DNA from: Macrostomum hystrix
Taxonomy: Eukaryota; Animalia; Platyhelminthes
Assembly: GCA_950097015.1 (NCBI GenBank)
Contig: CATNEN010000025.1
Location: forward strand, 806,001-870,000
Reading direction: 5' to 3'
Length of the DNA: 64,000 bases
Shown here: positions 1 through 64,000 of the stretch, one piece after another
Position numbering within the stretch: the stretch's first letter is position 1
How the letters are laid out: every line of letters begins with the position of its first letter
Translations under genes and position numbers: made by a program
The notes under the pieces: generated by a model
Database searches by the model: none
Told to the model about the DNA's origin: nothing
The model's input: only the letters and a program-made list of their open reading frames with translations

Positions 1-205
1 CTCTCTTCTCTCTTCCCTATCTCTCTTCTCTCTTCCCCATCTCTCTTCTCCCTTCACATCTCTCTTATCTCTTCCCCATCTCTCTTCTCTCTTCCCCATC
101 TCTCTTCTCTCTTCCCCATCTCTCTTCTCTCTTCCCCATCTCTCTTATCTCTTCCCCATCTCTCTTATCTCTTCCCCATCTCTCTTCTCGCTTCCTAATC
201 TCTCT
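1..205. repeat. Minisatellite, 20-bp polypyrimidine (CTCTTCTCTCTTCCCCATCT)
   Basis: Period 20 visible; continues off the window start. Confidence 0.9.
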
Positions 206-639
206 TCTCTCTTCGCATTTATATTTCCCATCTCCAGTATGCAATGCAATAAAAGGCCAGGTCTAGTTGGTGGCGGCAACACAGAAGAACTAAAAGAAAC
301 ACAAGGTCCATTATAATCTTTACAGCGCGAAAGAGAGGAGCATGCCAACACACTCAAGGGAGTCGGATCGGTGTTGCTAACAAGCAGCGGCCTGTTATCA
401 GTTCGGGACCGGTTAGGAAATTGAGCTAACGATAAATTACTTGACTACAAGCTCTAGTCAAGCCTCCCTCTCCGATCTTGTTCATAGATTATTGCGGCTG
501 GGACATTTTTTTCTCTGCGGCAGGACAGATGACCGCTTATCTTTTATGGGGCTGCGGCACAGTTCTCCACAGATTACCTGGACAATGACAGCAATGAAGT
601 CCTGGGAAATTTGAAAAACAGTGAATAGATCTTCTAGAT

Positions 640-1025
640 ATCTGATCCAATCTACAGAGAGAGATCTGATAGATTTATAGAAAATCGATAGATCTCAGTC
701 GATAGATCTACTTAGATTCATCTGATAGATCTACGGGAATGATCCGATAGATATTCGGGAATGATCCGATAGATCTACTGGAAATTATCCGATAGATCTA
801 CAGGAATGATCCGATAGATCTATGGGAATGATCCGATAGATCTACTGGAAATTATCCGATAGATCTTCGGGAATGATCCGATAGATCTACAGGGAATAAT
901 CCGATAGATCTACGGGAATGATCCGATAGATCTACTGGAAATTATCCGATAGATCTACTGGAAATTATCCGATAGATCTACAGGGAAAGATCCAGTAGAT
1001 GTGCAGGGAAAGATCCAGTAAGATG
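640..1025. repeat. Minisatellite, 22-23 bp (GATAGATCTACGGGAATGATCC)
   Basis: GATAGAT at 724, 746, 768. Confidence 0.9.
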
Positions 1026-1691
1026 TGCCCTGATCGCAACGACTTGCTTGGAGTCTATGGCTGCATGCACTTCTGCACTGACAGACTCTGTCGCAATGTA
1101 CCCCTAGCAATTGCCATTCCTGTCACCTTATCAGCCTCTCGTTTTTTATAGCTCTGACTAAGCATTTATTATCGCAGTGTAAAAATGTAGATTAGAAAAA
1201 GCATCATTTTCCGTGGCATTCAGTTCACACAAGTTGCTACATGACTATGTTTTAAAAGTACTGATTTGTTCCAATACTTAGTTAGCTGGAAGCTGGATTT
1301 ATGAAATTCTCTGCTTCTCTGCTAGTCTGCTTTGACAAAGCTAATGGCGTTTGATAAAAAAGAAAGAAAACATTTTTTACGCAAGATGTTTGCAATGTTT
1401 GCAATCAATTTACTAGACACAACCAACTGCTGGTTACACAATTTTACAGGCATATTAGTCTGAAATATCATTGCGCTGTCTGATGTCTGCTGTAGTCATT
1501 GATGATCAGCAATGGTTAATAGTTTAGTAATTTCCCATCCATTTTACAGCAGTATTGCAGCTCCGTAGGTTGTTAAAAAGTTAAAAAAGGATACCAAAAT
1601 ATTTTTTAATATCTGTACAGCTAGTATTTATATGTACGCATCATGCTACTTACCTGATAAAATTCGTGATTTTTTTAAGATTCCTGTAACT

Positions 1692-1752
1692 CCATTGGCC
1701 GCTAAGCTCACAGCCAATGGCAGAGCTGGCAGAGCTGGGTTAAAATATTATA
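1692..1752 (+). promoter_or_regulatory. Possible protocadherin proximal promoter: inverted CCAAT pair
   Basis: CCATTGGC (1692-1699) / GCCAATGG (1713-1720) perfect inverted repeat, direct repeat CAGAGCTGG x2, and an AT-rich box ~70-130 nt upstream of the ATG. Confidence 0.3.
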
Positions 1753-1823
1753 GCGCACAAACTGAAAAAGTAGAACAGTAGGGTCAGACGAAGACCAGAT
1801 CCGACAAGCCTGAACCCGGAACA

Positions 1824-3566
1824 ATGCTCGAAATGTGTCAGAGCTCGGCACGGGTTTTGCTCGCCCTTCTAATCTGGCCCTCCATCGCTTCCGCTCTTCT
1901 CTCCGCCCGATTGTCTGGCTCCGTTGTCAGATTCGACATCAACGAAGACGATGGCCGACAGCCGCCACCGTCTGGACGTCGTCGACAAATTGGCCGACTC
2001 GACAATGACCAGGCGGAGCAGCAGGGCTCGCAGATTCGCTACAGCCTGCTGAGGGCTCCGGGCGACCTCCTGGCGACTCAGTTCGACGTCGATCCAGCGA
2101 CCGGTGTGCTCAGCTGCGTCAACGCCAGCGTGGATCGTGACGGGCTGTGTTCCAGCGCCGGTGCCTGCTGTGACAGCCGGCCAGTCTGCGTTATCCAGTT
2201 CCGGGTTCGGGCGATCAACAGCGACTCGCCGGACAGTAGCCGCAGCCTGCGGGTGGAAATTCAACTGCGCGACCTCAACGACAATGCGCCGACGTTTCCT
2301 AGCGCGGAGCATCGGCTGACACTGGACGAGAATGCGCACCAGGGCGAGGAAATCGCCCTGCCGGCCGCTTTGGATGCTGACGCCGACAGAAACGGCATTG
2401 AAAAGTACGAAATTATCGGCGACACTGGCGGCCATTTTCAGCTGCGCACCCTCACTCTGAATGGCGGCCGGCTGGAACCCCGTCTGCTGGTGGCCAAGCC
2501 GCTGGACCGCGAGCTGACCCCGGAGCTGCGCTTCACGCTGACGGCCAGCGACGGTGGAGTGCCTCCCCTCACCGGCCAGCTCAGCGTCCTGGTGCGCGTC
2601 AACGACAAGAATGACGAGACGCCGCAGTTTCATTTGGACAGCCTGCAGCCGCCGCTCACCGTCCGCCTGCCGGAGACGCACCCGGCTGGTCCCAGCAGGC
2701 CATTCCTGATGCTGAATGCCACCGACGCCGACTCAGGGCTCAACGCTCGTCTGCGCTATCGCCTGCGCAACCAGCAGCAAGCCGGCGCCGGTCTGTCACC
2801 ATTTTTCGTCGATTCGGCCAGCGGCGCCCTTAGCTTGTCGCGACCGTTGGACTACGAGCGCCTGCCGACGCACATCCTGATCATTGAGGCCGTCGATCGA
2901 GACGGTGGCTTCGCTGGCGGCGGCGTCGCTCCGCGCACCGGCAGCGTCACCCTGACTGTCAGTGTATTGGATGTCAATGACGAGGCGCCGGTGATTGCGC
3001 TGACGTCGCCAAGGCCAGACGGTGGCTTGAGCATCGACGAGAACTCGCAGCCGGACAGCCTCGTCGCCTGGTTGACGGTCACCGACGCTGATAGCGGAGT
3101 GCGTGGAGTCGACTGTCACCTCCAGGGCGGCGATGCCAACACCGGCTTCCGTCTTCTGGCGAAACCTGGTCCAGCCGCCGAGCAGGAGTTCGAACTCAGG
3201 ACCAACCGAATGCTGGACGCGGAGACGATGCCGACGGTGTCTCTGATGGTGGTCTGCACCGACCGCGGCCAACCGCAACTGACCAGTCAGCGCAGTCTGC
3301 GAGTGATTGTCAACAACCTCAACGATAACGCTCCGACCTTCATCCTGCCTGGCGGCTCAGGGCCCCAGCTGCGTGTCAGCGCCCCGGAGAACCAGCGGCC
3401 GGGCTGGCTCGTCTGCGGCCTCAACGCCACCGACGCAGACGGTGACGCAGTTCGATTCGAGCTGCTGGAAACCGGCAGGGCGCCGTTCCGATTGGACGAA
3501 CGCACTGGCCGACTGTACGCCACCGAGAGCTTCGACAGGGAGCTGGTGGACCAGTACCACCTGAGG
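1824..3566 (+). CDS. Protocadherin exon 1 (signal peptide, EC1 to most of EC5)
   Basis: ORF 1824..3602; donor AGG|GTGAGC at 3567, phase 0. Confidence 0.93.
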
Positions 3567-6500
3567 GTGAGCGCTTCGACTGTCCAGTTGGCGAAGAATT
3601 AAAAAATTCGAATCCTTAAATGAAGGGAGCTTGTAGCTGAGAGGTCGGGAGATAATAAAAATTATTATTATATTAAAAATAATAATAATAATAATTGCAA
3701 GAGGGCTACAGGCATTGGCACGCCATTCGGTGACACTTCTGAATGGGCAGAATGGGCAATTCTGCCCATTTCGCTGTCTCCTGAGCACACACACACGCAG
3801 GTGTGTACATCTGCCCTGACTTTCTCATCTACAGGCAGTGTACACTCTCACTGTGCCTCTCCCACTCCGTGGCTGCGCCTCAAATGAATGTGGCTTCGCC
3901 GCGGAATCGAGCTCAGGACATGGAGCGAGGGGCAAACGTCGAAAAAGATACTCAATAACTGAGTGCTTCGGTATCCCCAGTCCACTGACTGAAATGTCCC
4001 ACTCCTATATTTCTATTTTGTCTACAATTTTTTTCCGATCCAGGTACGACTTCATGACCTCGGCAAGCCGCCTCGCGCCTCTCTACCCCTAGAAGTTGTC
4101 GTCACAATCGACGATCTCAACGACAATTCGCCGACATTTCGACCCGCCGATGTCTACGAGTTCAGCGTGTCCGAGTCGGCGCCAGCCGGCCAGCCGCTGG
4201 GGCTGCTGCACGCAGAGGACCCGGACGCCGGGCCCAACGGCCAGGTTCAGTACAGCCTGGCCGAGTTCGCCGCCCGTCGCCGATTTCGCCTCGATCCGCA
4301 CACGGGACAGCTGGCCACGGCCACCGCTCTGGATCGTGAACTGGATGGCCCCAGGCACAGCTTCACCGTCTGGGCTGTTGATCGGGGATCACCCAGGAGA
4401 ACCGCGACAGTCCAGGTCACCGTTCTGGTGAGACTGGGCGACTTTTCTGGGAGCTGTCCTTCCATTTTTCTCTCCCAAATTTTGCACGCTCTTCCTATCC
4501 TCTCGATCATTATCTACCTCTCGTTCTTCCATTTCCTCTATTGTTCACTAGTTCTTCCGCTTCCACTAGTTATTTCTCTTCCACTAGTTCTTTTTCTTCC
4601 ACTAGTTCTTCCTCTTCCACTAGTTCAATCTCTTCCACTAATTCCACTTCTTCCACTAGTTCCACTTCTTCCACTAATTCCACTAGTTCTTCCTCTTTTT
4701 CACTAGTTCTTCCTCTTCCACTAGTTCAATCTCTTCCACTAATTCCACTTCTTCCACTAGTTCCACTTCTTCCACTAATTCCACTAGTTCTTCCTCTTTT
4801 TCACTAGTTCTTCCTCTTCCACTAGTTCTTCTTCTTCCACTAGTTCTTCTTCCACTAGTTCTTCTTCTTCCACTAGTTATTTCTCTTCCACTAGTTCTTT
4901 TTCTTCCACTAGTTCTTCCTATTCCACTAGTTCTTCCTCTTTTTGACTAGTTCTTCCACTTCCACTAGTTCTTCTTCCACTAGTTCTTCTTCTTCCACTA
5001 GTTCTTCATCTTCCACTAGTTCTTCCTCTTCCACTAGTTCTTCCTCTTTTTCACTAGTTCTTCCTCTTCCACTAGTTCATCTTCCACTAGTTCTTCCTCT
5101 TCCACTAGTTCTTCTTCTTCCACTAGTTCTTCATCTTCCACTAGTTCTTCCTCTTCCACTAGTTCTTCCTCTTCCACAAGTTATTACTCTTTTTCACTAG
5201 TTCTTCCTCTTCCACTAGTTCTTCTTCTTCCACTAGTTCTTCCTCTTCCACAAGCTTTGAGCTCTGTCTCTAAATTCTCGTATTTACTTATACTTGCATA
5301 TTGGTCCGTCTATTTTTACTCGGTGTTTCTATAGCAGGAAAAAGTAATTTTAGCATCGAGCTCGGTGATATTGTTGCTTTCTTTCTGCTGTTTACGATTA
5401 GAATGCAAATTAACTGGCTTTAGTGAAAGAGACACGATTTTTTCGATTCTCTTGCACAGTGTCAAATTTCTGGCTTAGTGAAAAACAAGCCAGAAAATAT
5501 GTATATCTCAAAGGAGAAAATTTAAACAAATTGAATGATTAAAAGTACCACTTTATTTAGCGTAATTAAAAAAGGGTTTGTCTTGACTTTCACGAAATAA
5601 GGGGCAATACTGAAATTTACACTGTCGAGATAGGAGCTAAGATCTTCGATATCTTACAAACGCTTGTAGTGCTGCTACCCCAATCTGTCTATACTTATAG
5701 GGTACTGAGGGTAAAGAGTGTCTATACAATAAATAATAGCGACAGATAAGGAGGGGGTTGGTGGAATGGTAGAAGGAGTGAGGACGGAGCCAGAGGGTAA
5801 GAAATGAATAGGAGGGGTGTGGAAAGAGAGACACAGATTGAGCCAATCAGAAACGAGGGAGAGAGAGAAATCAAGACTATCTAAGAAGTCGAACAGACAG
5901 AGAGTAGAGTAAGAGGGTGCGCGATAACACAAACGAAAACAAGTTATTAATAGTACCGAATGTAATTATATGCGACAATATTGTGTAATTCATAAAACAA
6001 TGTCCCAACCAGACAACGGGTTGTAGCCTAGTGGTTAGAGTGTCAGACTCATGACCTGAAGGTCGTGGATTCTATTCCTGACTCGACTGGAACAATTTGT
6101 GTCCTTTAGCAAGACAGTTAACAATGAATTGCTTCAGTTCACCAAGCTGTTAAATGGGTACAAGCATTAGCTGGGGGGTAATAGAAGGTGTGTCCATGGA
6201 CTGAACAGCCGTACGCAGCCTTCAGATGCGCCGCACAATAGCCATGCGGCTGTGGTGTCGAATGGAAAAATTCATTAACTCTCATGGGTCACTAAAAATG
6301 TATAGAAGATTAAACAGAGCCCATCAAAACTTAGTCTCAATTAATTCATCCAGTTTTAACGCGACACAAATACATTATTGATCAAATAAGAGAATGCAAT
6401 TAACTTTATTGAAACTATTTATTGGCAAGAGCTAACTAGAGTTGACATAAAGTAGCCAAACTATTTTATTAAAACTTAGAAATTGTGAAATTCAGAATTT

Positions 6501-9500
6501 AGAAATTCGGATTTTGTTAATTGCGGAGTCTGGGAAATTCGGAGTTTAGGAAATTCGGAGTTAAGAAAATTCGGAGTTTAGGAAATTCGGAGTTAAGGAA
6601 ATTCGGAGTTTGGAAATTGGGAGTTTGTGAAATTCGGAGTTTAGGAAATTCGGAGTTTAGGAAATTCGGAGTTTAGGAAATTCGAGTTTAGGAAATTCGG
6701 AGTTTGTTAAATTCGGAGTTTGGAAATTCGGAGTTTGGAAATTGGGAGTTTAGGAAATTCGGAGTTTAGGAAATTCGAGTTTAGGAAATTCGGAGTTTGT
6801 TAAATTCGGAGTTTGGAAACTCGGAGTTTGGAAATTGGGAGTTTGTGAAATTCGGAGTTTGGAAATTCGGAGTTTGGAAATTCGGAGTTTGTGAAATTCG
6901 GAGTTTGGAAATTCGGAGTTTGGAAATTCGGAGTTTGGAAACTCGGAGTTTGGAAATTGGGAGTTTGTGAAATTCGGAGTTTGGAAATGCGGAGATTGGA
7001 AATTCGGAGTTTGGAAATTCGGAGTTTGGAAATTCGGAGTTAATGAAATTCGGAGTTTGTTAACTTCGGAGTTTGGAAATTCGGAGTTAAGGAAATTCGG
7101 AGTTTGGAAATTCGGAGTTAAGGAAATTCGGAGTTTGGAAATTCGAGGTCTGGGAAATGCAGAGTTCAGGAAATTCGGAGTTTGGAAATTCGGAGTTAAG
7201 GAAATTCGGAGTTTGGAAATTCGAGGTCTGGGAAATGCAGAGTTCAGGAAATTCGGAGTTTGTTAAATCGGAGTTTGGTAAATTCGGAGTTTGTTAAATT
7301 CGGAGTTTGTTAAATTCGGAGTTTGGAAATTCGGAATTTGGAAATTCGGAGTTTGGAAATTCGGAGTTTGTGAAATTCGGAGTTTGGAAATTCGGAGTTT
7401 GGAAATTCGGAGTTTGGAAACTCGGAGTTTGGAAATTGGGAGTTTGTGAAATTCGGAGTTTGGAAATGCGGAGATTGGAAATTCGGAGTTTGGAAATTCG
7501 GAGTTTGGAAATTCGGAGTTAATGAAATTCGGAGTTTGTTAACTTCGGAGTTTGGAAATTCGGAGTTAAGGAAATTCGGAGTTTGGAAATTCGGAGTTAA
7601 GGAAATTCGGAGTTTGGAAATTCGAGGTCTGGGAAATGCAGAGTTCAGGAAATTCGGAGTTTGGAAATTCGGAGTTAAGGAAATTCGGAGTTTGGAAATT
7701 CGAGGTCTGGGAAATGCAGAGTTCAGGAAATTCGGAGTTTGGAAATTCGGAGTTAAGGAAATTCGGAGTTTGGAAATTCGAGGTCTGGGAAATGCAGAGT
7801 TCAGGAAATTCGGAGTTTGTTAAATCGGAGTTTGGTAAATTCGGAGTTTGTTAAATTCGGAGTTTGTTAAATTCGGAGTTTGGAAATTCGGAATTTGGAA
7901 ATTCGGAGTTTGGAAATTGGGAGTTTGTGAAATTCGGAGTTTGGAAATTCGGAGTTTGGAAATTCGGAGTCTAGGAAATTCGGAGTAAATAAAATTCTTT
8001 TTTTTCGCGCAATTTTACGTTTATGTTGCAGACTTATAAGAATATTATGAGATAATGAGGCCAATTAAAGTAATGAGTGGTTTATCTTTAAAACTTTTAA
8101 CTAATTACTGAAACTGAAAATACGTATGCTGAATTTTCTTAGTCGTCAGGACAAAGAGCCCATCTAGAAACGCATGCAGTTAAGAGAATTTCAGGCAGGA
8201 AAGCTAGACTTCGTGTTGATTTAAGCCAATTTTTCAATTCTAATCTTGCTTTTACTATCTCTGAAGTTTTTGGTGCGGCTTTCTAAAGCAGCAGATCTAG
8301 TCAGTGCGCTAAAATCCCAAGTTTTAAAGGGATAATGGGGAGCGACAGTCGACAGAGACAGGGAGACCTGAGAGGTCGCAAAGATGGAAGGCAGCTGTCA
8401 CTGGGGCCAGACTTCGGTTCGAGTTTTCCTTCCAGAATTGTCTTCCAATTCTTGCCTCCGCAGCTCCCAAGTGGGTTCCATATTTTGTTATTACTCGTTG
8501 TAACCGAGCGGCAGATCTGGGGTGGACCGGCAAAAGCCGGTAATGGTTTTAGATTGGCTAGAATGCTTGGCATTGCCCCCAAGTGACTAATTTGCTGACT
8601 TGGCAACTGTTTCTTCGGGGGGGGGGCAAAAGTCACCTGTTACAGAGCTCTGGCTTTACCCCCCAGATTACGAGGCCATTTCATTGCTGCCTGTCTTAAG
8701 TGCGTTGGGGCGCGTCGCCCAATCCATCGCGGGTTCACTTTAGCGGCAAAAATCACGGGTGGGACAAATTTCTCCGCGCCTCTTTTAGGGACTTTGTGCT
8801 GATTTTCTGCACAGGTTTACAGCTCCCGCACGCAGAGAATTTTCATGTTTCGCGCGTGAGCTTCATAAAATGCCGTCAGTCCTCTGACCTAGAAAGAATT
8901 GCCTGCAAATTGTTGTGTAGGCAAGCGAATTATGGGATTTTTCAAAGGGGATGCGGGTCGCGAGTGGAGTGGTTAAGGAACAACACAAATTATCGCCGGT
9001 TGCTAGGGCCCAACGCAGCTGCGGCTAGGCCAGGAGATGCCTCCTAATTGCTCATCAGAGCATTCCACCGTCACCGTCATTGCCAGGGCAAGAATTGATT
9101 TGCAGATTAGAAAATTTCAGGGAAAAAGTAGAGAGGATAAACTACGGACTGTTTCTCGGCCAGAAAATTACGTAATTGGCCCCAGGTAGTGTCTGGCCGT
9201 TATTTATTTAACGGCTTTAATGTAACGCTTCAGTTTGTGAAAAAATACTAGTTTTTTAATTAGTGTATCTTTCATCGTTTAAATTTCCTTTGTACGTTTT
9301 ACATAAAAAATTATGTTTAGGAAACCTTGTCTTCTTACTCGCATCGTTAATAAATTTTAATGGTAAAAATTATTTTTTAGTTTTTTAAATATAATATTAG
9401 AAAAGCTATAAATGAATACATACCTAAATAAAAGTATATGCATCCTTAAATTAAAGACATATTTAAATAAACAAAAAATAAAGAAATAAAGAAAAAACAT

Positions 9501-12500
9501 ATTAAAAAATATAATGTAAACATCAACAGAAACAATGGCATCTTTTAATAAATAAATAAAGACATAAACATAAATAAAAATAAATACAAAAAACTAAATT
9601 TATTTCCCAATAACGCCATTAAAGCATTGCATTTTTGTAATTATCTTATCCGGGAAAAATTCCGGGCATTAATAAATCTTAATGGAAATTAACGGGCATG
9701 ATATCTCTCCGCCGGGCAAACGGGTCTTGGTACAATAAGTTTATTAGCCCGAAGAAAACTTCCGGGTTGGGGATTTCACTGACGCCAAAATGATCCAAAC
9801 CTTTTCACCCCATCTCCGCAGGTTACGGACACAAACGACAATCCGCCAAGGTTCATGTTCCCGGGCCAGCCGAACTCTACCATAGACAGTTCGTTTCGAA
9901 ATCCGGCCCAGGCCACTGTGGCCGAGCTGCAGGCCAGGGATCCGGACGAGGGGGCGAATTCTGAGCTGATCTACTCACTGATAGGTACCGCTGCATCCGC
10001 AATGTACCAATGCTACTATTGCAACAATTGTTATGACTAGGAATGGCACCTAACCAAGTTGGGCCAGATGTACAGCTAGTGGCACAGTCGCAGGTATTGC
10101 GCAGCGCTTCCAAAGGCTGTGTACAGCTGTTCAGTCCGTGGACTGGGGGCAAACGCCAGACGCACTCTCAATAACTCTAGATAATGCTGGTACCCATTTA
10201 ACATCTGGGCGAACTGAAGCAATGCATAGTTAAATATCTTGCCATTGGAAGCAAATACTCGTAGTTTCAGTAGAGTCGGGAATAGAACCCCCGACCTTTA
10301 AGTCGTGTGTCCAACGCAATAACCACTAGGCTACAAACCCTGATTACTCGATTATTAGAATAAACACTAGACTACTACTACAGGGGGTCAGTGGCAAAGC
10401 GGTTAACGCATCTAGCACCAAGGTTCCTGAGCTCGATTCCGCAGCGAGGCCACATGTATTTGGGGCGCAGCCGCGGAGAGAAGGCTTGGGGCCGCTTGTC
10501 GTGCAATTTACGCCCTTGAGGGCCAACCTCCAAGGCACAGTGAGAGTGTACACTGCCTGACGATGAGAAAGTCAGGGCAGATGTACACACCCTATGTGAG
10601 TGTATGCCTGCGTACGGTATCTGTGCGTGTGTGCTCAGGTGTCAGCGAAATGGGCGAAGGTGCCTCCTCGCTGTCTGTGGGTCTAGTGTCACCATGAAAT
10701 GATGTGCCATTGCCCGCAGCCCTTCTGCAATTATTATTATTATTATTATTACTAAAACTTCTACTGCTACTCTCAAGGCAGCGACGGTGGCGGCAGATTC
10801 GGCGTGGACCCAATCAGCGGCCGCCTATTCGTGGCCCGGGACCTGAGCCCCACCGATGTCGGCACCTACCAGCTCCGCCTGTCCGTACGTGATCGCGGCC
10901 AGCCGCCATTGTCAGCCGAAATCGATCTTCGAATAGCTCTGCTCGACTTGCCGCCGGAGAAGTCGAAACAGCCGCCGCTGCTGCCGCCGCAGCCGCCTTC
11001 AATGACGGCGAGCGACCGGGGCAGGCAGAATTCGTTCTCAAATGGCAACGGCTCGGCGGGCGGCGGGCTCGGTCGCCGCGGCCTCCTATTGATCGGCTGC
11101 CTGGCAATCCCGGCAGCCATCCTGGCCCTGGTCTGCCTGGCTCTGCTGCTGCTGGCTCGCGGCCGTGGCAGATTCAGTCACCGAGATCCGACCGCAACAA
11201 CGGCGGGAATGATGACCGACGGGCTCGACTGTCGGGATGTCAAGCCGGACATCCGCCTGATTGTTGGCGGCGGCGGCCTGCCGATGTCTCGCTTTGATTG
11301 TCCTGCACCAACGGGGACATTGGGAGCGAGCACGGCAGGCGGCGGTGGCTGCGACAAGCTGAATGACTTCAAGACTGGACTGAGGGTGAGCAGCTTATAT
11401 GCTTTATGGGGATTGGGGATGAGAAAATATGGGGATTGGGGATGAGAAAATATGGGGATTGGGGATGAGAAAATATGGGGATTGGGGATGAGAAAATATG
11501 GGGATTGGGGATGAGAAAATATGGGGGTTGGGGATGAGAAAATATGGGGATTGGGGATGAGAAAATATGGGGATTGGGGATGAGAAAATATGAGGATTGG
11601 GGATGAGAAAATATGGGGAGTCGGGATGAGAAAATATGGGGATTGGGGATGAGAAAATATGGGGATTGGGGATGAGAAAATATGGGGATTGGGGATGAGA
11701 AAATATGGGGATTGGGGATGAGAAAATATGGGGATTGGGGATGAGAAAATATGGGGATTGGGGATGAGAAAATATGGGGGTTGGGGATGAGAAAATATGG
11801 GGATTGGGGATGAGAAAATATGGGGATTGGGGATGAGAAAGTATGGGGGTTGGGGATGAGAAAATATGGGGATTGGGGATGAGAAAATATGGGGATTGGG
11901 GATGAGAAAATATGAGGATTGGGGATGAGAAAATATGGGGATTGGGGATGAGAAAATATGGGGATTGGGGATGAGAAAATATGAGGATTGGGGATGAGAA
12001 AATATGGGGATTGGGGATGAGAAAATATGGGGATTGGGGATGAGAAAATATGGGGAGTGGGAGAGTGAATGGGAGAGTGAATGGGAGAGTGAATGGGAGA
12101 GTGAATAGGAGAGTGAATGGGAGAGTGAATAGGAGAGTGAGTGGGAGAGTGAATAGGAGAGTGAGTGGGAGAGTGAATAGGAGAGTGAGTGGGAGAGTGA
12201 GTGGGAGAGTGAATAGGAGAGTGAATGGGAGAGTGAATGGGAGAGTGAATGGGGGAGTGAATGGGAGAGTGAGTGGGAGAGTGAATAGGAGAGTGAGTGG
12301 GAGAGTGAATAGGAGAGTGAGTGGGAGAGTGAATAGGAGAGTGAATAGGAGAGTGAATGGGAGAGTGAATGGGAGAGTGAATGGGAGAGTGAATGGGAGA
12401 ATGAGTGGGAGAGTGAATAGGAGAGTGAGTGGGAGAGTGAATAGGAGAGTGAATGGGACAGTGAATAGGAGAGTGAGTGGGAGAGTGAATAGGAGAGTGA

Positions 12501-15500
12501 ATAGGAGAGTGAATGGGAGAGTGAATAGGAGAGTGAATGGGAGAGTGAATAGGAGAGTGAATGGGAGAGTGAATAGGAGAGTGAATGGGAGAGTGAATAG
12601 GAGAGTGAGTGGGAGAGTGAATAGGAGAGTGAATGGGAGAGTGAATAGGAGAGTGAGTGGGAGAGTGAATAGGAGAGTGAGTGGGAGAGTGAATAGGAGA
12701 GTGAGTGGGAGAGTGAATAGGAGAGTGAATGGGACAGTGAATAGGAGAGTGAGTGGGAGAGTGAATAGGAGAGTGAATGGGAGAGTGAATGGGAGAGTGA
12801 ATGGGAGAGTGAATACGAGAGTGAGTGGGAGAGTGAATAGGAGAGTGAGTGGGAGAGTGAATAGGAGAGTGAATGGGACAGTGAATAGGAGAGTGAGTGG
12901 GAGAGTGAATAGGAGAGTGAATAGCAGAGTGAATGGGAGAGTGAATAGGAGAGTGAATAGGAGAGTGAATGGGAGAGTGAATAGGAGAGTGAGTGGGAGA
13001 GTGAATAGGAGAGTGAGTGGGAGAGTGAATAGGAGAGTGAATGGGAGAGTGAATAGGAGAGTGAGTGGGAGAGTGAATAGGAGAGTGAATAGGAGAGTGA
13101 ATGGGAGAGTGAATAGGAGAGTGAATGGGAGAGTGAATGGGAGAGTGAATAGGAGAGTGAATAGGAGAGTGAATAGGAGAGTGAATAGGAGAGTGAATGG
13201 GAAAATAGGCAGTCTCTCACATTTCATTTAGACAAAACTTCTCATAAATTTCAAGTTGATATTAGATTTTCTTAGACAAAAAGAGGCAGTTGCCCAACTG
13301 AATAACTGACAGCTTGCGCAACTAGGGGCTGACCCCTCCCATTTTGTGGAATTAATATCTGCCATATTCCCTTCTTTTAGCCAGTTTGCACCTGGCCATT
13401 ATCAGACGGGCCAGCCACTGTGCTAATCCGCCCTGCATGTCTATTTCGTAAAAGGAAGTTGAATTTTATTTCAATGAAAAGAGACAAAGGCCAGGCAACA
13501 AGGGTGGCATTGTAAAAGACACCACCTGGCTATTCAGTTTTCAGCCCTCTAAAGAGCCCACCTGGACTCAAAGTGTGGTGCGATGAATACAATAGAAAAT
13601 TTGAGAACCTTTAAAAACATGGGAGAATTTCTTCGATTGTGAGACACCATTCTGCCCCGAGGATAATGCAATGGGATTATTGTGCAGACCTAGGTGCAAA
13701 AATAGCATTGCACCGATTTTTTAGTTTAAAAAAATGTGGGATAATTCCTCCACCAATTTGACTAACTTACATATAGGTCCTATTTATTCTGTCAAACGCA
13801 ACAGACAATTCCCAACTGATTGGACACTACAGGAAGGCAAATTTCTTAGGATTTCCCAGCGGGATCTGAAGCCAGGGAGATTCGCTTTGATCCCATCCTA
13901 TTCCACCTATATTTCCGTGTGATTTTTGTAGCCCAGATTAAAAAAAGCCCCTCAACTTGGGAACGTCAGTCGGTTGCTGACAGTTTGAAATTCTTTTTTT
14001 CGGCTTGTTTCAACCCAACCAACCCACCCGCGTCACTCTTGACGGGGCGTTGGAGAGTGGGGGCTCCCCTTTCCCAGCTTCACGTCATGCCGGTACCTAG
14101 CAAATAGCGTGCGCAAATCGGGTGGGATTTTTTCCCTCTCTAATTCTCCTCTTTCTCCATTCTCCCACTGGAGGGAGGGGGGATATTTAAGCTACTCCAA
14201 ATCTCTGTTTCTTTTCCGACTTCAATTCAGAGGAAAATCTTGTTAGCTCACTCGCTTATATAGGATTGACCCCGCCACATTGACCGCAGGGCTAAAGTGA
14301 CGAGAGTGAAGTCTGCAAGTCTGTTTAATTGCTTGATCGTCAATGAGTCACCGGGGCGTCGATTCAGATCTAGGCTGGGAATGGATGAGATTCGAAAAAG
14401 TCAAATGACACTTTTAAGTAACATTTGACACCTGAGCTCATTCCGCTAATAATAATAATTATTATTATTATTAATTTTCAGGAGGGCCCGGGGCAATGGC
14501 AAATAGTTTTTAGACACTAGAGACTCACACAGGTGTGTACACCTGCCCTGACTTTCTCATCATCAGGCAGTGTACACTCTCACTGTGCCTTGTAGGTTGG
14601 TCGTAAATTGCACGGCAAGCCCCCAAGCCTTCTCTCCGCGGCTGCGCCCCAAATGAATGTGGCCTCGCCGCGGAATCGAGCTCAGGGACCTTGGTGCGTG
14701 AGGCAAACGCGTTGGCCACTCTGCCACTCACCCCCTCATGAACACCCTAACTGAAACCAATAATTTCCCAAATTAACTGTCTAAATTTAGTTTTTTCATC
14801 TCCTAAATATCAGGTTTTGATCCATTAATGGCCAAATTGATCAATCAATCGATAAGTCAATCGTCAGTCTAACAATATCTTCTTAGACACGCAATAATAC
14901 TTTCATCTGTCTTTAGCATCCTAACTTATCCAGACATGCCGCTAATCCGCAGCTAATCCCCAACTCTGCTGAGGCTAATCCGCTGCCCAGGTTGGGTAGG
15001 GGGCGAAGAGGTCTTTGGTCAGCTCGCAATCACGCAGGAGAAAGACAGACAGATGAAAGGAAGGCTAATAATGATTCTGAATAGCAATTTAATGCATGAC
15101 TGTGCATTCACTGAAGAGCCTGAGCTTGACATGGCTGCTCATTGTATCCCACTTATGCACTTGGCACAGCTTCCTCTAGTCTCATCTTTTTCATTATCTT
15201 CTGCAGAAAATGTTGCAAAAATCTAAGTCTCACCAGACGCACACTGACACGCAAAGTGTTGATAAAAAACGCTTTGTAAAATCTTGTGTATCCAGCGGCT
15301 TTAACAAGTTTAAACAAAGAATGCCTGAAATCGGACCACCTTGCGTGGGACTTGATCAGAGTCGACGATTCTTGTCGTGCCTTTTATAGGCGTAAGATTT
15401 CTTAATCGATCAGTTTTCAAGAAAATCTATCTTGCACGACTGGCTAGTAGCTAAATAAAAGCTGTTGATAACTTTTTAAAATCGAGTTTGGCTAAATGCA

Positions 15501-16298
15501 TAAAGGATAACTCAATCTTTTTTTCCAACTTTTGTTCAATTCAGCACTGTCTGACTCAGCCCGAGGATCAGGGACACAGAGCGCAGACTCTAGTGCGACT
15601 GGCCGGTGGGCCCGACGTCAGCAACACCTGTGAGTACCTGCCAGATTGTCTAAGCCTTAACTCTGCGTCTAAGTCACATTCACAAGCCTAGTTACGGATC
15701 TAAACGATGTCACTCCGCCAAACACCTTACTCTGTCAACCACCTCACTCCGCCAACCACCTCACTCCGCCAAACACCTGACCCCACCAACCAACCTCACT
15801 CTACCAACCAACCTCAATCCGCCAACCACCCCACTCCGCCAACCACCTCACTCCTCCAACAACCTTACTCCACTAACCACCTCACTCCACTAACCACCTC
15901 ACTCCACCAACCACCTCACTCCGCCAAACACCCCACTCCGCCAACCACCTCACTCCGCCAAACACCTCACTCCAGACTACCGCATCCCGGCATCAGAGGA
16001 AGAGAGCAATTACGATCGAGGAGGCGGCGGCGCTGGCAGCCACATTCGAACAGCCGCCAGCCTTGGCGACTCGGCGTCGGCCACCATGGGTGTTCGACGC
16101 GGTCGCCGAAGCAGCTGTGGACAGCAGCAGCATCCGCCAGCCTATCAGACCCTGATGCAGCAGCAGCAGCAGCAGCAGCAGCTGATTCACCAGTCCAGCT
16201 TTCAGTCGGTCTCGACACCTGTTGCTACTGGTAGACGCGGCGTCGACTCATCGTCACAGAAGCGGCAATTCCAACTAGTCAATTCTTCGTTTGTTTAA
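1824..16298 (+). CDS. Protocadherin, 7 extracellular cadherin repeats + TM + cytoplasmic tail (delta-1-like architecture); join(1824..3566,4044..4427,9822..9984,10778..11385,15545..15629,15976..16298), ~1101 aa
   Basis: Signal peptide MLEMCQSSARVLLALLIWPSIASA. Repeated cadherin motifs (DLNDNAPTF, DKNDETPQF, DVNDEAPVI, NLNDNAPTF, DLNDNSPTF, DTNDNPPRF; LDRE/LDYE; A.D.D). TM GLLLIGCLAIPAAILALVCLALLLLA. All junctions are GT..AG with matching phase; total 3306 nt is divisible by 3. The last two exons are less certain. Confidence 0.88.
3678..3938 (-). mobile_element. SINE family A copy (tRNA-derived, (TTA)n tail), internally deleted
   Basis: Reverse complement matches 10383-10752, including the B-box GAGCTCGATTCC, the hairpin and the tail. 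Confidence 0.85.
4044..4427 (+). CDS. Protocadherin exon 2 (end of EC5, EC6)
   Basis: Acceptor ttccgatccag|GTACGA; VRLHDLGKPP...DDLNDNSP...LDRE; donor CTG|GTGAGA at 4428. Confidence 0.92.
4540..5255. repeat. Minisatellite, 18 bp (CTTCCACTAGTTCTTCCT)
   Basis: ACTAGT at 4803, 4821, 4839. Confidence 0.92.
6018..6270 (+). mobile_element. SINE family B (tRNA head + CORE-like domain + 3' tail)
   Basis: tRNA-like head GTAGCCTAGTGGTTAGAG...CTCATGA...GGATTCTATTCC; TGTGTCCTTTAGCAAGACAGTTAAC...CTTCAGTT...CTGTTAAATGGG resembles the MIR CORE; homologous copies at 10055-10340 and 40405-40660. Confidence 0.75.
6490..7998. repeat. Minisatellite, 15 bp (GGAAATTCGGAGTTT) with 78-bp and 479-bp higher-order units
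   Basis: KFGVW pseudo-peptide period; the blocks at 6967 and 7446 are duplicates. Confidence 0.93.
9822..9984 (+). CDS. Protocadherin exon 3 (EC6/EC7 junction)
   Basis: Acceptor catctccgcag|GTTACG; VTDTNDNPPRF...ARDPDEGANSELIYSL; donor ATAG|GTACCG, phase 1. Confidence 0.9.
10055..10340 (-). mobile_element. SINE family B copy
   Basis: Reverse complement GGTTTGTAGCCTAGTGGTT...GGTTCTATTCCC...GGCAAGATATTTAAC...CTTCAGTTCGCCCAGATGTTAAATGGGTAC...GGACTGAACAGC. Confidence 0.78.
10383..10752 (+). mobile_element. SINE family A, near full length (~370 bp)
   Basis: A-box-like GTGGCAAAGCGG, B-box-like GAGCTCGATTCC, body with hairpin 10546-10588, (TTA)n tail; >=7 homologous copies in the window. Confidence 0.88.
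10778..11385 (+). CDS. Protocadherin exon 4 (end of EC7, transmembrane helix, juxtamembrane tail)
   Basis: Acceptor tctcaag|GCAGC completes Gly in phase 1; FGVDPISGRLFVAR...YQLRLSVRDRGQPPLS; hydrophobic TM; donor AGG|GTGAGC at 11386. Confidence 0.9.
11405..12056. repeat. Minisatellite, 23 bp (ATGGGGATTGGGGATGAGAAAAT), ~28 copies
   Basis: GGGGATGAG at 11461, 11484. Confidence 0.94.
12057..13203. repeat. Minisatellite, 12 bp (GAGAGTGA[AG]T[AG]G)
   Basis: Period 12; directly abuts the 23-bp array. Confidence 0.94.
14448..14735 (-). mobile_element. SINE family A copy
   Basis: Reverse complement of head, body and hairpin; (AAT)n/(ATT)n tail. Confidence 0.87.
15545..15629 (+). CDS. Probable protocadherin exon 5 (cytoplasmic tail)
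   Basis: Acceptor ttcaattcag|CAC, open in phase 0 (HCLTQPEDQGHRAQTLVRLAGGPDVSNT); donor T|GTGAGT at 15630; GC-rich island. Confidence 0.6.
15708..15975. repeat. Degenerate ~17-bp C/A-rich minisatellite (CACCTCACTCCGCCAAC)
   Basis: Repeated CACTCC(G/A)CCAAC units. Confidence 0.8.
15976..16298 (+). CDS. Probable protocadherin last exon (poly-Gly, poly-Gln, ends SSFV*)
   Basis: Acceptor cactccag|AC completes Tyr in phase 1 and joins ORF 16086..16298; (CAG)8 at 16158-16181; AATAAA at 16527. Confidence 0.62.
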
Positions 16299-16559
16299 CT
16301 GAAGTCCGCACAGCAGTCCGTCTGACCACGTCTGGTCAGTGGTCTGATTGAGTCTATAGTTAACTCAATTATTCAGATAATGACACAAATACTAATTTTT
16401 GTTCAAATGTTCCAAGCCGCAAAATAGTTTTTCTTCGAAAACTGAAGCAGTGTACATTTTTGTTAAAAAATTATAACCAAATATCAAACAAACGAATGTT
16501 GTTAAAAATCATTGCTTGAATCCTTTAATAAATGGAATGACAGAGTGAGATAAAAGGAA

Positions 16560-17147
16560 ATAATGAGAAAATAATCTAGAATGAGATTAGAGGCGAGATT
16601 CAGATTAGTAGGGAGAATGAGATGGGAGGGAATAATGAGATTAGAGGGGAGCGTGAGATTAGAGGGTAGAATGAGATTAGAGGGTAGAATGAGATTAGAG
16701 GGTAGAATGAGATTAGAGGGTAGAATGAGATTAGAGGGTAGAATGAGATTAGAGGGTAGAATGAGATTAGAGGGGAGCGTGAGATTAGAGGGTAGAATGA
16801 GATTAGAGGGCAGAATGAGATTAGAGGGTAGAATGAGATTAGAGGGCAGAGTGAGATTAGAGGGTAGAATGAGATTAAAGGGTAGAATGAGATTAGAGGG
16901 TAGAATGAGATTAGAGGGTAGAATGAGATTAGAGGGTAGAATGAGATTAAAGGGTAGAATGAGATTAGAGGGTAGAATGAGATTAGAGGGTAGAATGAGA
17001 TTAGAGGGTAGAATGAGATTAAAGGGTAGAATGAGATTAGAGGGTAGAATGAGATTAGAGGGTAGAATGAGATTAAAGGGTAGAATGAGATTAGAGGGTA
17101 GAATGAGATTAGAGGGTAGAATGAGATTAGAGGGTAGAATGCGATGA
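16560..17147. repeat. Minisatellite, 18 bp (AGAGGGTAGAATGAGATT)
   Basis: RLEGRM pseudo-peptide period. Confidence 0.93.
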
Positions 17148-18240
17148 GAGAAGAAAAGGAAATAAATGACTTGGATGAAATTAGATATATTGTTTAGTTT
17201 CAGTTAATTGATGTTACTTTTAGTAAAAAAATATTAAAATGAATAGGGAAATACAGATTCCATGAAAACAGATTATTTACTATAAAGTTACATTGGACAG
17301 TAATGGTTGACTCTGATCAGGCGCCTACAAAAACGGGATATTATCCCCAAAAATCGTCAAAAAGAGCATAGTGCCAATACTTCAACACTATAATTGCAGC
17401 CCAGTTTCAAATGAGCTGTGAAAAATGATTGCGGGAGACAAAAAAGTAACGGATGAAGATAATTTGGCCCCTAAGGCAGTATTGAGGGGAGTAATTTATA
17501 ACAAAAAATCTGCTATCTAAAATCCATTGCGCCTCCGAAATCACTGCTCATTGGCAACTCCGATTGTTTTATTTTCCTTAAAACGTTTTGAGTTCAGAAA
17601 AAAGTATCATAAACTGTGCTCACTTCCGCTGTCCCACCGGCTTCAAATCCCTTCCAGCACCCACCCCACTCCTCTCTGATCTCCCATCGATTCTGGCCTC
17701 CGGACTTAAGCTAAAGTGGGTACTCGCTGATTTACGAAGCCCATTGCAGTGCGGTGTCTGGTGTATAATTATGCGTGAACGCAGTGCAGCACAATCATAT
17801 TGTGCAAAGCATACACGAGTCTAATTTTAGCATGAAATGAAACAAAGATTTGTAGGAAAATTTGCTTTCCAAATAGGGCTTTATGCACGGGTAGCTTAAT
17901 TAGTCTATTTTTCAACTTTTCAGCTCTACAAACTATGTCAATCAGTGGCAGGGAAATTTGTTATCGGAGCAGCGACCGTCAGGACCTTCAACAAAAGCAG
18001 GCGTATTGAGATGCCGATCGGGTGTCTTTGTTCAAGATACAGAGCAATGTGAATTGTCCTCGTAACCAAGATCTTCGACAAAAATCGCAGAATATCTCTC
18101 GGCCTTTGAACGTTAGTTCATCGTAAAAACCGGAAAATGTTGATCCATATGGTGGACTTTCACGAAAATCGGTCATCCGGTTTCGAAGCTATGGTGAAGT
18201 AGGCAGCGAGTAATGAAAATAACCAGGAGGTCTTTACTCA

Positions 18241-19105
18241 GGGGGATTGTCCATTTTAGGGGTTTTTCCTCTTGGGGATTATAAGGATTTTCTATTTTGG
18301 GGATTTTCTCTTCTGGGGATTTCCCATTCTGGGGATTGTCCATTCTCGGGATTTTCCACTCTATGGATTGACGATTCTGGTCGAATTGCTTTGTTAAGAA
18401 TTAACAAATCTTGGAAGGGACAAATTTAGTCTTTTATCAAGTTTCGAGTGACCATTTTTAGGGATTTCCGAATCAGTGGATTAAGAAAAATTCTGGCCAT
18501 TGGGTGTTTTACCTGCCTTCGCAATGAACAGTCAAAGAAGGCATTATTTAGGGACTTGTTGAAGTTTGTTCAGCTGAAAATATTGTGGAAAACCAGAGTC
18601 AGAGAAAAAATGTTTGAAACAACTGAGCCTTTCTTTGTTTAAATGCGATCTTAGATTTCTTAAAAACAAGTGCAAACACGTTTATTGACTCGTCCTATGG
18701 AGACTAAAATCTAGAAACTGAAGAGATATCCCCGCGACAAACCACCATTTTCCGGACCGGTACAGGCTTTGGGAATGCTTTCCCAAAATACACTGGCCAG
18801 ATAGGCAATTCGAATGCACTACTTGGAGAAATGCACAGATAAGTTTCGTTTCGTTTCGTTATTACAAACTATTTTTTAATTGCTGTATTATCACAACGCT
18901 GAATAAATTCACTAGATTTTCGCTTAAGCTTTTGTATCTGCCTGTTTTACCTACGAACTGTGCTTAACAGTAACATATTTTCCCCAGAATGGAAAATCCC
19001 CAGAATTGTCAATCCGCTGAATGGACAATCCCCAGAACAGACAATCCCTAATCCTACAATCCCACAAACGGACTATCCCTAGATTTGCAAATCCCTGAAT
19101 CCCTA
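18241..19105. mobile_element. Foldback/MITE-like element with modular inverted arms
   Basis: Left arm 18241-18380 consists of GGGGATT(G/T)TCCATTCT units and right arm 18981-19105 of the reverse-complement units (AGAATGGA(A/C)AATCCCC), ~600-bp spacer; no TSD identified. Confidence 0.55.
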
Positions 19106-19544
19106 AGTCGTTAATCCATTTTTAAATCAAACAATAGTTTAGTACGAGAATGGAATAGAATGGTGAGTTAAAGAGCAAAATAACACTAGAGGAACGGGCC
19201 CACCGTCATCCACCAGGTGAATGCAGCACTCAGAATGCACAAAACATGTGATGACTTTTTTAAAAGTCACAGTTCTCTTGCAACGCACAATGGCTCCTTG
19301 GTTGAGGAAAAAAAATAGAATTCAGCGTAGGATTTCCGGCGGTCCAGCTCACCAGGTGCTTGAGTTGGCTCTGGCCGTGTTTCTCAATTCTTCCTTCTTT
19401 GATTCAGTTGACCAAAAAGAGTCCAGCGAATGAGTGAGCACAGTCGCGGCCAAGTGAGGCTTGTCAATCTTGCAGGTTGTGGCGCGGAACTGCACATTGT
19501 CATTTTAACTCATTGGTACAGATTTAAAGACAGGTGGATACAGT

Positions 19545-21945
19545 GACTGAGAGTGGGAGATGCACTCATGGATAGAGTGGCTGAGAGAGGGAGAAGCACT
19601 CATGGATAGAGTGACTGAGAGTGGGAGATGCACTCATGGATAGAGTGACTGAGAGAGGGAGAAGCACTCATGGATACAGTGGCTGAGAGTGGGAGAGTCA
19701 CTCATGGATAGAGTGACTGAGAGAGGGAGAAGCACTCATGGATACAGTGGCTGAGAGTGGGAGAGTCACTCATGGATAGAGTGACTGAGAGTGGGAGATG
19801 CACTCATGGATAGAGTGACTGAGAGTGGGAGAAGCACTCATGGATAGAGTGACTGAGAGAGGGAGAAGCACTCATGGATAGAGTGACTGAGAGTGGGAGA
19901 AGCACTCATGGATAGAGTGACTGAGAGAGGGAGAAGCACTCATGGATACAGTGACTGAGAGTGGGAGATGCACTCATGGATAGAGTGACTGAGAGAGGGA
20001 GAAGCACTCATGGATACAGTGACTGAGAGTGGGAGATGCACTCATGGATAGAGTGGCTGAGACTGGGAGATGCACTCATGGATAGAGTGACTGAGAGAGG
20101 GAGAAGCACTCATGGATAGAGTGGCTGAGACTGGGAGAAGCACTCATGGATAGAGTGACTGAGAGTGGGAGAAGCACTCATGGATAGAGTGACTGAGAGA
20201 GGGAGAAGCACTCATGGATAGAGTGGCTGAGACTGGGAGAAGCACTCATGGATAGAGTGACTGAGAGTGGGAGATGCACTCATGGATAGAGTGACTGAGA
20301 GAGGGAGAAGCACTCATGGATAGAGTGGCTGAGACTGGGAGAAGCACTCATGGATAGAGTGACTGAGAGTGGGAGATGCACTCATGGATAGAGTGACTGA
20401 GAGTGAGAGAATCACTCATGGATAGAGTGACTGAGAGAGGGAGAAGCACTCATGGATAGAGTGGCTGAGACTGGGAGAAGCACTCATGGATAGAGTGACT
20501 GAGAGTAGGAGAAGCACACATGGATAGAGTGACTGAGAGAGGGAGAAGCACACATGGATAGAGTGACTGAGAGTGGGAGAAGCACACATGGATAGAGTGA
20601 CTGAGAGAGGGAGAAGCACTCATGGATAGAGTGACTGAGAGTGGGAGAAGCACTCATGGATAGAGTGACTGAAAGTGGGAGAAGCACTCATGGATAGAGT
20701 GGCTGAGAGTGGGAGAAGCACTCATGGATAGAGTGGCTGAGAGTGAGAGAATCACTCATGGATAGAGTGGCTGAGAGTGGGAGAAGCACTCATGGATAGA
20801 GTGGCTGAGAGTGGGAGAGTCACTTATGGATATAGTGGCTGAGAGTGGGAGAGTCACTCATGGATAGAGTGGCTGAGAGAGGGAGAAGCACTCATGGATA
20901 GAGTGGCTGAGAGTGGGAGAAGCACTCATGGATAGAGTGACTGAGAGTGGGAGAAGCACTCATGGATAGAGTGACTGAGAGTAGGAGAAGCACACATGGA
21001 TAGAGTGACTGAGAGAGGGAGAAGCACACATGGATAGAGTGACTGAGAGTGGGAGAAGCACACATGGATAGAGTGACTGAGAGAGGGAGAAGCACTCATG
21101 GATAGAGTGACTGAGAGTGGGAGAAGCACACATGGATAGAGTGACTGAGAGAGGGAGAAGCACTCATGGATAGAGTGACTGAGAGTGGGAGAAGCACTCA
21201 TGGATAGAGTGACTGAAAGTGGGAGAAGCACTCATGGATAGAGTGGCTGAGAGTGGGAGAAGCACTCATGGATAGAGTGGCTGAGAGTGAGAGAATCACT
21301 CATGGATAGAGTGGCTGAGAGTGGGAGAAGCACTCATGGATAGAGTGGCTGAGAGTGGGAGAGTCACTTATGGATATAGTGGCTGAGAGTGGGAGAGTCA
21401 CTCATGGATAGAGTGGCTGAGAGAGGGAGAAGCACTCATGGATAGAGTGGCTGAGAGTGGGAGAAGCACTCATGGATAGAGTGACTGAGAGTGGGAGAAG
21501 CACTCATGGATAGAGTGACTGAGAGTAGGAGAAGCACACATGGATAGAGTGACTGAGAGAGGGAGAAGCACACATGGATAGAGTGACTGAGAGTGGGAGA
21601 AGCACACATGGATAGAGTGACTGAGAGAGGGAGAAGCACTCATGGATAGAGTGACTGAGAGTGGGAGAAGCACTCATGGATAGAGTGACTGAAAGTGGGA
21701 GAATCACTCATGGATAGAGTGGCTGAGAGTGGGAGAAGCACTCATGGATAGAGTGACTGAGACTGGGAGAAGCACTCATGGATAGAGCGACTGAGAGTGG
21801 GAGAAGCACTCATGGATAGAGTGACTGAAAGTGGGAGAATCACTCATGGTTAGAGTGGCTGAGAGTGGGAGAAGCACTCATGGATAGAGTGACTGAGACT
21901 GGGAGAAGTACTCATGGATAGAGTGACTGAGACTGGGAGAATCAA
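19545..21945. repeat. Minisatellite, 34 bp (GAGTGGGAGAAGCACTCATGGATAGAGTGACTGA), ~70 copies, higher-order blocks
   Basis: Period 34; diagnostic variants recur at offsets of 476 and 544. Confidence 0.95.
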
Positions 21946-21974
21946 TCAAACGAAACGAGAGAATCGAGTCGTCG

Positions 21975-22208
21975 ACAAAAAGGGAAAGAAGGAGACAAAA
22001 GAGGGGAAAGAAGGAGACAAAAGAGGGGAAAGAAGGAGACAAAAGAGGGGAAAGAAGGAGACAAAAGAGGGGAAAGAAGGAGACAAAAGAGGGGAAAGAA
22101 GGAGACAAAAGAGGGGAAAGAAGGAGACAAAAGAGGGGAAAGAAGGAGACAAAAGAGGGGAAAGAAGGAGACAAAAGAGGGGAAAGAAGGAGACAAAAGA
22201 GGGGAAAG
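21975..22208. repeat. Minisatellite, 22-bp polypurine (AAAAGAGGGGAAAGAAGGAGAC)
   Basis: Perfect repeats. Confidence 0.93.
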
Positions 22209-22754
22209 ATATTTAAATTCGGGACTCTGCAGCCTTCATTCGGATAAATTGCTGATAGCTGAAATCAGCAATCATCTATGCCCTGGATCTTGTCTCTTTC
22301 TGTCTCATTTTTTTTCTCGGCAACTTCCGGTCGAGTCGCGGCCAAGAAGAGCATGATATAATTATTGGGATGAGGAGAGACGCGGAAATAAGTGCACAGG
22401 TGCAAGTAGGGAGAGGAAATCAAAGACTCGGTGGATATCATTCAGAAAGTGAAGGGAAGTGAATCCACTCGCATGTATTGTCGTGTCTTTCATCCCATAG
22501 TCAACATGTAGGAGCCCATCTTTCATTTCTTCACTCGATCACTCTAGCCCGATCTCGTTATCAGGTCTGAGTCACACAAGGTATGGAACGAATGCGACCA
22601 CCACCCCCGAACCAACTCCACTTCATGAACACTGTACACCAACTCAGCTCATGCCAGCACACTTTCTAGTACGAGTATCTTGAGCCGAGCTCGCTTATGT
22701 CAGGCAAACTCTTGCCCGCTTGCTACCACCGGTCATCACTCCTATGCCTTAACT

Positions 22755-23450
22755 CTCCCGTGTCTCATCTCTTCTCTCATCTCATCTCTCCGTGTCCAAT
22801 CTATCCAGTGTGTAATCCATCCCGTGTCTCATCTCTCCCGGGTGTCTCTCCCGTGCCTCATCTCTCCCGTGTCTCATCTCTCCCGTGCCTCATCTCTCCC
22901 GTGTCTCATCTCTCCTGTGTCTCATCTCTCCCGTGTCTCATCTCTCCCGTGTCTCATCTCTCCCGTGTCTCATCTCTCCCGTGCCTCATCTCTCCCGTGT
23001 CTCATCTCTCCCGTGCCTCATCTCTCCCGTGTCTCATCTCTCCTGTGTCTCATCTCTCCCGTGTCTCATCTCTCCCGTGTCTCATCTCTCCCGTGTCTCA
23101 TCTCTCCCGTGTCTCATCTCTCCCGTGTCTCATCTCTCCCGTGTCTCATCTCTCCCGTGTCTCATCTCTCCCGTGTCTCATCTCTCCCGTGTCTCATCTC
23201 TCCCGTGTCTCATCTCTCCCGGGTGTCTCTGCCGTGTCTCTCCCGTGTCTCATCTCTCTCGTGTCTCATCTATCCCGTGGTCTCTCCCGTGTCTCATCTC
23301 TCCCGGGTGTCTCTGCCGTGTCTCTCCCGTGTCTCATCTCTCTCGTGTCTCATCTATCCCGTGGTCTCTCCCGTGTCTCATCTCTCCAGTGTGCCATCTC
23401 TTCCGTATCTAATCTACCTGAGTCTGATCTCTCCCGTGTCTCATCTTAGT
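22755..23450. repeat. Minisatellite, 16 bp (GTGTCTCATCTCTCCC)
   Basis: GTGT at 23109, 23125, 23141. Confidence 0.93.
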
Positions 23451-24282
23451 AAATCCGCCCGCTGTCGTTTCTTGAATCCTCTTTTTTTGGCACGCGAGGC
23501 ATTCGCAGCACTTGTGAGTTAGTCGAGCCAGAGTTAATTCTCGAACAGAAATCTATACAGTCGTGAAAGCAATATTTTTCGCATGAATTCTCACTGAGCC
23601 GAGATCACAGGCGAGCCGACAAAACTGCGGATCCTCATAGGGATTTCCGAGTCTTAGCTAGGCAAGTATGCACACAAAGTGGCATTCTTTGTTCCTCCCA
23701 TCAGCGGGTAACGTATTTAGCTGCGCCAACAGGCTAAACAGATTGGAGGAGTGGGGATCTGCGCTTTGAGGATGGGGAACGGGTTCTGCGCTTGGCGGCA
23801 AGCGAAGCGGCAAGGACCAGCTGCCAGTCTCCCAGTTGGATGGAGAGGGGCATCGCACGGGTGCCAAAGACAAAGAGAGAGAGGGCAGAGGAAAAATCAG
23901 ACACCGTGTCTGCCTCCCTACAAAAAATTGGGAATATTTCACTATGGGGATTAGGGGGGAAATAAAAAAGTATTTGCTTGGCCAGTCAGTTTTATAAAAG
24001 CGGGAAGCGACACCGGGGAGGCAACAGTTTTTCCGGTGGCACAGGGCGGCTTTAGGGATTCCATTCACGGTGGAGGTTAAGGGGATTTTTTTCCCTCCGA
24101 TGAGAGTTGAGAAAAAAGCTTGTTTCCGCAGATCGAATCGGAGAGAGAGAGGGGAGGGAACTGGATTTTTTTTCCAAAATCCCATAGACAATCGGGAGCA
24201 GGACATGATATTGGCGCCTTGGCCGTGTGGAAAATCAGATTTTTTTACAAATAATTCACCTTCGTGTTTTGTTTAACGGACA

Positions 24283-24700
24283 GTGTCTCATCTCTCCCGG
24301 GTGTCTCTCCCGGGTGTCTCTCCCGTGTCTCATCTCTCCCGGGTGTCTCTCCCGTGTCTCATCTCTCCCGGGTGTCTCATCTCTCCCGGGTCTCTCCCGT
24401 GTCTCATCTCTCCCGGGTCTCTCCCGTGTCTCTCCCGTGTCTCATTTCTCCCGGGTGTCTCATCTCTCCCGGGTGTCTCTCCCGGGTCTCATCTCTCCCG
24501 GGTCTCATCTCTCCCGGGTGTCTCTCGCGTGTCTCATCTCTCCCGGGTGTCTCATCTCTCCCGGGTGTCTCTCCCGTGTCTCATCTCTCTCGTGTCTTAT
24601 CTCTCGAGTGTATCTCATCTCGCCCGTGTCTCATCTCTCCCGGGTGTCTCTTCTCTCCCGTGTCTCATCTCACTTGTGTCTCATCTCTCCTGTGTATCAT
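24283..24700. repeat. Second array of the 16-bp family (GGTGTCTCATCTCTCCC variants)
   Basis: Same motif as 22755-23450. Confidence 0.9.
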
Positions 24701-25234
24701 AAAATCCCATAGACAATCGGTAGCAGGATATGATATTAACGCCTCGGCTGTGTAGAAAATAGTTTATTTCGTCAAATAATTCAGCTTCATGTTTTGTTTA
24801 ACGCACAGACGTGACACAGGATTAAAAAGCCCTAGGCTAGATAAATTTTTGAGTGTGCGTGCTTTTCCACTTTCTCTAGAAAGATTTCATCTAGGCACCA
24901 GTAAAACAGAAGACAGCCTTAATGAGAGCCGGTCAAGTCAAGTTTAGTCGAGTCCAGCCGCGATCGCTAATTGAAGGAGTGGCGGGTGTGGGGGGCACGG
25001 CTTTGGCGGAGCAACCGTGTGGAGAATGCAGAACATGTACATGTATTCTGTGTTATATAATACCGTATGCCAAGTCTTAATTATCGGCTCCGAGTCTAGT
25101 TCGCTGATTGGGCTACGAATTGTGACCCCTTGCCGATTCTCGAGTCTATGAATCTTGGCCGGTTCGATGAAATAATATGATTTGCTTAAATTAAACTGAA
25201 ATGTACAACTTGTTAATAATCTCATATAATTAAT

Positions 25235-25380
25235 TTAGCTAGGCCAGACCAGATGTACAGCCACAGCTATTGCGCAAGCACTTGAAATCGAAAATTGAGC
25301 ATCTTGCTCAATGACACTAATTGGTTCCCTTTTGAATGAGATTCGAACTCCCGACCACTCGTTTAGAGTGGTCCACTCGA
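25235..25380 (-). mobile_element. Composite of a SINE B 3' remnant and a separate tRNA-like fragment
   Basis: GCGCAATAGCTGTGGCTGTACATCTGG (B tail) and CCACTC-TAAAC-GAGTGG..GTTCGAATC (tRNA-like arm + B-box) on the - strand. Confidence 0.45.
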
Positions 25381-25495
25381 CAAGCCCCCAAGCCTTCTCT
25401 CCGCGGCTGCGCCCCAAATGAATGTGGCCTCGCTGCGGAATCGAGCTCAGGGACATTGGTGCGTGAGGCATAAGCGTTAACCGCTCTGCCACTCA
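25380..25495 (-). mobile_element. SINE family A, 5' half only
   Basis: Nearly identical to 14617-14730. Confidence 0.82.
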
Positions 25496-26300
25496 GAACT
25501 TAAGCAACTATGATATTTTGAACAGGCTACTTAAAGTAGAGTAAGTTGGTAGTTCATGCTTTTTGCACAAAAAAGAAACGGAAGGAAATTTTGAACTCGA
25601 AAAAGCGTTTCTCTTTATATAAAAAAGGAAAGAGAACATCCGATTGAATCTGAGCTAAGGAAAACTATTTTATTATCAAAATCTGGCACCCTTAACAAAC
25701 ACTTTCTAATAGATAAGTTGAGCTGATGTTGTGCAATGCAGTGCAATAACCGACACAAGTACCTGTAATTAGAGCTGGCAAAATGCCACATTAAGATAAA
25801 ACTAAGCCTTCCCACCAATAAATCGATTTCTTAATTGCATTATTGTCAGACAAGCACGTATCTATGCCCATTGTTTTCTTCTTATTAACGAAAAATACTA
25901 GAAAATAGCTTAGCGAAATGGCGAAATACAAATATATATCGGCAAATAAACAGAGAAGTCCACATGCCCTGTCAACAGAATGCTTTTGGGACAAATTTTA
26001 CAAGCAAGATAGAAGAATGTAGATATTACTCATTCATAACAGAGAGGCTTAATGTATGTGGTGACATTTCAGCTATAAGCAAAAAACATGGGAACAAAAA
26101 AGCGAACCTCTTTCGCAAGGACAACAAATGTTACGAGCGTAATCTTTCCTCAGTAGATCAGGATATGCATTTTGAAAAGGAAAACATTGGGAGACATTTT
26201 TTGGGATGGTGATTGATGTTGGGATCTGAATTGGTATTTAATTTAGGAATTAGCTTGTGATTCAGGTTGGGATTTGGAACTGAAGTTTTAGGCCAATTAG

Positions 26301-26606
26301 GGGGTGAGTGGCAGTGCGGTCTTACGCGTTTGCCTCGCCCCTCGCACCAAGGTCCCTGAGTTCGATTCCGTGGCGAGGCCACATTCATTTAGGGCGCAGT
26401 CGCGGAGAGAAGGCTTGGTGGCTTGTCGTGCAATTTACGCCCATGAGGGGCCAACCTCCAAGGCACAGTGAGAGTGTAAAATGCCAGATGTACACACCTG
26501 TGTGAGTGTGTGCTCAGGAGTCAGCAAAATGGGCAGAATTGCAGAATGGCTGCAGGACTAGTGTCACCAAATGATGTGCCATCGTCCACAGCCCTCGTGC
26601 GATTAC
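26301..26606 (+). mobile_element. SINE family A copy lacking the hairpin core
   Basis: Head with GAGTTCGATTCC; body collinear with 10383-10752 except for the deletion at ~26478. Confidence 0.85.
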
Positions 26607-27529
26607 AAGGATCATGATATTTATGAGGTAGTGATTTAATTTAGGGATTTGGATATAGGATTTTGTTTAGGATTGGAATTGGCATATGATTGTCAATAGT
26701 AACAGTATCAAGCAGATAACTTATTGGAAGAATTTTCGTGAATGACCCAGCTTACGCGTATAATAATCATCTTGCTTAATCCGAAACAAACAACAAAAAA
26801 ACAGAAATATGCTAGAAGAGCACATTTTCTTGAAGAGCAATATTGACAAACACAGCAGTGCTAATGATTGCGAGAAAAAGAGAAGTCAAACAATTCAAGC
26901 TACCTAGACAAAGACATGATAATTAAACAATAGATAAGCATTAAAATCGAAGTATAAAACCGATTGATTTCTATTGTAAATCGATGAACTCCTTATTGGC
27001 CCTAAACAAAACATTTAACTATTGTTTAAATTATTGCAGAAAGTTAACTAACAAAAAAAGCCTAAACTCGAGTCAAACAGCTTAACTTAGCTACGAGTAA
27101 TTAGTATTTTAGTACACCATGAACTAAGAAAGATAGAGTAAGATTAGATTAATGACATACTGGTCCCGCAAGCTTACAGGCGCTTTCAATTGCTGCAGAT
27201 TAAGGAATAGGAGAAAAAGAAGACAGTCTTTAAATTTGAAAGCACAAGGACACGTATGAATGCTCAACAATGGCTGTGCTAAAAAGTATTATTATAACAG
27301 AAGTGATTTTTTTAACTGTCTCCTCCATATATTTGAATTGGACGAATGCATATTACGAAGGCGATTAGGCGGTGATGCTTCCAGTGTTTCTAGGATAAAA
27401 CTCATCTATAGCTGCCTGCGGAGGGAGGGACAACAGATACAAACTTGAAGGGCATTAAACAATAAGTAAACTTAAAGTATTTCCAATCCATTTTGAGGGT
27501 TTGGTTCATGAAGTAAAAACTATTTGCAC

Positions 27530-27812
27530 TGCGCTAGCCTGTTAGACAGTGCGCTAACCTGTTAGACAGTGGAATAGCCTGTTAGACAGTGCGCTAGCCT
27601 GTTAGACAGTGGACTAACCTGTTAGACAGTGGACTAACCTGTTAGACAGTGCGCTAGCCTGTTAGACAGTGCGCTAGCCTGTTAGACAGTGGACTAACCT
27701 GTTAGACAGTGGACTAACCTGTTAGACACTGGACTAACCTGTTAGACAGTGCGCTAACCTGTTAGACAGTGCGCTAGCCTGTTAGACAGTGCGCTAGCCT
27801 GTTAGACAGTGC
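27530..27812. repeat. Minisatellite, 20 bp (CCTGTTAGACAGTGCGCTAG)
   Basis: Period 20; immediately downstream of the mitoferrin stop. Confidence 0.93.
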
Positions 27813-27855
27813 ATAAGCCATTGGTTCAATTTAAACTGAAACAATTGCAATACGA

Positions 27856-28155
27856 TTACCTGCTGTCTATCACGAGCGAATTAACCTGACTGCCAGCTGT
27901 AGCAGCGGCTGCTGTGCTAGTCGCCGAAGCCGTAGCTGTCGCCGTAGCCGTCGCCGCTGCCCGGCCGCTCAGATACCATTTGAAGCTCTCATAGACTAGC
28001 CAGGAGATGGCTGTGCCGGGCATCTGGAAGACGACTCGAGCCTGCATGCCTTTGAAATAGCCGGCGAAGCCGTCTAGCCGGTAGACGGTGAACAGTGCGG
28101 AGCCGATCGATGCAACAGGCCTGAGCCGGCCCACTGCTTGCAGTGCGCACTGCTC
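27856..28155 (-). CDS. mfrn: Mitoferrin coding exon 3
   Basis: Acceptor cattgtcag|GAG; EQCALQAVG...[10 protein letters not shown], then an Ala/Thr tail to TAA. A further 3' intron cannot be excluded. Confidence 0.88.
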   Translation of the reverse strand, partial: EQCALQAVGRLRPVASIGSALFTVYRLDGFAGYFKGMQARVVFQMPGTAISWLVYESFKWYLSGRAAATATATATASATSTAAAATAGSQVNSLVIDSR

Positions 28156-31100
28156 CTGACAATGGGGATTGCTTTACACTCGTGTAGGATCATCGGTACC
28201 GAGATCCCAAGGTTGCCGGGATCCAAGGCCTCAGGGAAAGGGTCCCAAGGTTTAAAGGGCGGGATACGAAGATTTCTGAATGCGGATTTCAAGATTTTGC
28301 GATCCGGATCCTAGGTTTCTTGAGCAGGAAGCAAAGGGATCGGATTCCAAGCTTTCGGTTTCGGGATCAGGATTTCTAGGGATCGGATTCCAAGCTTTCA
28401 GTTTCGGGATCAGGATTTCTAGGGATCGGATTCCAAGCTTTCAGTTTCGGGATCAGGATTTCTAGGGATCGGATTCCAAGCTTTCAGTTTCGGGATCAGG
28501 ATTTCTAGGGATCGGATTCCAAGCTTTCAGTTTCGGGATCAGGATTTCTAGGGATCGGATTCCAAGCTTTCGGTTTCGGGATCAGGATTTCTAGGGATCG
28601 GATTCCAAGCTTTCGGTTTCGGGATCAGGATTTCTAGGGATCGGATTCCAAGCTTTCAGTTTCGGGATCAGGATTTCTAGGGATCGGATTCCAAGCTTTC
28701 AGTTTCGGGATCAGGATTTCTAGGGATCGGATTCCAAGCTTTCGGTTTCGGGATCAGGATTTCTAGGGATCGGATTCCAAGCTTTCAGTTTCGGGATCAG
28801 GATTTCTAGGGATCGGATTCCAAGCTTTCAGTTTCGGGATCAGGATTTCTAGGGATCGGATTCCAAGCTTTCGGTTTCGGGATCAGGATTTCTAGGGATC
28901 GGATTCCAAGCTTTCGGTTTCGGGATCAGGATTTCTAGGGATCGGATTCCAAGCCTTTGGTTTCGTGATCAGGATGCCCAGGGATCGGGATCTTTATGTC
29001 TTCGGGAGTTTTGGGATATAGATATGCTGAGCTAACAAGAAAGACTAGACACAAATCTCACCTGAGTATTGAGCAGGGTCTTACAGACGTCCAACGGATT
29101 GGTGGATGCGGCAGCGCATGCGCCAGCAATGGCTCCGCTAACAACGTGCGTACTGGGCGCATAATTTCGCTGAGGATTGAGTGCGTCCTGAGCCAATTCG
29201 TAGGCATTGAAGTGCACAATGTGAAAGGGAATGTTCATCACCAGCTGGGTTGTATAAGCTCTATATAGAGCCGCGACGCCTTCGCTACGCAACACGGAAC
29301 GGAGGCAGTCCAGAGAATTGGCATAGGGAGAACGGTACACCTGAACTCGCTGCTTCACAGCTGCGGGTGAGATTGAGAGAGTGCGAATGGCGCGAAAAGA
29401 ATTCCTTTGTTTAGTAACATTTTTAATCTTTGTCTGAAGCTGAAAGACTATTGTTTGTTCAATAGACGCAAACCTGCTTGACTCTGTTAGAGAGTTCGCT
29501 AGCCTGTTAGACAGTGCGCTAGCCTGTTAGACAGTGCGCTAGCCTGTTAGACAGTGCGCTAGCCTGTTAGACAGTGCGCTAGCCTGTTAGACAGTTCGCT
29601 AGCCTGTTAGACAGTGCGCTAGCCTGTTAGACAGTGCGCTAGCCTGTTAGACAGTGGACTAACCTGTTAGACAGTTGACTAACCTGTTAGACAGTGGACT
29701 AACCTGTTAGACAGTGGACTAGCCTGTTAGACAGTTGACTAACCTGTTAGACAGTGGACTAGCCTGTTAGACAGTGGACTAACCTGTCATACAATGGGCT
29801 AACATTTAAGTGCCCTAACCTATTTAGGTATAGTGTGTTTAGCATGTTCTAAACTGCTTTTGATGTAGCTAATTGTGAATGACAGCAACATTGAAAGTCA
29901 GCAGTAGGCGCGTCAGTTTCTTTAATTTTTTTTAAATTCCGACAAAGCTACAAAGTACGAGATATATAGAACTGAGTCTAATCTGAGTATAACAACGGGC
30001 AGTGGCAATAGCAGTTGAATGAATACTCTTGCCTATCTCTCCGCACTGAATTAAAGTACCGATTACATGCTTATCTTTACACTCTACGCTCTACTTCACA
30101 GTCCACTTTACTGATATCTGTCTGAAATTATTGCAATTGAACAACTAACAAGCCATTCTCTCTTCTCTAACTTTTTTTAGTTCTGTATTTGCTACAACTT
30201 GTCTCGATAAGGACCGAAAAGTTTTTCTCTTACTCCTATTGGCTTAAAAACATTAAAAACATTTTAACAGTTTGCAACACTAGTACTCCCACAAAATAGA
30301 CAGCTACCATTCTTAGTAGACCGACCTACCAACTTAGTAGACTGAGCTACTATACTTAGTAGACTGAGCTACAATACTTAGTAGACTGAGCTACAATACT
30401 TAGTAGACTGAGCTACTATACTTAGTAGACTGAGCTACTATACTTAGTAGACTGAGCTACTATACTTAGTAGACTGAGCTACAATACTTAGTAGACTGAG
30501 CTACTATACTTAGTAGACTGAGCTACAATACTTAGTAGACTGAGCTACAATACTTAGTAGACTGAGCTAACATTCTCAGTAGACTGAGCTACCATTCTTA
30601 GTAGACCGATCAACCAACTTAGTAGACTGAGCTACTATTCTTAGTAGACCGATCTACCAACTTAGTAGACTGAGCTACTATACTTAGTAGACTGAGCTAC
30701 TATTCTTAGTAGACCGATCTACCAACTTAGTAGACTGAGCTACTATACTTAGTAGACTGAGCTAATATACTTAGTAGACTGAGCTAATATACTTAGTAGA
30801 CTGAGCTAATATACTTAGTAGACTGAGCTACCATACTTAGTAGACTGAGCTATTATACTTAGTAGACTGTATAATAGCTTAGTAGACTGAGCTAATATAC
30901 TTAGTAGACTGAGCTACTATACTTAGTAGACTGAGCTACTATACTTAGTAGACTGAGCTACTATACTTAGTAGACTGAGCTACCATACTTAGTAGACTGA
31001 GCTACCATACTTAGTAGACTGAGCTACCATACTTAGTAGACTGAGCTACCATACTTAGTAGACTGAATGCTATTTAAAATGCAAAGTTGAGAAAGCTAAA

Positions 31101-34100
31101 GTTTAAGAAATCTATATTTAGCATACTAGAAAGAATAATAAGCCAAATAAAAAGAACATTACTTTTCCCACCCTATTGCTTCATACTAGGATACAGGCAT
31201 CAATGTACTCAATAAGAACTAATTCTATTAAATCACATGATCCCTTTGTATTTGACTCTAGCGTCAATATAGTTATAAAGCAAATACTTTAAGAGCAGGT
31301 GGATTATCTTGTATAATCCCTTCAGTGCCAACTCAAGACTGACTGCAACTACCAAAAGCTTCCGAATCAACAGCTAGTACAGCGAACTGCAAACTCGACA
31401 TGTGGTAGAAATCAACTTTACGATTTCCATAATTTATGCCTAAGATCATAAGAGATTGTATGATCACCACTAGCTACCCACTGTCGTCTAGTAAATAGGT
31501 GCTATCTGCTCACAACCTACAGTCCTCTAATAGATAGCTGCTAGCTACTCACAACCCAAAGTCCTCTAGTAGACAGCTGCTAGCTACTCACAACCTACAG
31601 TCCTCTAATAGATAGCTGCTAGCTACTCACAACCTACAGTCCTCTAATAGATAGCTGCTAGCTACTCACAACCTACAGTCCTCTAGTAGACAGCTGCTAG
31701 CTGCTCACAACCTACAGTCCTCTAATAGATAGCTGCTAGCTACTCACAACCTACAGTCCTCTAATAGATAGCTGCTAGCTACTCACAACCTACAGTCCTC
31801 TAGTAGACAGCTGCTAGCTACTCACAACCTACAGTCCTCTAATAGATAGCTGCTAGCTACTCACAACCTACAGTCCTCTAATAGATAGCTGCTAGCTACT
31901 CACAACCTACAGTCCTCTAGTAGACAGCTGCTAGCTGCTCACAACCTACAGTCCTCTAGTAGACAGCTGCTAGCTACTTACAACCTACAGTCCTCTAGTA
32001 GACAGCTGCTAGCTACTTACAACCTACAGTCCTCTAGTAGACAGCTGCTAGCTACTCACAACCTACAGTCCTCTAATAGATAGCTGCTAGCTACTCACAA
32101 CCTACAGTCCTCTAATAGATAGCTGCTAGCTACTCACAACCTACAGTCCTCTAGTAGACAGCTGCTAGCTGCTCACAACCTACAGTCCTCTAGTAGACAG
32201 CTGCTAGCTACTTACAACCTACAGTCCTCTAGTAGACAGCTGCTAGCTACTCACAACCTACAGTCCTCTAATAGATAGCTGCTAGCTACTCACAACCTAC
32301 AGTCCTCTAATAGATAGCTGCTAGCTACTTACAACCTACAGTCCTCTAATAGATAGCTGCTAGCTACTTACAACCTACAGTCCTCTAGTAGACAGCTGCT
32401 AGCTACTTACAACCTACAGTCCTCTAATAGATAGCTGCTAGCTACTTACAACCTACAGTCCTCTAATAGATAGCTGCTAGCTACTTACAACCTACAGTCC
32501 TCTAATAGATAGCTGCTAGCTACTTACAACCTACAGTCCTCTAATAGATAGCTGCTAGCTACTCACAACCTACAGTCCTCTAATAGATAGCTGCTAGCTA
32601 CTTACAACCTACAGTCCTCTAGTAGACAGCTGCTAGCTGCTCACAACCTACAGTCCTCTAATAGATAGCTGCTAGCTACTCACAACCTACAGTCCTCTAA
32701 TAGATAGCTGCTAGCTACTTACAACCTACAGTCCTCTAATAGACAGCTGCTAGCTACTCACAACCTACAGTCCTCTAATAGATAGCTGCTAGCTACTCAC
32801 AACCTACAGTCCTCTAATAGATAGCTGCTAGCTACTTACAACCTACAGTCCTCTAATAGACAGCTGCTAGCTACTCACAACCTACAGTCCTCTAATAGAC
32901 AGCTGCTAGCTACTCACAACCTACAGTCCTCTAATAGACAGCTGCTAGCTACTCACAACCTACAGTCCTCTAATAGACAGCTGCTAGCTACTCACAACCT
33001 ACAGTCCTCTAATAGATAGCTGCTAGCTACTCACAACCTACAGTCCTCTAATAGATAGCTGCTAGCTACTCACAACCTACAGTCCTCTAATAGACAGCTG
33101 CTAGCTACTCACAACCTACAGTCCTCTAATAGATAGCTGCTAGCTACTCACAACCTACAGTCCTCTAATAGATAGCTGCTAGCTACTTACAACCTACAGT
33201 CCTCTAATAGATAGCTGCTAGCTACTCACCTACAGTCCTCTAATAGATAGCTGCTAGCTACTCACAACCTACAGTCCTCTAGTAGACAGCTGCTAGCTAC
33301 TCACAACCTACAGTCCTCTAGTAGACAGCTGCTAGCTACTCACAACCTACAGTCCTCTAATAGATAGCTGCTAGCTACTCACAACCTACAGTCCTCTAGT
33401 AGACAGCTGCTAGCTACTCACAACCTACAGTCCTCTAATAGATAGCTGCTAGCTACTCACAACCTACAGTCCTCTAATAGATAGCTGCTAGCTACTCACA
33501 ACCTACAGTCCTCTAGTAGACAGCTGCTAGCTACTCACAACCTACAGTCCTCTAATAGATAGCTGCTAGCTACTCACAACCTACAGTCCTCTAGTAGACA
33601 GCTGCTAGCTACTCACAACCTACAGTCCTCTAATAGATAGCTGCTAGCTACTCACAACCTACAGTCCTCTAATAGATAGCTGCTAGCTACTCACAACCTA
33701 CAGTCCTCTAATAGATAGCTGCTAGCTACTCACAACCTACAGTCCTCTAATAGATAGCTGCTAGCTACTCACAACCTACAGTCCTCTAATAGATAGCTGC
33801 TAGCTACTCACAACCTACAGTCCTCTAATAGATAGCTGCTAGCTACTCACAACCTACAGTCCTCTAATAGATAGCTGCTAGCTACTCACAACCTACAGTC
33901 CTCTAGTAGACAGCTGCTAGCTACTCACAACCTACAGTCCTCTAATAGATAGCTGCTAGCTACTCACCTACAGTCCTCTTGTGGATCATGGCTAGCTAGC
34001 TAATCACAAGTTAGAGCGGTCTAACGCGTTTGCCTCTCGCACCAAGGTCCCTGAGCTCGATTCCGCAACGAGTCCACATTTATTTGGACGCAGCCGCGGA

Positions 34101-34783
34101 GAGAAGGCTTGGGGCTTGTCGTGAAATTTACGCCATTTCAAGGCTAACCTCCAGAGAACAGCGAGTGTGCACTGCCTGACGATGACAAAGTCAGGGCATT
34201 TGTACCTGTGTGTATGTGCCTGTGTGCTCAGGTGTCAGCGAAAGGGGCAGAATTGTCTCCTCGCTCGCTGCGGGTCTAGTGTCACCAAATGGTCCTCTCT
34301 TTGTTAATTTTTTATCATGCCTCAGCAATAGATCGTTAGGAAAATATGTAAAACTGCAATGCCCAGAAACGCACCATCTGCTGGAGTCATGATAGCGTCG
34401 TGCAGGACAGTGGCACCAATGGCGCTCAAACCGTAGCTAATCTTATCGTTGAATCCGCGCCTAGCGCAGGCCATTTTCATCTGCTCGTATGCTGAGAAAT
34501 AGAGCGCGTGGGCTGGCCCGGCGCCAAACACAACGGCGCCAACTCCGCGCAGAGTCCTGCCAATACCCTCGGTGACAACTATTGTGCGCAGGCCGTCCAT
34601 TAAGCCATGATATCTGGCACCCTCCAATGGCCGCAGGCATTGCAGGCGGGTTTTCACACAGTCAACAGGATAAACTAGGGTGTGCTCCATAACACCAGCA
34701 CAAGCGCCTGCCACCATGTGCTGAGCAGCTGTACTCTGTTCGTGCAGCGATTCGTACTCATCTGGTTCAGAGGCTGAGCTCAT
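27856..34783 (-). CDS. mfrn: Mitoferrin (mitochondrial iron carrier, SLC25A28/SLC25A37 family); complement join(34783..34375,29360..29062,28155..27856), ~335 aa
   Basis: EYESL..., [101 protein letters not shown]: three Px[DE]xxK carrier signatures plus mitoferrin-typical residues. Splice phases match (1, 0); 1008 nt in total. Confidence 0.95.
28300..28990. repeat. Minisatellite, 43 bp (GATCGGATTCCAAGCTTTC[AG]GTTTCGGGATCAGGATTTCTAGG)
   Basis: GATCGG at 28381, 28424, 28467; fills most of mitoferrin intron 2. Confidence 0.94.
29062..29360 (-). CDS. mfrn: Mitoferrin coding exon 2
   Basis: Acceptor cacccgcag|CT; donor CAG|GTGAGA. Confidence 0.93.
29475..29790. repeat. Second array of the 20-bp family
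   Basis: Same unit and orientation as 27530-27812. Confidence 0.92.
30300..31068. repeat. Minisatellite, 22 bp (CTTAGTAGACTGAGCTACTATA)
   Basis: CTTAG at 30421, 30443. Confidence 0.94.
31475..33985. repeat. Minisatellite, 39 bp (TACTCACAACCTACAGTCCTCTA[AG]TAGA[TC]AGCTGCTAGC), ~64 copies
   Basis: TACTCAC at 31741, 31780. Confidence 0.96.
34010..34292 (+). mobile_element. SINE family A copy in mitoferrin intron 1
   Basis: Collinear homology with the other copies. Confidence 0.85.
34375..34783 (-). CDS. mfrn: Mitoferrin coding exon 1
   Basis: ATG of [13 protein letters not shown] at 34783, preceded by acceptor ttccag at 34799; donor GATG|GTGCGT. Confidence 0.93.
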
Positions 34784-36082
34784 ATTAGCTACTGCTGTCT
34801 GGAATCTAGGCTTAATGTGGATTGGAAACTGTAGTTTAGACAATTCTCAAAGTCGATTGTGTGTTTTTCAAAGCATCAATGACCTTTGGAGTTTGTTGAT
34901 GTAGCTGAAGGAATAATGAAATTTGCACATATTACACTTATCAGCATCATTAAGGTTAAGGCTAATAAGTATATTTTATATAATTTTATAAAATAGGAAA
35001 AATGAAGATAGTCCTATCCCAAAATAATAGCTTAAAAATGTACTTCAGAGGGAATTTCTTAGTAAAAGAGCTTTTCAGAGGTTCTAAATGCCAGGCAACA
35101 AAAAACAAATCAGTACTAAGCAGATGGGAGGGCATTTAAATATGCTCACAAATGTTTGGATTCTAATGGTGAATATAGAATCAAGGAAATTTCCTTGGTA
35201 TTTTCTAAGTATCTAGCCACTGAGATTTAAGTAAAGACTTGATAAAAAGGTTCTCCTAAAAATCCTTAGAATATTGACCATATTCTGTGGACTGTGGACA
35301 GTGTGCCATGGCAATTTTAAGGTGGGTGGATGGTTTATCATGGAATTTTTTTTAATCATAAGGTGGCATGGGAATCTTCAAATTTTTATCCTGGGGTGAC
35401 TTAGTACTAGTACTCGTTTTTTTCACCAGAAAAAGTTTTTTGCACCTAAGTTTTTTAGAGGTTTGAGTGCAAAGAATATTACCTTAAATAATACTAGCAA
35501 CTAACATGTCCAATCTATAATCATTAGCAAAGCAAAGGATAAATTATAAATAGGCCCTTAGTAAAGCAAGAAATAATAGGCCTACCAAATGTTAAAAATA
35601 TTAAAATTTATAATTGTAAAAATACTAAAATAACATAATAATATGTTATAGGCCTACTATAGCTTATGGGCTATATAAAACTTAATTAAAAAGTAATGTT
35701 GAAAAAATAAACTGTTATTCCGAATTTTTTAGCAAATATTAGGGGGCCTAGTGCAGAAAACTAACTGCCTAGCTGGACAGCTGGTAATAATATATAAATA
35801 AATGAAGACAAAGTTTAGGAATTGTTTTTAATTTAGCTTAGCTAAGCTATTAGCTCATTACTCAGAGGAAACTGCAGCTCAATTTAAAATGCAATTAAAC
35901 TTTAAGGCGAACCCAAAAGCTACTAATTAAAGTATAAGCATCAAGAAAAATTTGTAATAATATAATAGCGATGCAGTCTATGCAGTCTGATGTCGACAAA
36001 ATACTAAACATTTCGATATAACTACGGTCATGTCTATAGTTAAAGCTATGATAAGCCTAGCTTGCTATCTAATACAATAACA

Positions 36083-36220
36083 TGTGCGCAAGACTAGAAA
36101 TGAAAGAATGTCGTGACGTTGCGTTCCAATCTGATTGGACGCGGCTTTCCACTAAGCTTTATTGGCGGTGGAAGCTAGCTCGAGGCCAGATCAGCTCATA
36201 GGCTTCTCTTGTGAGTTTTA
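36083..36220. promoter_or_regulatory. Putative bidirectional core promoter for mitoferrin (-) and golgin (+)
   Basis: Only CpG-containing island in an otherwise very AT-rich 2.8-kb spacer: TGCGCA (~36085), TGACGT (36114), palindromic CCAATC-T-GATTGG (36126-36138), ATTGG (36161), possible donor GTGAGT at 36211. Confidence 0.5.
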
Positions 36221-37615
36221 AGTGTTTTTCGACATGTTGTGAGTGCTTGTTTTCCAAGAAAGGAAAATGTAAAATTCAATGTTTAAATTTTTTGTTAACC
36301 AGTTAAATTAATTATTAGCTTGAGACGACAAACGAAGCTAAATTAACGATTTTTTTACTATTAACTCGTCCATATGCACATAAAAAAAGAAAGTTTTTCT
36401 GTATCAGCTAAGTAAACTTGCAACATAGCGAATTCCACGTGTGCACTTTTTTAATCGGTTTAATTTTCCAAGTTTATTGAGTATCTATATAGTACATACT
36501 GCAAGTGTACATTATATGAGCTTACTATGCAAAGAGTCTACTTTTTGTGAAAAAAAGTTTCTCTTAAAAGTCCAGACTAGCTATAGTTATATTATGTTGC
36601 AGTTAAGCAGTTGGAAATGTAAATATTTTACACGTTTGATATTATTTTTAGGTGCTTCTAAGAATAAAAAAAGTCAAAAGTGCCAATCCAAGACACAATA
36701 GCTAGCTAGCTAGCACATAAAATATCACAATTTTATAAATATCAGAAACTAAGGAAATATAATTTTTTAATAGGAACAAAGTATAGGCAAGACAAATCAA
36801 CCTATCTATTAAACTATTAAAAGGAAATGTCAATAATAATTGTTTTATACTTAATAATTGTAGCTAGACCCTAACTTTAATAGCAGTCTCTGTATATGCA
36901 AGAATTAGTCTTACACTTTACTAATAGCTAGCTAAAGCATAGTTATTTCTTCATAGGTCTATCATAAGAAAATTTGGTGCTAAATAAAATTATTTTGTCA
37001 ATTTTTATTCAGTTTTTTCTCTTGTGTTTTTAGTTTGAATTATCCCCTTATTAGCTATTGACTGTTAGCTAAAGGTATTATATTAAATCTAACAATAGAG
37101 ATGCTGCTAAATCAGTTTTTTTTGTTAATTCCCTGCTATTGTATCTATTGTATTTTTGTGGCCACTGGCCAGATATATTATTTCAGTTATTTATTACTAT
37201 CAACTCAACCCCTCTAAATTTGTAATTTTCAATGTTTTAAAGTGAGGCAAATTGTAATAATTATATAGTAATAAATAAGCAATGAGTATGACGTTTTTGA
37301 AATAGTCAATGTAAGTACTAACTTATTTTAAATTAGATTAAACATTTTTTTATTATTGCAACAGCAACTACTTACTATTTTTAGTTCTTTTGGTTGATAC
37401 CTATTCTTTTAATGTCCAAGTAACACAAATTTATTGTTATTAAAGCTGTTGTACATTGGTTTTTATAGTGTAATTATTTTTATTTCATTTCCAGCAACTT
37501 CCATTTGTTATTTTATGTCTGCATGATGTGCAAAGAAATGCTTGGACAGTAGCTTTGTCTGTCTAAGCAGAGTCCTCAAAATTCACATAGTTCCGAAACA
37601 ACCTACAAATAAATC

Positions 37616-37705
37616 ATGGACGAAAATGAAGAACAGCTTGCCAGGCTGAAAGAGATCATTCGGCACAGTGAAGAGGAACTGAAGAAGAAGGAACACAAAT
37701 ATCAG
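37616..37705 (+). CDS. Golgin coding exon 1 (MDENEEQLARLKEIIRHSEEELKKKEHKYQ)
   Basis: Below the ORF-track cutoff; donor CAG|GTTCAT. Confidence 0.75.
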
Positions 37706-40700
37706 GTTCATATTTCGATTTATGTTGCAAAATTATTCTAAAAATTGACACTTTTTTCCACAGCTACATTATTAATTAGATGAGAACTCCAACCGTTTAG
37801 CTTGTAATCTATTTTTGGCTTTTCATGTTGTTTTCTTTGCATAACCTTTGTCTTCAAGGATGAGATATCAGCTCTGCACGCGGCCAGCGTGTTCAAAGAC
37901 GATCGTCTGTCCCAGCTGAATAGCCAGATTCTCCAGCTGGAGGGTCAGGCGCACGAGCTGCGCGAGAGTGTCGCCGAGCAGCTGCAGGTTGTTGAGTCTC
38001 GGGACGCAGCCATCAGGCTGATGCGCGAACAGCAGGCCGCAGCGCTGCGCCAGAAGGAGGAGCAGTTCGCCGAGAGGCTGGCAGCCACGCAGCGCCACTT
38101 TGAGGACTGCCTGGGCGAGAAGGAGGACGAGATGGCCCGCTTGATGGACACCATCAGGGTAATAAAAAAATAATAATAATTTCAGGAGGGCTGCAGGCTA
38201 TAGCGCACCAAAACTATCATTTGGTCAGAGCGGTTAACGCGTTTGCCTCTCGCACCAAGGTCCCTGGCGAGGCCACATTTATTTTGGGTGCAGGTGCGTA
38301 GATAAGGCTTGGGGCCTTTTCGTTCAATTTGTGCCTTTTAGGGCCAACCTCCAAGGCACAGTGAGAGTGTACACTTGCCTGAAGATGAGAAAGTCAGGGC
38401 AGATATACACACCAGTGTTAGTGGGTGCCTGCGTACATTATCTGGGTGTGTTCTCAGGAGTCAGTGAAATGGGCAAAATTGCCTTCTCGATGGCTGCGGG
38501 TCTAGTGTCACCAAATGATGTGCCGTTGCCCACAGCCCTTCTTCAGTTATTATATTATAATTATATAGTAAATGCAAAAAGAACAGTTTTTCTTCATTTT
38601 TAGCGAAAGCAGGAGGAGATTGCTATGAAAGATGACGACATGCTGATTTTGATGAAGAGTCACGAGGAGTCCGTTAAAAAGTTGTTTAAAGGTAAGTTTG
38701 TTTTTTTTACAAAAGAGTTGTGACTGGTCATTTAGTTAAAGTACATGGGCAAACAACTGCTAAACTTCTCCGCCATTGCGCAGAGGCCAGCAAGCAGAAT
38801 GTGGACGCTGTCTATGAAACTCAGCTGCGCGACTGTCAGGAGGCTCTCAGACAGAAGATCGACCGGCTTAAGGATGCAGAAAGCCAATTATTGGAGCAGC
38901 AGAGTCAGCTAGCCCAGAGAGACTTTGCTGTCAAAGAGCTTAAAAATGAGCTTAATAATTTGAAGGTGAGTTAATAGATTTTATAGTTTTTTTAATGATT
39001 ATAGACAATACACTTGTAGAAGAAGCAATCTTCTACTTTTTCTCTACTTTAAGTAGCAGGCATGCCAAAAGGGTCGAGGAAAAAAATTCAAGACAAAAGA
39101 TAGCGGGCAAAACGGTCCTTTTAAGGTCCATACTTTAGTCAAGTGTAAGTTATTCAAAATGAGGTACAATGATATCATTCAGAGCAGGTATTAAAACAAA
39201 TGACATTTATAGAGAAACTGGTTTTCATTTTATTAGGTGCTTTAATTTCGTGGCTGTAAAGTTATCAAGAAAAATAGCCTTGTAATTATGATCAAGACAT
39301 TTAGTTTGCTAGACTAGCATATTAATTCCCCATTGGGGAGCCTGGAAAAAGCGCACGTAATTCGAAGAAAATATTTTAAAGTCGAAAAGAGAATTAGTTA
39401 TAATAAAGTACTGCTTTCCACTCCACAAAGTTTTTTGTTTATCAAATTTTAATAAAAGGAAAAATGGAAATTCCCACTCCATCTCTCAACAAATCCCCAC
39501 TCCATCTCTCAACAAATCCCCACTCCATCTCTCAACAAATCCCCACTCCATCTCTCAACAAATCCCCACTCCATCTCTCAACAAATCCCCACTCCATCTC
39601 TCAACAAATCCCCACTCTGTCACCCAAAAATCCCCATTCATTCACCCAACAAATCATCACTCTATCTCCCAACAAGTGCCCAATGTATCACCCATTAAAT
39701 CCCCACTATATCACCCAACAAATCCCCACTCTATCACCCAACAAATCCCCACTCTTTCACCCAAAAAATCACCACTCTTTCACCCAAAAAATCACGGCTC
39801 TTGCACCCAAAAAATCACCACTCTTTCACCCAAAAATATCGCCACTCTCATCGCCCAACAAATGCCTACTCTATCACCCAACAAATGCCTACTCTATCAC
39901 CCAACAAGTCCCCACTCTTTATCCCAACAAACTCTCAGTCTATCATCAACAAATGCTCACTCTTTCAACCAAAAAATCACCACCAACAAATCCCCCAAGC
40001 CCCAACAACGCCGAGTCAGTCTGTATTTCAGAAAACCAGGATTCTTTTCTTCCAGAAATCAGTCGTTGACGCTGAAGCCGCTGCCGCGGCGGCCACCAGC
40101 ACCTCGGAGGCTCAGCTGGCAGCCGCCAACGAAGCGGCACGCAAGGAGCTGCAGGCGGAGAGGAAGCGGCATCTGGCTGCCAAGGCCAAGGCGAAATCAT
40201 TGGAGCGGCAGCTAGCTAAGGCCAAGGAGGAGCAAGCTGAGGTCAGTTCGCCTTGTCTGCGTGCTTGTACATCGAGGCTTTTTGCCTAGTTTTAAGGTGG
40301 ATGGACTTATACTACGGTCAATACCTGTACTGCTACCACATATTAGTAGAGACATCTCTCGGTATAGAAATTTAGTAATGTACTCTTGTATTAAAATATA
40401 ATATAGAACTACACCTAGCTCGAAAGCTATTGCGCGGCGCTTAAATAAACTGCGCAAAGGCTGTGTCCAGCAGTTCAGTCCGTGGACTGTGTAGTACACG
40501 ACACCCACCCAATTGTCACCCAGTTGTTAAAAAGGTATCAGCATCAGTTGGTGTAATAAGAGTGGGTGTAGCGTCCCCCTAGTCTATGGACTGAACAGCC
40601 GTACGCAGCCTTCAGATGTGCTGCGCAATAGCTGCGGCAGCGGTTGCACATCTGACTCAATCGGGGCAGGTGTAATTCATTAGCAAATATTATTACTATA

Positions 40701-43700
40701 CTATCATTAATAGTACTATTGCTACTACCTCGCAGGCTGCCAGTCAGTGGGCTCGCGAAGCCGAAGAGCTGCGGTCAAAGGCGTCCCAACTTGAGTCTGA
40801 GCGCAATGGCTTGGAGCAGCGCCTGACTGAACTGCAGACAGCGGCTGCTGCTATTGCCGTGCCAGCAGCTCCGGTTGCCACGGCAACGGCCCCAGCCGCT
40901 GTGGACGATCTACGCGGTGAGCTTCAAGCTGAAAAGAAAAAGCATCTGTCAACGAAGGCGCGGGTCAAGTCGCTGGAGAAGCAGCTGAAGGCGCTGGAGG
41001 CGCAACTGCAGCAGGCCAAGGCGAGCTGTCAGGTGAGTTTTATTGTCTCAGTTGGCCTTTTGTCAAAATAAGCTAAGAGGGGATGATAGGTCTGAGGATC
41101 GAATTTCCTATCGAATTATTTGTATCCTCTGAAAATGACATTTATTGCCCAGCCCATTAAATCAAACAGCTTAACTGTGAAAATGACATTTATGTCGATG
41201 GCTGTAGATCTTATCCAACTCTTTAGATTAAATAACGCATGTTTTCTAACTCTTTAAATACTACCGTCTTGGCAACGTTCGCTTTCTAAATAAAAACTCG
41301 ACCGAGTAATTCAGTATTTTTTGTTTATTGTCCAATTTTGGTCACAGGATTGTTTGTGTGAATTTTTTTCTACTTTCAAGTTACTTTTATGGTTGCTAGT
41401 TAGCTCATTTCGGTTATGGTGTAGTTATTATCAGTTTTTGTACTATTCGCTTTAATATCAGCGTTCTTATTGCAGGACACGGGCTCTGAGAGCAGCCCGG
41501 AACATCAGACAGAGACCAGCGAACTGCAGCAGCAACTAGCAGACCCGACAGAGCCAACTGAATATTCCAAGGCTGTGCGGTCAATGCTGACTAAGAAAAC
41601 TGAGGAGCTGGCCAAGCTGCAAGATGAGCACTCTGAGCTCAAACAGCTGGTCGATCGTCTGGAGTCGGAGAAAGTGCAGCTGTCTGAACAGATTGCTCTG
41701 CTAACCAATTCAAAGCAAAATGCTGAGTCCAACTCGTCAGATTTAAAAAACATTGTGCAGCAACTTGAATCAGAAAAGATGTTGATTGTCGCGGAAAATG
41801 AGCGAATTATACAGGAACTCAGCTCCGCAAGAGCTCTACTAGAAGAGACAAAACAAGTATCAGCAGTGATGCAAATAGAAAATGCAGAACGTTTTGATGA
41901 AATCAGGCAACTGACGAACGAATTGCAACTCTCAAAGGTTGATTATGATGAGCTTCGAAAGCAAATCGATAGTCTGCAATCGGATAAATCCGAGCAATTT
42001 TCTAGCCACAAGGAGCGAATGACAGAACTCACTGAGAAGCTGCAAGTCAGCGAGTCAAGCTCAAATGATCTGCAACAGCAATTGACAGAACTCACTCAGA
42101 AGATGCAAGTCAGCGAGTCAAACTCAAGTAATCTGCAACAGCAATTGACAGAACTCACTGAGAAGCTGCAATCGACTGAGTCAAGCTCAAATGATCTGAA
42201 ACAGCAATTGACAGAACTCATTGAGAAGCTGCAAGTTAGCGAGTCAAGCTTAAATGATCTGCAACAGCAATTGACAGAACTCACTCAGAAGATGCAAGTC
42301 AGCGAGTCAAACTCAAGTAATCTGCAACAGCAAGTTACAGAACTCACTGAGAAGCTGCAATCGACTGAGTCAAGCTCAAATGATCTGAAACAGCAAGTGA
42401 CAGAACTCATTGAGAAACTGCAAGTCAGCGAGTCAAACTCAAATGATCTGCAACAGCAAGTGACAGAACTCACTGAGAAGCTGCAATCGACTGAGTCAAG
42501 CTCAAATGATCTGAAACAGCAATTGACAGAACTCATTGAGAAGCTGCAAGTCAGCGAGTCAAGCTCAAATTATCTGCAACAGCAAGTGGCAGAACTCACT
42601 GAGAAGCTGCAATCGACTGAGTCAAGCTCAAATGATCTGAAACAGCAATTGACAGAACTCATTGAGAAGCTGCAAGTTAGCGAGTCAAGCTCAAATGATC
42701 TGCAACAGCAAGTGGCAGAACTCACTGAGAAGCTGCAAGTCAGCGAGTCAAGCTCAAATGATCTGCAACAGCAAGTGGCAGAAATCACTGAGAAGCTGCA
42801 AGTCAGCGAGTCAAGCTCAAATGATCTGCAACAGCAAGTGGCAGAACTCACTGAGAAGCTGCAAGTCAGCGAGTCAAACTCAAGTAATCTGCAACAGCAA
42901 GTGGCAGAAATCACTGAGAAGCTGCAAGTCAGCGAGTCAAGCTCAAATGATCTGCAACAGCAAGTGGCAGAACTCACTGAGAAGCTGCAAGTCAGCGAGT
43001 CAAGCTCAAATGATCTGCAACAGCAAGTGGCAGAACTCACTGAGAAGCTGCAAGTCAGCGAGTCAAACTCAAGTAATCTGCAACAGCAAGTGGCAGAACT
43101 CACTGAGAAGCTGCAATCGACTGAGTCAAGCTCAAATGATCTGAAACAGCAAGTGGCAGAACTCACTGAGAAGCTGCAATCGACTGAGTCAAGCTCAAAT
43201 GATCTGAAACAGCAATTGACAGAACTCATTGAGAAGCTGCAAGTTAGCGAGTCAAGCTTAAATGATCTGCAACAGCAATTGACAGAACTCACTCAGAAGA
43301 TGCAAGTCAGCGAGTCAAACTCAAGTAATCTGCAACAGCAAGTTACAGAACTCACTGAGAAGCTGCAATCGACTGAGTCAAGCTCAAATGATCTGAAACA
43401 GCAAGTGACAGAACTCATTGAGAAACTGCAAGTTAGCGAGGCAAGCTCAAATGATCTGCAACAGCAAGTGGCAGAACTCACTGAGAAGCTGCAAGTCAGC
43501 GAGTCAAGCTCAAATGATCTGAAACAGCAATTGACAGAACTCATTGAGAATCTGCAAGTCAGCGAGTCAAACTCAAGTAATCTGCAACAGCAAGTGACAG
43601 AACTCACTGAGAAGCTGCAATCGACTGAGTCAAGCTCAAATGATCTGAAACAGCAAGTGGCAGAACTCACTGAGAAGCTGCAATCGACTGAGTCAAGCTC

Positions 43701-46700
43701 AAATGATCTGAAACAGCAATTGACAGAACTCACTGAGAAGCTGCAATCGACTGAGTCAAGCTCAAATGATCTGAAACAGCAATTGATAGAACTCATTGAG
43801 AAGCTGCAAGTTAGCGAGTCAAGCTCAAATGATCTGCAACAGAAAGTGGCAGAACTCACTGAGAAGCTGCAAGTCAGCGAGTCAAACTCAAGTAATCTGC
43901 AACAGCAAGTGGCAGAACTCACTCAGAAGCTGCAAGTTAGCGAGTCAAGCTCAAATGATCTGCAACAGCAAGTGGCAGAACTCACTGAGAAGCTGCAAGT
44001 CAGCGAGTCAAACTCAAATGATCTGCAACAGCAGTTTTCAGAGAAAGAAAAATTATTAAACGATTTAGAGAAGAAGCTGGATTTCGCTCAGCAACGAATT
44101 AAAGAGTTGACTTCGGAATCACATTCATCCCTTCAAGATATGTCGAAGAGAATGGATGAGCAAGAAGCGATTAATCTAAATCTTGAGCGTTGTCTTAACG
44201 TGAAATCGGATGAATTATCATCTCTACAAAAGTCTTTCGACGAGTTCACTGCAGAGAAATGTGCAGAAGTTTCCGAGCTTTCACTTGAAGTGCGTAGCTT
44301 GCATCAAAAGTTAAACGATTCGGAGATTCGCATTTCTGATTTGATTATCTCTTCAAGCAAGCTGCAAGAAGAAGCTGTTACACTGAATCAGTCAATCCAG
44401 GATTTACAGTCACGAAACGAATTTCTTACAAAAGCTTTAGAAGCTTCTGAGAATGAAAAATTCTCCAGTGATCGCGCTCTTAATGCTAAAATTTTAGAAA
44501 GAGATGAAGAAGTGAGTCGTTTTCAATCGTGTTTGGAGGACTTAAAGCTCCAGCTGAATGAAATGAGGTCCACGTCAGAAGCATCTGGAAATGAGCTAAT
44601 GAATAGATTTGAAGAGTGCGACAAAGCCAGGGTTGCAGAGATAAACGAGCTCAAGGGTTTTGTTACGCAAAAGGACGCACAACTGACTGCAGTCCAAGAC
44701 CGCATTGAAAAGCTTAAAGAAGAGCTTGAGTCGAGTCAGAACGAAGTATCTGTGTTAAAGGAGCAGCTGCTTAATTCGACAGAACAAATCAGTTTGCTAA
44801 TCCATGAAAAGAATGATCTAACGGAAGATGCCGTAGAAGCCAAGCGTGTTTTGGAAGAAGCATCCGATCGTATTGAGGAGTTGGAATCTTTAGAACAGAA
44901 ATGTGTTGTATTGCAGCGCACTGTGGAAGCTCTGCAGATCTCTCTAACCTCTTCAGAGAACGAATGTCAGAGTCTTCGTTCGCTTCTACAGACGGTTAGC
45001 GACTCCAAGGGTGACTGTGAAATGCAAATCTGGGAGCTAGAAGAGACGAAAAAGTCTCTAATCACTCAACTTTCCCAGGCGGACGCTGAAAGCCGCGAAT
45101 TGTCAGAAAAGCTACAAAAGTCTGTCGTTGAGCAAATCAGCATTCAATCCGAACAGGCTCACTTGCACAACCAGTTAGATTCTAGTGAGCGCAAGCAGCA
45201 GAAGCAGGCTGATGAAATTGAAGCGCTCAAGCGTAATCTAGATGATGTAACGACTCAATTGGTCAATGTCATTCAACAGCGCGATCGAATCCAATCTTTG
45301 CGAAATGAGGAGGTCGAGGCGTTGAAATCTGAATGCAAAAGCTTGGACAAGCAGTTGTATGAACGAAACCAGGAGGCTGAAAGTATGAAAAGCACGTTGC
45401 AGAAGTTAAGTCAACAGGTAGAAGTAATTGACGATTTGAACCATCAAAATGTTTCTCTTCAGGGTCAACTGGCTGAGGCAAAAGATTCTATCGCTGACAT
45501 TAGTGATGAGAATTCTAAATTGCGAGATCGTTTGCAGGCAACAATTACAGAAAACTCAGATCTGAAAGAGTCCGTAAATACAGTTAGTTATCAGGCAGAT
45601 CAGTGGCATTCTTCTTTAATCAGCCATCAGCGCGAATTAGAGAGCCTACAAAAAACACTGACTTACGCTGAGTCCGAATTCGCTGAGGCGCGTCAGGAGA
45701 ATGCAGGCTTGCAACAGAAAATTATGCAGGCTAAAGAAGAAACTCGTGTCCTCAAAGAGAAATGTGCCAGACAAGAGGAGCATTTGCAGCGTATCGAAGA
45801 TGAAAATGCCAATCTCACTACGCAATGTCGGACGCTAAAACACAATTGCGTCGATCTTGAATCCCATCTTGAATCCATAAAGGCAGAGTACTTTGTACTG
45901 CAAAGAGATCACTCTGCACTAGAGTCCTCAAGTGAGCAACTATCCGCAAATTTCAGTGAGAACCAACTGCAATTAGAGCAGCTGGATGACCAGCTGGATC
46001 GATTAACTTCTGACAAGCAACTGTTGCTTCAAGAGTGCAAGCTTCTTAAGGAAGAAAATCAATCTCTCCACAGCCTCCTCGATTCAGTAAAAGCAAACAG
46101 CAATGAGTGCCAAGAAAGACTGCATTCCTCATTAGAGGAGATTAGATCTCTATCTGACAGTGTGAGTGAACTAAAAGAAAATGAGGACAAGTTGCACGAA
46201 ATTCAACGGAATTTAATTGTGGCCAACGAAAACTTCGAGCTCAAATGTTCTCGCCTGGACGAGGATAATTCTCAGTTGCGACAGGTTGTCGAAGATTTAA
46301 AGTTGATGGTTGAAGAAATAGAATCAAAGCTATCCGAAAAATCTAACGAAGCAAGCAAGTACCAAACGGCAGAGATGTTGCTACTTGCAGAAGTCGATCA
46401 ACTCCGAGCTGAACTTCTCACACGAGAGGAAAAAATTTCCGAGGTAAGTTCCAAGGCACGCCTTAATTCTGACCTATTAGCTCGCATATCTGACAATGTC
46501 GCTGACCTAATAAACGCTACCAGAGAGTGGTCTCTAGAATGTAATTCAACCATTACTGTTGATGTGAGTCCCGGTTGCTCTATCGAAAATTGTATAGAAC
46601 ACATAACGAAATTCGTGTGTTCGGCAAGAAGGGCATCCATGGACGCAAGTACTCAATCAACTCTTCAAAAGCAGAAACTGGAGCAAGTGGAACAAAATCT

Positions 46701-49700
46701 AGCCAAAGCACTAAAGGAGAAGAACGACACAGAAGCTGCTTTAGAATTCACTCGAGACTCACACATTGCTTGCGAAAATAAATTAAAAGACATCACAGCT
46801 AACTACGAAAATACACGTTCAAGATTAGAAAAAATGAAGACAAAAATGAATAATATCATTCAAACCATATCAAATCAAGAAAGCATTAACGCGGAAATAA
46901 CTGCACAAAATGCGGAGCTGAAACAGGCTATTAGCAACTTAGAAACTAGCAAGCAGGCACTTCACAGCGAGCTTACACAAACAGAAAAACAAAAGGACGA
47001 GAAGCTCAATGAGTTACAAAAACTGTTATTCGAGTCACATAAAGCTAATGATAAGTTAACAACAAGTATGTCTGAGCTGAGCGACTCAAAGGCATCGCTT
47101 GAGGAGCAGCTTCGCTCGCTTGGTGAGGCCAAGCAGAAAGACGAGCAGAAGCTCACTCGCGCTTCCGAAGTGCACGAGAAAATGAGCGGCAAGCTAAAGA
47201 AGGTTCTGGAGTCTAACAAGCTTCTCAAGGTCAAGGTGAAGGAGCTTCAGGAAAAAGTGGACGCTCTTCAGAGAGAGATTGACGAGTCCAGTGAATCTTC
47301 AAAATCTCAAGAGACTAAGATCAGTGAGCTCTCCGAAGCGAATTGCAGTCTTGTTGCACAAGTTGACTCAAAGTCGAAGCAGATTGCTGATCTCGAAGAG
47401 TCCGTTGAACAGCAGTCCAACACTATCGAAAGACTGACTACTGAGCTGCACAGCCTGGATTCGGCCAGAGCAAACGTTTCTTCTGAGCTCAGAGCGACAG
47501 AGGAAGCAAAGTCGCAGCTTGAGTCTCGAGTATCTGATCTGCTTGCTCAAAATGAAGGTCTGGAAGAGCAAGTTAGGAGGCTTCGTGAAGAGTCCAGTGA
47601 GCTGCAGTCATCAAAGCAGGCTTTGGACGAGGCAAATGAAGCACTAACAAGAAGTGTGTCTGAGCTGAGCGACTCAAAGGCATCGCTTGAGGAGCAGCTT
47701 CGCTCGCTTGGTGAGGCCAAGCAGAAAGACGAGCAGAAGCTCACTCGCGCTTCCGAAGTGCACGAGAAAATGAGCGGCAAGCTAAAGAAGGTTCTGGAGT
47801 CTAACAAGCTTCTCAAGGTCAAGGTGAAGGAGCTTCAGGAAAAAGTGGACGCTCTTCAGAGAGAGATTGACGAGTCCAGTGAATCTTCAAAATCTCAAGA
47901 GACTAAGATCAGTGAGCTCTCCGAAGCGAATTGCAGCCTTGTTGCACAAGTTGACTCAAAGTCGAAGCAGATTGCTGATCTCGAAGAGTCCGTTGAACAG
48001 CAGTCCAACACTATCGAAAGACTGACTACTGAGCTGCACAGCCTGGATTCGGCCAGAGCAAACGTTTCTTCTGAGCTCAGAGCGACAGAGGAAGCAAAGT
48101 CGCAGCTTGAGTCTCGAGTATCTGATCTGCTTGCTCAAAATGAAGGTCTGGAAGAGCAAGTTAGGAGGCTTCGTGAAGAGTCCAGTGAGCTGCAGTCATC
48201 AAAGCAGGCTTTGGACGAGGCAAATGAAGCACTAACAAGAAGTGTGTCTGAGCTGAGCGACTCAAAGGCATCGCTTGAGGAGCAGCTTCGCTCGCTTGGT
48301 GAGGCCAAGCAGAAAGACGAGCAGAAGCTCACTCGCGCTTCCGAAGTGCACGAGAAAATGAGCGGCAAGCTAAAGAAGGTTCTGGAGTCTAACAAGCTTC
48401 TCAAGGTCAAGGTGAAGGAGCTTCAGGAGAAAGTGGACGCTCTTCAGAAAGAGATTGACGAGTCCAGTGAATCTTCAAAATCTCAAGAGACTAAGATCAG
48501 TGAGCTCTCCGAAGCGAATTGCAGCCTTGTTGCACAAGTTGACTCAAAGTCGAAGCAGATTGCTGATCTCGAAGAGTCCGTTGAACAGCATTCCAACACT
48601 ATCGAAAGACTGACTACTGAGCTGCACAGCCTGGATTCGGCCAGAGCAAACGTTTCTTCTGAGCTCAGAGCGACAGAGGAAGCAAAGTCGCAGCTTGAGT
48701 CTCGAGTATCTGATCTGCTTGCTCAAAATGAAGGTCTGGAAGAGCAAGTTAGGAGACTTCGAGAAGAGTCCAGTGAGCTGCAGTCATCAAAGCAGGCTTT
48801 GGACGAGGCAAATGAAGCACTAACAAGAAGTGTGTCTGAGCTGAGCGACTCAAAGGCATCGCTTGAGGAGCAGCTTCGCTCGCTTGGTGAGGCCAAGCAA
48901 AAAGACGAGCAGAAGCTCACTCGCGCTTCCGAAGTGCACGAGAAAATGAGCGGCAAGCTAAAGAAGGTTCTGGAGTCTAACAAGCTTCTCAAGGTCAAGG
49001 TGAAGGAGCTTCAGGAAAAAGTGGACGCTCTTCAGAGAGAGATTGACGAGTCCAGTGAATCTTCAAAATCTCAAGAGACTAAGATCAGTGAGCTCTCCGA
49101 AGCGAATTGCAGTCTTGTTGCACAAGTTGACTCAAAGTCGAAGCAGATTGCTGATCTCGAAGAGTCCGTTGAACAGCAGTCCAACACTATCGAAAGACTG
49201 ACTACTGAGCTGCACAGCCTGGATTCGGCCAGAGCAAACGTTTCTTCTGAGCTCAGAGCGACAGAGGAAGCAAAGTCGCAGCTTGAGTCTCGAGTATCTG
49301 ATCTGCTTGCTCAAAATGAAGGTCTGGAAGAGCAAGTTAGGAGACTTCGAGAAGAGTCCAGTGAGCTGCAGTCATCAAAGCAGGCTTTGGACGAGGCAAA
49401 TGAAGCACTAACAAGAAGTGTGTCTGAGCTGAGCGACTCAAAGGCATCGCTTGAGGAGCAGCTTCGCTCGCTTGGTGAGGCCAAGCAAAAAGACGAGCAG
49501 AAGCTCACTCGCGCTTCCGAAGTGCACGAGAAAATGAGCGGCAAGCTAAAGAAGGTTCTGGAGTCTAACAAGCTTCTCAAGGTCAAGGTGAAGGAGCTTC
49601 AGGAGAAAGTGGACGCTCTTCAGAAAGAGATTGACGAGTCCAGTGAATCTTCAAAATCTCAAGAGACTAAGATCAGTGAGCTCTCCGAAGCGAATTGCAG

Positions 49701-52700
49701 TCTTGTTGCACAAGTTGACTCAAAGTCGAAGCAGATTGCTGATCTCGAAGAGTCCGTTGAACAGCAGTCCAACACTATCGAAAGACTGACTACTGAGCTG
49801 CACAGCCTGGATTCGGCCAGAGCAAACGTTTCTTCTGAGCTCAGAGCGACAGAGGAAGCAAAGTCGCAGCTTGAGTCTCGAGTATCTGATCTGCTTGCTC
49901 AAAATGAAGGTCTGGAAGAGCAAGTTAGAAGACTTCGAGAAGAGTCCAGTGAGCTGCAGTCATCAAAGCAGGCTTTGGACGAGGCAAATGAAGCACTAAC
50001 AAGAAGTGTGTCTGAGCTGAGCGACTCAAAGGCATCGCTTGAGGAGCAGCTTCGCTCGCTTGGTGAGGCCAAGCAAAAAGACGAGCAGAAGCTCACTCGC
50101 GCTTCCGAAGTGCACGAGAAAATGAGCGGCAAGCTAAAGAAGGTTCTGGAGTCTAACAAGCTTCTCAAGGTCAAGGTGAAGGAGCTTCAGGAGAAAGTGG
50201 ACGCTCTTCAGAAAGAGATTGACGAGTCCAGTGAATCTTCAAAATCTCAAGAGACTAAGATCAGTGAGCTCTCCGAAGCGAATTGCAGTCTTGTTGCACA
50301 AGTTGACTCAAAGTCGAAGCAGATTGCTGATCTCGAAGAGTCCGTTGAACAGCAGTCCAACACTATCGAAAGACTGACTACTGAGCTGCACAGCCTGGAT
50401 TCGGCCAGAGCAAACGTTTCTTCTGAGCTCAGAGCGACAGAGGAAGCAAAGTCGCAGCTTGAGTCTCGAGTATCTGATCTGCTTGCTCAAAATGAAGGTC
50501 TGGAAGAGCAAGTTAGGAGACTTCGAGAAGAGTCCAGTGAGCTGCAGTCATCAAAGCAGGCTTTGGACGAGGCAAATGAAGCACTAACAAGAAGTGTGTC
50601 TGAGCTGAGCGACTCAAAGGCATCGCTTGAGGAGCAGCTTCGCTCGCTTGGTGAGGCCAAGCAGAAAGACGAGCAGAAGCTCACTCGCGCTTCCGAAGTG
50701 CACGAGAAAATGAGCGGCAAGCTAAAGAAGGTTCTGGAGTCTAACAAGCTTCTCAAGGTCAAGGTGAAGGAGCTTCAGGAAAAAGTGGACGCTCTTCAGA
50801 GAGAGATTGACGAGTCCAGTGAATCTTCAAAATCTCAAGAGACTAAGATCAGTGAGCTCTCCGAAGCGAATTGCAGCCTTGTTGCACAAGTTGACTCAAA
50901 GTCGAAGCAGATTGCTGATCTCGAAGAGTCCGTTGAACAGCAGTCCAACACTATCGAAAGACTGACTACTGAGCTGCACAGCCTGGATTCGGCCAGAGCA
51001 AACGTTTCTTCTGAGCTCAGAGCGACAGAGGAAGCAAAGTCGCAGCTTGAGTCTCGAGTATCTGATCTGCTTGCTCAAAATGAAGGTCTGGAAGAGCAAG
51101 TTAGGAGACTTCGAGAAGAGTCCAGTGAGCTGCAGTCATCAAAGCAGGCTTTGGACGAGGCAAATGAAGCACTAACAAGAAGTGTGTCTGAGCTGAGCGA
51201 CTCAAAGGCATCGCTTGAGGAGCAGCTTCGCTCGCTTGGTGAGGCCAAGCAAAAAGACGAGCAGAAGCTCACTCGCGCTTCCGAAGTGCACGAGAAAATG
51301 AGCGGCAAGCTAAAGAAGGTTCTGGAGTCTAACAAGCTTCTCAAGGTCAAGGTGAAGGAGCTTCAGGAGAAAGTGGACGCTCTTCAGAAAGAGATTGACG
51401 AGTCCAGTGAATCTTCAAAATCTCAAGAGACTAAGATCAGTGAGCTCTCCGAAGCGAATTGCAGTCTTGTTGCACAAGTTGACTCAAAGTCGAAGCAGAT
51501 TGCTGATCTCGAAGAGTCCGTTGAACAGCAGTCCAACACTATCGAAAGACTGACTACTGAGCTGCACAGCCTGGATTCGGCCAGAGCAAACGTTTCTTCT
51601 GAGCTCAGAGCGACAGAGGAAGCAAAGTCGCAGCTTGAGTCTCGAGTATCTGATCTGCTTGCTCAAAATGAAGGTCTGGAAGAGCAAGTTAGGAGACTTC
51701 GAGAAGAGTCCAGTGAGCTGCAGTCATCAAAGCAGGCTTTGGACGAGGCAAATGAAGCACTAACAAGAAGTGTGTCTGAGCTGAGCGACTCAAAGGCATC
51801 GCTTGAGGAGCAGCTTCGCTCGCTTGGTGAGGCCAAGCAAAAAGACGAGCAGAAGCTCACTCGCGCTTCCGAAGTGCACGAGAAAATGAGCGGCAAGCTA
51901 AAGAAGGTTCTGGAGTCTAACAAGCTTCTCAAGGTCAAGGTGAAGGAGCTTCAGGAAAAAGTGGACGCTCTTCAGAGAGAGATTGACGAGTCCAGTGAAT
52001 CTTCAAAATCTCAAGAGACTAAGATCAGTGAGCTCTCCGAAGCGAATTGCAGTCTTGTTGCACAAGTTGACTCAAAGTCGAAGCAGATTGCTGATCTCGA
52101 AGAGTCCGTTGAACAGCAGTCCAACACTATCGAAAGACTGACTACTGAGCTGCACAGCCTGGATTCGGCCAGAGCAAACGTTTCTTCTGAGCTCAGAGCG
52201 ACAGAGGAAGCAAAGTCGCAGCTTGAGTCTCGAGTATCTGATCTGCTTGCTCAAAATGAAGGTCTGGAAGAGCAAGTTAGGAGACTTCGAGAAGAGTCCA
52301 GTGAGCTGCAGTCATCAAAGCAGGCTTTGGACGAGGCAAATGAAGCACTAACAAGAAGTGTGTCTGAGCTGAGCGACTCAAAGGCATCGCTTGAGGAGCA
52401 GCTTCGCTCGCTTGGTGAGGCCAAGCAAAAAGACGAGCAGAAGCTCACTCGCGCTTCCGAAGTGCACGAGAAAATGAGCGGCAAGCTAAAGAAGGTTCTG
52501 GAGTCTAACAAGCTTCTCAAGGTCAAGGTGAAGGAGCTTCAGGAGAAAGTGGACGCTCTTCAGAAAGAGATTGACGAGTCCAGTGAATCTTCAAAATCTC
52601 AAGAGACTAAGATCAGTGAGCTCTCCGAAGCGAATTGCAGTCTTGTTGCACAAGTTGACTCAAAGTCGAAGCAGATTGCTGATCTCGAAGAGTCCGTTGA

Positions 52701-55700
52701 ACAGCAGTCCAACACTATCGAAAGACTGACTACTGAGCTGCACAGCCTGGATTCGGCCAGAGCAAACGTTTCTTCTGAGCTCAGAGCGACAGAGGAAGCA
52801 AAGTCGCAGCTTGAGTCTCGAGTATCTGATCTGCTTGCTCAAAATGAAGGTCTGGAAGAGCAAGTTAGGAGACTTCGAGAAGAGTCCAGTGAGCTGCAGT
52901 CATCAAAGCAGGCTTTGGACGAGGCAAATGAAGCACTAACAAGAAGTGTGTCTGAGCTGAGCGACTCAAAGGCATCGCTTGAGGAGCAGCTTCGCTCGCT
53001 TGGTGAGGCCAAGCAGAAAGACGAGCAGAAGCTCACTCGCGCTTCCGAAGTGCACGAGAAAATGAGCGGCAAGCTAAAGAAGGTTCTGGAGTCTAACAAG
53101 CTTCTCAAGGTCAAGGTGAAGGAGCTTCAGGAAAAAGTGGACGCTCTTCAGAGAGAGATTGACGAGTCCAGTGAATCTTCAAAATCTCAAGAGACTAAGA
53201 TCAGTGAGCTCTCCGAAGCGAATTGCAGCCTTGTTGCACAAGTTGACTCAAAGTCGAAGCAGATTGCTGATCTCGAAGAGTCCGTTGAACAGCAGTCCAA
53301 CACTATCGAAAGACTGACTACTGAGCTGCACAGCCTGGATTCGGCCAGAGCAAACGTTTCTTCTGAGCTCAGAGCGACAGAGGAAGCAAAGTCGCAGCTT
53401 GAGTCTCGAGTATCTGATCTGCTTGCTCAAAATGAAGGTCTGGAAGAGCAAGTTAGGAGGCTTCGTGAAGAGTCCAGTGAGCTGCAGTCATCAAAGCAGG
53501 CTTTGGACGAGGCAAATGAAGCACTAACAAGAAGTGTGTCTGAGCTGAGCGACTCAAAGGCATCGCTTGAGGAGCAGCTTCGCTCGCTTGGTGAGGCCAA
53601 GCAGAAAGACGAGCAGAAGCTCACTCGCGCTTCCGAAGTGCACGAGAAAATGAGCGGCAAGCTAAAGAAGGTTCTGGAGTCTAACAAGCTTCTCAAGGTC
53701 AAGGTGAAGGAGCTTCAGGAGAAAGTGGACGCTCTTCAGAAAGAGATTGACGAGTCCAGTGAATCTTCAAAATCTCAAGAGACTAAGATCAGTGAGCTCT
53801 CCGAAGCGAATTGCAGCCTTGTTGCACAAGTTGACTCAAAGTCGAAGCAGATTGCTGACCTCGAAGAGTCCGTTGAACAGCAGTCCAACACTATCGAAAG
53901 ACTGACTACTGAGCTGCACAGCCTGGATTCGGCCAGAGCAAACGTTTCTTCTGAGCTCAGAGCGACAGAGGAAGCAAAGTCGCAGCTTGAGTCTCGAGTA
54001 TCTGATCTGCTTGCTCAAAATGAAGGTCTGGAAGAGCAAGTTAGGAGGCTTCGTGAAGAGTCCAGTGAGCTGCAGTCATCAAAGCAGGCTTTGGACGAGG
54101 CAAATGAAGCACTAACAAGAAGTGTGTCTGAGCTGAGCGACTCAAAGGCGTCGCTTGAGGAGCAGCTTCGCTCGCTTGGTGAGGCCAAGCAGAAAGACGA
54201 GCAGAAGCTCACTCGCGCTTCCGAAGTGCACGAGAAAATGAGCGGCAAGCTAAAGAAGGTTCTGGAGTCTAACAAGCTTCTCAAGGTCAAGGTGAAGGAG
54301 CTTCAGGAGAAAGTGGACGCTCTTCAGAAAGAGATTGACGAGTCCAGTGAATCTTCAAAATCTCAAGAGACTAAGATCAGTGAGCTGCTTGAATCAAACG
54401 CCATGCTGGAGGTGCAAGTGGTTGCAAAAAGTAAGACAATCCAGGAACTTGAGGAGCTTCGGGTTTCTCTGTCCCGAAGTTTCTGTGAGTTTCAGAACGA
54501 GTTCTCAAAGCAAGAAATGACTTTACAAGAATTAGCAGCATGCAAGTCGTCTCAGGCTGCGGCTATTGAAGAGTTAAGTCTTATTCGCAGCGCCCAGGAA
54601 CGTGCACTCTCTGAGCTTCAGAATTGGACTTCAGCACAAGAAATCAGGGTAAGTGAACTCTTGAGTGAAGTTGTTTTAAAGGACGACCAGCTAGCAAAAG
54701 TTAGTTTGAAAATGCAAGCCTTAGAGGATGCGCTGCAATCTAAACAAAATCGCGTAGCTGAGCTTGAATGCATGATTCAATCATCTGGTATTAGCCAAAG
54801 TGAGCTTGCAAGTCAAGTGCAAGCGCATTCTGTCCAATCTAGGGAATTGTTTTCTTTGCTTACTAAAGCCATTTCTGATTCGAACTGCACGGAGGTTGAG
54901 AGCGAATTCGTATCTCAGAATTTGGAAGAAAGCTTCGACGGCTTGAGAGTTCTCGTTTTACGTTTGTCTGAGCTTAACCATGCATTGAATCGTCGCCTTG
55001 TTGATTCTGAGTCTGTGGTGGTCAAGACTCAAGAAAAAGTTATTGAGCTGAACTCTGTGAGAGCGTCACTTGAGAAATCTCTGTCAGATCTGCAGAAATC
55101 TGCTGTAAGCCAAGAGGAAACCATTTCTCAGCTTCAAGACGTTAACTCTAAACAGAATAAGAAAATTTTTGAGTTGCAGGCAATCCGAGCCGCTCATGAG
55201 AAAGTCATTGCTGAGCTGCAGGATTCAAACACTTTTCAGTCGACTGAGCTGAGAATTATGTGCGATCGACTGCACGAGTCAGAAGAAGCGAAGCATCAGC
55301 TGGACCATCAAGTGATGAAGTTGCATGAGACGAGTGAGATTTTTTCTCGCAAATGCGACGATTTGACAGAATCCAAACGCGCACTCGAAGAGATTGTTGA
55401 AAATATGACGCAATTGCGGATCGCTGACGAAGTGGAACTAAGCAAGGCTAGCAAGAGATGTGAAGACCAATCGCTGGAATTAAAATGTGCTTTAGAAATA
55501 ATCGGCGAAAGGAATTTGAAAATAACGGAACTAAATAGACGCGTTGAAGACAATCAAAAGAGTGCCTCGGTGCTGCAGGAGAAATTGGGGCAAAGTAAGC
55601 GGCAAAGCGAAGAATTAAAAAGCATTGTATTTGGGCAAATGAAGGCCATTTTAGAACTGCAAGACACAAATAGCGCTTTGGAAAAGTCAATTTCGGAGTA

Positions 55701-58700
55701 CGTAGACATCATTTATTCGCAGGAGACCCAGATTTTATTGATGCAAAAGGCTAGCTTTGTGCAGGAAGGCACTGTCTCGAGCCTCAAGGATGTCATCTCT
55801 GCATTGAGGAGGGCTATAGCAGAGCTGCAAGACACTAATTCTGTCCTGGACGAGCAGCTGACGGAATTGCGAGAGCGAAAAAGTGGTTTGACAATCGAAT
55901 TAAAATGTGCAAATGACAAGGTTAAAGAACTTGATGCGTTGCTGAGTAATGAAGAACTCATAAGAGTGCGACAACTGGAGGCTAGTAATGTAAGTCTAAG
56001 CAGTGAGTTGTGTCACGTTCGCCAAGAAAACACCCACCTAGAGCAGCGCATTAGCAATTATGAAAAGCAAATTATGCTACATCAGGCAGAAAGCACCCAG
56101 CTTTCTAATAAAATGTTTATTCTTAAGCAGGTCTACAAAGATCTAGAGGTTAGAATGGTCAGTCTGAATGTTGAGATTCAGGTGTCTGAAGAATCGACTG
56201 TCAATCTGCAAACAGAAAGCCTGACTTTAAAGGAAACAATTCAGTTTTTGACAAATGAAATTAATAGTTTAAAGGCATCTTGGCGAACTAGCGAGGTACA
56301 TTTTTATCGTTAATTTTACTTTTTAGTTTACGCTATTACGTAATAGTCTAATTAACGTATAGTAACGTAACGTATAGCCTAATTAAGTATAAACCTGTGT
56401 AGGCTCAATAAACCTAATATCTTGCATAACATTGCAATTAGAATTTCTTCTTTTTTTAGGAAACTCCAGCCGATTTTACTGCCAAGATGCAGCTCGCTCT
56501 GACTGAAAGCGAGCAACTTCAGGCCAAAGAGCAAATATTAATTGGCGAGATTGCCGCGCTAGAGGGCAAGTTAGAAGAAGCGGCAGCTGAGAAGGACGAT
56601 TTGACAACGAAGATCAGCACTTTGTCAGACAAGCTCGATGAACTAACATCCTCCAGTACACATCACTCAGCTAACAGGGAGGTCCAATTAGCTGAGCAGG
56701 AAAGCATAACCTCTGAGCGCGACGCCTTGGTTGTGGAAAACAGCCAGTTAAAGGAGAAGCAAGACCAGACCTGTGCGGAGCGAGATCGCATGAAGGAGAA
56801 GTGTGCTCGACTCGTGAAGCAATGCCGCATCTTTAAGGAGGCAGCCAAGCAGGTTCAACAGCGAGCTGACACTGCAGACTGCGAGTGTCAGACTGAGGCG
56901 GAGACCGAGTCAGTAGCTGCTTTGACTGACGCATCAACTGAGACAGAAGCAGCGGTGACTTCGGAGTCGTCATTTGAGCCCGAGAGATCGATGGTGGAAG
57001 CCGGCAACCTCACTGAGCCAAGTGGCGCCGTGTCAGGTGTCTCTCAACAGGAAGTCGAGAGCCTGCTAACTTCAAAGATGTCACTGACGGACGAAGTGTT
57101 CGAGCTGAAGCAGAGGCTCGCGTCATCGGACTCAGCGAGGCTGACCGCAGAGTCCAATCTGGAGCAGGCGATGAAACGTCTGCAAGCAGTCAAGTTGTTG
57201 GCAGAGCGTGTGTCGAGCGGAGAGTCGGCGATTGAAGAACTGCCTGAGCTGGAGACCGTTGCCACCCCAGTTCGAGTCGCCCTGCTGGTAAGAAAATACA
57301 GATTTTTCCTATCGATAAAAGTACTACGATTGCGGTTTTGTGATTTTTTATCGTTTGGACTAACATTAACATCTATCTATTTTTCCAGGGCTCACAAATG
57401 GCTAATAGACAAAGCCCGTTTGGTCTGGAAGAGCTACAGTCAAAGTTGCAAAGCTTGGAAACCGACAGAGATGCTATTTTATTGGACCGTGACACGCTAG
57501 CAAATGAGCATCACAAGATCATTGCAAAGCGGGATGCACTTGCCTTAGAGCGAGACGCTCTGCTCTCAGACCGTGATGCAATCACATCCGAGCGAGACGC
57601 TCTGCTCTCAGACCGTGACGCAATCACATCCGAGCGAGACGCTCTGCTCTCAGACCGTGACGCAATTACATCCGAGCGAGACGGTCTGCTCTCAGACCGT
57701 GATGCAATCACATCCGAGCGAGACGCTCTGCTCTCAGACCGTGACGCAATCACATCCGAGCGAGACGCTCTGCTCTCAGACCGTGATGCAATCACATCCG
57801 AGCGAGACGCTCTGCACTCAGACCGTGATGCAATCACACTCGAGCGAGACACTCTGCTCTCAGACCGTGATGCAATCATTTCCGAGCGAGACGCTCTGCT
57901 CTCAGACCGTGATGCAATCATTTCCGAGCGAGACACTCTGCTCTCAGACCGTGATGCAATCATTTCCGAGCGAGACGCTCTGCTCTCAGACCGTAATGCA
58001 ATCATTTCCGAGCGAGACGCTCTGCTCTCAGACCGTGATGCAATCATTTCCGTGCGAGACGCTCTGCTCTCAGACTGTGATGCAATCACATCCGAGCGAG
58101 ACGCACTAGCCTTGGAGAACGCCCAGCTCATGGAGTCTGCCACTCTGCTAAAGGAGAAGCAAGACCAGGCCTGTGCGGAGCGAGATCGCATGAAGGAGAA
58201 GTGTGCTCGACTCGTGAAGCAATGCCGCATCTTTAAGGAGGCAGCCAAGCAGGTTCAACAGCGAGCTGACACTGCAGACTGCGAGTGTCAGACTGAGGCG
58301 GAGACCGAGTCAGTAGCTGCTTTGACTGACGCATCAACTGAGACAGAAGCAGCGGTGACTTCGGAGTCGTCATTTGAGCCCGAGAGATCGATGGTGGAAG
58401 CCGGCAACCTCACTGAGCCAAGTGGCGCCGTGTCAGGTGTCTCTCAACAGGAAGTCGAGAGCCTGCTAACTTCAAAGATGTCACTGACGGACGAAGTGTT
58501 CGAGCTGAAGCAGAGGCTCGCGTCATCGGACTCAGCGAGGCTGACCGCAGAGTCCAATCTGGAGCAGGCGATGAAACGTCTGCAAGCAGTCAAGTTGTTG
58601 GCAGAGCGTGTGTCGAGCGGAGAGTCGGCGATTGAAGAACTGCCTGAGCTGGAGACCGTTGCCACCCCAGTTCGAGTCGCCCTGCTGGTAAGAAAATACA

Positions 58701-61700
58701 GATTTTTCCTATCGATAAAAGTACTACGATTGCGGTTTTATGATTTTTTATCGTTTGGACTAACATTAACATCTATCTATTTTTCCAGGGCTCACAAATG
58801 GCTAATAGACAAAGCCCGTTTGGTCTGGAAGAGCTACAGTCAAAGTTGCAAAGCTTGGAAACCGACAGAGATGCTATTTTATTGGACCGTGACACGCTAG
58901 CAAATGAGCATCACAAGATCATTGCAAAGCGGGATGCACTTGCCTTAGAGCGAGACGCTCTGCTCTCAGACCGTGATGCAATCACATCCGAGCGAGACGC
59001 TCTGCTCTCAGACCGTGATGCAATCACATCCGAGCGAGACGCTCTGCTCTCAGACCGTGACGCAATCACATCCGAGCGAGACGCTCTGCTCTCAGACCGT
59101 GACGCAATCACATCCGAGCGAGACGCTCTGCTCTCAGACCGTGATGCAATCACATCCGAGCGAGACGCTCTGCTCTCAGACCGTGACGCAATCACATCCG
59201 AGCGAGACGCTCTGCTCTCAGACCGTGCTGCAATCATTTCCGAGCGAGACGCTCTGCTCTCAGACCGTGATGCAATCACATCCGAGCGAGACGGTCTGCT
59301 CTCAGACCGTGATGCAATCACATCCGAGCGAGACGCTCTTCTCTCAGACCGTGATGCAATTACATCCGAGCGAGACGCTCTGCTCTCAGACCGTGACGCA
59401 ATCACATCCGAGCGAGACGCTCTGCTCTCAGACCGTGACGCAATCACATCCGAGCGTGACGCATTGGCCTTGGAGAACGCGCAGCTCATGGAGTCTGCCA
59501 CTCTGCTAAAGGAGAAGCAAGACCAGGCCTGTGCGGAGCGAGATCGCATGAAGGAGAAGTGTGCTCGACTCGTGAAGCAATGCCGCATCCTGAAGGAGGC
59601 AGCCAAGCAGGTTCAACAGCGAGCTGACACTGCAGACTGCGAGTGTCAGACTGAGGCGGAGACCGAGTCAGTAGCTGCGGCTGGAGCTGATGCAAGACCT
59701 GTGACTGCTTTGACTGACGCATCAACTGAGACAGAAGCAGCGGTGACTTCGGAGTCGCCGTTTGAGCCCGAGAGATCGATGGTGGATGCCGCGACTGAAA
59801 TAGATGTCTATGATCTGGTGGAGTGGCAATGTCTCTGTGCGGCTATTGAAGCAGCTGGTCTTAGCCTCGGCGACATCGGCCTTTCATCTTCGTTCGCTTT
59901 ATCATCGTTCACTGAAATCTCTGAGGTTATTCGTCTCCTTGCTGCTGTAAGACATTTTCTGAATTGTTAATTGTCATTTCACAGAGCCAAATTGTTTCGC
60001 AAAGCTAAATTCTGACCTCCCTAAAACGCAGAGCATGTCCGGCCAGCGCCAGCAACTGGCGGACATTAGCGAGCGTTGCGAAAGCCTAGAGCAGACCATA
60101 GCCGAGAAAGAGGAGTCCCTGACCGAGATGATGGAGAGACTAGAGATTGCCAACAAGCGGGCTGCGGCTGCCAACTCTACACCGGCTCGTCCTGGCGCTT
60201 CCGTGGCCAGTCGTCAAGTGGAGTGCGACCTAACCCAGCCGTTAATTGGCGAATTGGAGGCCACCCTGGCTAAGCGGGACGGTAAAATTGCCGCCATGGA
60301 GCGGGACAGCCGAGAACTAAACCGCAAGCTGGAGTCGCATCTGCAGACTATGCGACGAATGGAGGCCAGACTGCAGTCCTCTAGTCGGCTGCTCCGCGCT
60401 CGGCTTGTAGATAGCGCCGAAGCTGAGCGGCTCGTTGTTGAGGTTAGTGAGGGATTGATCTAAGGTAAAATTACCGACTGGGACTAACCTGTGGGATAAC
60501 AAGATCTTAAGATTTAAGCTCTCAGATAGTTCTTAATTTCTGAAGTGTTTCCAATTATTTTTAAACAGGTGGAATCGCTGTTTGCCCAACTAGACGAAGC
60601 CGAAGAAGAGGTTAGCCGTCTGCGACTGACCCTGCGCGATCGCGACAATGAGCTGCTCCGACTGGCCGACCAGTTGCGCGTTGAAAGCGAAGCGAAGCGC
60701 ATTGATTTGGCCACAATGCGCGAACAGGTGCGACTGTACGAAGCTGAGCTGCGTCGTGTGCGCTCCGACCTGGACGCCAAAGACGAGCTACTGGCGCTGG
60801 CTCGCGAGACCGCCTCGATGTCCACTGTCGGCGATGATGCCGAAGAAGCTGTAGACTCAGTCGATGCCAGTGGCGGAACTAGTTCTAAGCGAGGACTGGA
60901 AGAGTTAAGCGTAGAGCTGTCAAATGCGAAGAATTTAGTTGAGTCGCTGAATAGCGAGTTGCAAGACTCAAAGCTGTCGCGCGAGGCATTGAATGATGAA
61001 CTAGCCGAAGCTAGAGGAGCTATTGACCGATTGACAACCAGTCTGAGCGCTGCAAAGTTGGAACTGAATGAAAAGTTAACACAATTTGAAGCTGCTAGTG
61101 ACAAACTGCGCTCAGAACTGTCCATTACTAGTCGAGATAATAATATGCTCAGCGATGAACTCATTGAAGCTAAAAACGCGATTGACCGTTTAAATACCGA
61201 ATTATTTAACGCGAATGAAAATTCAGTTGTGACGGAGCTTCGAGCTGAATTGGCATCGACCAGAAAAGAGAAGCTGGTTCTTAGCGAGGAGTTGACCAAG
61301 GCAAATGACGAGCTTGACAGCTTGACGGCTGAGTTGGCCAAAGCTAAGGAGGATATGCTTAGCGAATCCAATGAATTTAGACTCACTATAGAAAAGCTGA
61401 GCAATGAGTTGAAGGTTGCTGCAGAGGACAAGCAAATGCTTAACTACCGATTTTCTGAAGCGAACAGTGTGATTGACAGCATAAGAGAGAATCTGGCAGC
61501 TTCCACACACGCTAAAGAAGCTTTGAGCGGCGAATTAGCTGAAGCTAAATTGTCGATTAGTCAATTAAACGAACAATTAGACATTGCTCACTCATCGCTA
61601 ATCAGTAGGGAAGCAGGAAAGCACGTTGTCTCTACTGAAAGTAGTTCCACTCAGACAGAAACGTTCGCAGATTGTGAAGACGGCCGCGAAAGCGAGCGCT

Positions 61701-63430
61701 TACTCGGAGCTAGTCGTGATCCTGACAACGACGGTAGCGATGAAGCTACCAGCCTGCGCAACAGGCTGGCCGAGAAAGAACGCCTGGAGCTACGGTACAC
61801 CGCACTGATCAAGAAGCTGCGACAGCAGCGCCAGGAGACTCTGCAACAGCATCGGCGTCAGCTGGCTGAAGCCGAGACTGAGACGGAAGCGCTTCGTCGG
61901 CGTTTGGAGGCCACCGAAGCTGAGCTAGTGTCAGCTCGAATGTCGCTGGCTTTGACACCGCCCCCGCCGCCCCTGCCGCCAGCCGCACCAGCCGCCGCAG
62001 TTTCCGAGGCCGAAGCCGAGCTTCAATCCCTGCGAGCGGTGCACTCAAGGTGCCGCGGCCAGCTCGATCAGGTGCGAGCCGAGCGGACCCGCATCCAGCA
62101 GGAGTACGATCGACTGCGGCGTCGGCTAGACGAATCGCCAGCCATGTCGCCTCCTCCGCCATTGTTACCTAGATCACAATTGTCGCCCTCGCCGACGCCT
62201 CCGGTGCAGCATCCTCCGCCGCCGGTTCCTCCTCCGCCTACGCAGCTTCAAATTTTGCAGTCAGAAGCTGCGGCAGCTGCGGCAGCCGACGATGAGGTTC
62301 TCACTCTGCGCTCTGAGAACGAAGGCTTGCGTTTCAAAGTTAGCGTTCTTGAGACCAAAGCTAAGAAAATGGAATTCAGATTAAGGGCCGAGCGAGACAA
62401 AATTGACAAGCTTCAGGTAACTAAGAGTATATAAAAATGTGAATACTGTTTCGCTCGAACGTTAATTACTTATACGTTAATAAATTTCTAGCACCGACTG
62501 GACGAGAAGGACACCGAGCTGGACCAGCTGGTTGATAAACTGCGCGCTAGCCGAGCTCAACTAGAATCGGAGAGAAGCCGTCGGCTCGGCGAGGCTAAAC
62601 GCCTCAGCACCGCTCTCGAGGCCGAAGAGGCGCGCGCCGGTAAACTGGAACGACGCCTTCGCGAGGGCAGCGCTGAATCGGCGGCGGCCGTTCTAGCCGA
62701 AGAGGCGGCTGCAGCTCGCGAAGCCAAGCGTCAGACTGAGCAGCGCCTGATGGCCGAGGCGGCTGATCTGCGCGGTCAATTAGACGAATTGGCGGCCGAC
62801 AATCGCGAGTTGCGCAATCGTTTAGAAACGGCAGCCGCTCACGGCACCGGCCTCGGCGGAGGCGTCATCAGCGGAGCCGACTGTTCCGAGTGTCGACGCC
62901 TGCGCGAGGCGGTTCGCGTACTTGAATCGCAGCAGACGGCGCGGCGACGGCGGGCAACCAGCGAGGCCAAGTCTGTAGCCACGGAGCCGTTGCCGCCTGT
63001 CGCCGAGGCTGCCAGCCAGACTGGCCCCGAGGCGGACGACGCCATTGAAGATGTTGACCTGCTTCGGAAACGTTTGAATGAACTCGAGTTGGCTGCGGTC
63101 GAGTGCGAGACCCTCCGTGCCCTGGTGAAACAGCTGGAGGAGTCGGCAGCAGCTGCGGCCACTTCGCCGCAAACGCCTACAGTAGTTGATGAAGCTTCGT
63201 CGGCATCGCCATCGCTGTCAACAACGGAGGACTCCGTGATTATTCCGATGCTGCTAGCTGCCGATGAGCAGTCGGTCTCGGCAGCAGCAACTCCGCTGAC
63301 TTTAATTCGGCGCCTGCGTCGCTGCCTTGTGCCGTGGCGGTCTGTGCGGCTTCGGCCGAGTGCGCGCAACGCCGCTCTGGCTTATCTGTGCGGCCTCCAC
63401 TGCCTGCTGCTGTACTTCCTGCTGCTGTGA
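37616..63430 (+). CDS. GOLGB1: Giant giantin/GOLGB1-like tail-anchored coiled-coil golgin, ~7,480 aa; join(37616..37705,37859..38158,38604..38691,38784..38965,40056..40241,40736..41032,41476..56295,56460..57287,57389..58687,58789..59946,60032..60442,60569..62416,62492..63430)
   Basis: ATG 37616 has an in-frame TAA upstream. All 12 introns are GT..AG with compatible phases; 22,446 nt is divisible by 3. The protein is heptad-rich E/K/L/Q/S throughout with no signal peptide. The extreme C-terminal TM ARNAALAYLCGLHCLLLYFLLL* has the Y-x4-H motif of giantin/golgin-84/CASP and no lumenal tail (giantin-like). N-terminal EQLARLKEIIRH recalls the giantin N-terminus. Orthology is by motif recall, not by search. 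Confidence 0.75.
37859..38158 (+). CDS. Golgin exon 2
   Basis: Acceptor tcttcaag|GAT; in frame with ORF 37889; donor AGG|GTAATA. Confidence 0.85.
38222..38560 (+). mobile_element. SINE family A copy in golgin intron 2 (plus an antisense 3'-end fragment at 38168-38210)
   Basis: Collinear homology; TTA-rich tail. Confidence 0.85.
38604..38691 (+). CDS. Golgin exon 3
   Basis: Acceptor catttttag|CGA; RKQEEIAMKDDDMLILMKSHEESVKKLFK; donor G|GTAAGT, phase 1. Confidence 0.8.
38784..38965 (+). CDS. Golgin exon 4
   Basis: Acceptor gcgcag|AG completes Glu; donor AAG|GTGAGT. Confidence 0.82.
39465..39990. repeat. Minisatellite, 23 bp (ATCTCTCAACAAATCCCCACTCC), decaying 3'
   Basis: ATCTCTC at 39481, 39504. 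Confidence 0.88.
40056..40241 (+). CDS. Golgin exon 5
   Basis: Acceptor cttccag|AAA (an in-frame alternative AG lies 24 nt upstream); donor GAG|GTCAGT. Confidence 0.78.
40405..40505 (-). mobile_element. SINE family B 3' fragment
   Basis: Reverse complement AGTCCACGGACTGAAC...CAGCCTTT...GCGCAATAGCT. Confidence 0.65.
40510..40660 (+). mobile_element. SINE family B, 5'-truncated copy
   Basis: GGACTGAACAGCCGTACGCAGCCTTCAGATG identical to 6198-6228; upstream part matches the CORE end. Confidence 0.72.
40736..41032 (+). CDS. Golgin exon 6
   Basis: Acceptor cctcgcag|GCT; donor CAG|GTGAGT. Confidence 0.85.
41476..56295 (+). CDS. Golgin exon 7, giant 14,820-nt exon (4,940 codons)
   Basis: ORF 41470..56313 is uninterrupted; acceptor ttattgcag|GAC; donor GAG|GTACAT at 56296. 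Confidence 0.88.
42022..44037 (+). repeat. Coding tandem repeat, 63 bp (21 aa, TELTEKLQVSESSSNDLQQQ[LV]) x 32
   Basis: The first unit starts at 42022 and the 32nd at 43975 (31 x 63 later). Confidence 0.95.
47071..54388 (+). repeat. Coding tandem repeat, 588 bp (196 aa) x ~12.4, near-identical
   Basis: TCTGAGCTGAGCGACTCAAAGG recurs at 47071, 47659, 48247 ... 54127, exactly every 588 bp. Confidence 0.97.
56460..57287 (+). CDS. Golgin exon 8
   Basis: Acceptor ttttttag|GAA; donor CTG|GTAAGA. Confidence 0.85.
57389..58687 (+). CDS. Golgin exon 9 (13 x 42-bp repeat; product of the 1.4-kb duplication)
   Basis: Acceptor ttttccag|GGC; donor CTG|GTAAGA. Confidence 0.83.
57548..58093 (+). repeat. Coding tandem repeat, 42 bp (ERDALLSDRDAITS) x 13
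   Basis: Counted in ORF 57398..58900. Confidence 0.93.
58789..59946 (+). CDS. Golgin exon 10 (12 x 42-bp repeat)
   Basis: Acceptor matches that of exon 9; donor GCT|GTAAGA at 59947 (in-frame alternative GAG|GTTATT at 59926). Confidence 0.75.
58948..59451 (+). repeat. Coding tandem repeat, 42 bp (ERDALLSDRDAITS) x 12
   Basis: Counted in ORF 58798..59970. Confidence 0.93.
60032..60442 (+). CDS. Golgin exon 11
   Basis: Acceptor ctgacctccctaaaacgcag|AGC ATG; donor GAG|GTTAGT. Confidence 0.75.
60569..62416 (+). CDS. Golgin exon 12 (coiled coil + Pro-rich hinges)
   Basis: Acceptor tttaaacag|GTG; donor CAG|GTAACT. Confidence 0.85.
62492..63430 (+). CDS. Golgin last exon with C-terminal TM anchor
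   Basis: Acceptor tttctag|CAC; open and in frame with ORF 62750..63430; ends YLCGLHCLLLYFLLL TGA. Confidence 0.87.
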   Translation, partial: HRLDEKDTELDQLVDKLRASRAQLESERSRRLGEAKRLSTALEAEEARAGKLERRLREGSAESAAAVLAEEAAAAREAKRQTEQRLMAEAADLRGQLDELAADNRELRNRLETAAAHGTGLGGGVISGADCSECRRLREAVRVLESQQTARRRRATSEAKSVATEPLPPVAEAASQTGPEADDAIEDVDLLRKRLNELELAAVECETLRALVKQLEESAAAAATSPQTPTVVDEASSASPSLSTTEDSVIIPMLLAADEQSVSAAATPLTLIRRLRRCLVPWRSVRLRPSARNAALAYLCGLHCLLLYFLLL

Positions 63431-63439
63431 CCTTCCTGA

Positions 63440-63915
63440 TCTGCTAGTTATAAAAGCAAGTAAAATTCTAGTAGATGGAAACCCACTGGGTGGAATCCCA
63501 TTGGGTAGAATCCCATTGGGTAGAATCCCATTGGGTAGAATTCCACTGGGTAGAACCACATTGGGTAGAATCGCACTGAGTAGAATCCCACTATATAGAA
63601 TAACATTAGTTCAAATCCCACTGGGCAGAATCCCATTGGGTAGAATCCCTCTGGATGGAATCCAACTAGCTAGAATCCCACTAGCTAGAATCCCACTCTG
63701 TAGAATCACATTTGATAGAATCCCACTGGGCAGAATCCCACTGGATGGAATCCCACTAGCTGGAATCCCACTAGTTCAAACCCCACTGGGTAGAATCCCA
63801 TTGGGTAGAATCCCACCGGCTAGAATCCCACTAGTTAGAATCCTACTGGATAGAATCCCATTGGGTAGAATCCCACCGGCTAGAATCCCACTAGTTAGAA
63901 TCCTACTGGATAGAA
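63440..63915. repeat. Minisatellite, 15 bp (TAGAATCCCATTGGG) in the golgin 3' UTR region
   Basis: TAGAAT at 63506, 63521, 63536. Confidence 0.9.
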
Positions 63916-64000
63916 TCTATATATTTTTGCCTATTTTCCAAGCTCTTCAACTCTAACACGGTTATCAGTCGTGTAGTGCGATTTCGCTTGACAATAGAAA

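Follow-up and report, generated by a model that had tools for sequence, protein, structure and literature searches.

Does the series of open reading frames between 37616 and 63430 in this part of the Macrostomum hystrix genome encode a single protein, and is that protein a flatworm giantin? Giantin, roughly 3,260 aa in length, is the least understood of the rim golgins and is considered to have been invented by the chordates. The sequence-only reading of this DNA had nevertheless proposed one giant 13-exon gene on the forward strand, encoding a giantin-like golgin of about 7,480 aa. The window considered here is the whole stretch of 64,000 nucleotides that was analysed, and all positions refer to it.

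A transcribed and spliced gene of giant length

GC-rich open blocks are chained on the forward strand from 37616 to 63430, and one frame within the window stays open for 4,962 codons (41425-56310). Joined as a 13-exon gene, in which every intron is bounded by GT and AG, the blocks give a frame of 22,140 nt that encodes 7,379 aa with no internal stops; exon boundaries are in phase 0 throughout except for that between exons 3 and 4, which is in phase 1 (Table 1). The predicted product is acidic (~825 kDa, pI 4.8) and its C-terminus reads ...AALAYLCGLHCLLLYFLLL, with the stop codon at 63428-63430. An in-frame TAA lies 6 nt 5′ of the putative start ATG in exon 1. Further coding exons 5′ of 37616 were sought up to the neighbouring carrier gene and none was found; the spacer there has a GC content of 32% and is without a coding-like ORF.

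RNA contigs from runs X2-X4 were placed on 56150-62149, while introns 1-6 were modelled from the sequence. Spliced contigs from the three runs confirmed five introns. The donor of the giant exon is 55989/GTAAGT, with the contig sequence before 56460 consisting of 30 nt that end at 55989, and no RNA contigs were found on 56150-56459, the covered part of intron 7. Joints were also seen for intron 8 (57288-57388) and its copy, intron 9 (58688-58788), as well as for introns 10 (59947-60031) and 11 (60443-60568). In exon 12 RNA contigs cover 60567-62149 and continue past it, and a contig of 3,429 nt spans 59728 to about the stop codon. The minor joint from 54648 to 56460 rests on a 59-nt contig, present in runs X2-X4. 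Taken together, these results establish a real, transcribed and spliced gene with a structure demonstrated for exons 7-13; a chance ORF is ruled out by the 4,962-codon length together with the spliced RNA. The proposal of a single gene joining the giant exon to the transmembrane exon is therefore borne out by the RNA contigs, with a correction in size: use of the donor at 55989, and not 56295, removes 102 aa from the protein first predicted.

Table 1. Exons, alternative donor and tandem arrays of the gene (positions within the window)
Feature	Position	Strand	Details
Exon 1, putative start ATG	37616..37705	+	30 codons; donor CAG/GT; inferred from sequence
Exon 2	37859..38158	+	100 codons; GC 0.63; phase 0; AG/GT sites; sequence only
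Exon 3	38604..38691	+	88 nt; phase 1 end; sequence only
Exon 4	38784..38965	+	182 nt; phase 0 regained; sequence only
Exon 5	40056..40241	+	62 codons; GC 0.65; sequence only
Exon 6	40736..41032	+	99 codons; sequence only
Exon 7 (giant exon)	41476..55989	+	14,514 nt; 4,838 codons; acceptor inferred, donor set by RNA
63-bp in-frame tandem array	42020..44033	+	x32; 21-aa unit = 3 heptads; 89% matches
588-bp in-frame tandem array	47071..54388	+	x12.4; 196-aa unit = 28 heptads
Minor alternative donor G/GTAAGT	54648	+	joined to 56460; in frame; skips 447 codons
Exon 8	56460..57287	+	276 codons; RNA contigs begin exactly at 56460; joint 57287>57389
Exon 9	57389..58687	+	433 codons; chimeric, from 1,400-bp tandem duplication; with 42-bp x13 array
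Exon 10	58789..59946	+	386 codons; 42-bp x12 array; joints 58687>58789, 59946>60032
Exon 11	60032..60442	+	137 codons; flanking joints both present in three RNA runs
Exon 12	60569..62416	+	616 codons; joint 60442>60569; donor CAG/GTAACT from sequence
Exon 13	62492..63430	+	312 codons + stop; anchor coded ~63371-63427

Recent growth by in-frame tandem repeats

The length of the protein has been roughly doubled by very recent in-frame tandem amplification. With copy numbers as in the genome assembly, young in-frame tandem sequence makes up about 47-50% of protein length, and the length that remains when these additions are subtracted (~3,900 aa) is near that of vertebrate giantin. Besides the two arrays in the giant exon, arrays of a 42-bp repeat (14-aa unit, two heptads) are present in exon 9 (13 copies) and exon 10 (about 12-13 copies), the 3′ end of exon 10 being unique, non-heptad sequence. 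The 1.4-kb duplication, in which 56770-57618 equals 58170-59018 with one mismatch (1 nt in 849), contributes one exon of 433 aa (exon 9). Each of the repeat units (21, 196 and 14 aa) is a heptad multiple, and because amplification has occurred in exact heptad multiples the coiled-coil register is kept.

Full copies of the 588-bp unit are 0-7 nt apart, and the edge copy is 9-14 nt apart from them. Purifying selection on the 196-aa array was considered and rejected, since the inner copies hardly differ from one another and 8 of the 17 variable sites vary only in the edge copy; the data point to youth or homogenisation of the array, not to selection.

Repeats this similar raise the question of whether the main protein falls well short of 7,379 aa, either because the assembly is in error or has captured arrays or a duplication carried by one haplotype, or because exon 9 is skipped or the giant exon holds extra introns. 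The small distances between the 588-bp copies and between the 1.4-kb duplicates imply a hard assembly and likely variation between individuals, but the 588-bp copies also carry distinct, ordered variant patterns (including a near-alternating R/K site) that would not be expected had the array been collapsed or inflated. Every one of the arrays interrupts the short-read contigs, yet run X2 has separate contigs where the array ends in exon 9 and where it ends in exon 10. The junctions of exon 9 are identical in sequence to those of its neighbours, such that RNA junction contigs fit either copy and exon 8/9 is indistinguishable from exon 9/10, whereas in runs X2 and X4 contig depth on the shared segment is 2-3 times that on its unique flanks, although such depth is a poor measure. 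An internal alternative donor is already present in the giant exon. Weighing these observations, we consider a much shorter main protein unlikely and retain the full-length model.

A heptad rod with a C-terminal tail anchor

The description of the product as dominated by coiled coil agrees with its heptad periodicity. The top peaks in a Fourier analysis of hydrophobicity were at 3.50, 2.33 and 7.0 residues; an a/d score of at least 5 was reached by 32% of real 28-aa windows compared with 0.4% of shuffled ones, and 66% of residues lie inside such windows. The coiled coil of exon 12 is interrupted by two Pro-rich breaks. A reach of 1 micrometre, as first suggested, is overstated and can serve as an upper bound only, because about two thirds of the protein is heptad-regular, Pro-rich breaks occur and rim golgins may be arranged in bands instead of projecting outwards.

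Pfam searches with each exon or large piece returned generic coiled-coil cross-matches only (PUMA_CC, Tropomyosin, ATG16, ZapB), none of them diagnostic, and nothing specific for exons 2 and 4-6; matches to WH2 and GAGA_bind trace to the composition of the 14-aa repeat. The language-model neighbours of exon 12 are scattered, unrelated coiled-coil families with ~100 shared features and carry no information on kinship. Outside the tail, Pfam and the language-model neighbours gave no golgin-family likeness beyond the generic coiled-coil cross-matches, and the N-terminus, which starts MDENEEQ, lacks a Trp-type tethering motif.

The protein is tail-anchored: a cytoplasmic coiled-coil rod leads to a single transmembrane domain (TMD) at the extreme C-terminus. 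No 19-mer other than the last 19 residues (7361-7379; Kyte-Doolittle 2.17) is TM-like, a signal peptide is absent and the stop codon comes immediately after the TMD. The Y-x4-H motif that had been noticed in this segment is present as Y-LCGL-H. When the last exon (312 aa) was searched with phmmer through 1.84 billion representatives, one match emerged, a transcript fragment of 350 aa (protein P0001, transcript L001) with 38% identity. In this sole relative the motif is conserved as Y-LCAV-H, within a tail alignment that keeps A-x-A-Y-L-C-x-x-H-x-x-L-L-Y-x-L-L while the preceding 100 aa diverge. P0001 likewise stops directly after the TMD, and its transcript is continuous where the exon 12/13 junction would fall.

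The three tail-anchored (TA) golgins resemble one another in their TMDs, in which a Tyr matters for function (PMC5840792), and TA golgins, which are clients of TRC40, have a central His in common (PMC6633398). Three signals that are weak but agree with one another make the present anchor look like one of the golgin-84/CASP/giantin class, as the sequence-only reading had suggested. The first is the motif itself. The second is the sole Pfam match of the last 30-40 aa, which falls on positions 225-245 of 252 in CASP_C, the TMD part (E 0.065-0.12; 10-13 bits against a cutoff of 28); the rest of CASP_C and CUX1_N gave no match in the Pfam search. The third comes from the last 100 aa, whose ten best family-bearing Atlas neighbours are all CASP_C or Golgin_A5 clusters (157-182 of 256 features shared), with language-model scores of 0.81-0.86 that are to be taken as leads only. 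Given the Tyr-x4-His signature and the flanking pattern of this class, we read the protein as a tail-anchored rim golgin.

It seems improbable that the protein instead resides in another membrane (that of the ER, the nuclear envelope or a secretory/acrosome-type organelle) and that its Tyr and His are coincidental. Such a protein would resemble kinectin-like, CCDC136-like or KASH-less rods, and a CCDC136 cluster is indeed among the Atlas neighbours of the whole last exon (0.87), although the ten best family-bearing neighbours of the tail itself belong without exception to TA-golgin families. The tail signals are weak, the tail of P0001 has no Pfam match at all and the remainder of the protein is generic coiled coil; however, the Tyr, the His and the residues surrounding them are kept between the two relatives where the adjoining 100 aa are not, and the CASP_C match sits at the corresponding TMD positions. 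The giant forms of nesprin-1/2 also combine a multi-thousand-residue rod with a C-terminal membrane anchor. Nesprins are built from spectrin repeats and their TMD is followed by a luminal KASH peptide of ~30 aa, whereas here the rod is heptad coiled coil and nothing follows the TMD; the absence of a luminal peptide both here and in L001 rules out a KASH/nesprin identity. Rootletin and CENP-F are ruled out as well, both being without a TMD.

Relationship to giantin and other golgins

In its architecture the protein is like giantin (GOLGB1), which also has a very long, interrupted and acidic coiled-coil rod, one very large exon and a tail anchor with a Tyr and a central His at which the protein ends. 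The present protein differs in being 2.3 times longer, in consisting by half of young tandem repeat and in its non-chordate host, and it has no detectable sequence similarity to giantin in the C-terminal region or in the rod regions searched. Giantin, golgin-84 and CASP were all absent from the phmmer result of the last exon. Word-index searches were blank for exon 12 and for residues 880-1870 and 4330-4962 of the giant ORF, these two rod regions having been compared with proteins of 2,700-8,700 aa at E <= 0.001. The suggested kinship with giantin itself finds no support in these searches.

True orthology with chordate giantin, dating back to the bilaterian ancestor and with a sequence diverged beyond recognition, would nonetheless account for the shared architecture and for a length of ~3,900 aa before the young repeats were added; coiled-coil sequence evolves fast, and the sole relative is already at 38% identity. 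Set against this, neither phmmer with the last exon nor the word-index searches among long proteins recovered giantin, the tail has its language-model neighbours in CASP_C/Golgin_A5 clusters and not in giantin clusters, and giantin is reported to be chordate-specific (PMC5840792) and missing in fly and nematode. We regard orthology as quite unlikely.

With golgin-84 (GOLGA5) the protein shares tail anchorage and the TMD signature, and Golgin_A5 clusters are among the language-model neighbours of its tail, but it is about ten times longer, is without the N-terminal Trp motif and scores 18.6-21.1 bits against PF09787 (Golgin_A5; cutoff 31.7), in coiled-coil parts only. Likeness to CASP (a CUX1 isoform) and yeast Coy1 (PF08172, CASP_C) is limited to the anchor, and the present protein is far longer. 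CASP_C clusters stand at the head of the Atlas neighbours for the tail.

We conclude that this gene probably encodes a lineage-specific tail-anchored rim golgin, giantin-like in architecture and with a putative Golgi localisation. By analogy with known TA golgins, the rod would dimerise into a segmented coiled coil and the membrane segment would be inserted post-translationally through the TRC40/GET pathway. The protein would then exit the ER, be retained at the cisternal rims of the Golgi via the Tyr of the TMD and the region preceding it, and act there as a tether or a rim scaffold. In CASP, mutation of the Tyr in the TMD is reported to abolish export from the ER. More tentatively, it may be the longest golgin-type tether known, found outside the chordates and with a length that is changing now by exact heptad multiples (3, 28 and 2), a possibility that we hold with some doubt. 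If this were true, rim golgins of different natural lengths would be found among individuals or related species, providing an allelic series for the effect of tether length on secretion or on how the Golgi is organised, in a flatworm that is highly secretory.

Apart from one 350-aa fragment, the protein collections that were searched hold nothing comparable to the gene, and gene finders may split it. A tail-anchored rod of giantin scale and larger is present in a flatworm and has an anchor of the same type, its origin being either deep ancestry or convergence from an anchor of the golgin-84/CASP type. The gene also offers a clear case of a structural protein about doubled by recent, register-preserving repeat amplification, and with it the question of golgin length becomes testable in an animal with RNAi and transgenesis.

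Gene model and transcripts

One uninterrupted reading frame, 4,962 codons long, occupies 41425-56310 of the forward strand, flanked by shorter open GC-rich blocks that together span 37616-63430. Splice sites were set by hand and then adjusted to RNA, giving a 13-exon gene (table) of 22,140 nt with zero internal stops, which encodes 7,379 aa (825 kDa, pI 4.8). Each of the 12 introns has GT..AG ends and matches the consensus well, introns 1-6 being predicted from sequence, and GC content is 41-65% in exons and 27-45% in introns. An in-frame TAA lies 6 nt ahead of the putative start ATG, and the 2.8-kb spacer upstream (32% GC), which separates the gene from a divergent mitochondrial carrier gene, contains no coding-like frame. 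Exon 2 opens in phase 0; if the host uses spliced-leader trans-splicing, a leader AUG joined to exon 2 is a conceivable alternative start. No AATAAA was found from the stop codon to the window end.

Features of the window and basis of the gene model
Feature	Position	Strand	Basis or content
Cadherin gene	1824-11445	+	multi-exon; four cadherin domains in first 592-aa open block (Pfam E 1e-57); later exon with TM segment
Repeat block	11178-13231	both	long microsatellite/minisatellite; SLSYSLSH-type and FTLL-type repeats
Mitochondrial carrier, first coding exon	34322-34843	-	Mito_carr, E 5e-23
Exon 1	37616-37705	+	sequence
Exon 2	37859-38158	+	sequence
Exon 3	38604-38691	+	sequence
Exon 4	38784-38965	+	sequence
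Repeat within intron 4	39468-39983		23 bp x22
Exon 5	40056-40241	+	sequence
Exon 6	40736-41032	+	sequence
Exon 7 (giant)	41476-55989	+	open frame; donor fixed by RNA contigs
Exon 8	56460-57287	+	RNA contigs, joint 57287>57389
Exon 9	57389-58687	+	model; flanking joints sequence-identical between copies
Exon 10	58789-59946	+	RNA joints 58687>58789, 59946>60032
Unique 3' end of exon 10	59650-59946		non-heptad
Exon 11	60032-60442	+	RNA joints on both sides
Exon 12	60569-62416	+	RNA joint 60442>60569
Exon 13 (TM)	62492-63430	+	model; relative's transcript crosses equivalent junction
Repeat in presumed 3' UTR	63478-63917		15 bp x29, starts 48 nt past stop codon
Array 1			63 bp x32; 21-aa unit, 89% matches
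Array 2			588 bp x12.4; 196-aa unit
Arrays 3 and 4			42 bp x13 and 42 bp x12; 14-aa unit

The intron 4 repeat mimics coding sequence with open frames of 200-280 codons. In the block adjoining the last detected coding block of the cadherin gene, several frames of either strand lack stops for 390-680 codons; this block looks like non-coding repeat.

The RNA set comprised four small runs from one study (2020), holding about 73% of sampled words of 54400-63430, and its contigs were compared with the genome over 56150-62149, a stretch that ends before the exon 12/13 junction. Contigs were spliced at the four joints listed in the table, all GT..AG and each in 2-3 runs, and no contig was placed on 56150-56459. 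Contigs starting at 56460 are preceded by 30 nt equal to genome 55960-55989, where GTAAGT comes next; this puts the end of the giant exon at 55989, 102 codons short of the end (56295) proposed in the sequence-only reading. A short contig of lower depth joins 54648 (GTAAGT, phase 0) to 56460, making 54648 an in-frame alternative donor whose use would remove 447 residues.

One 3,429-nt contig (run X3) extends from 59728 through 62149 and 1,218 nt further, to roughly the stop codon. Support for the exon 12/13 junction comes from L001, the transcript contig of the only relative found, which reads uninterrupted over the equivalent position. The sequence-only reading would have been refuted chiefly by transcripts that never link the giant and TM exons, and this test came out in its favour. 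That this real gene has a main product far shorter than modelled, which is compatible with the other readings, we consider rather unlikely. Contigs differ from the assembly by single bases in exon 12 (61123, 61443, 61453, 61481, 61521, 61569), some common to all three runs and others confined to one, most simply allelic variation.

A heptad rod, about half of it young repeat

Glu, Leu, Ser, Ala, Gln and Lys together account for 65% of the protein; the share of Pro is 0.8%. The top Fourier components of hydrophobicity fall at 3.50, 2.33 and 7.0 residues, and 66% of the protein falls within windows of 28 residues whose a/d score is 5 or higher, a level attained by 32% of real and 0.4% of shuffled windows. 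Heptads are sparse in several parts, among them the exons of the 14-aa repeat, two Pro-rich segments of exon 12 and the C-terminal 187 residues. At its unique 3' end, exon 10 encodes a hydrophobic-rich stretch of about 60 residues mid-rod, expressed in contigs running from 59728, that could be a hinge or binding module.

Four in-frame tandem arrays contribute 3,468 aa, which is 47% of the length as assembled. Each unit length (21, 196 or 14 aa) is divisible by seven, and every added unit thus preserves the heptad register. Inner full copies of the 588-bp unit are 0-7 nt apart and the edge copy 9-14 nt; several are identical, and at one site R and K almost alternate. These data show recent expansion or homogenisation. 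Purifying selection on this array was not demonstrated, because 8 of the 17 sites that vary do so only in the edge copy. Moreover, 58170-59018 equals 56770-57618 but for a single mismatch, indicating that exon 9 (433 codons), a chimera of its neighbours, arose by a 1,400-bp tandem duplication. Minus all these additions, its length would come to about 3,900 aa.

Short-read RNA contigs break in every array, and the 8/9 and 9/10 exon junctions share one sequence; the copy numbers given are therefore those of the assembly, and exon 9 is a predicted inclusion. Distinct variant patterns per copy, and separate contigs of run X2 at both array ends, mildly favour the arrays as assembled.

The tail anchor and its family

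Tail-anchored proteins carry a single TM segment at the extreme C-terminus. The giant protein is one: its sole TM-like segment is the final 19 residues (Kyte-Doolittle mean 2.17), preceded by Arg-rich sequence and followed immediately by the stop codon.

Pfam searches with every piece of the protein returned generic coiled-coil cross-hits only. When the last exon was searched with phmmer against 1.84 billion representatives, one protein was found at E <= 0.001: P0001 (350 aa, 38% identity, E 2e-27), encoded by L001, a 1,107-nt Logan contig of SRR28338165. L001 also codes a Gly run and a strongly diverged Ser/Ala/Val-rich linker. Word-index searches, limited to lengths of 2,700-8,700 aa for two stretches of the rod, gave no match for these or for exon 12. 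At the sequence level these searches (phmmer, last exon; word index, rod and exon 12) make the gene nearly an orphan, with no extended similarity detected to giantin, golgin-84 or CASP.

The 100 residues ahead of the anchor are almost unalignable with P0001. Conserved between the two is the anchor, with the pattern A-x-A-Y-L-C-x-x-H-x-x-L-L-Y-x-L-L, directly after which both end. Golgin-84, CASP and giantin have similar TMDs with a Tyr required for ER export (PMC5840792); all three have a central His and count among the clients of TRC40 (PMC6633398). Against 24,736 Pfam models, the last 30-40 residues matched one, CASP_C (E 0.065-0.12), in the part of the profile that represents its TMD (positions 225-245 of 252); the P0001 tail gave no Pfam match. 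The ten best family-bearing language-model neighbours of the last 100 residues were all CASP_C or Golgin_A5 clusters (scores 0.81-0.86, 157-182 shared features), and these families were again among the top neighbours of the entire last exon. The three tail signals are each weak and mutually concordant, and from their agreement we assign the tail, with moderate confidence, to the anchor class of the tail-anchored golgins. A tail-anchored rod belonging to another membrane appears unlikely.

The protein had been proposed as a giantin-like golgin. The heptad rod and the probable golgin-class tail anchor speak for this, but phmmer and word-index searches detected no giantin relative. Giantin is reported to be chordate-specific and missing from fly and nematode (PMC5840792), and our literature search found no paper tying Macrostomum or flatworms to golgins or giantin. 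A true giantin orthologue, whose architecture the protein resembles, is improbable. The best reading is that it is probably a lineage-specific tail-anchored golgin of giantin-like architecture. Its proposed reach of about 1 micrometre (7,379 x 0.1485 nm, giving roughly 1.1 micrometres) can only be a maximum, since breaks interrupt the rod and, as a recent preprint argues, rim golgins lie in bands along the rim instead of simply projecting (PMC11974933).

Beyond a tail-anchored coiled-coil protein with this anchor motif, we infer the following by analogy. The TRC40/GET route would insert the protein into the membrane, the anchor and membrane-proximal region may hold it at Golgi rims, and there it could work as a tether or rim scaffold.

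Follow-up and report, generated by a model that had tools for sequence, protein, structure and literature searches.

The window analysed in this study, a stretch of 64,000 nucleotides from the flatworm Macrostomum hystrix (contig CATNEN010000025.1, positions 806,001 to 870,000), carries a tandem array in which a 588-bp unit, i.e., 196 codons, is repeated head-to-tail 12.45 times. The array was delimited by repeat search and unit alignment at 47064-54386, with approximate edges; this and all features below lie on the forward (+) strand. The repeat search returned 13 copies in register over 47044-54399, at a spacing of exactly 588 nt (register 47044 + 588k). These values bear out the first-pass annotation, which had described about 12.4 copies of a 196-residue module at 47071-54388. 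Around the array, the reading frame stays open for 4,947 codons (41470-56313), and within it a single coding exon of 14,820 nt was delimited at 41476-56295 (4,940 codons, starting and ending in phase 0, acceptor ...ttattgcag/, donor gag/gtacat). The same exon holds an older array, found by repeat search at 42020-44033, with 32 copies of a 63-nt unit (21 residues, three heptads) that are about 89% identical.

Identity between the 588-bp units exceeds 99%, and complete units depart from the consensus at 1-6 of their 588 positions. The unit was found at this single locus in the 220-Mb assembly, and neither a paralogue nor a second haplotype was found in the same genome. At the right edge, identity drops to about 50% for some 70 nt outward and then to background, and no older in-register copies were found in the flanks beyond this short stretch. 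The non-integer length (12.45 units) and the gradient edges indicate that the array did not originate from one clean duplication. Apart from the heptad, no sub-repeats were found within the 196-residue module. A faint paralogous stretch was seen farther downstream of the array (E 2.7e-4), and there is also a weak paralogous match between the module and exon 60545-62431 (E 0.001).

Ten sites vary among the copies. Eight are synonymous (CAG/CAA, GAA/GAG, AGT/AGC, GAT/GAC, AGG/AGA at two sites, CGT/CGA, and GCA/GCG), and two are conservative replacements, namely, AGA/AAA (R/K) and CAG/CAT (Q/H), the latter in unit 3 at window position 48591. The unit alignment reproduced every codon variant reported earlier, including both replacements; the claim that there were only two had nevertheless missed an extra one, M/V, at 47068 on the left edge of the array. 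The synonymous share is 8 of 10, where 23-35% would be expected, with P between 2e-4 and 5e-3 according to the transition bias assumed, and among units the mean pairwise dS is 0.022 and dN 0.0016, giving a dN/dS of about 0.07. The synonymous excess and the low dN/dS support the purifying selection that had been proposed for the module, albeit on small numbers, as the test rests on 10 variable sites only. In the 63-nt array of the same exon, 5 synonymous and 21 replacement differences were counted, i.e., there is no synonymous excess, which indicates that the excess in the 588-bp array does not stem from a local mutational bias.

The published assembly was built from PacBio reads with canu and polished with Arrow and with Pilon (short reads). 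With such a procedure and with units this alike (more than 99% identity), assembly or polishing may have partly distorted the number of copies or the positions of variants, in which case the true array would be shorter or longer, or the variants would belong to other units. This is very unlikely, as the 7.3-kb array is shorter than ordinary PacBio reads, has unique flanks and copy-specific variants in order, and keeps its reading frame intact along its whole length. Moreover, its variants lean towards synonymous changes, unlike errors, and the assembly is highly contiguous, with 42 contigs for 220 Mb. Polishing with short reads (Pilon) can shift variants between near-identical copies.

The linkage of GAA..AGA versus GAG..AAA that had been noted earlier is complete, and along the array the R/K site follows exactly the reported order, R,R,K,R,K,K,R,K,R,K,R,K,K (RRKRKKRKRKRKK). 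The four-gamete combinations of R/K with other sites point to exchange between units. Variants 536/542 show an edge-versus-centre structure (P 0.024), a pattern typical for arrays homogenised from the middle. The further claim, that amplification proceeded as a 1,176-bp dimer, could not be established: there are 9 R/K switches in 12 steps (exact P 0.12), and the mean differences between units at lags 1 to 6 (3.5, 2.9, 4.0, 3.0, 2.8, and 5.0) give no consistent even/odd pattern at longer lags. It is possible, though we lean against it, that the array grew mainly as such a dimer, with R in the first unit and K in the second, the alternation being broken later by a few single-unit slips. R and K alternate strictly within units 2-5 and again within units 6-12. 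The other variants are distributed in blocks, against which the R/K site is shuffled, and units 4-5 and 9-10, the sole dimer type that recurs, match in all but one base. However, the alternation is not significant, similarity at lag 2 is only marginally above that at lag 1, lags 5 and 6 do not fit, and short-read polishing may have redistributed the R/K site itself.

As for the encoded protein, hydrophobic residues in the module follow a 3.5-residue periodicity (z = 19.7), and a single heptad phase spans all 196 residues and the unit junction without a break, in line with the coiled coil that had been claimed. Two modules modelled together with AlphaFold2 (mean pLDDT 86.8) show predicted helices at residues 2-83, 90-280, and 286-391; the only non-helical break per module is a Ser-rich segment at residues 84-89 (pLDDT 62-65), which in unit 2 corresponds to 47881-47898 and recurs every 588 nt. 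Together with the evidence for selection, these features make it very likely that the array is a translated and constrained part of a giant coiled-coil rod. The module spacing of 29 nm is simple coiled-coil arithmetic.

The basic patch that had been described for each module turned out to be real but modest: a Lys-rich zone at residues 29-70 (first instance 47128-47253, recurring every 588 nt) has a net charge of +5, the whole module one of -12, and the zone sits inside the continuous heptad pattern. It has been considered whether each module is a putative binding site, e.g., for a Rab/Arl GTPase or, via the Lys-rich zone, for an acidic lipid, which would make the array a multivalent platform, beyond a spacer. 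A Lys-rich zone within an otherwise acidic module and an amino-acid constraint (dN/dS 0.07) that is strong and exceeds that of the 63-nt array would agree with such a role. It is nonetheless unlikely, since a plain coiled coil would show similar constraint, the zone does not interrupt the heptad pattern, and the module has no domain or family match, also among the best 25 of 46 Pfam hits. Over the 4,947-codon frame (best 25 of 46 hits) and the flanking exons, Pfam returned generic coiled-coil matches only, and the module likewise retrieved only generic coiled coils from the Atlas and the PDB. A word search with the module and the adjoining unique part of the exon (residues 880-1860) found no relatives, and HMMER against 1.84 billion representatives with exon residues 880-2054 gave two weak coiled-coil hits only.

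The giant exon is probably one member of a longer chain. Putative upstream exons were placed at 37616-37705 (starting with ATG), 37859-38158, about 38825-38965, 40056-40241, and 40736-41032, and putative downstream exons at 56460-57287, 57389-58687, 58789-59946, 60032-60442, and 60569-62416, with a last exon at 62492-63427 plus stop codon (to 63430). The upstream and downstream joins are GT-AG, and 11 of 11 modelled introns of the chain are in phase 0. As inferred from these joins, the gene would encode a protein of about 7,400 residues ending in a C-terminal membrane tail anchor, a hydrophobic segment formed by the last 22 codons (63362-63427) that contains an A-R-x5-Y-x3-L-H pattern and is directly followed by the stop.

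Since an AATAAA lies in the putative intron at 56407, 52 nt ahead of the next acceptor, and an ATG follows that acceptor by 27 nt, the tail-anchored part could belong to a separate, possibly trans-spliced gene. The array gene would then stop at 56311-56313, where an in-frame stop lies five codons beyond the putative donor, and its product would be soluble, a coiled-coil protein with about 5,300 residues; a downstream gene, perhaps trans-spliced to a spliced leader at 56459/56460 and starting at ATG 56487, would comprise the tail anchor and every exon from 56460 onwards. Spliced-leader trans-splicing is common among Macrostomum genes (PMC10468722), and this arrangement is a serious though less favoured possibility. 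Against it, the donor gag/gtac and the acceptor tttttttag/ link both frames in phase 0 and free of stops, in keeping with the uniform phase of the modelled introns; each part is coiled coil and has arrays whose unit is a multiple of the heptad, and the module is weakly paralogous to exon 60545-62431, as given above.

If the single chain is correct, the protein would resemble the three rim golgins, whose transmembrane domains, according to a published description (PMC5840792), are related to one another and have a tyrosine conserved. Three features of this class were found: I) a long coiled-coil rod, seen in the Pfam coiled-coil hits, the periodicity, and the all-helical model; II) a single span at the extreme C-terminus, which can be ascribed to the array protein only on the premise that the proposed chain of exons is correct; and III) a shared transmembrane sequence with the conserved tyrosine, as a MAFFT alignment of the C-termini of this protein and of the same genome's golgin-84 and CASP left A46, R47, Y53, L57, H58, and L65 invariant. 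The genome's own golgin-84 (PF09787, 84 bits) and CASP (PF08172, 174 bits) are located on contigs 34 and 24, respectively. The Golgin_A5 profile scored 18.3 bits on the window's gene (cut-off 31.7) and CASP_C 9-12 bits (cut-off 28), the latter as a weak match at profile positions 225-245 of 252. The gene was therefore rejected as golgin-84 or CASP proper, both scores being far under threshold and the true orthologues being encoded on the two other contigs. In the Atlas, the last exon lies nearest to the Golgin_A5 and CASP_C clusters (0.92, 192 shared features), an assignment in which the family is probably wrong if few of the top-ten hits agree; the search for relatives of this exon found none. 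The probable identity of the gene is a giantin-like rim golgin, the tail-anchored golgin reading being somewhat better than an even bet.

Giantin is about 3,260 residues long; the flatworm model is more than twice this length and holds three near-identical arrays. Giantin and the flatworm gene may have similar N-terminal and D-R-D motifs, which serve as a lead only. Golgin-84 (GOLGA5) and CASP are likewise tail-anchored coiled-coil rim golgins whose span has the A-R-x5-Y-x3-L-H register, but the window's gene is approximately ten times longer. No sequence similarity to any giantin came out of the word searches or of HMMER with exon residues 880-2054. Like the flatworm gene, giantin (GOLGB1) is a very large coiled-coil rod that is encoded mostly in one very large exon (PMC5840792). 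Giantin, too, is tail-anchored at its C-terminus, its lumenal tail is minimal or absent, and its transmembrane domain, which has the conserved tyrosine, is a relative of the golgin-84 and CASP domains (PMC5840792). Giantin has been reported to be chordate-specific (PMC5840792). A wider proposal is that the giantin class, regarded as confined to chordates, also has a member in flatworms, their third tail-anchored rim golgin. It would exceed 7,000 residues, and 1 micrometre when extended, and its rod length would be set by heptad-preserving, copy-number-variable arrays of 63, 588, and 42 nt; in this general form the proposal seems rather doubtful.

The nearest precedent for the array is ANC-1 of C. 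elegans, the nesprin-1/2 orthologue, a giant helical protein of 8,545 aa with a C-terminal membrane span (PMC8139857). It contains six centrally placed tandem repeats of 903 residues; their nucleotide identity is almost 100%, and the function of the protein depends on them (PMC8139857). The common logic is that a young or homogenised in-frame array of large modules lengthens a tail-anchored rod, and the flatworm array is thus a tidy case of a known rod-lengthening route and not a new kind of system. ANC-1 differs in that it has N-terminal CH domains, a KASH peptide past the span, and repeats predicted to be spectrin-like three-helix bundles, whereas the flatworm protein has a plain heptad coiled-coil module of 196 residues and would end at the span without a lumenal peptide. 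CH or spectrin matches were absent from the scanned exons, which were all but 37616-37705 and 40056-40241 (for the giant frame, from the best 25 of 46 Pfam hits). A KASH or nesprin giant of the ANC-1 type was accordingly ruled against, on the grounds of the predicted end at the membrane span and the lack of such matches in the scanned exons.

It is proposed that a 588-bp segment, 196 codons or exactly 28 heptads long, may have grown into an in-register array, either by unequal crossing-over or through slippage during replication, and that unequal exchange and gene conversion may still homogenise the array. As the unit consists of whole codons and whole heptads, its gain or loss would disturb neither the reading frame nor the register of the coiled coil; ongoing homogenisation would keep the copies more than 99% alike, and selection would purge amino-acid changes, so that the variation surviving between copies is almost all synonymous. 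The 12.45 units, about 2,440 residues, would as a two-stranded coiled coil form a rod of about 360 nm, along which a short Ser-rich hinge and a Lys-rich zone would each recur about every 29 nm. The product may be a giantin-like tether of about 7,400 residues, tail-anchored on Golgi or ER membrane, and the array would serve it mainly as a length-setting spacer. Taken as a whole, from a rod array that was multiplied, homogenised, and selected to a tail-anchored product, this explanation is fairly likely to be correct.

The array offers a clean natural example of a rod extended by near-identical modules that keep codon and heptad register, and purifying selection is measurable in it although its copies are more than 99% identical. 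Should the link to the tail anchor be true, the gene would encode a giantin-like golgin in an animal that is not a chordate, a setting from which current surveys list no such protein, and it could serve to examine how a membrane tether depends on its length in a flatworm genus with genetic tools; natural or engineered copy-number alleles would then be a ready series relating tether length to Golgi or ER organisation. Its weight is modest, as this is a single, well-described orphan gene. Lastly, the number 196 recurs in the myosin II rod, a heptad coiled coil with periods of 28 and 196 (7 x 28) residues. The flatworm module lacks the myosin-like 28-residue charge period, and Myosin_tail is not among the best 25 of 46 Pfam hits; the shared 196 is a coincidence of heptad arithmetic.

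A repeat search of the window detected 13 in-register copies of a 196-codon module at an exact spacing of 588 nt (47044-54399, + strand). A base-by-base sliding comparison at a downstream offset of 588 nt placed the high-identity block at approximately 47064-54386, i.e., 7,323 nt or 12.45 units, in line with the roughly 12.4 copies reported by the first-pass annotation, whereas Tandem Repeats Finder missed this array solely because its longest period was 500. The block lies within a 4,947-codon open frame (41470-56313, + strand), and each complete unit differs from the consensus at 1-6 of the 588 positions. Both edges are gradual: over its first 24 nt, unit 1 matches the consensus at about 70% identity, and past offset 287 of unit 13 identity is about 50% for about 70 nt and then drops to background. 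The array thus does not comprise an integral number of units, and the edges resemble limits of homogenisation rather than breakpoints of one duplication. The assembly (220,453,370 bases in 42 contigs) was derived from an inbred line (F about 0.998) using canu on PacBio reads, followed by polishing with Arrow and then with Pilon and short reads (PMC10468722). PacBio reads can span an array of 7.3 kb flanked by unique sequence; short-read polishing can shift variants among near-identical units, and greater caution is therefore due for where the variants lie than for whether the array exists.

The column listing of the aligned units reproduced exactly the codon variants noted earlier, namely, CAG/CAA, GAA/GAG, AGT/AGC, GAT/GAC, AGG/AGA (two sites), CGT/CGA, and GCA/GCG as synonymous differences, and AGA/AAA (R/K) and CAG/CAT (Q/H, unit 3, position 48591) as replacements. 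The statement that only these two are non-synonymous needs amending, as an M/V replacement is also found at the left edge of the array (47068). Inside the array, 8 of the 10 variable sites are synonymous and both replacements are conservative. With 133 synonymous and 455 non-synonymous sites in the consensus unit, the expected synonymous share is 23% at equal rates and at most 35% if only transitions occur, giving a P value for the excess between 2e-4 and 5e-3 depending on the rate assumption (10 sites). Across the 55 pairs of complete units, dS is 0.022 and dN 0.0016 (ratio 0.07). As an internal control, the 32-copy array of a 63-nt unit in the same giant exon carries 5 synonymous and 21 replacement variant alleles, near the neutral share, so neither the exon as a whole nor the mutation process accounts for the excess among the 588-bp units. 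Purifying selection on the amino acid sequence of the module, as had been proposed, is accepted on a test resting on ten sites.

It had also been proposed that the array grew largely as 1,176-bp dimers. GAA..AGA and GAG..AAA are each completely linked, in the unit order R,R,K,R,K,K,R,K,R,K,R,K,K, as previously read, and the 9 R/K switches in 12 steps have an exact one-sided P of 0.12. Mean differences between complete units at lags 1 to 6 are 3.5, 2.9, 4.0, 3.0, 2.8, and 5.0, respectively, which gives a hint of even/odd structure, albeit an inconsistent one, and a single dimer type recurs (units 4-5 and 9-10). Variants other than R/K are distributed block-wise instead of alternating: the linked pair at 536/542 reads A..A from unit 3 to unit 10 and G..T in units 1, 2, 11, and 12 (so few switches have a P of 0.024), as is usual when homogenisation of an array proceeds from its middle. 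R/K is found in all four combinations with the 92 variant and with the 536 variant, indicating that sequence has been exchanged between units. A dimeric growth phase is possible, but the lags are inconsistent and the alternation is not significant.

The module contains no proline and three glycines, with Glu (33), Ser (32), Leu (26), and Lys (19) as the commonest residues. One heptad phase is maintained over almost the whole 196-residue length and continues across the junction between units, with a strongest hydrophobic harmonic of exactly 3.5 residues (z 19.7); a simple heptad window score drops for a few residues near module positions 34-39 and 188-194. Neither sub-repeats nor a 28-residue charge period were found within the module, and searches of Pfam, PDB, and the ESM Atlas with it returned generic coiled-coil matches only. 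AlphaFold2, run on two modules with no alignment, predicted helices at 2-83, 90-280, and 286-391 (mean pLDDT 86.8), with a single interruption per module, five or six residues long, at a Ser-rich segment (pLDDT 62-65). Coiled coils usually rise 0.1485 nm per residue, which corresponds to a length of 29 nm for the module and about 360 nm for the array. The basic patch described for each module is present, though modest (net +5 over residues 29-70; whole module net -12), and is a putative binding site.

The giant exon begins at 41476 after ...ttattgcag and ends at 56295 before gtacat, both of its boundaries being in phase 0. On the sequence alone, a search for GT-AG pairs leaving the frames open suggested a + strand chain with exclusively phase 0 introns, comprising upstream exons at 37616-37705 (with the ATG start), 37859-38158, about 38825-38965, 40056-40241, and 40736-41032, downstream exons at 56460-57287, 57389-58687, 58789-59946, 60032-60442, and 60569-62416, and a last exon at 62492-63427 plus stop. 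This model, whose exons were searched one at a time, would encode about 7,400 residues. Its least secure step is the join that follows the giant exon, where an AATAAA at 56407, inside the putative intron (within 56296-56487), and an ATG at 56487, 27 nt past the next acceptor, mean that the downstream exons could constitute a separate gene in a flatworm that uses trans-splicing, which we consider rather unlikely. The AATAAA itself could be an alternative 3' end or a boundary between two trans-spliced genes. The exons at 40056-40241 and 40736-41032 (+) each carry a Lys/Ala-rich motif of about 25 residues (ELQAE-K/R-K-x-HL...KSLE-K/R-QL), which looks like an old exon duplication.

In the single-gene chain, the final 22 codons are hydrophobic and directly followed by the stop. 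The same genome contains a golgin-84 gene (PF09787, 84 bits, contig 34) and a CASP gene (PF08172, 174 bits, contig 24), and alignment of their C-termini with the tail encoded in the window revealed a common A-R-x5-Y-x3-L-H and a further L in one register. The last exon was placed nearest to the Golgin_A5 and CASP_C clusters in the Atlas (0.92), which serves as a lead only. Identity with golgin-84 or CASP is ruled out, since the gene scores far under the Pfam threshold for both Golgin_A5 and CASP_C and these proteins have their own genes. Instead, the gene probably encodes a third tail-anchored coiled-coil protein, far larger than either and with a golgin-84/CASP-type anchor. Giantin is built in this way, and the likeness to it is one of architecture.

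The gene is single-copy within the assembly. A word search with giant-exon residues 880-1860 gave no match, and a search for relatives of the last exon gave none. HMMER with residues 880-2054 (one module included) against 1.84 billion representatives returned two weak coiled-coil matches (21-23% identity) and no self-match, so the proteins of this genome are evidently missing from that library. For the parts searched, the lack of relatives points to a fast-evolving, lineage-restricted coiled coil and is no proof of novelty. The closest documented case is ANC-1 of C. elegans, a giant membrane-anchored helical protein with six function-essential 903-residue repeats that are almost identical at the nucleotide level (PMC8139857). 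The 588-bp array represents the same type of case in a different protein, which differs from ANC-1 in its plain heptad coiled coil with units of 196 residues, in lacking a KASH peptide, and in its probable golgin-type anchor. The finding is of moderate interest, and would be of more were both the link to the tail anchor and a location at the Golgi demonstrated.

Several other repeats and genes were observed in the window. The 63-nt array (42020-44033, +) consists of 32 copies of a 21-residue, three-heptad unit at about 89% identity, with three peptide subtypes (LQVS, MQVS, and LQST) in a partly repeating order. At 56749-59790 (+), a 1,400-bp unit comprising a whole exon and a 101-nt intron is tandemly duplicated, preceded by a partial copy 99.7% identical over 640 bp and followed by a copy of about 95% identity; each full copy contains a 42-nt (14-residue, two-heptad) array (57548-58104 and 58948-59462). 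Just upstream of the coiled-coil gene, on the opposite strand, lies a mitochondrial carrier exon (34322-34843, -; Pfam Mito_carr, E 5e-23). Large, G+C-rich (61%) exons at 1824-3602, 4167-4706, and 10804-11445 (+), interleaved with minisatellites, code for cadherin repeats and include a weak N-terminal match of the protocadherin type; the cadherin exons at 1824-4706 mark the genome as that of an animal. A probable SINE or MITE of about 200-280 bp is dispersed over at least seven places at 78-90% identity (34013-34290, 38224-38517, 10408-10694, and 26313-26573 on the + strand; 14537-14722, 25378-25487, and 3757-3938 on the - strand), one copy being located in an intron of the coiled-coil gene. 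Long non-coding minisatellites are unusually dense at 1-34000 and 63478-63917, e.g., a 15-mer x97 (6487-7986), a 34-mer x71 (19535-21948), and a 39-mer x64 (31476-33979), and minisatellites account for the large swings of G+C content and GC skew.
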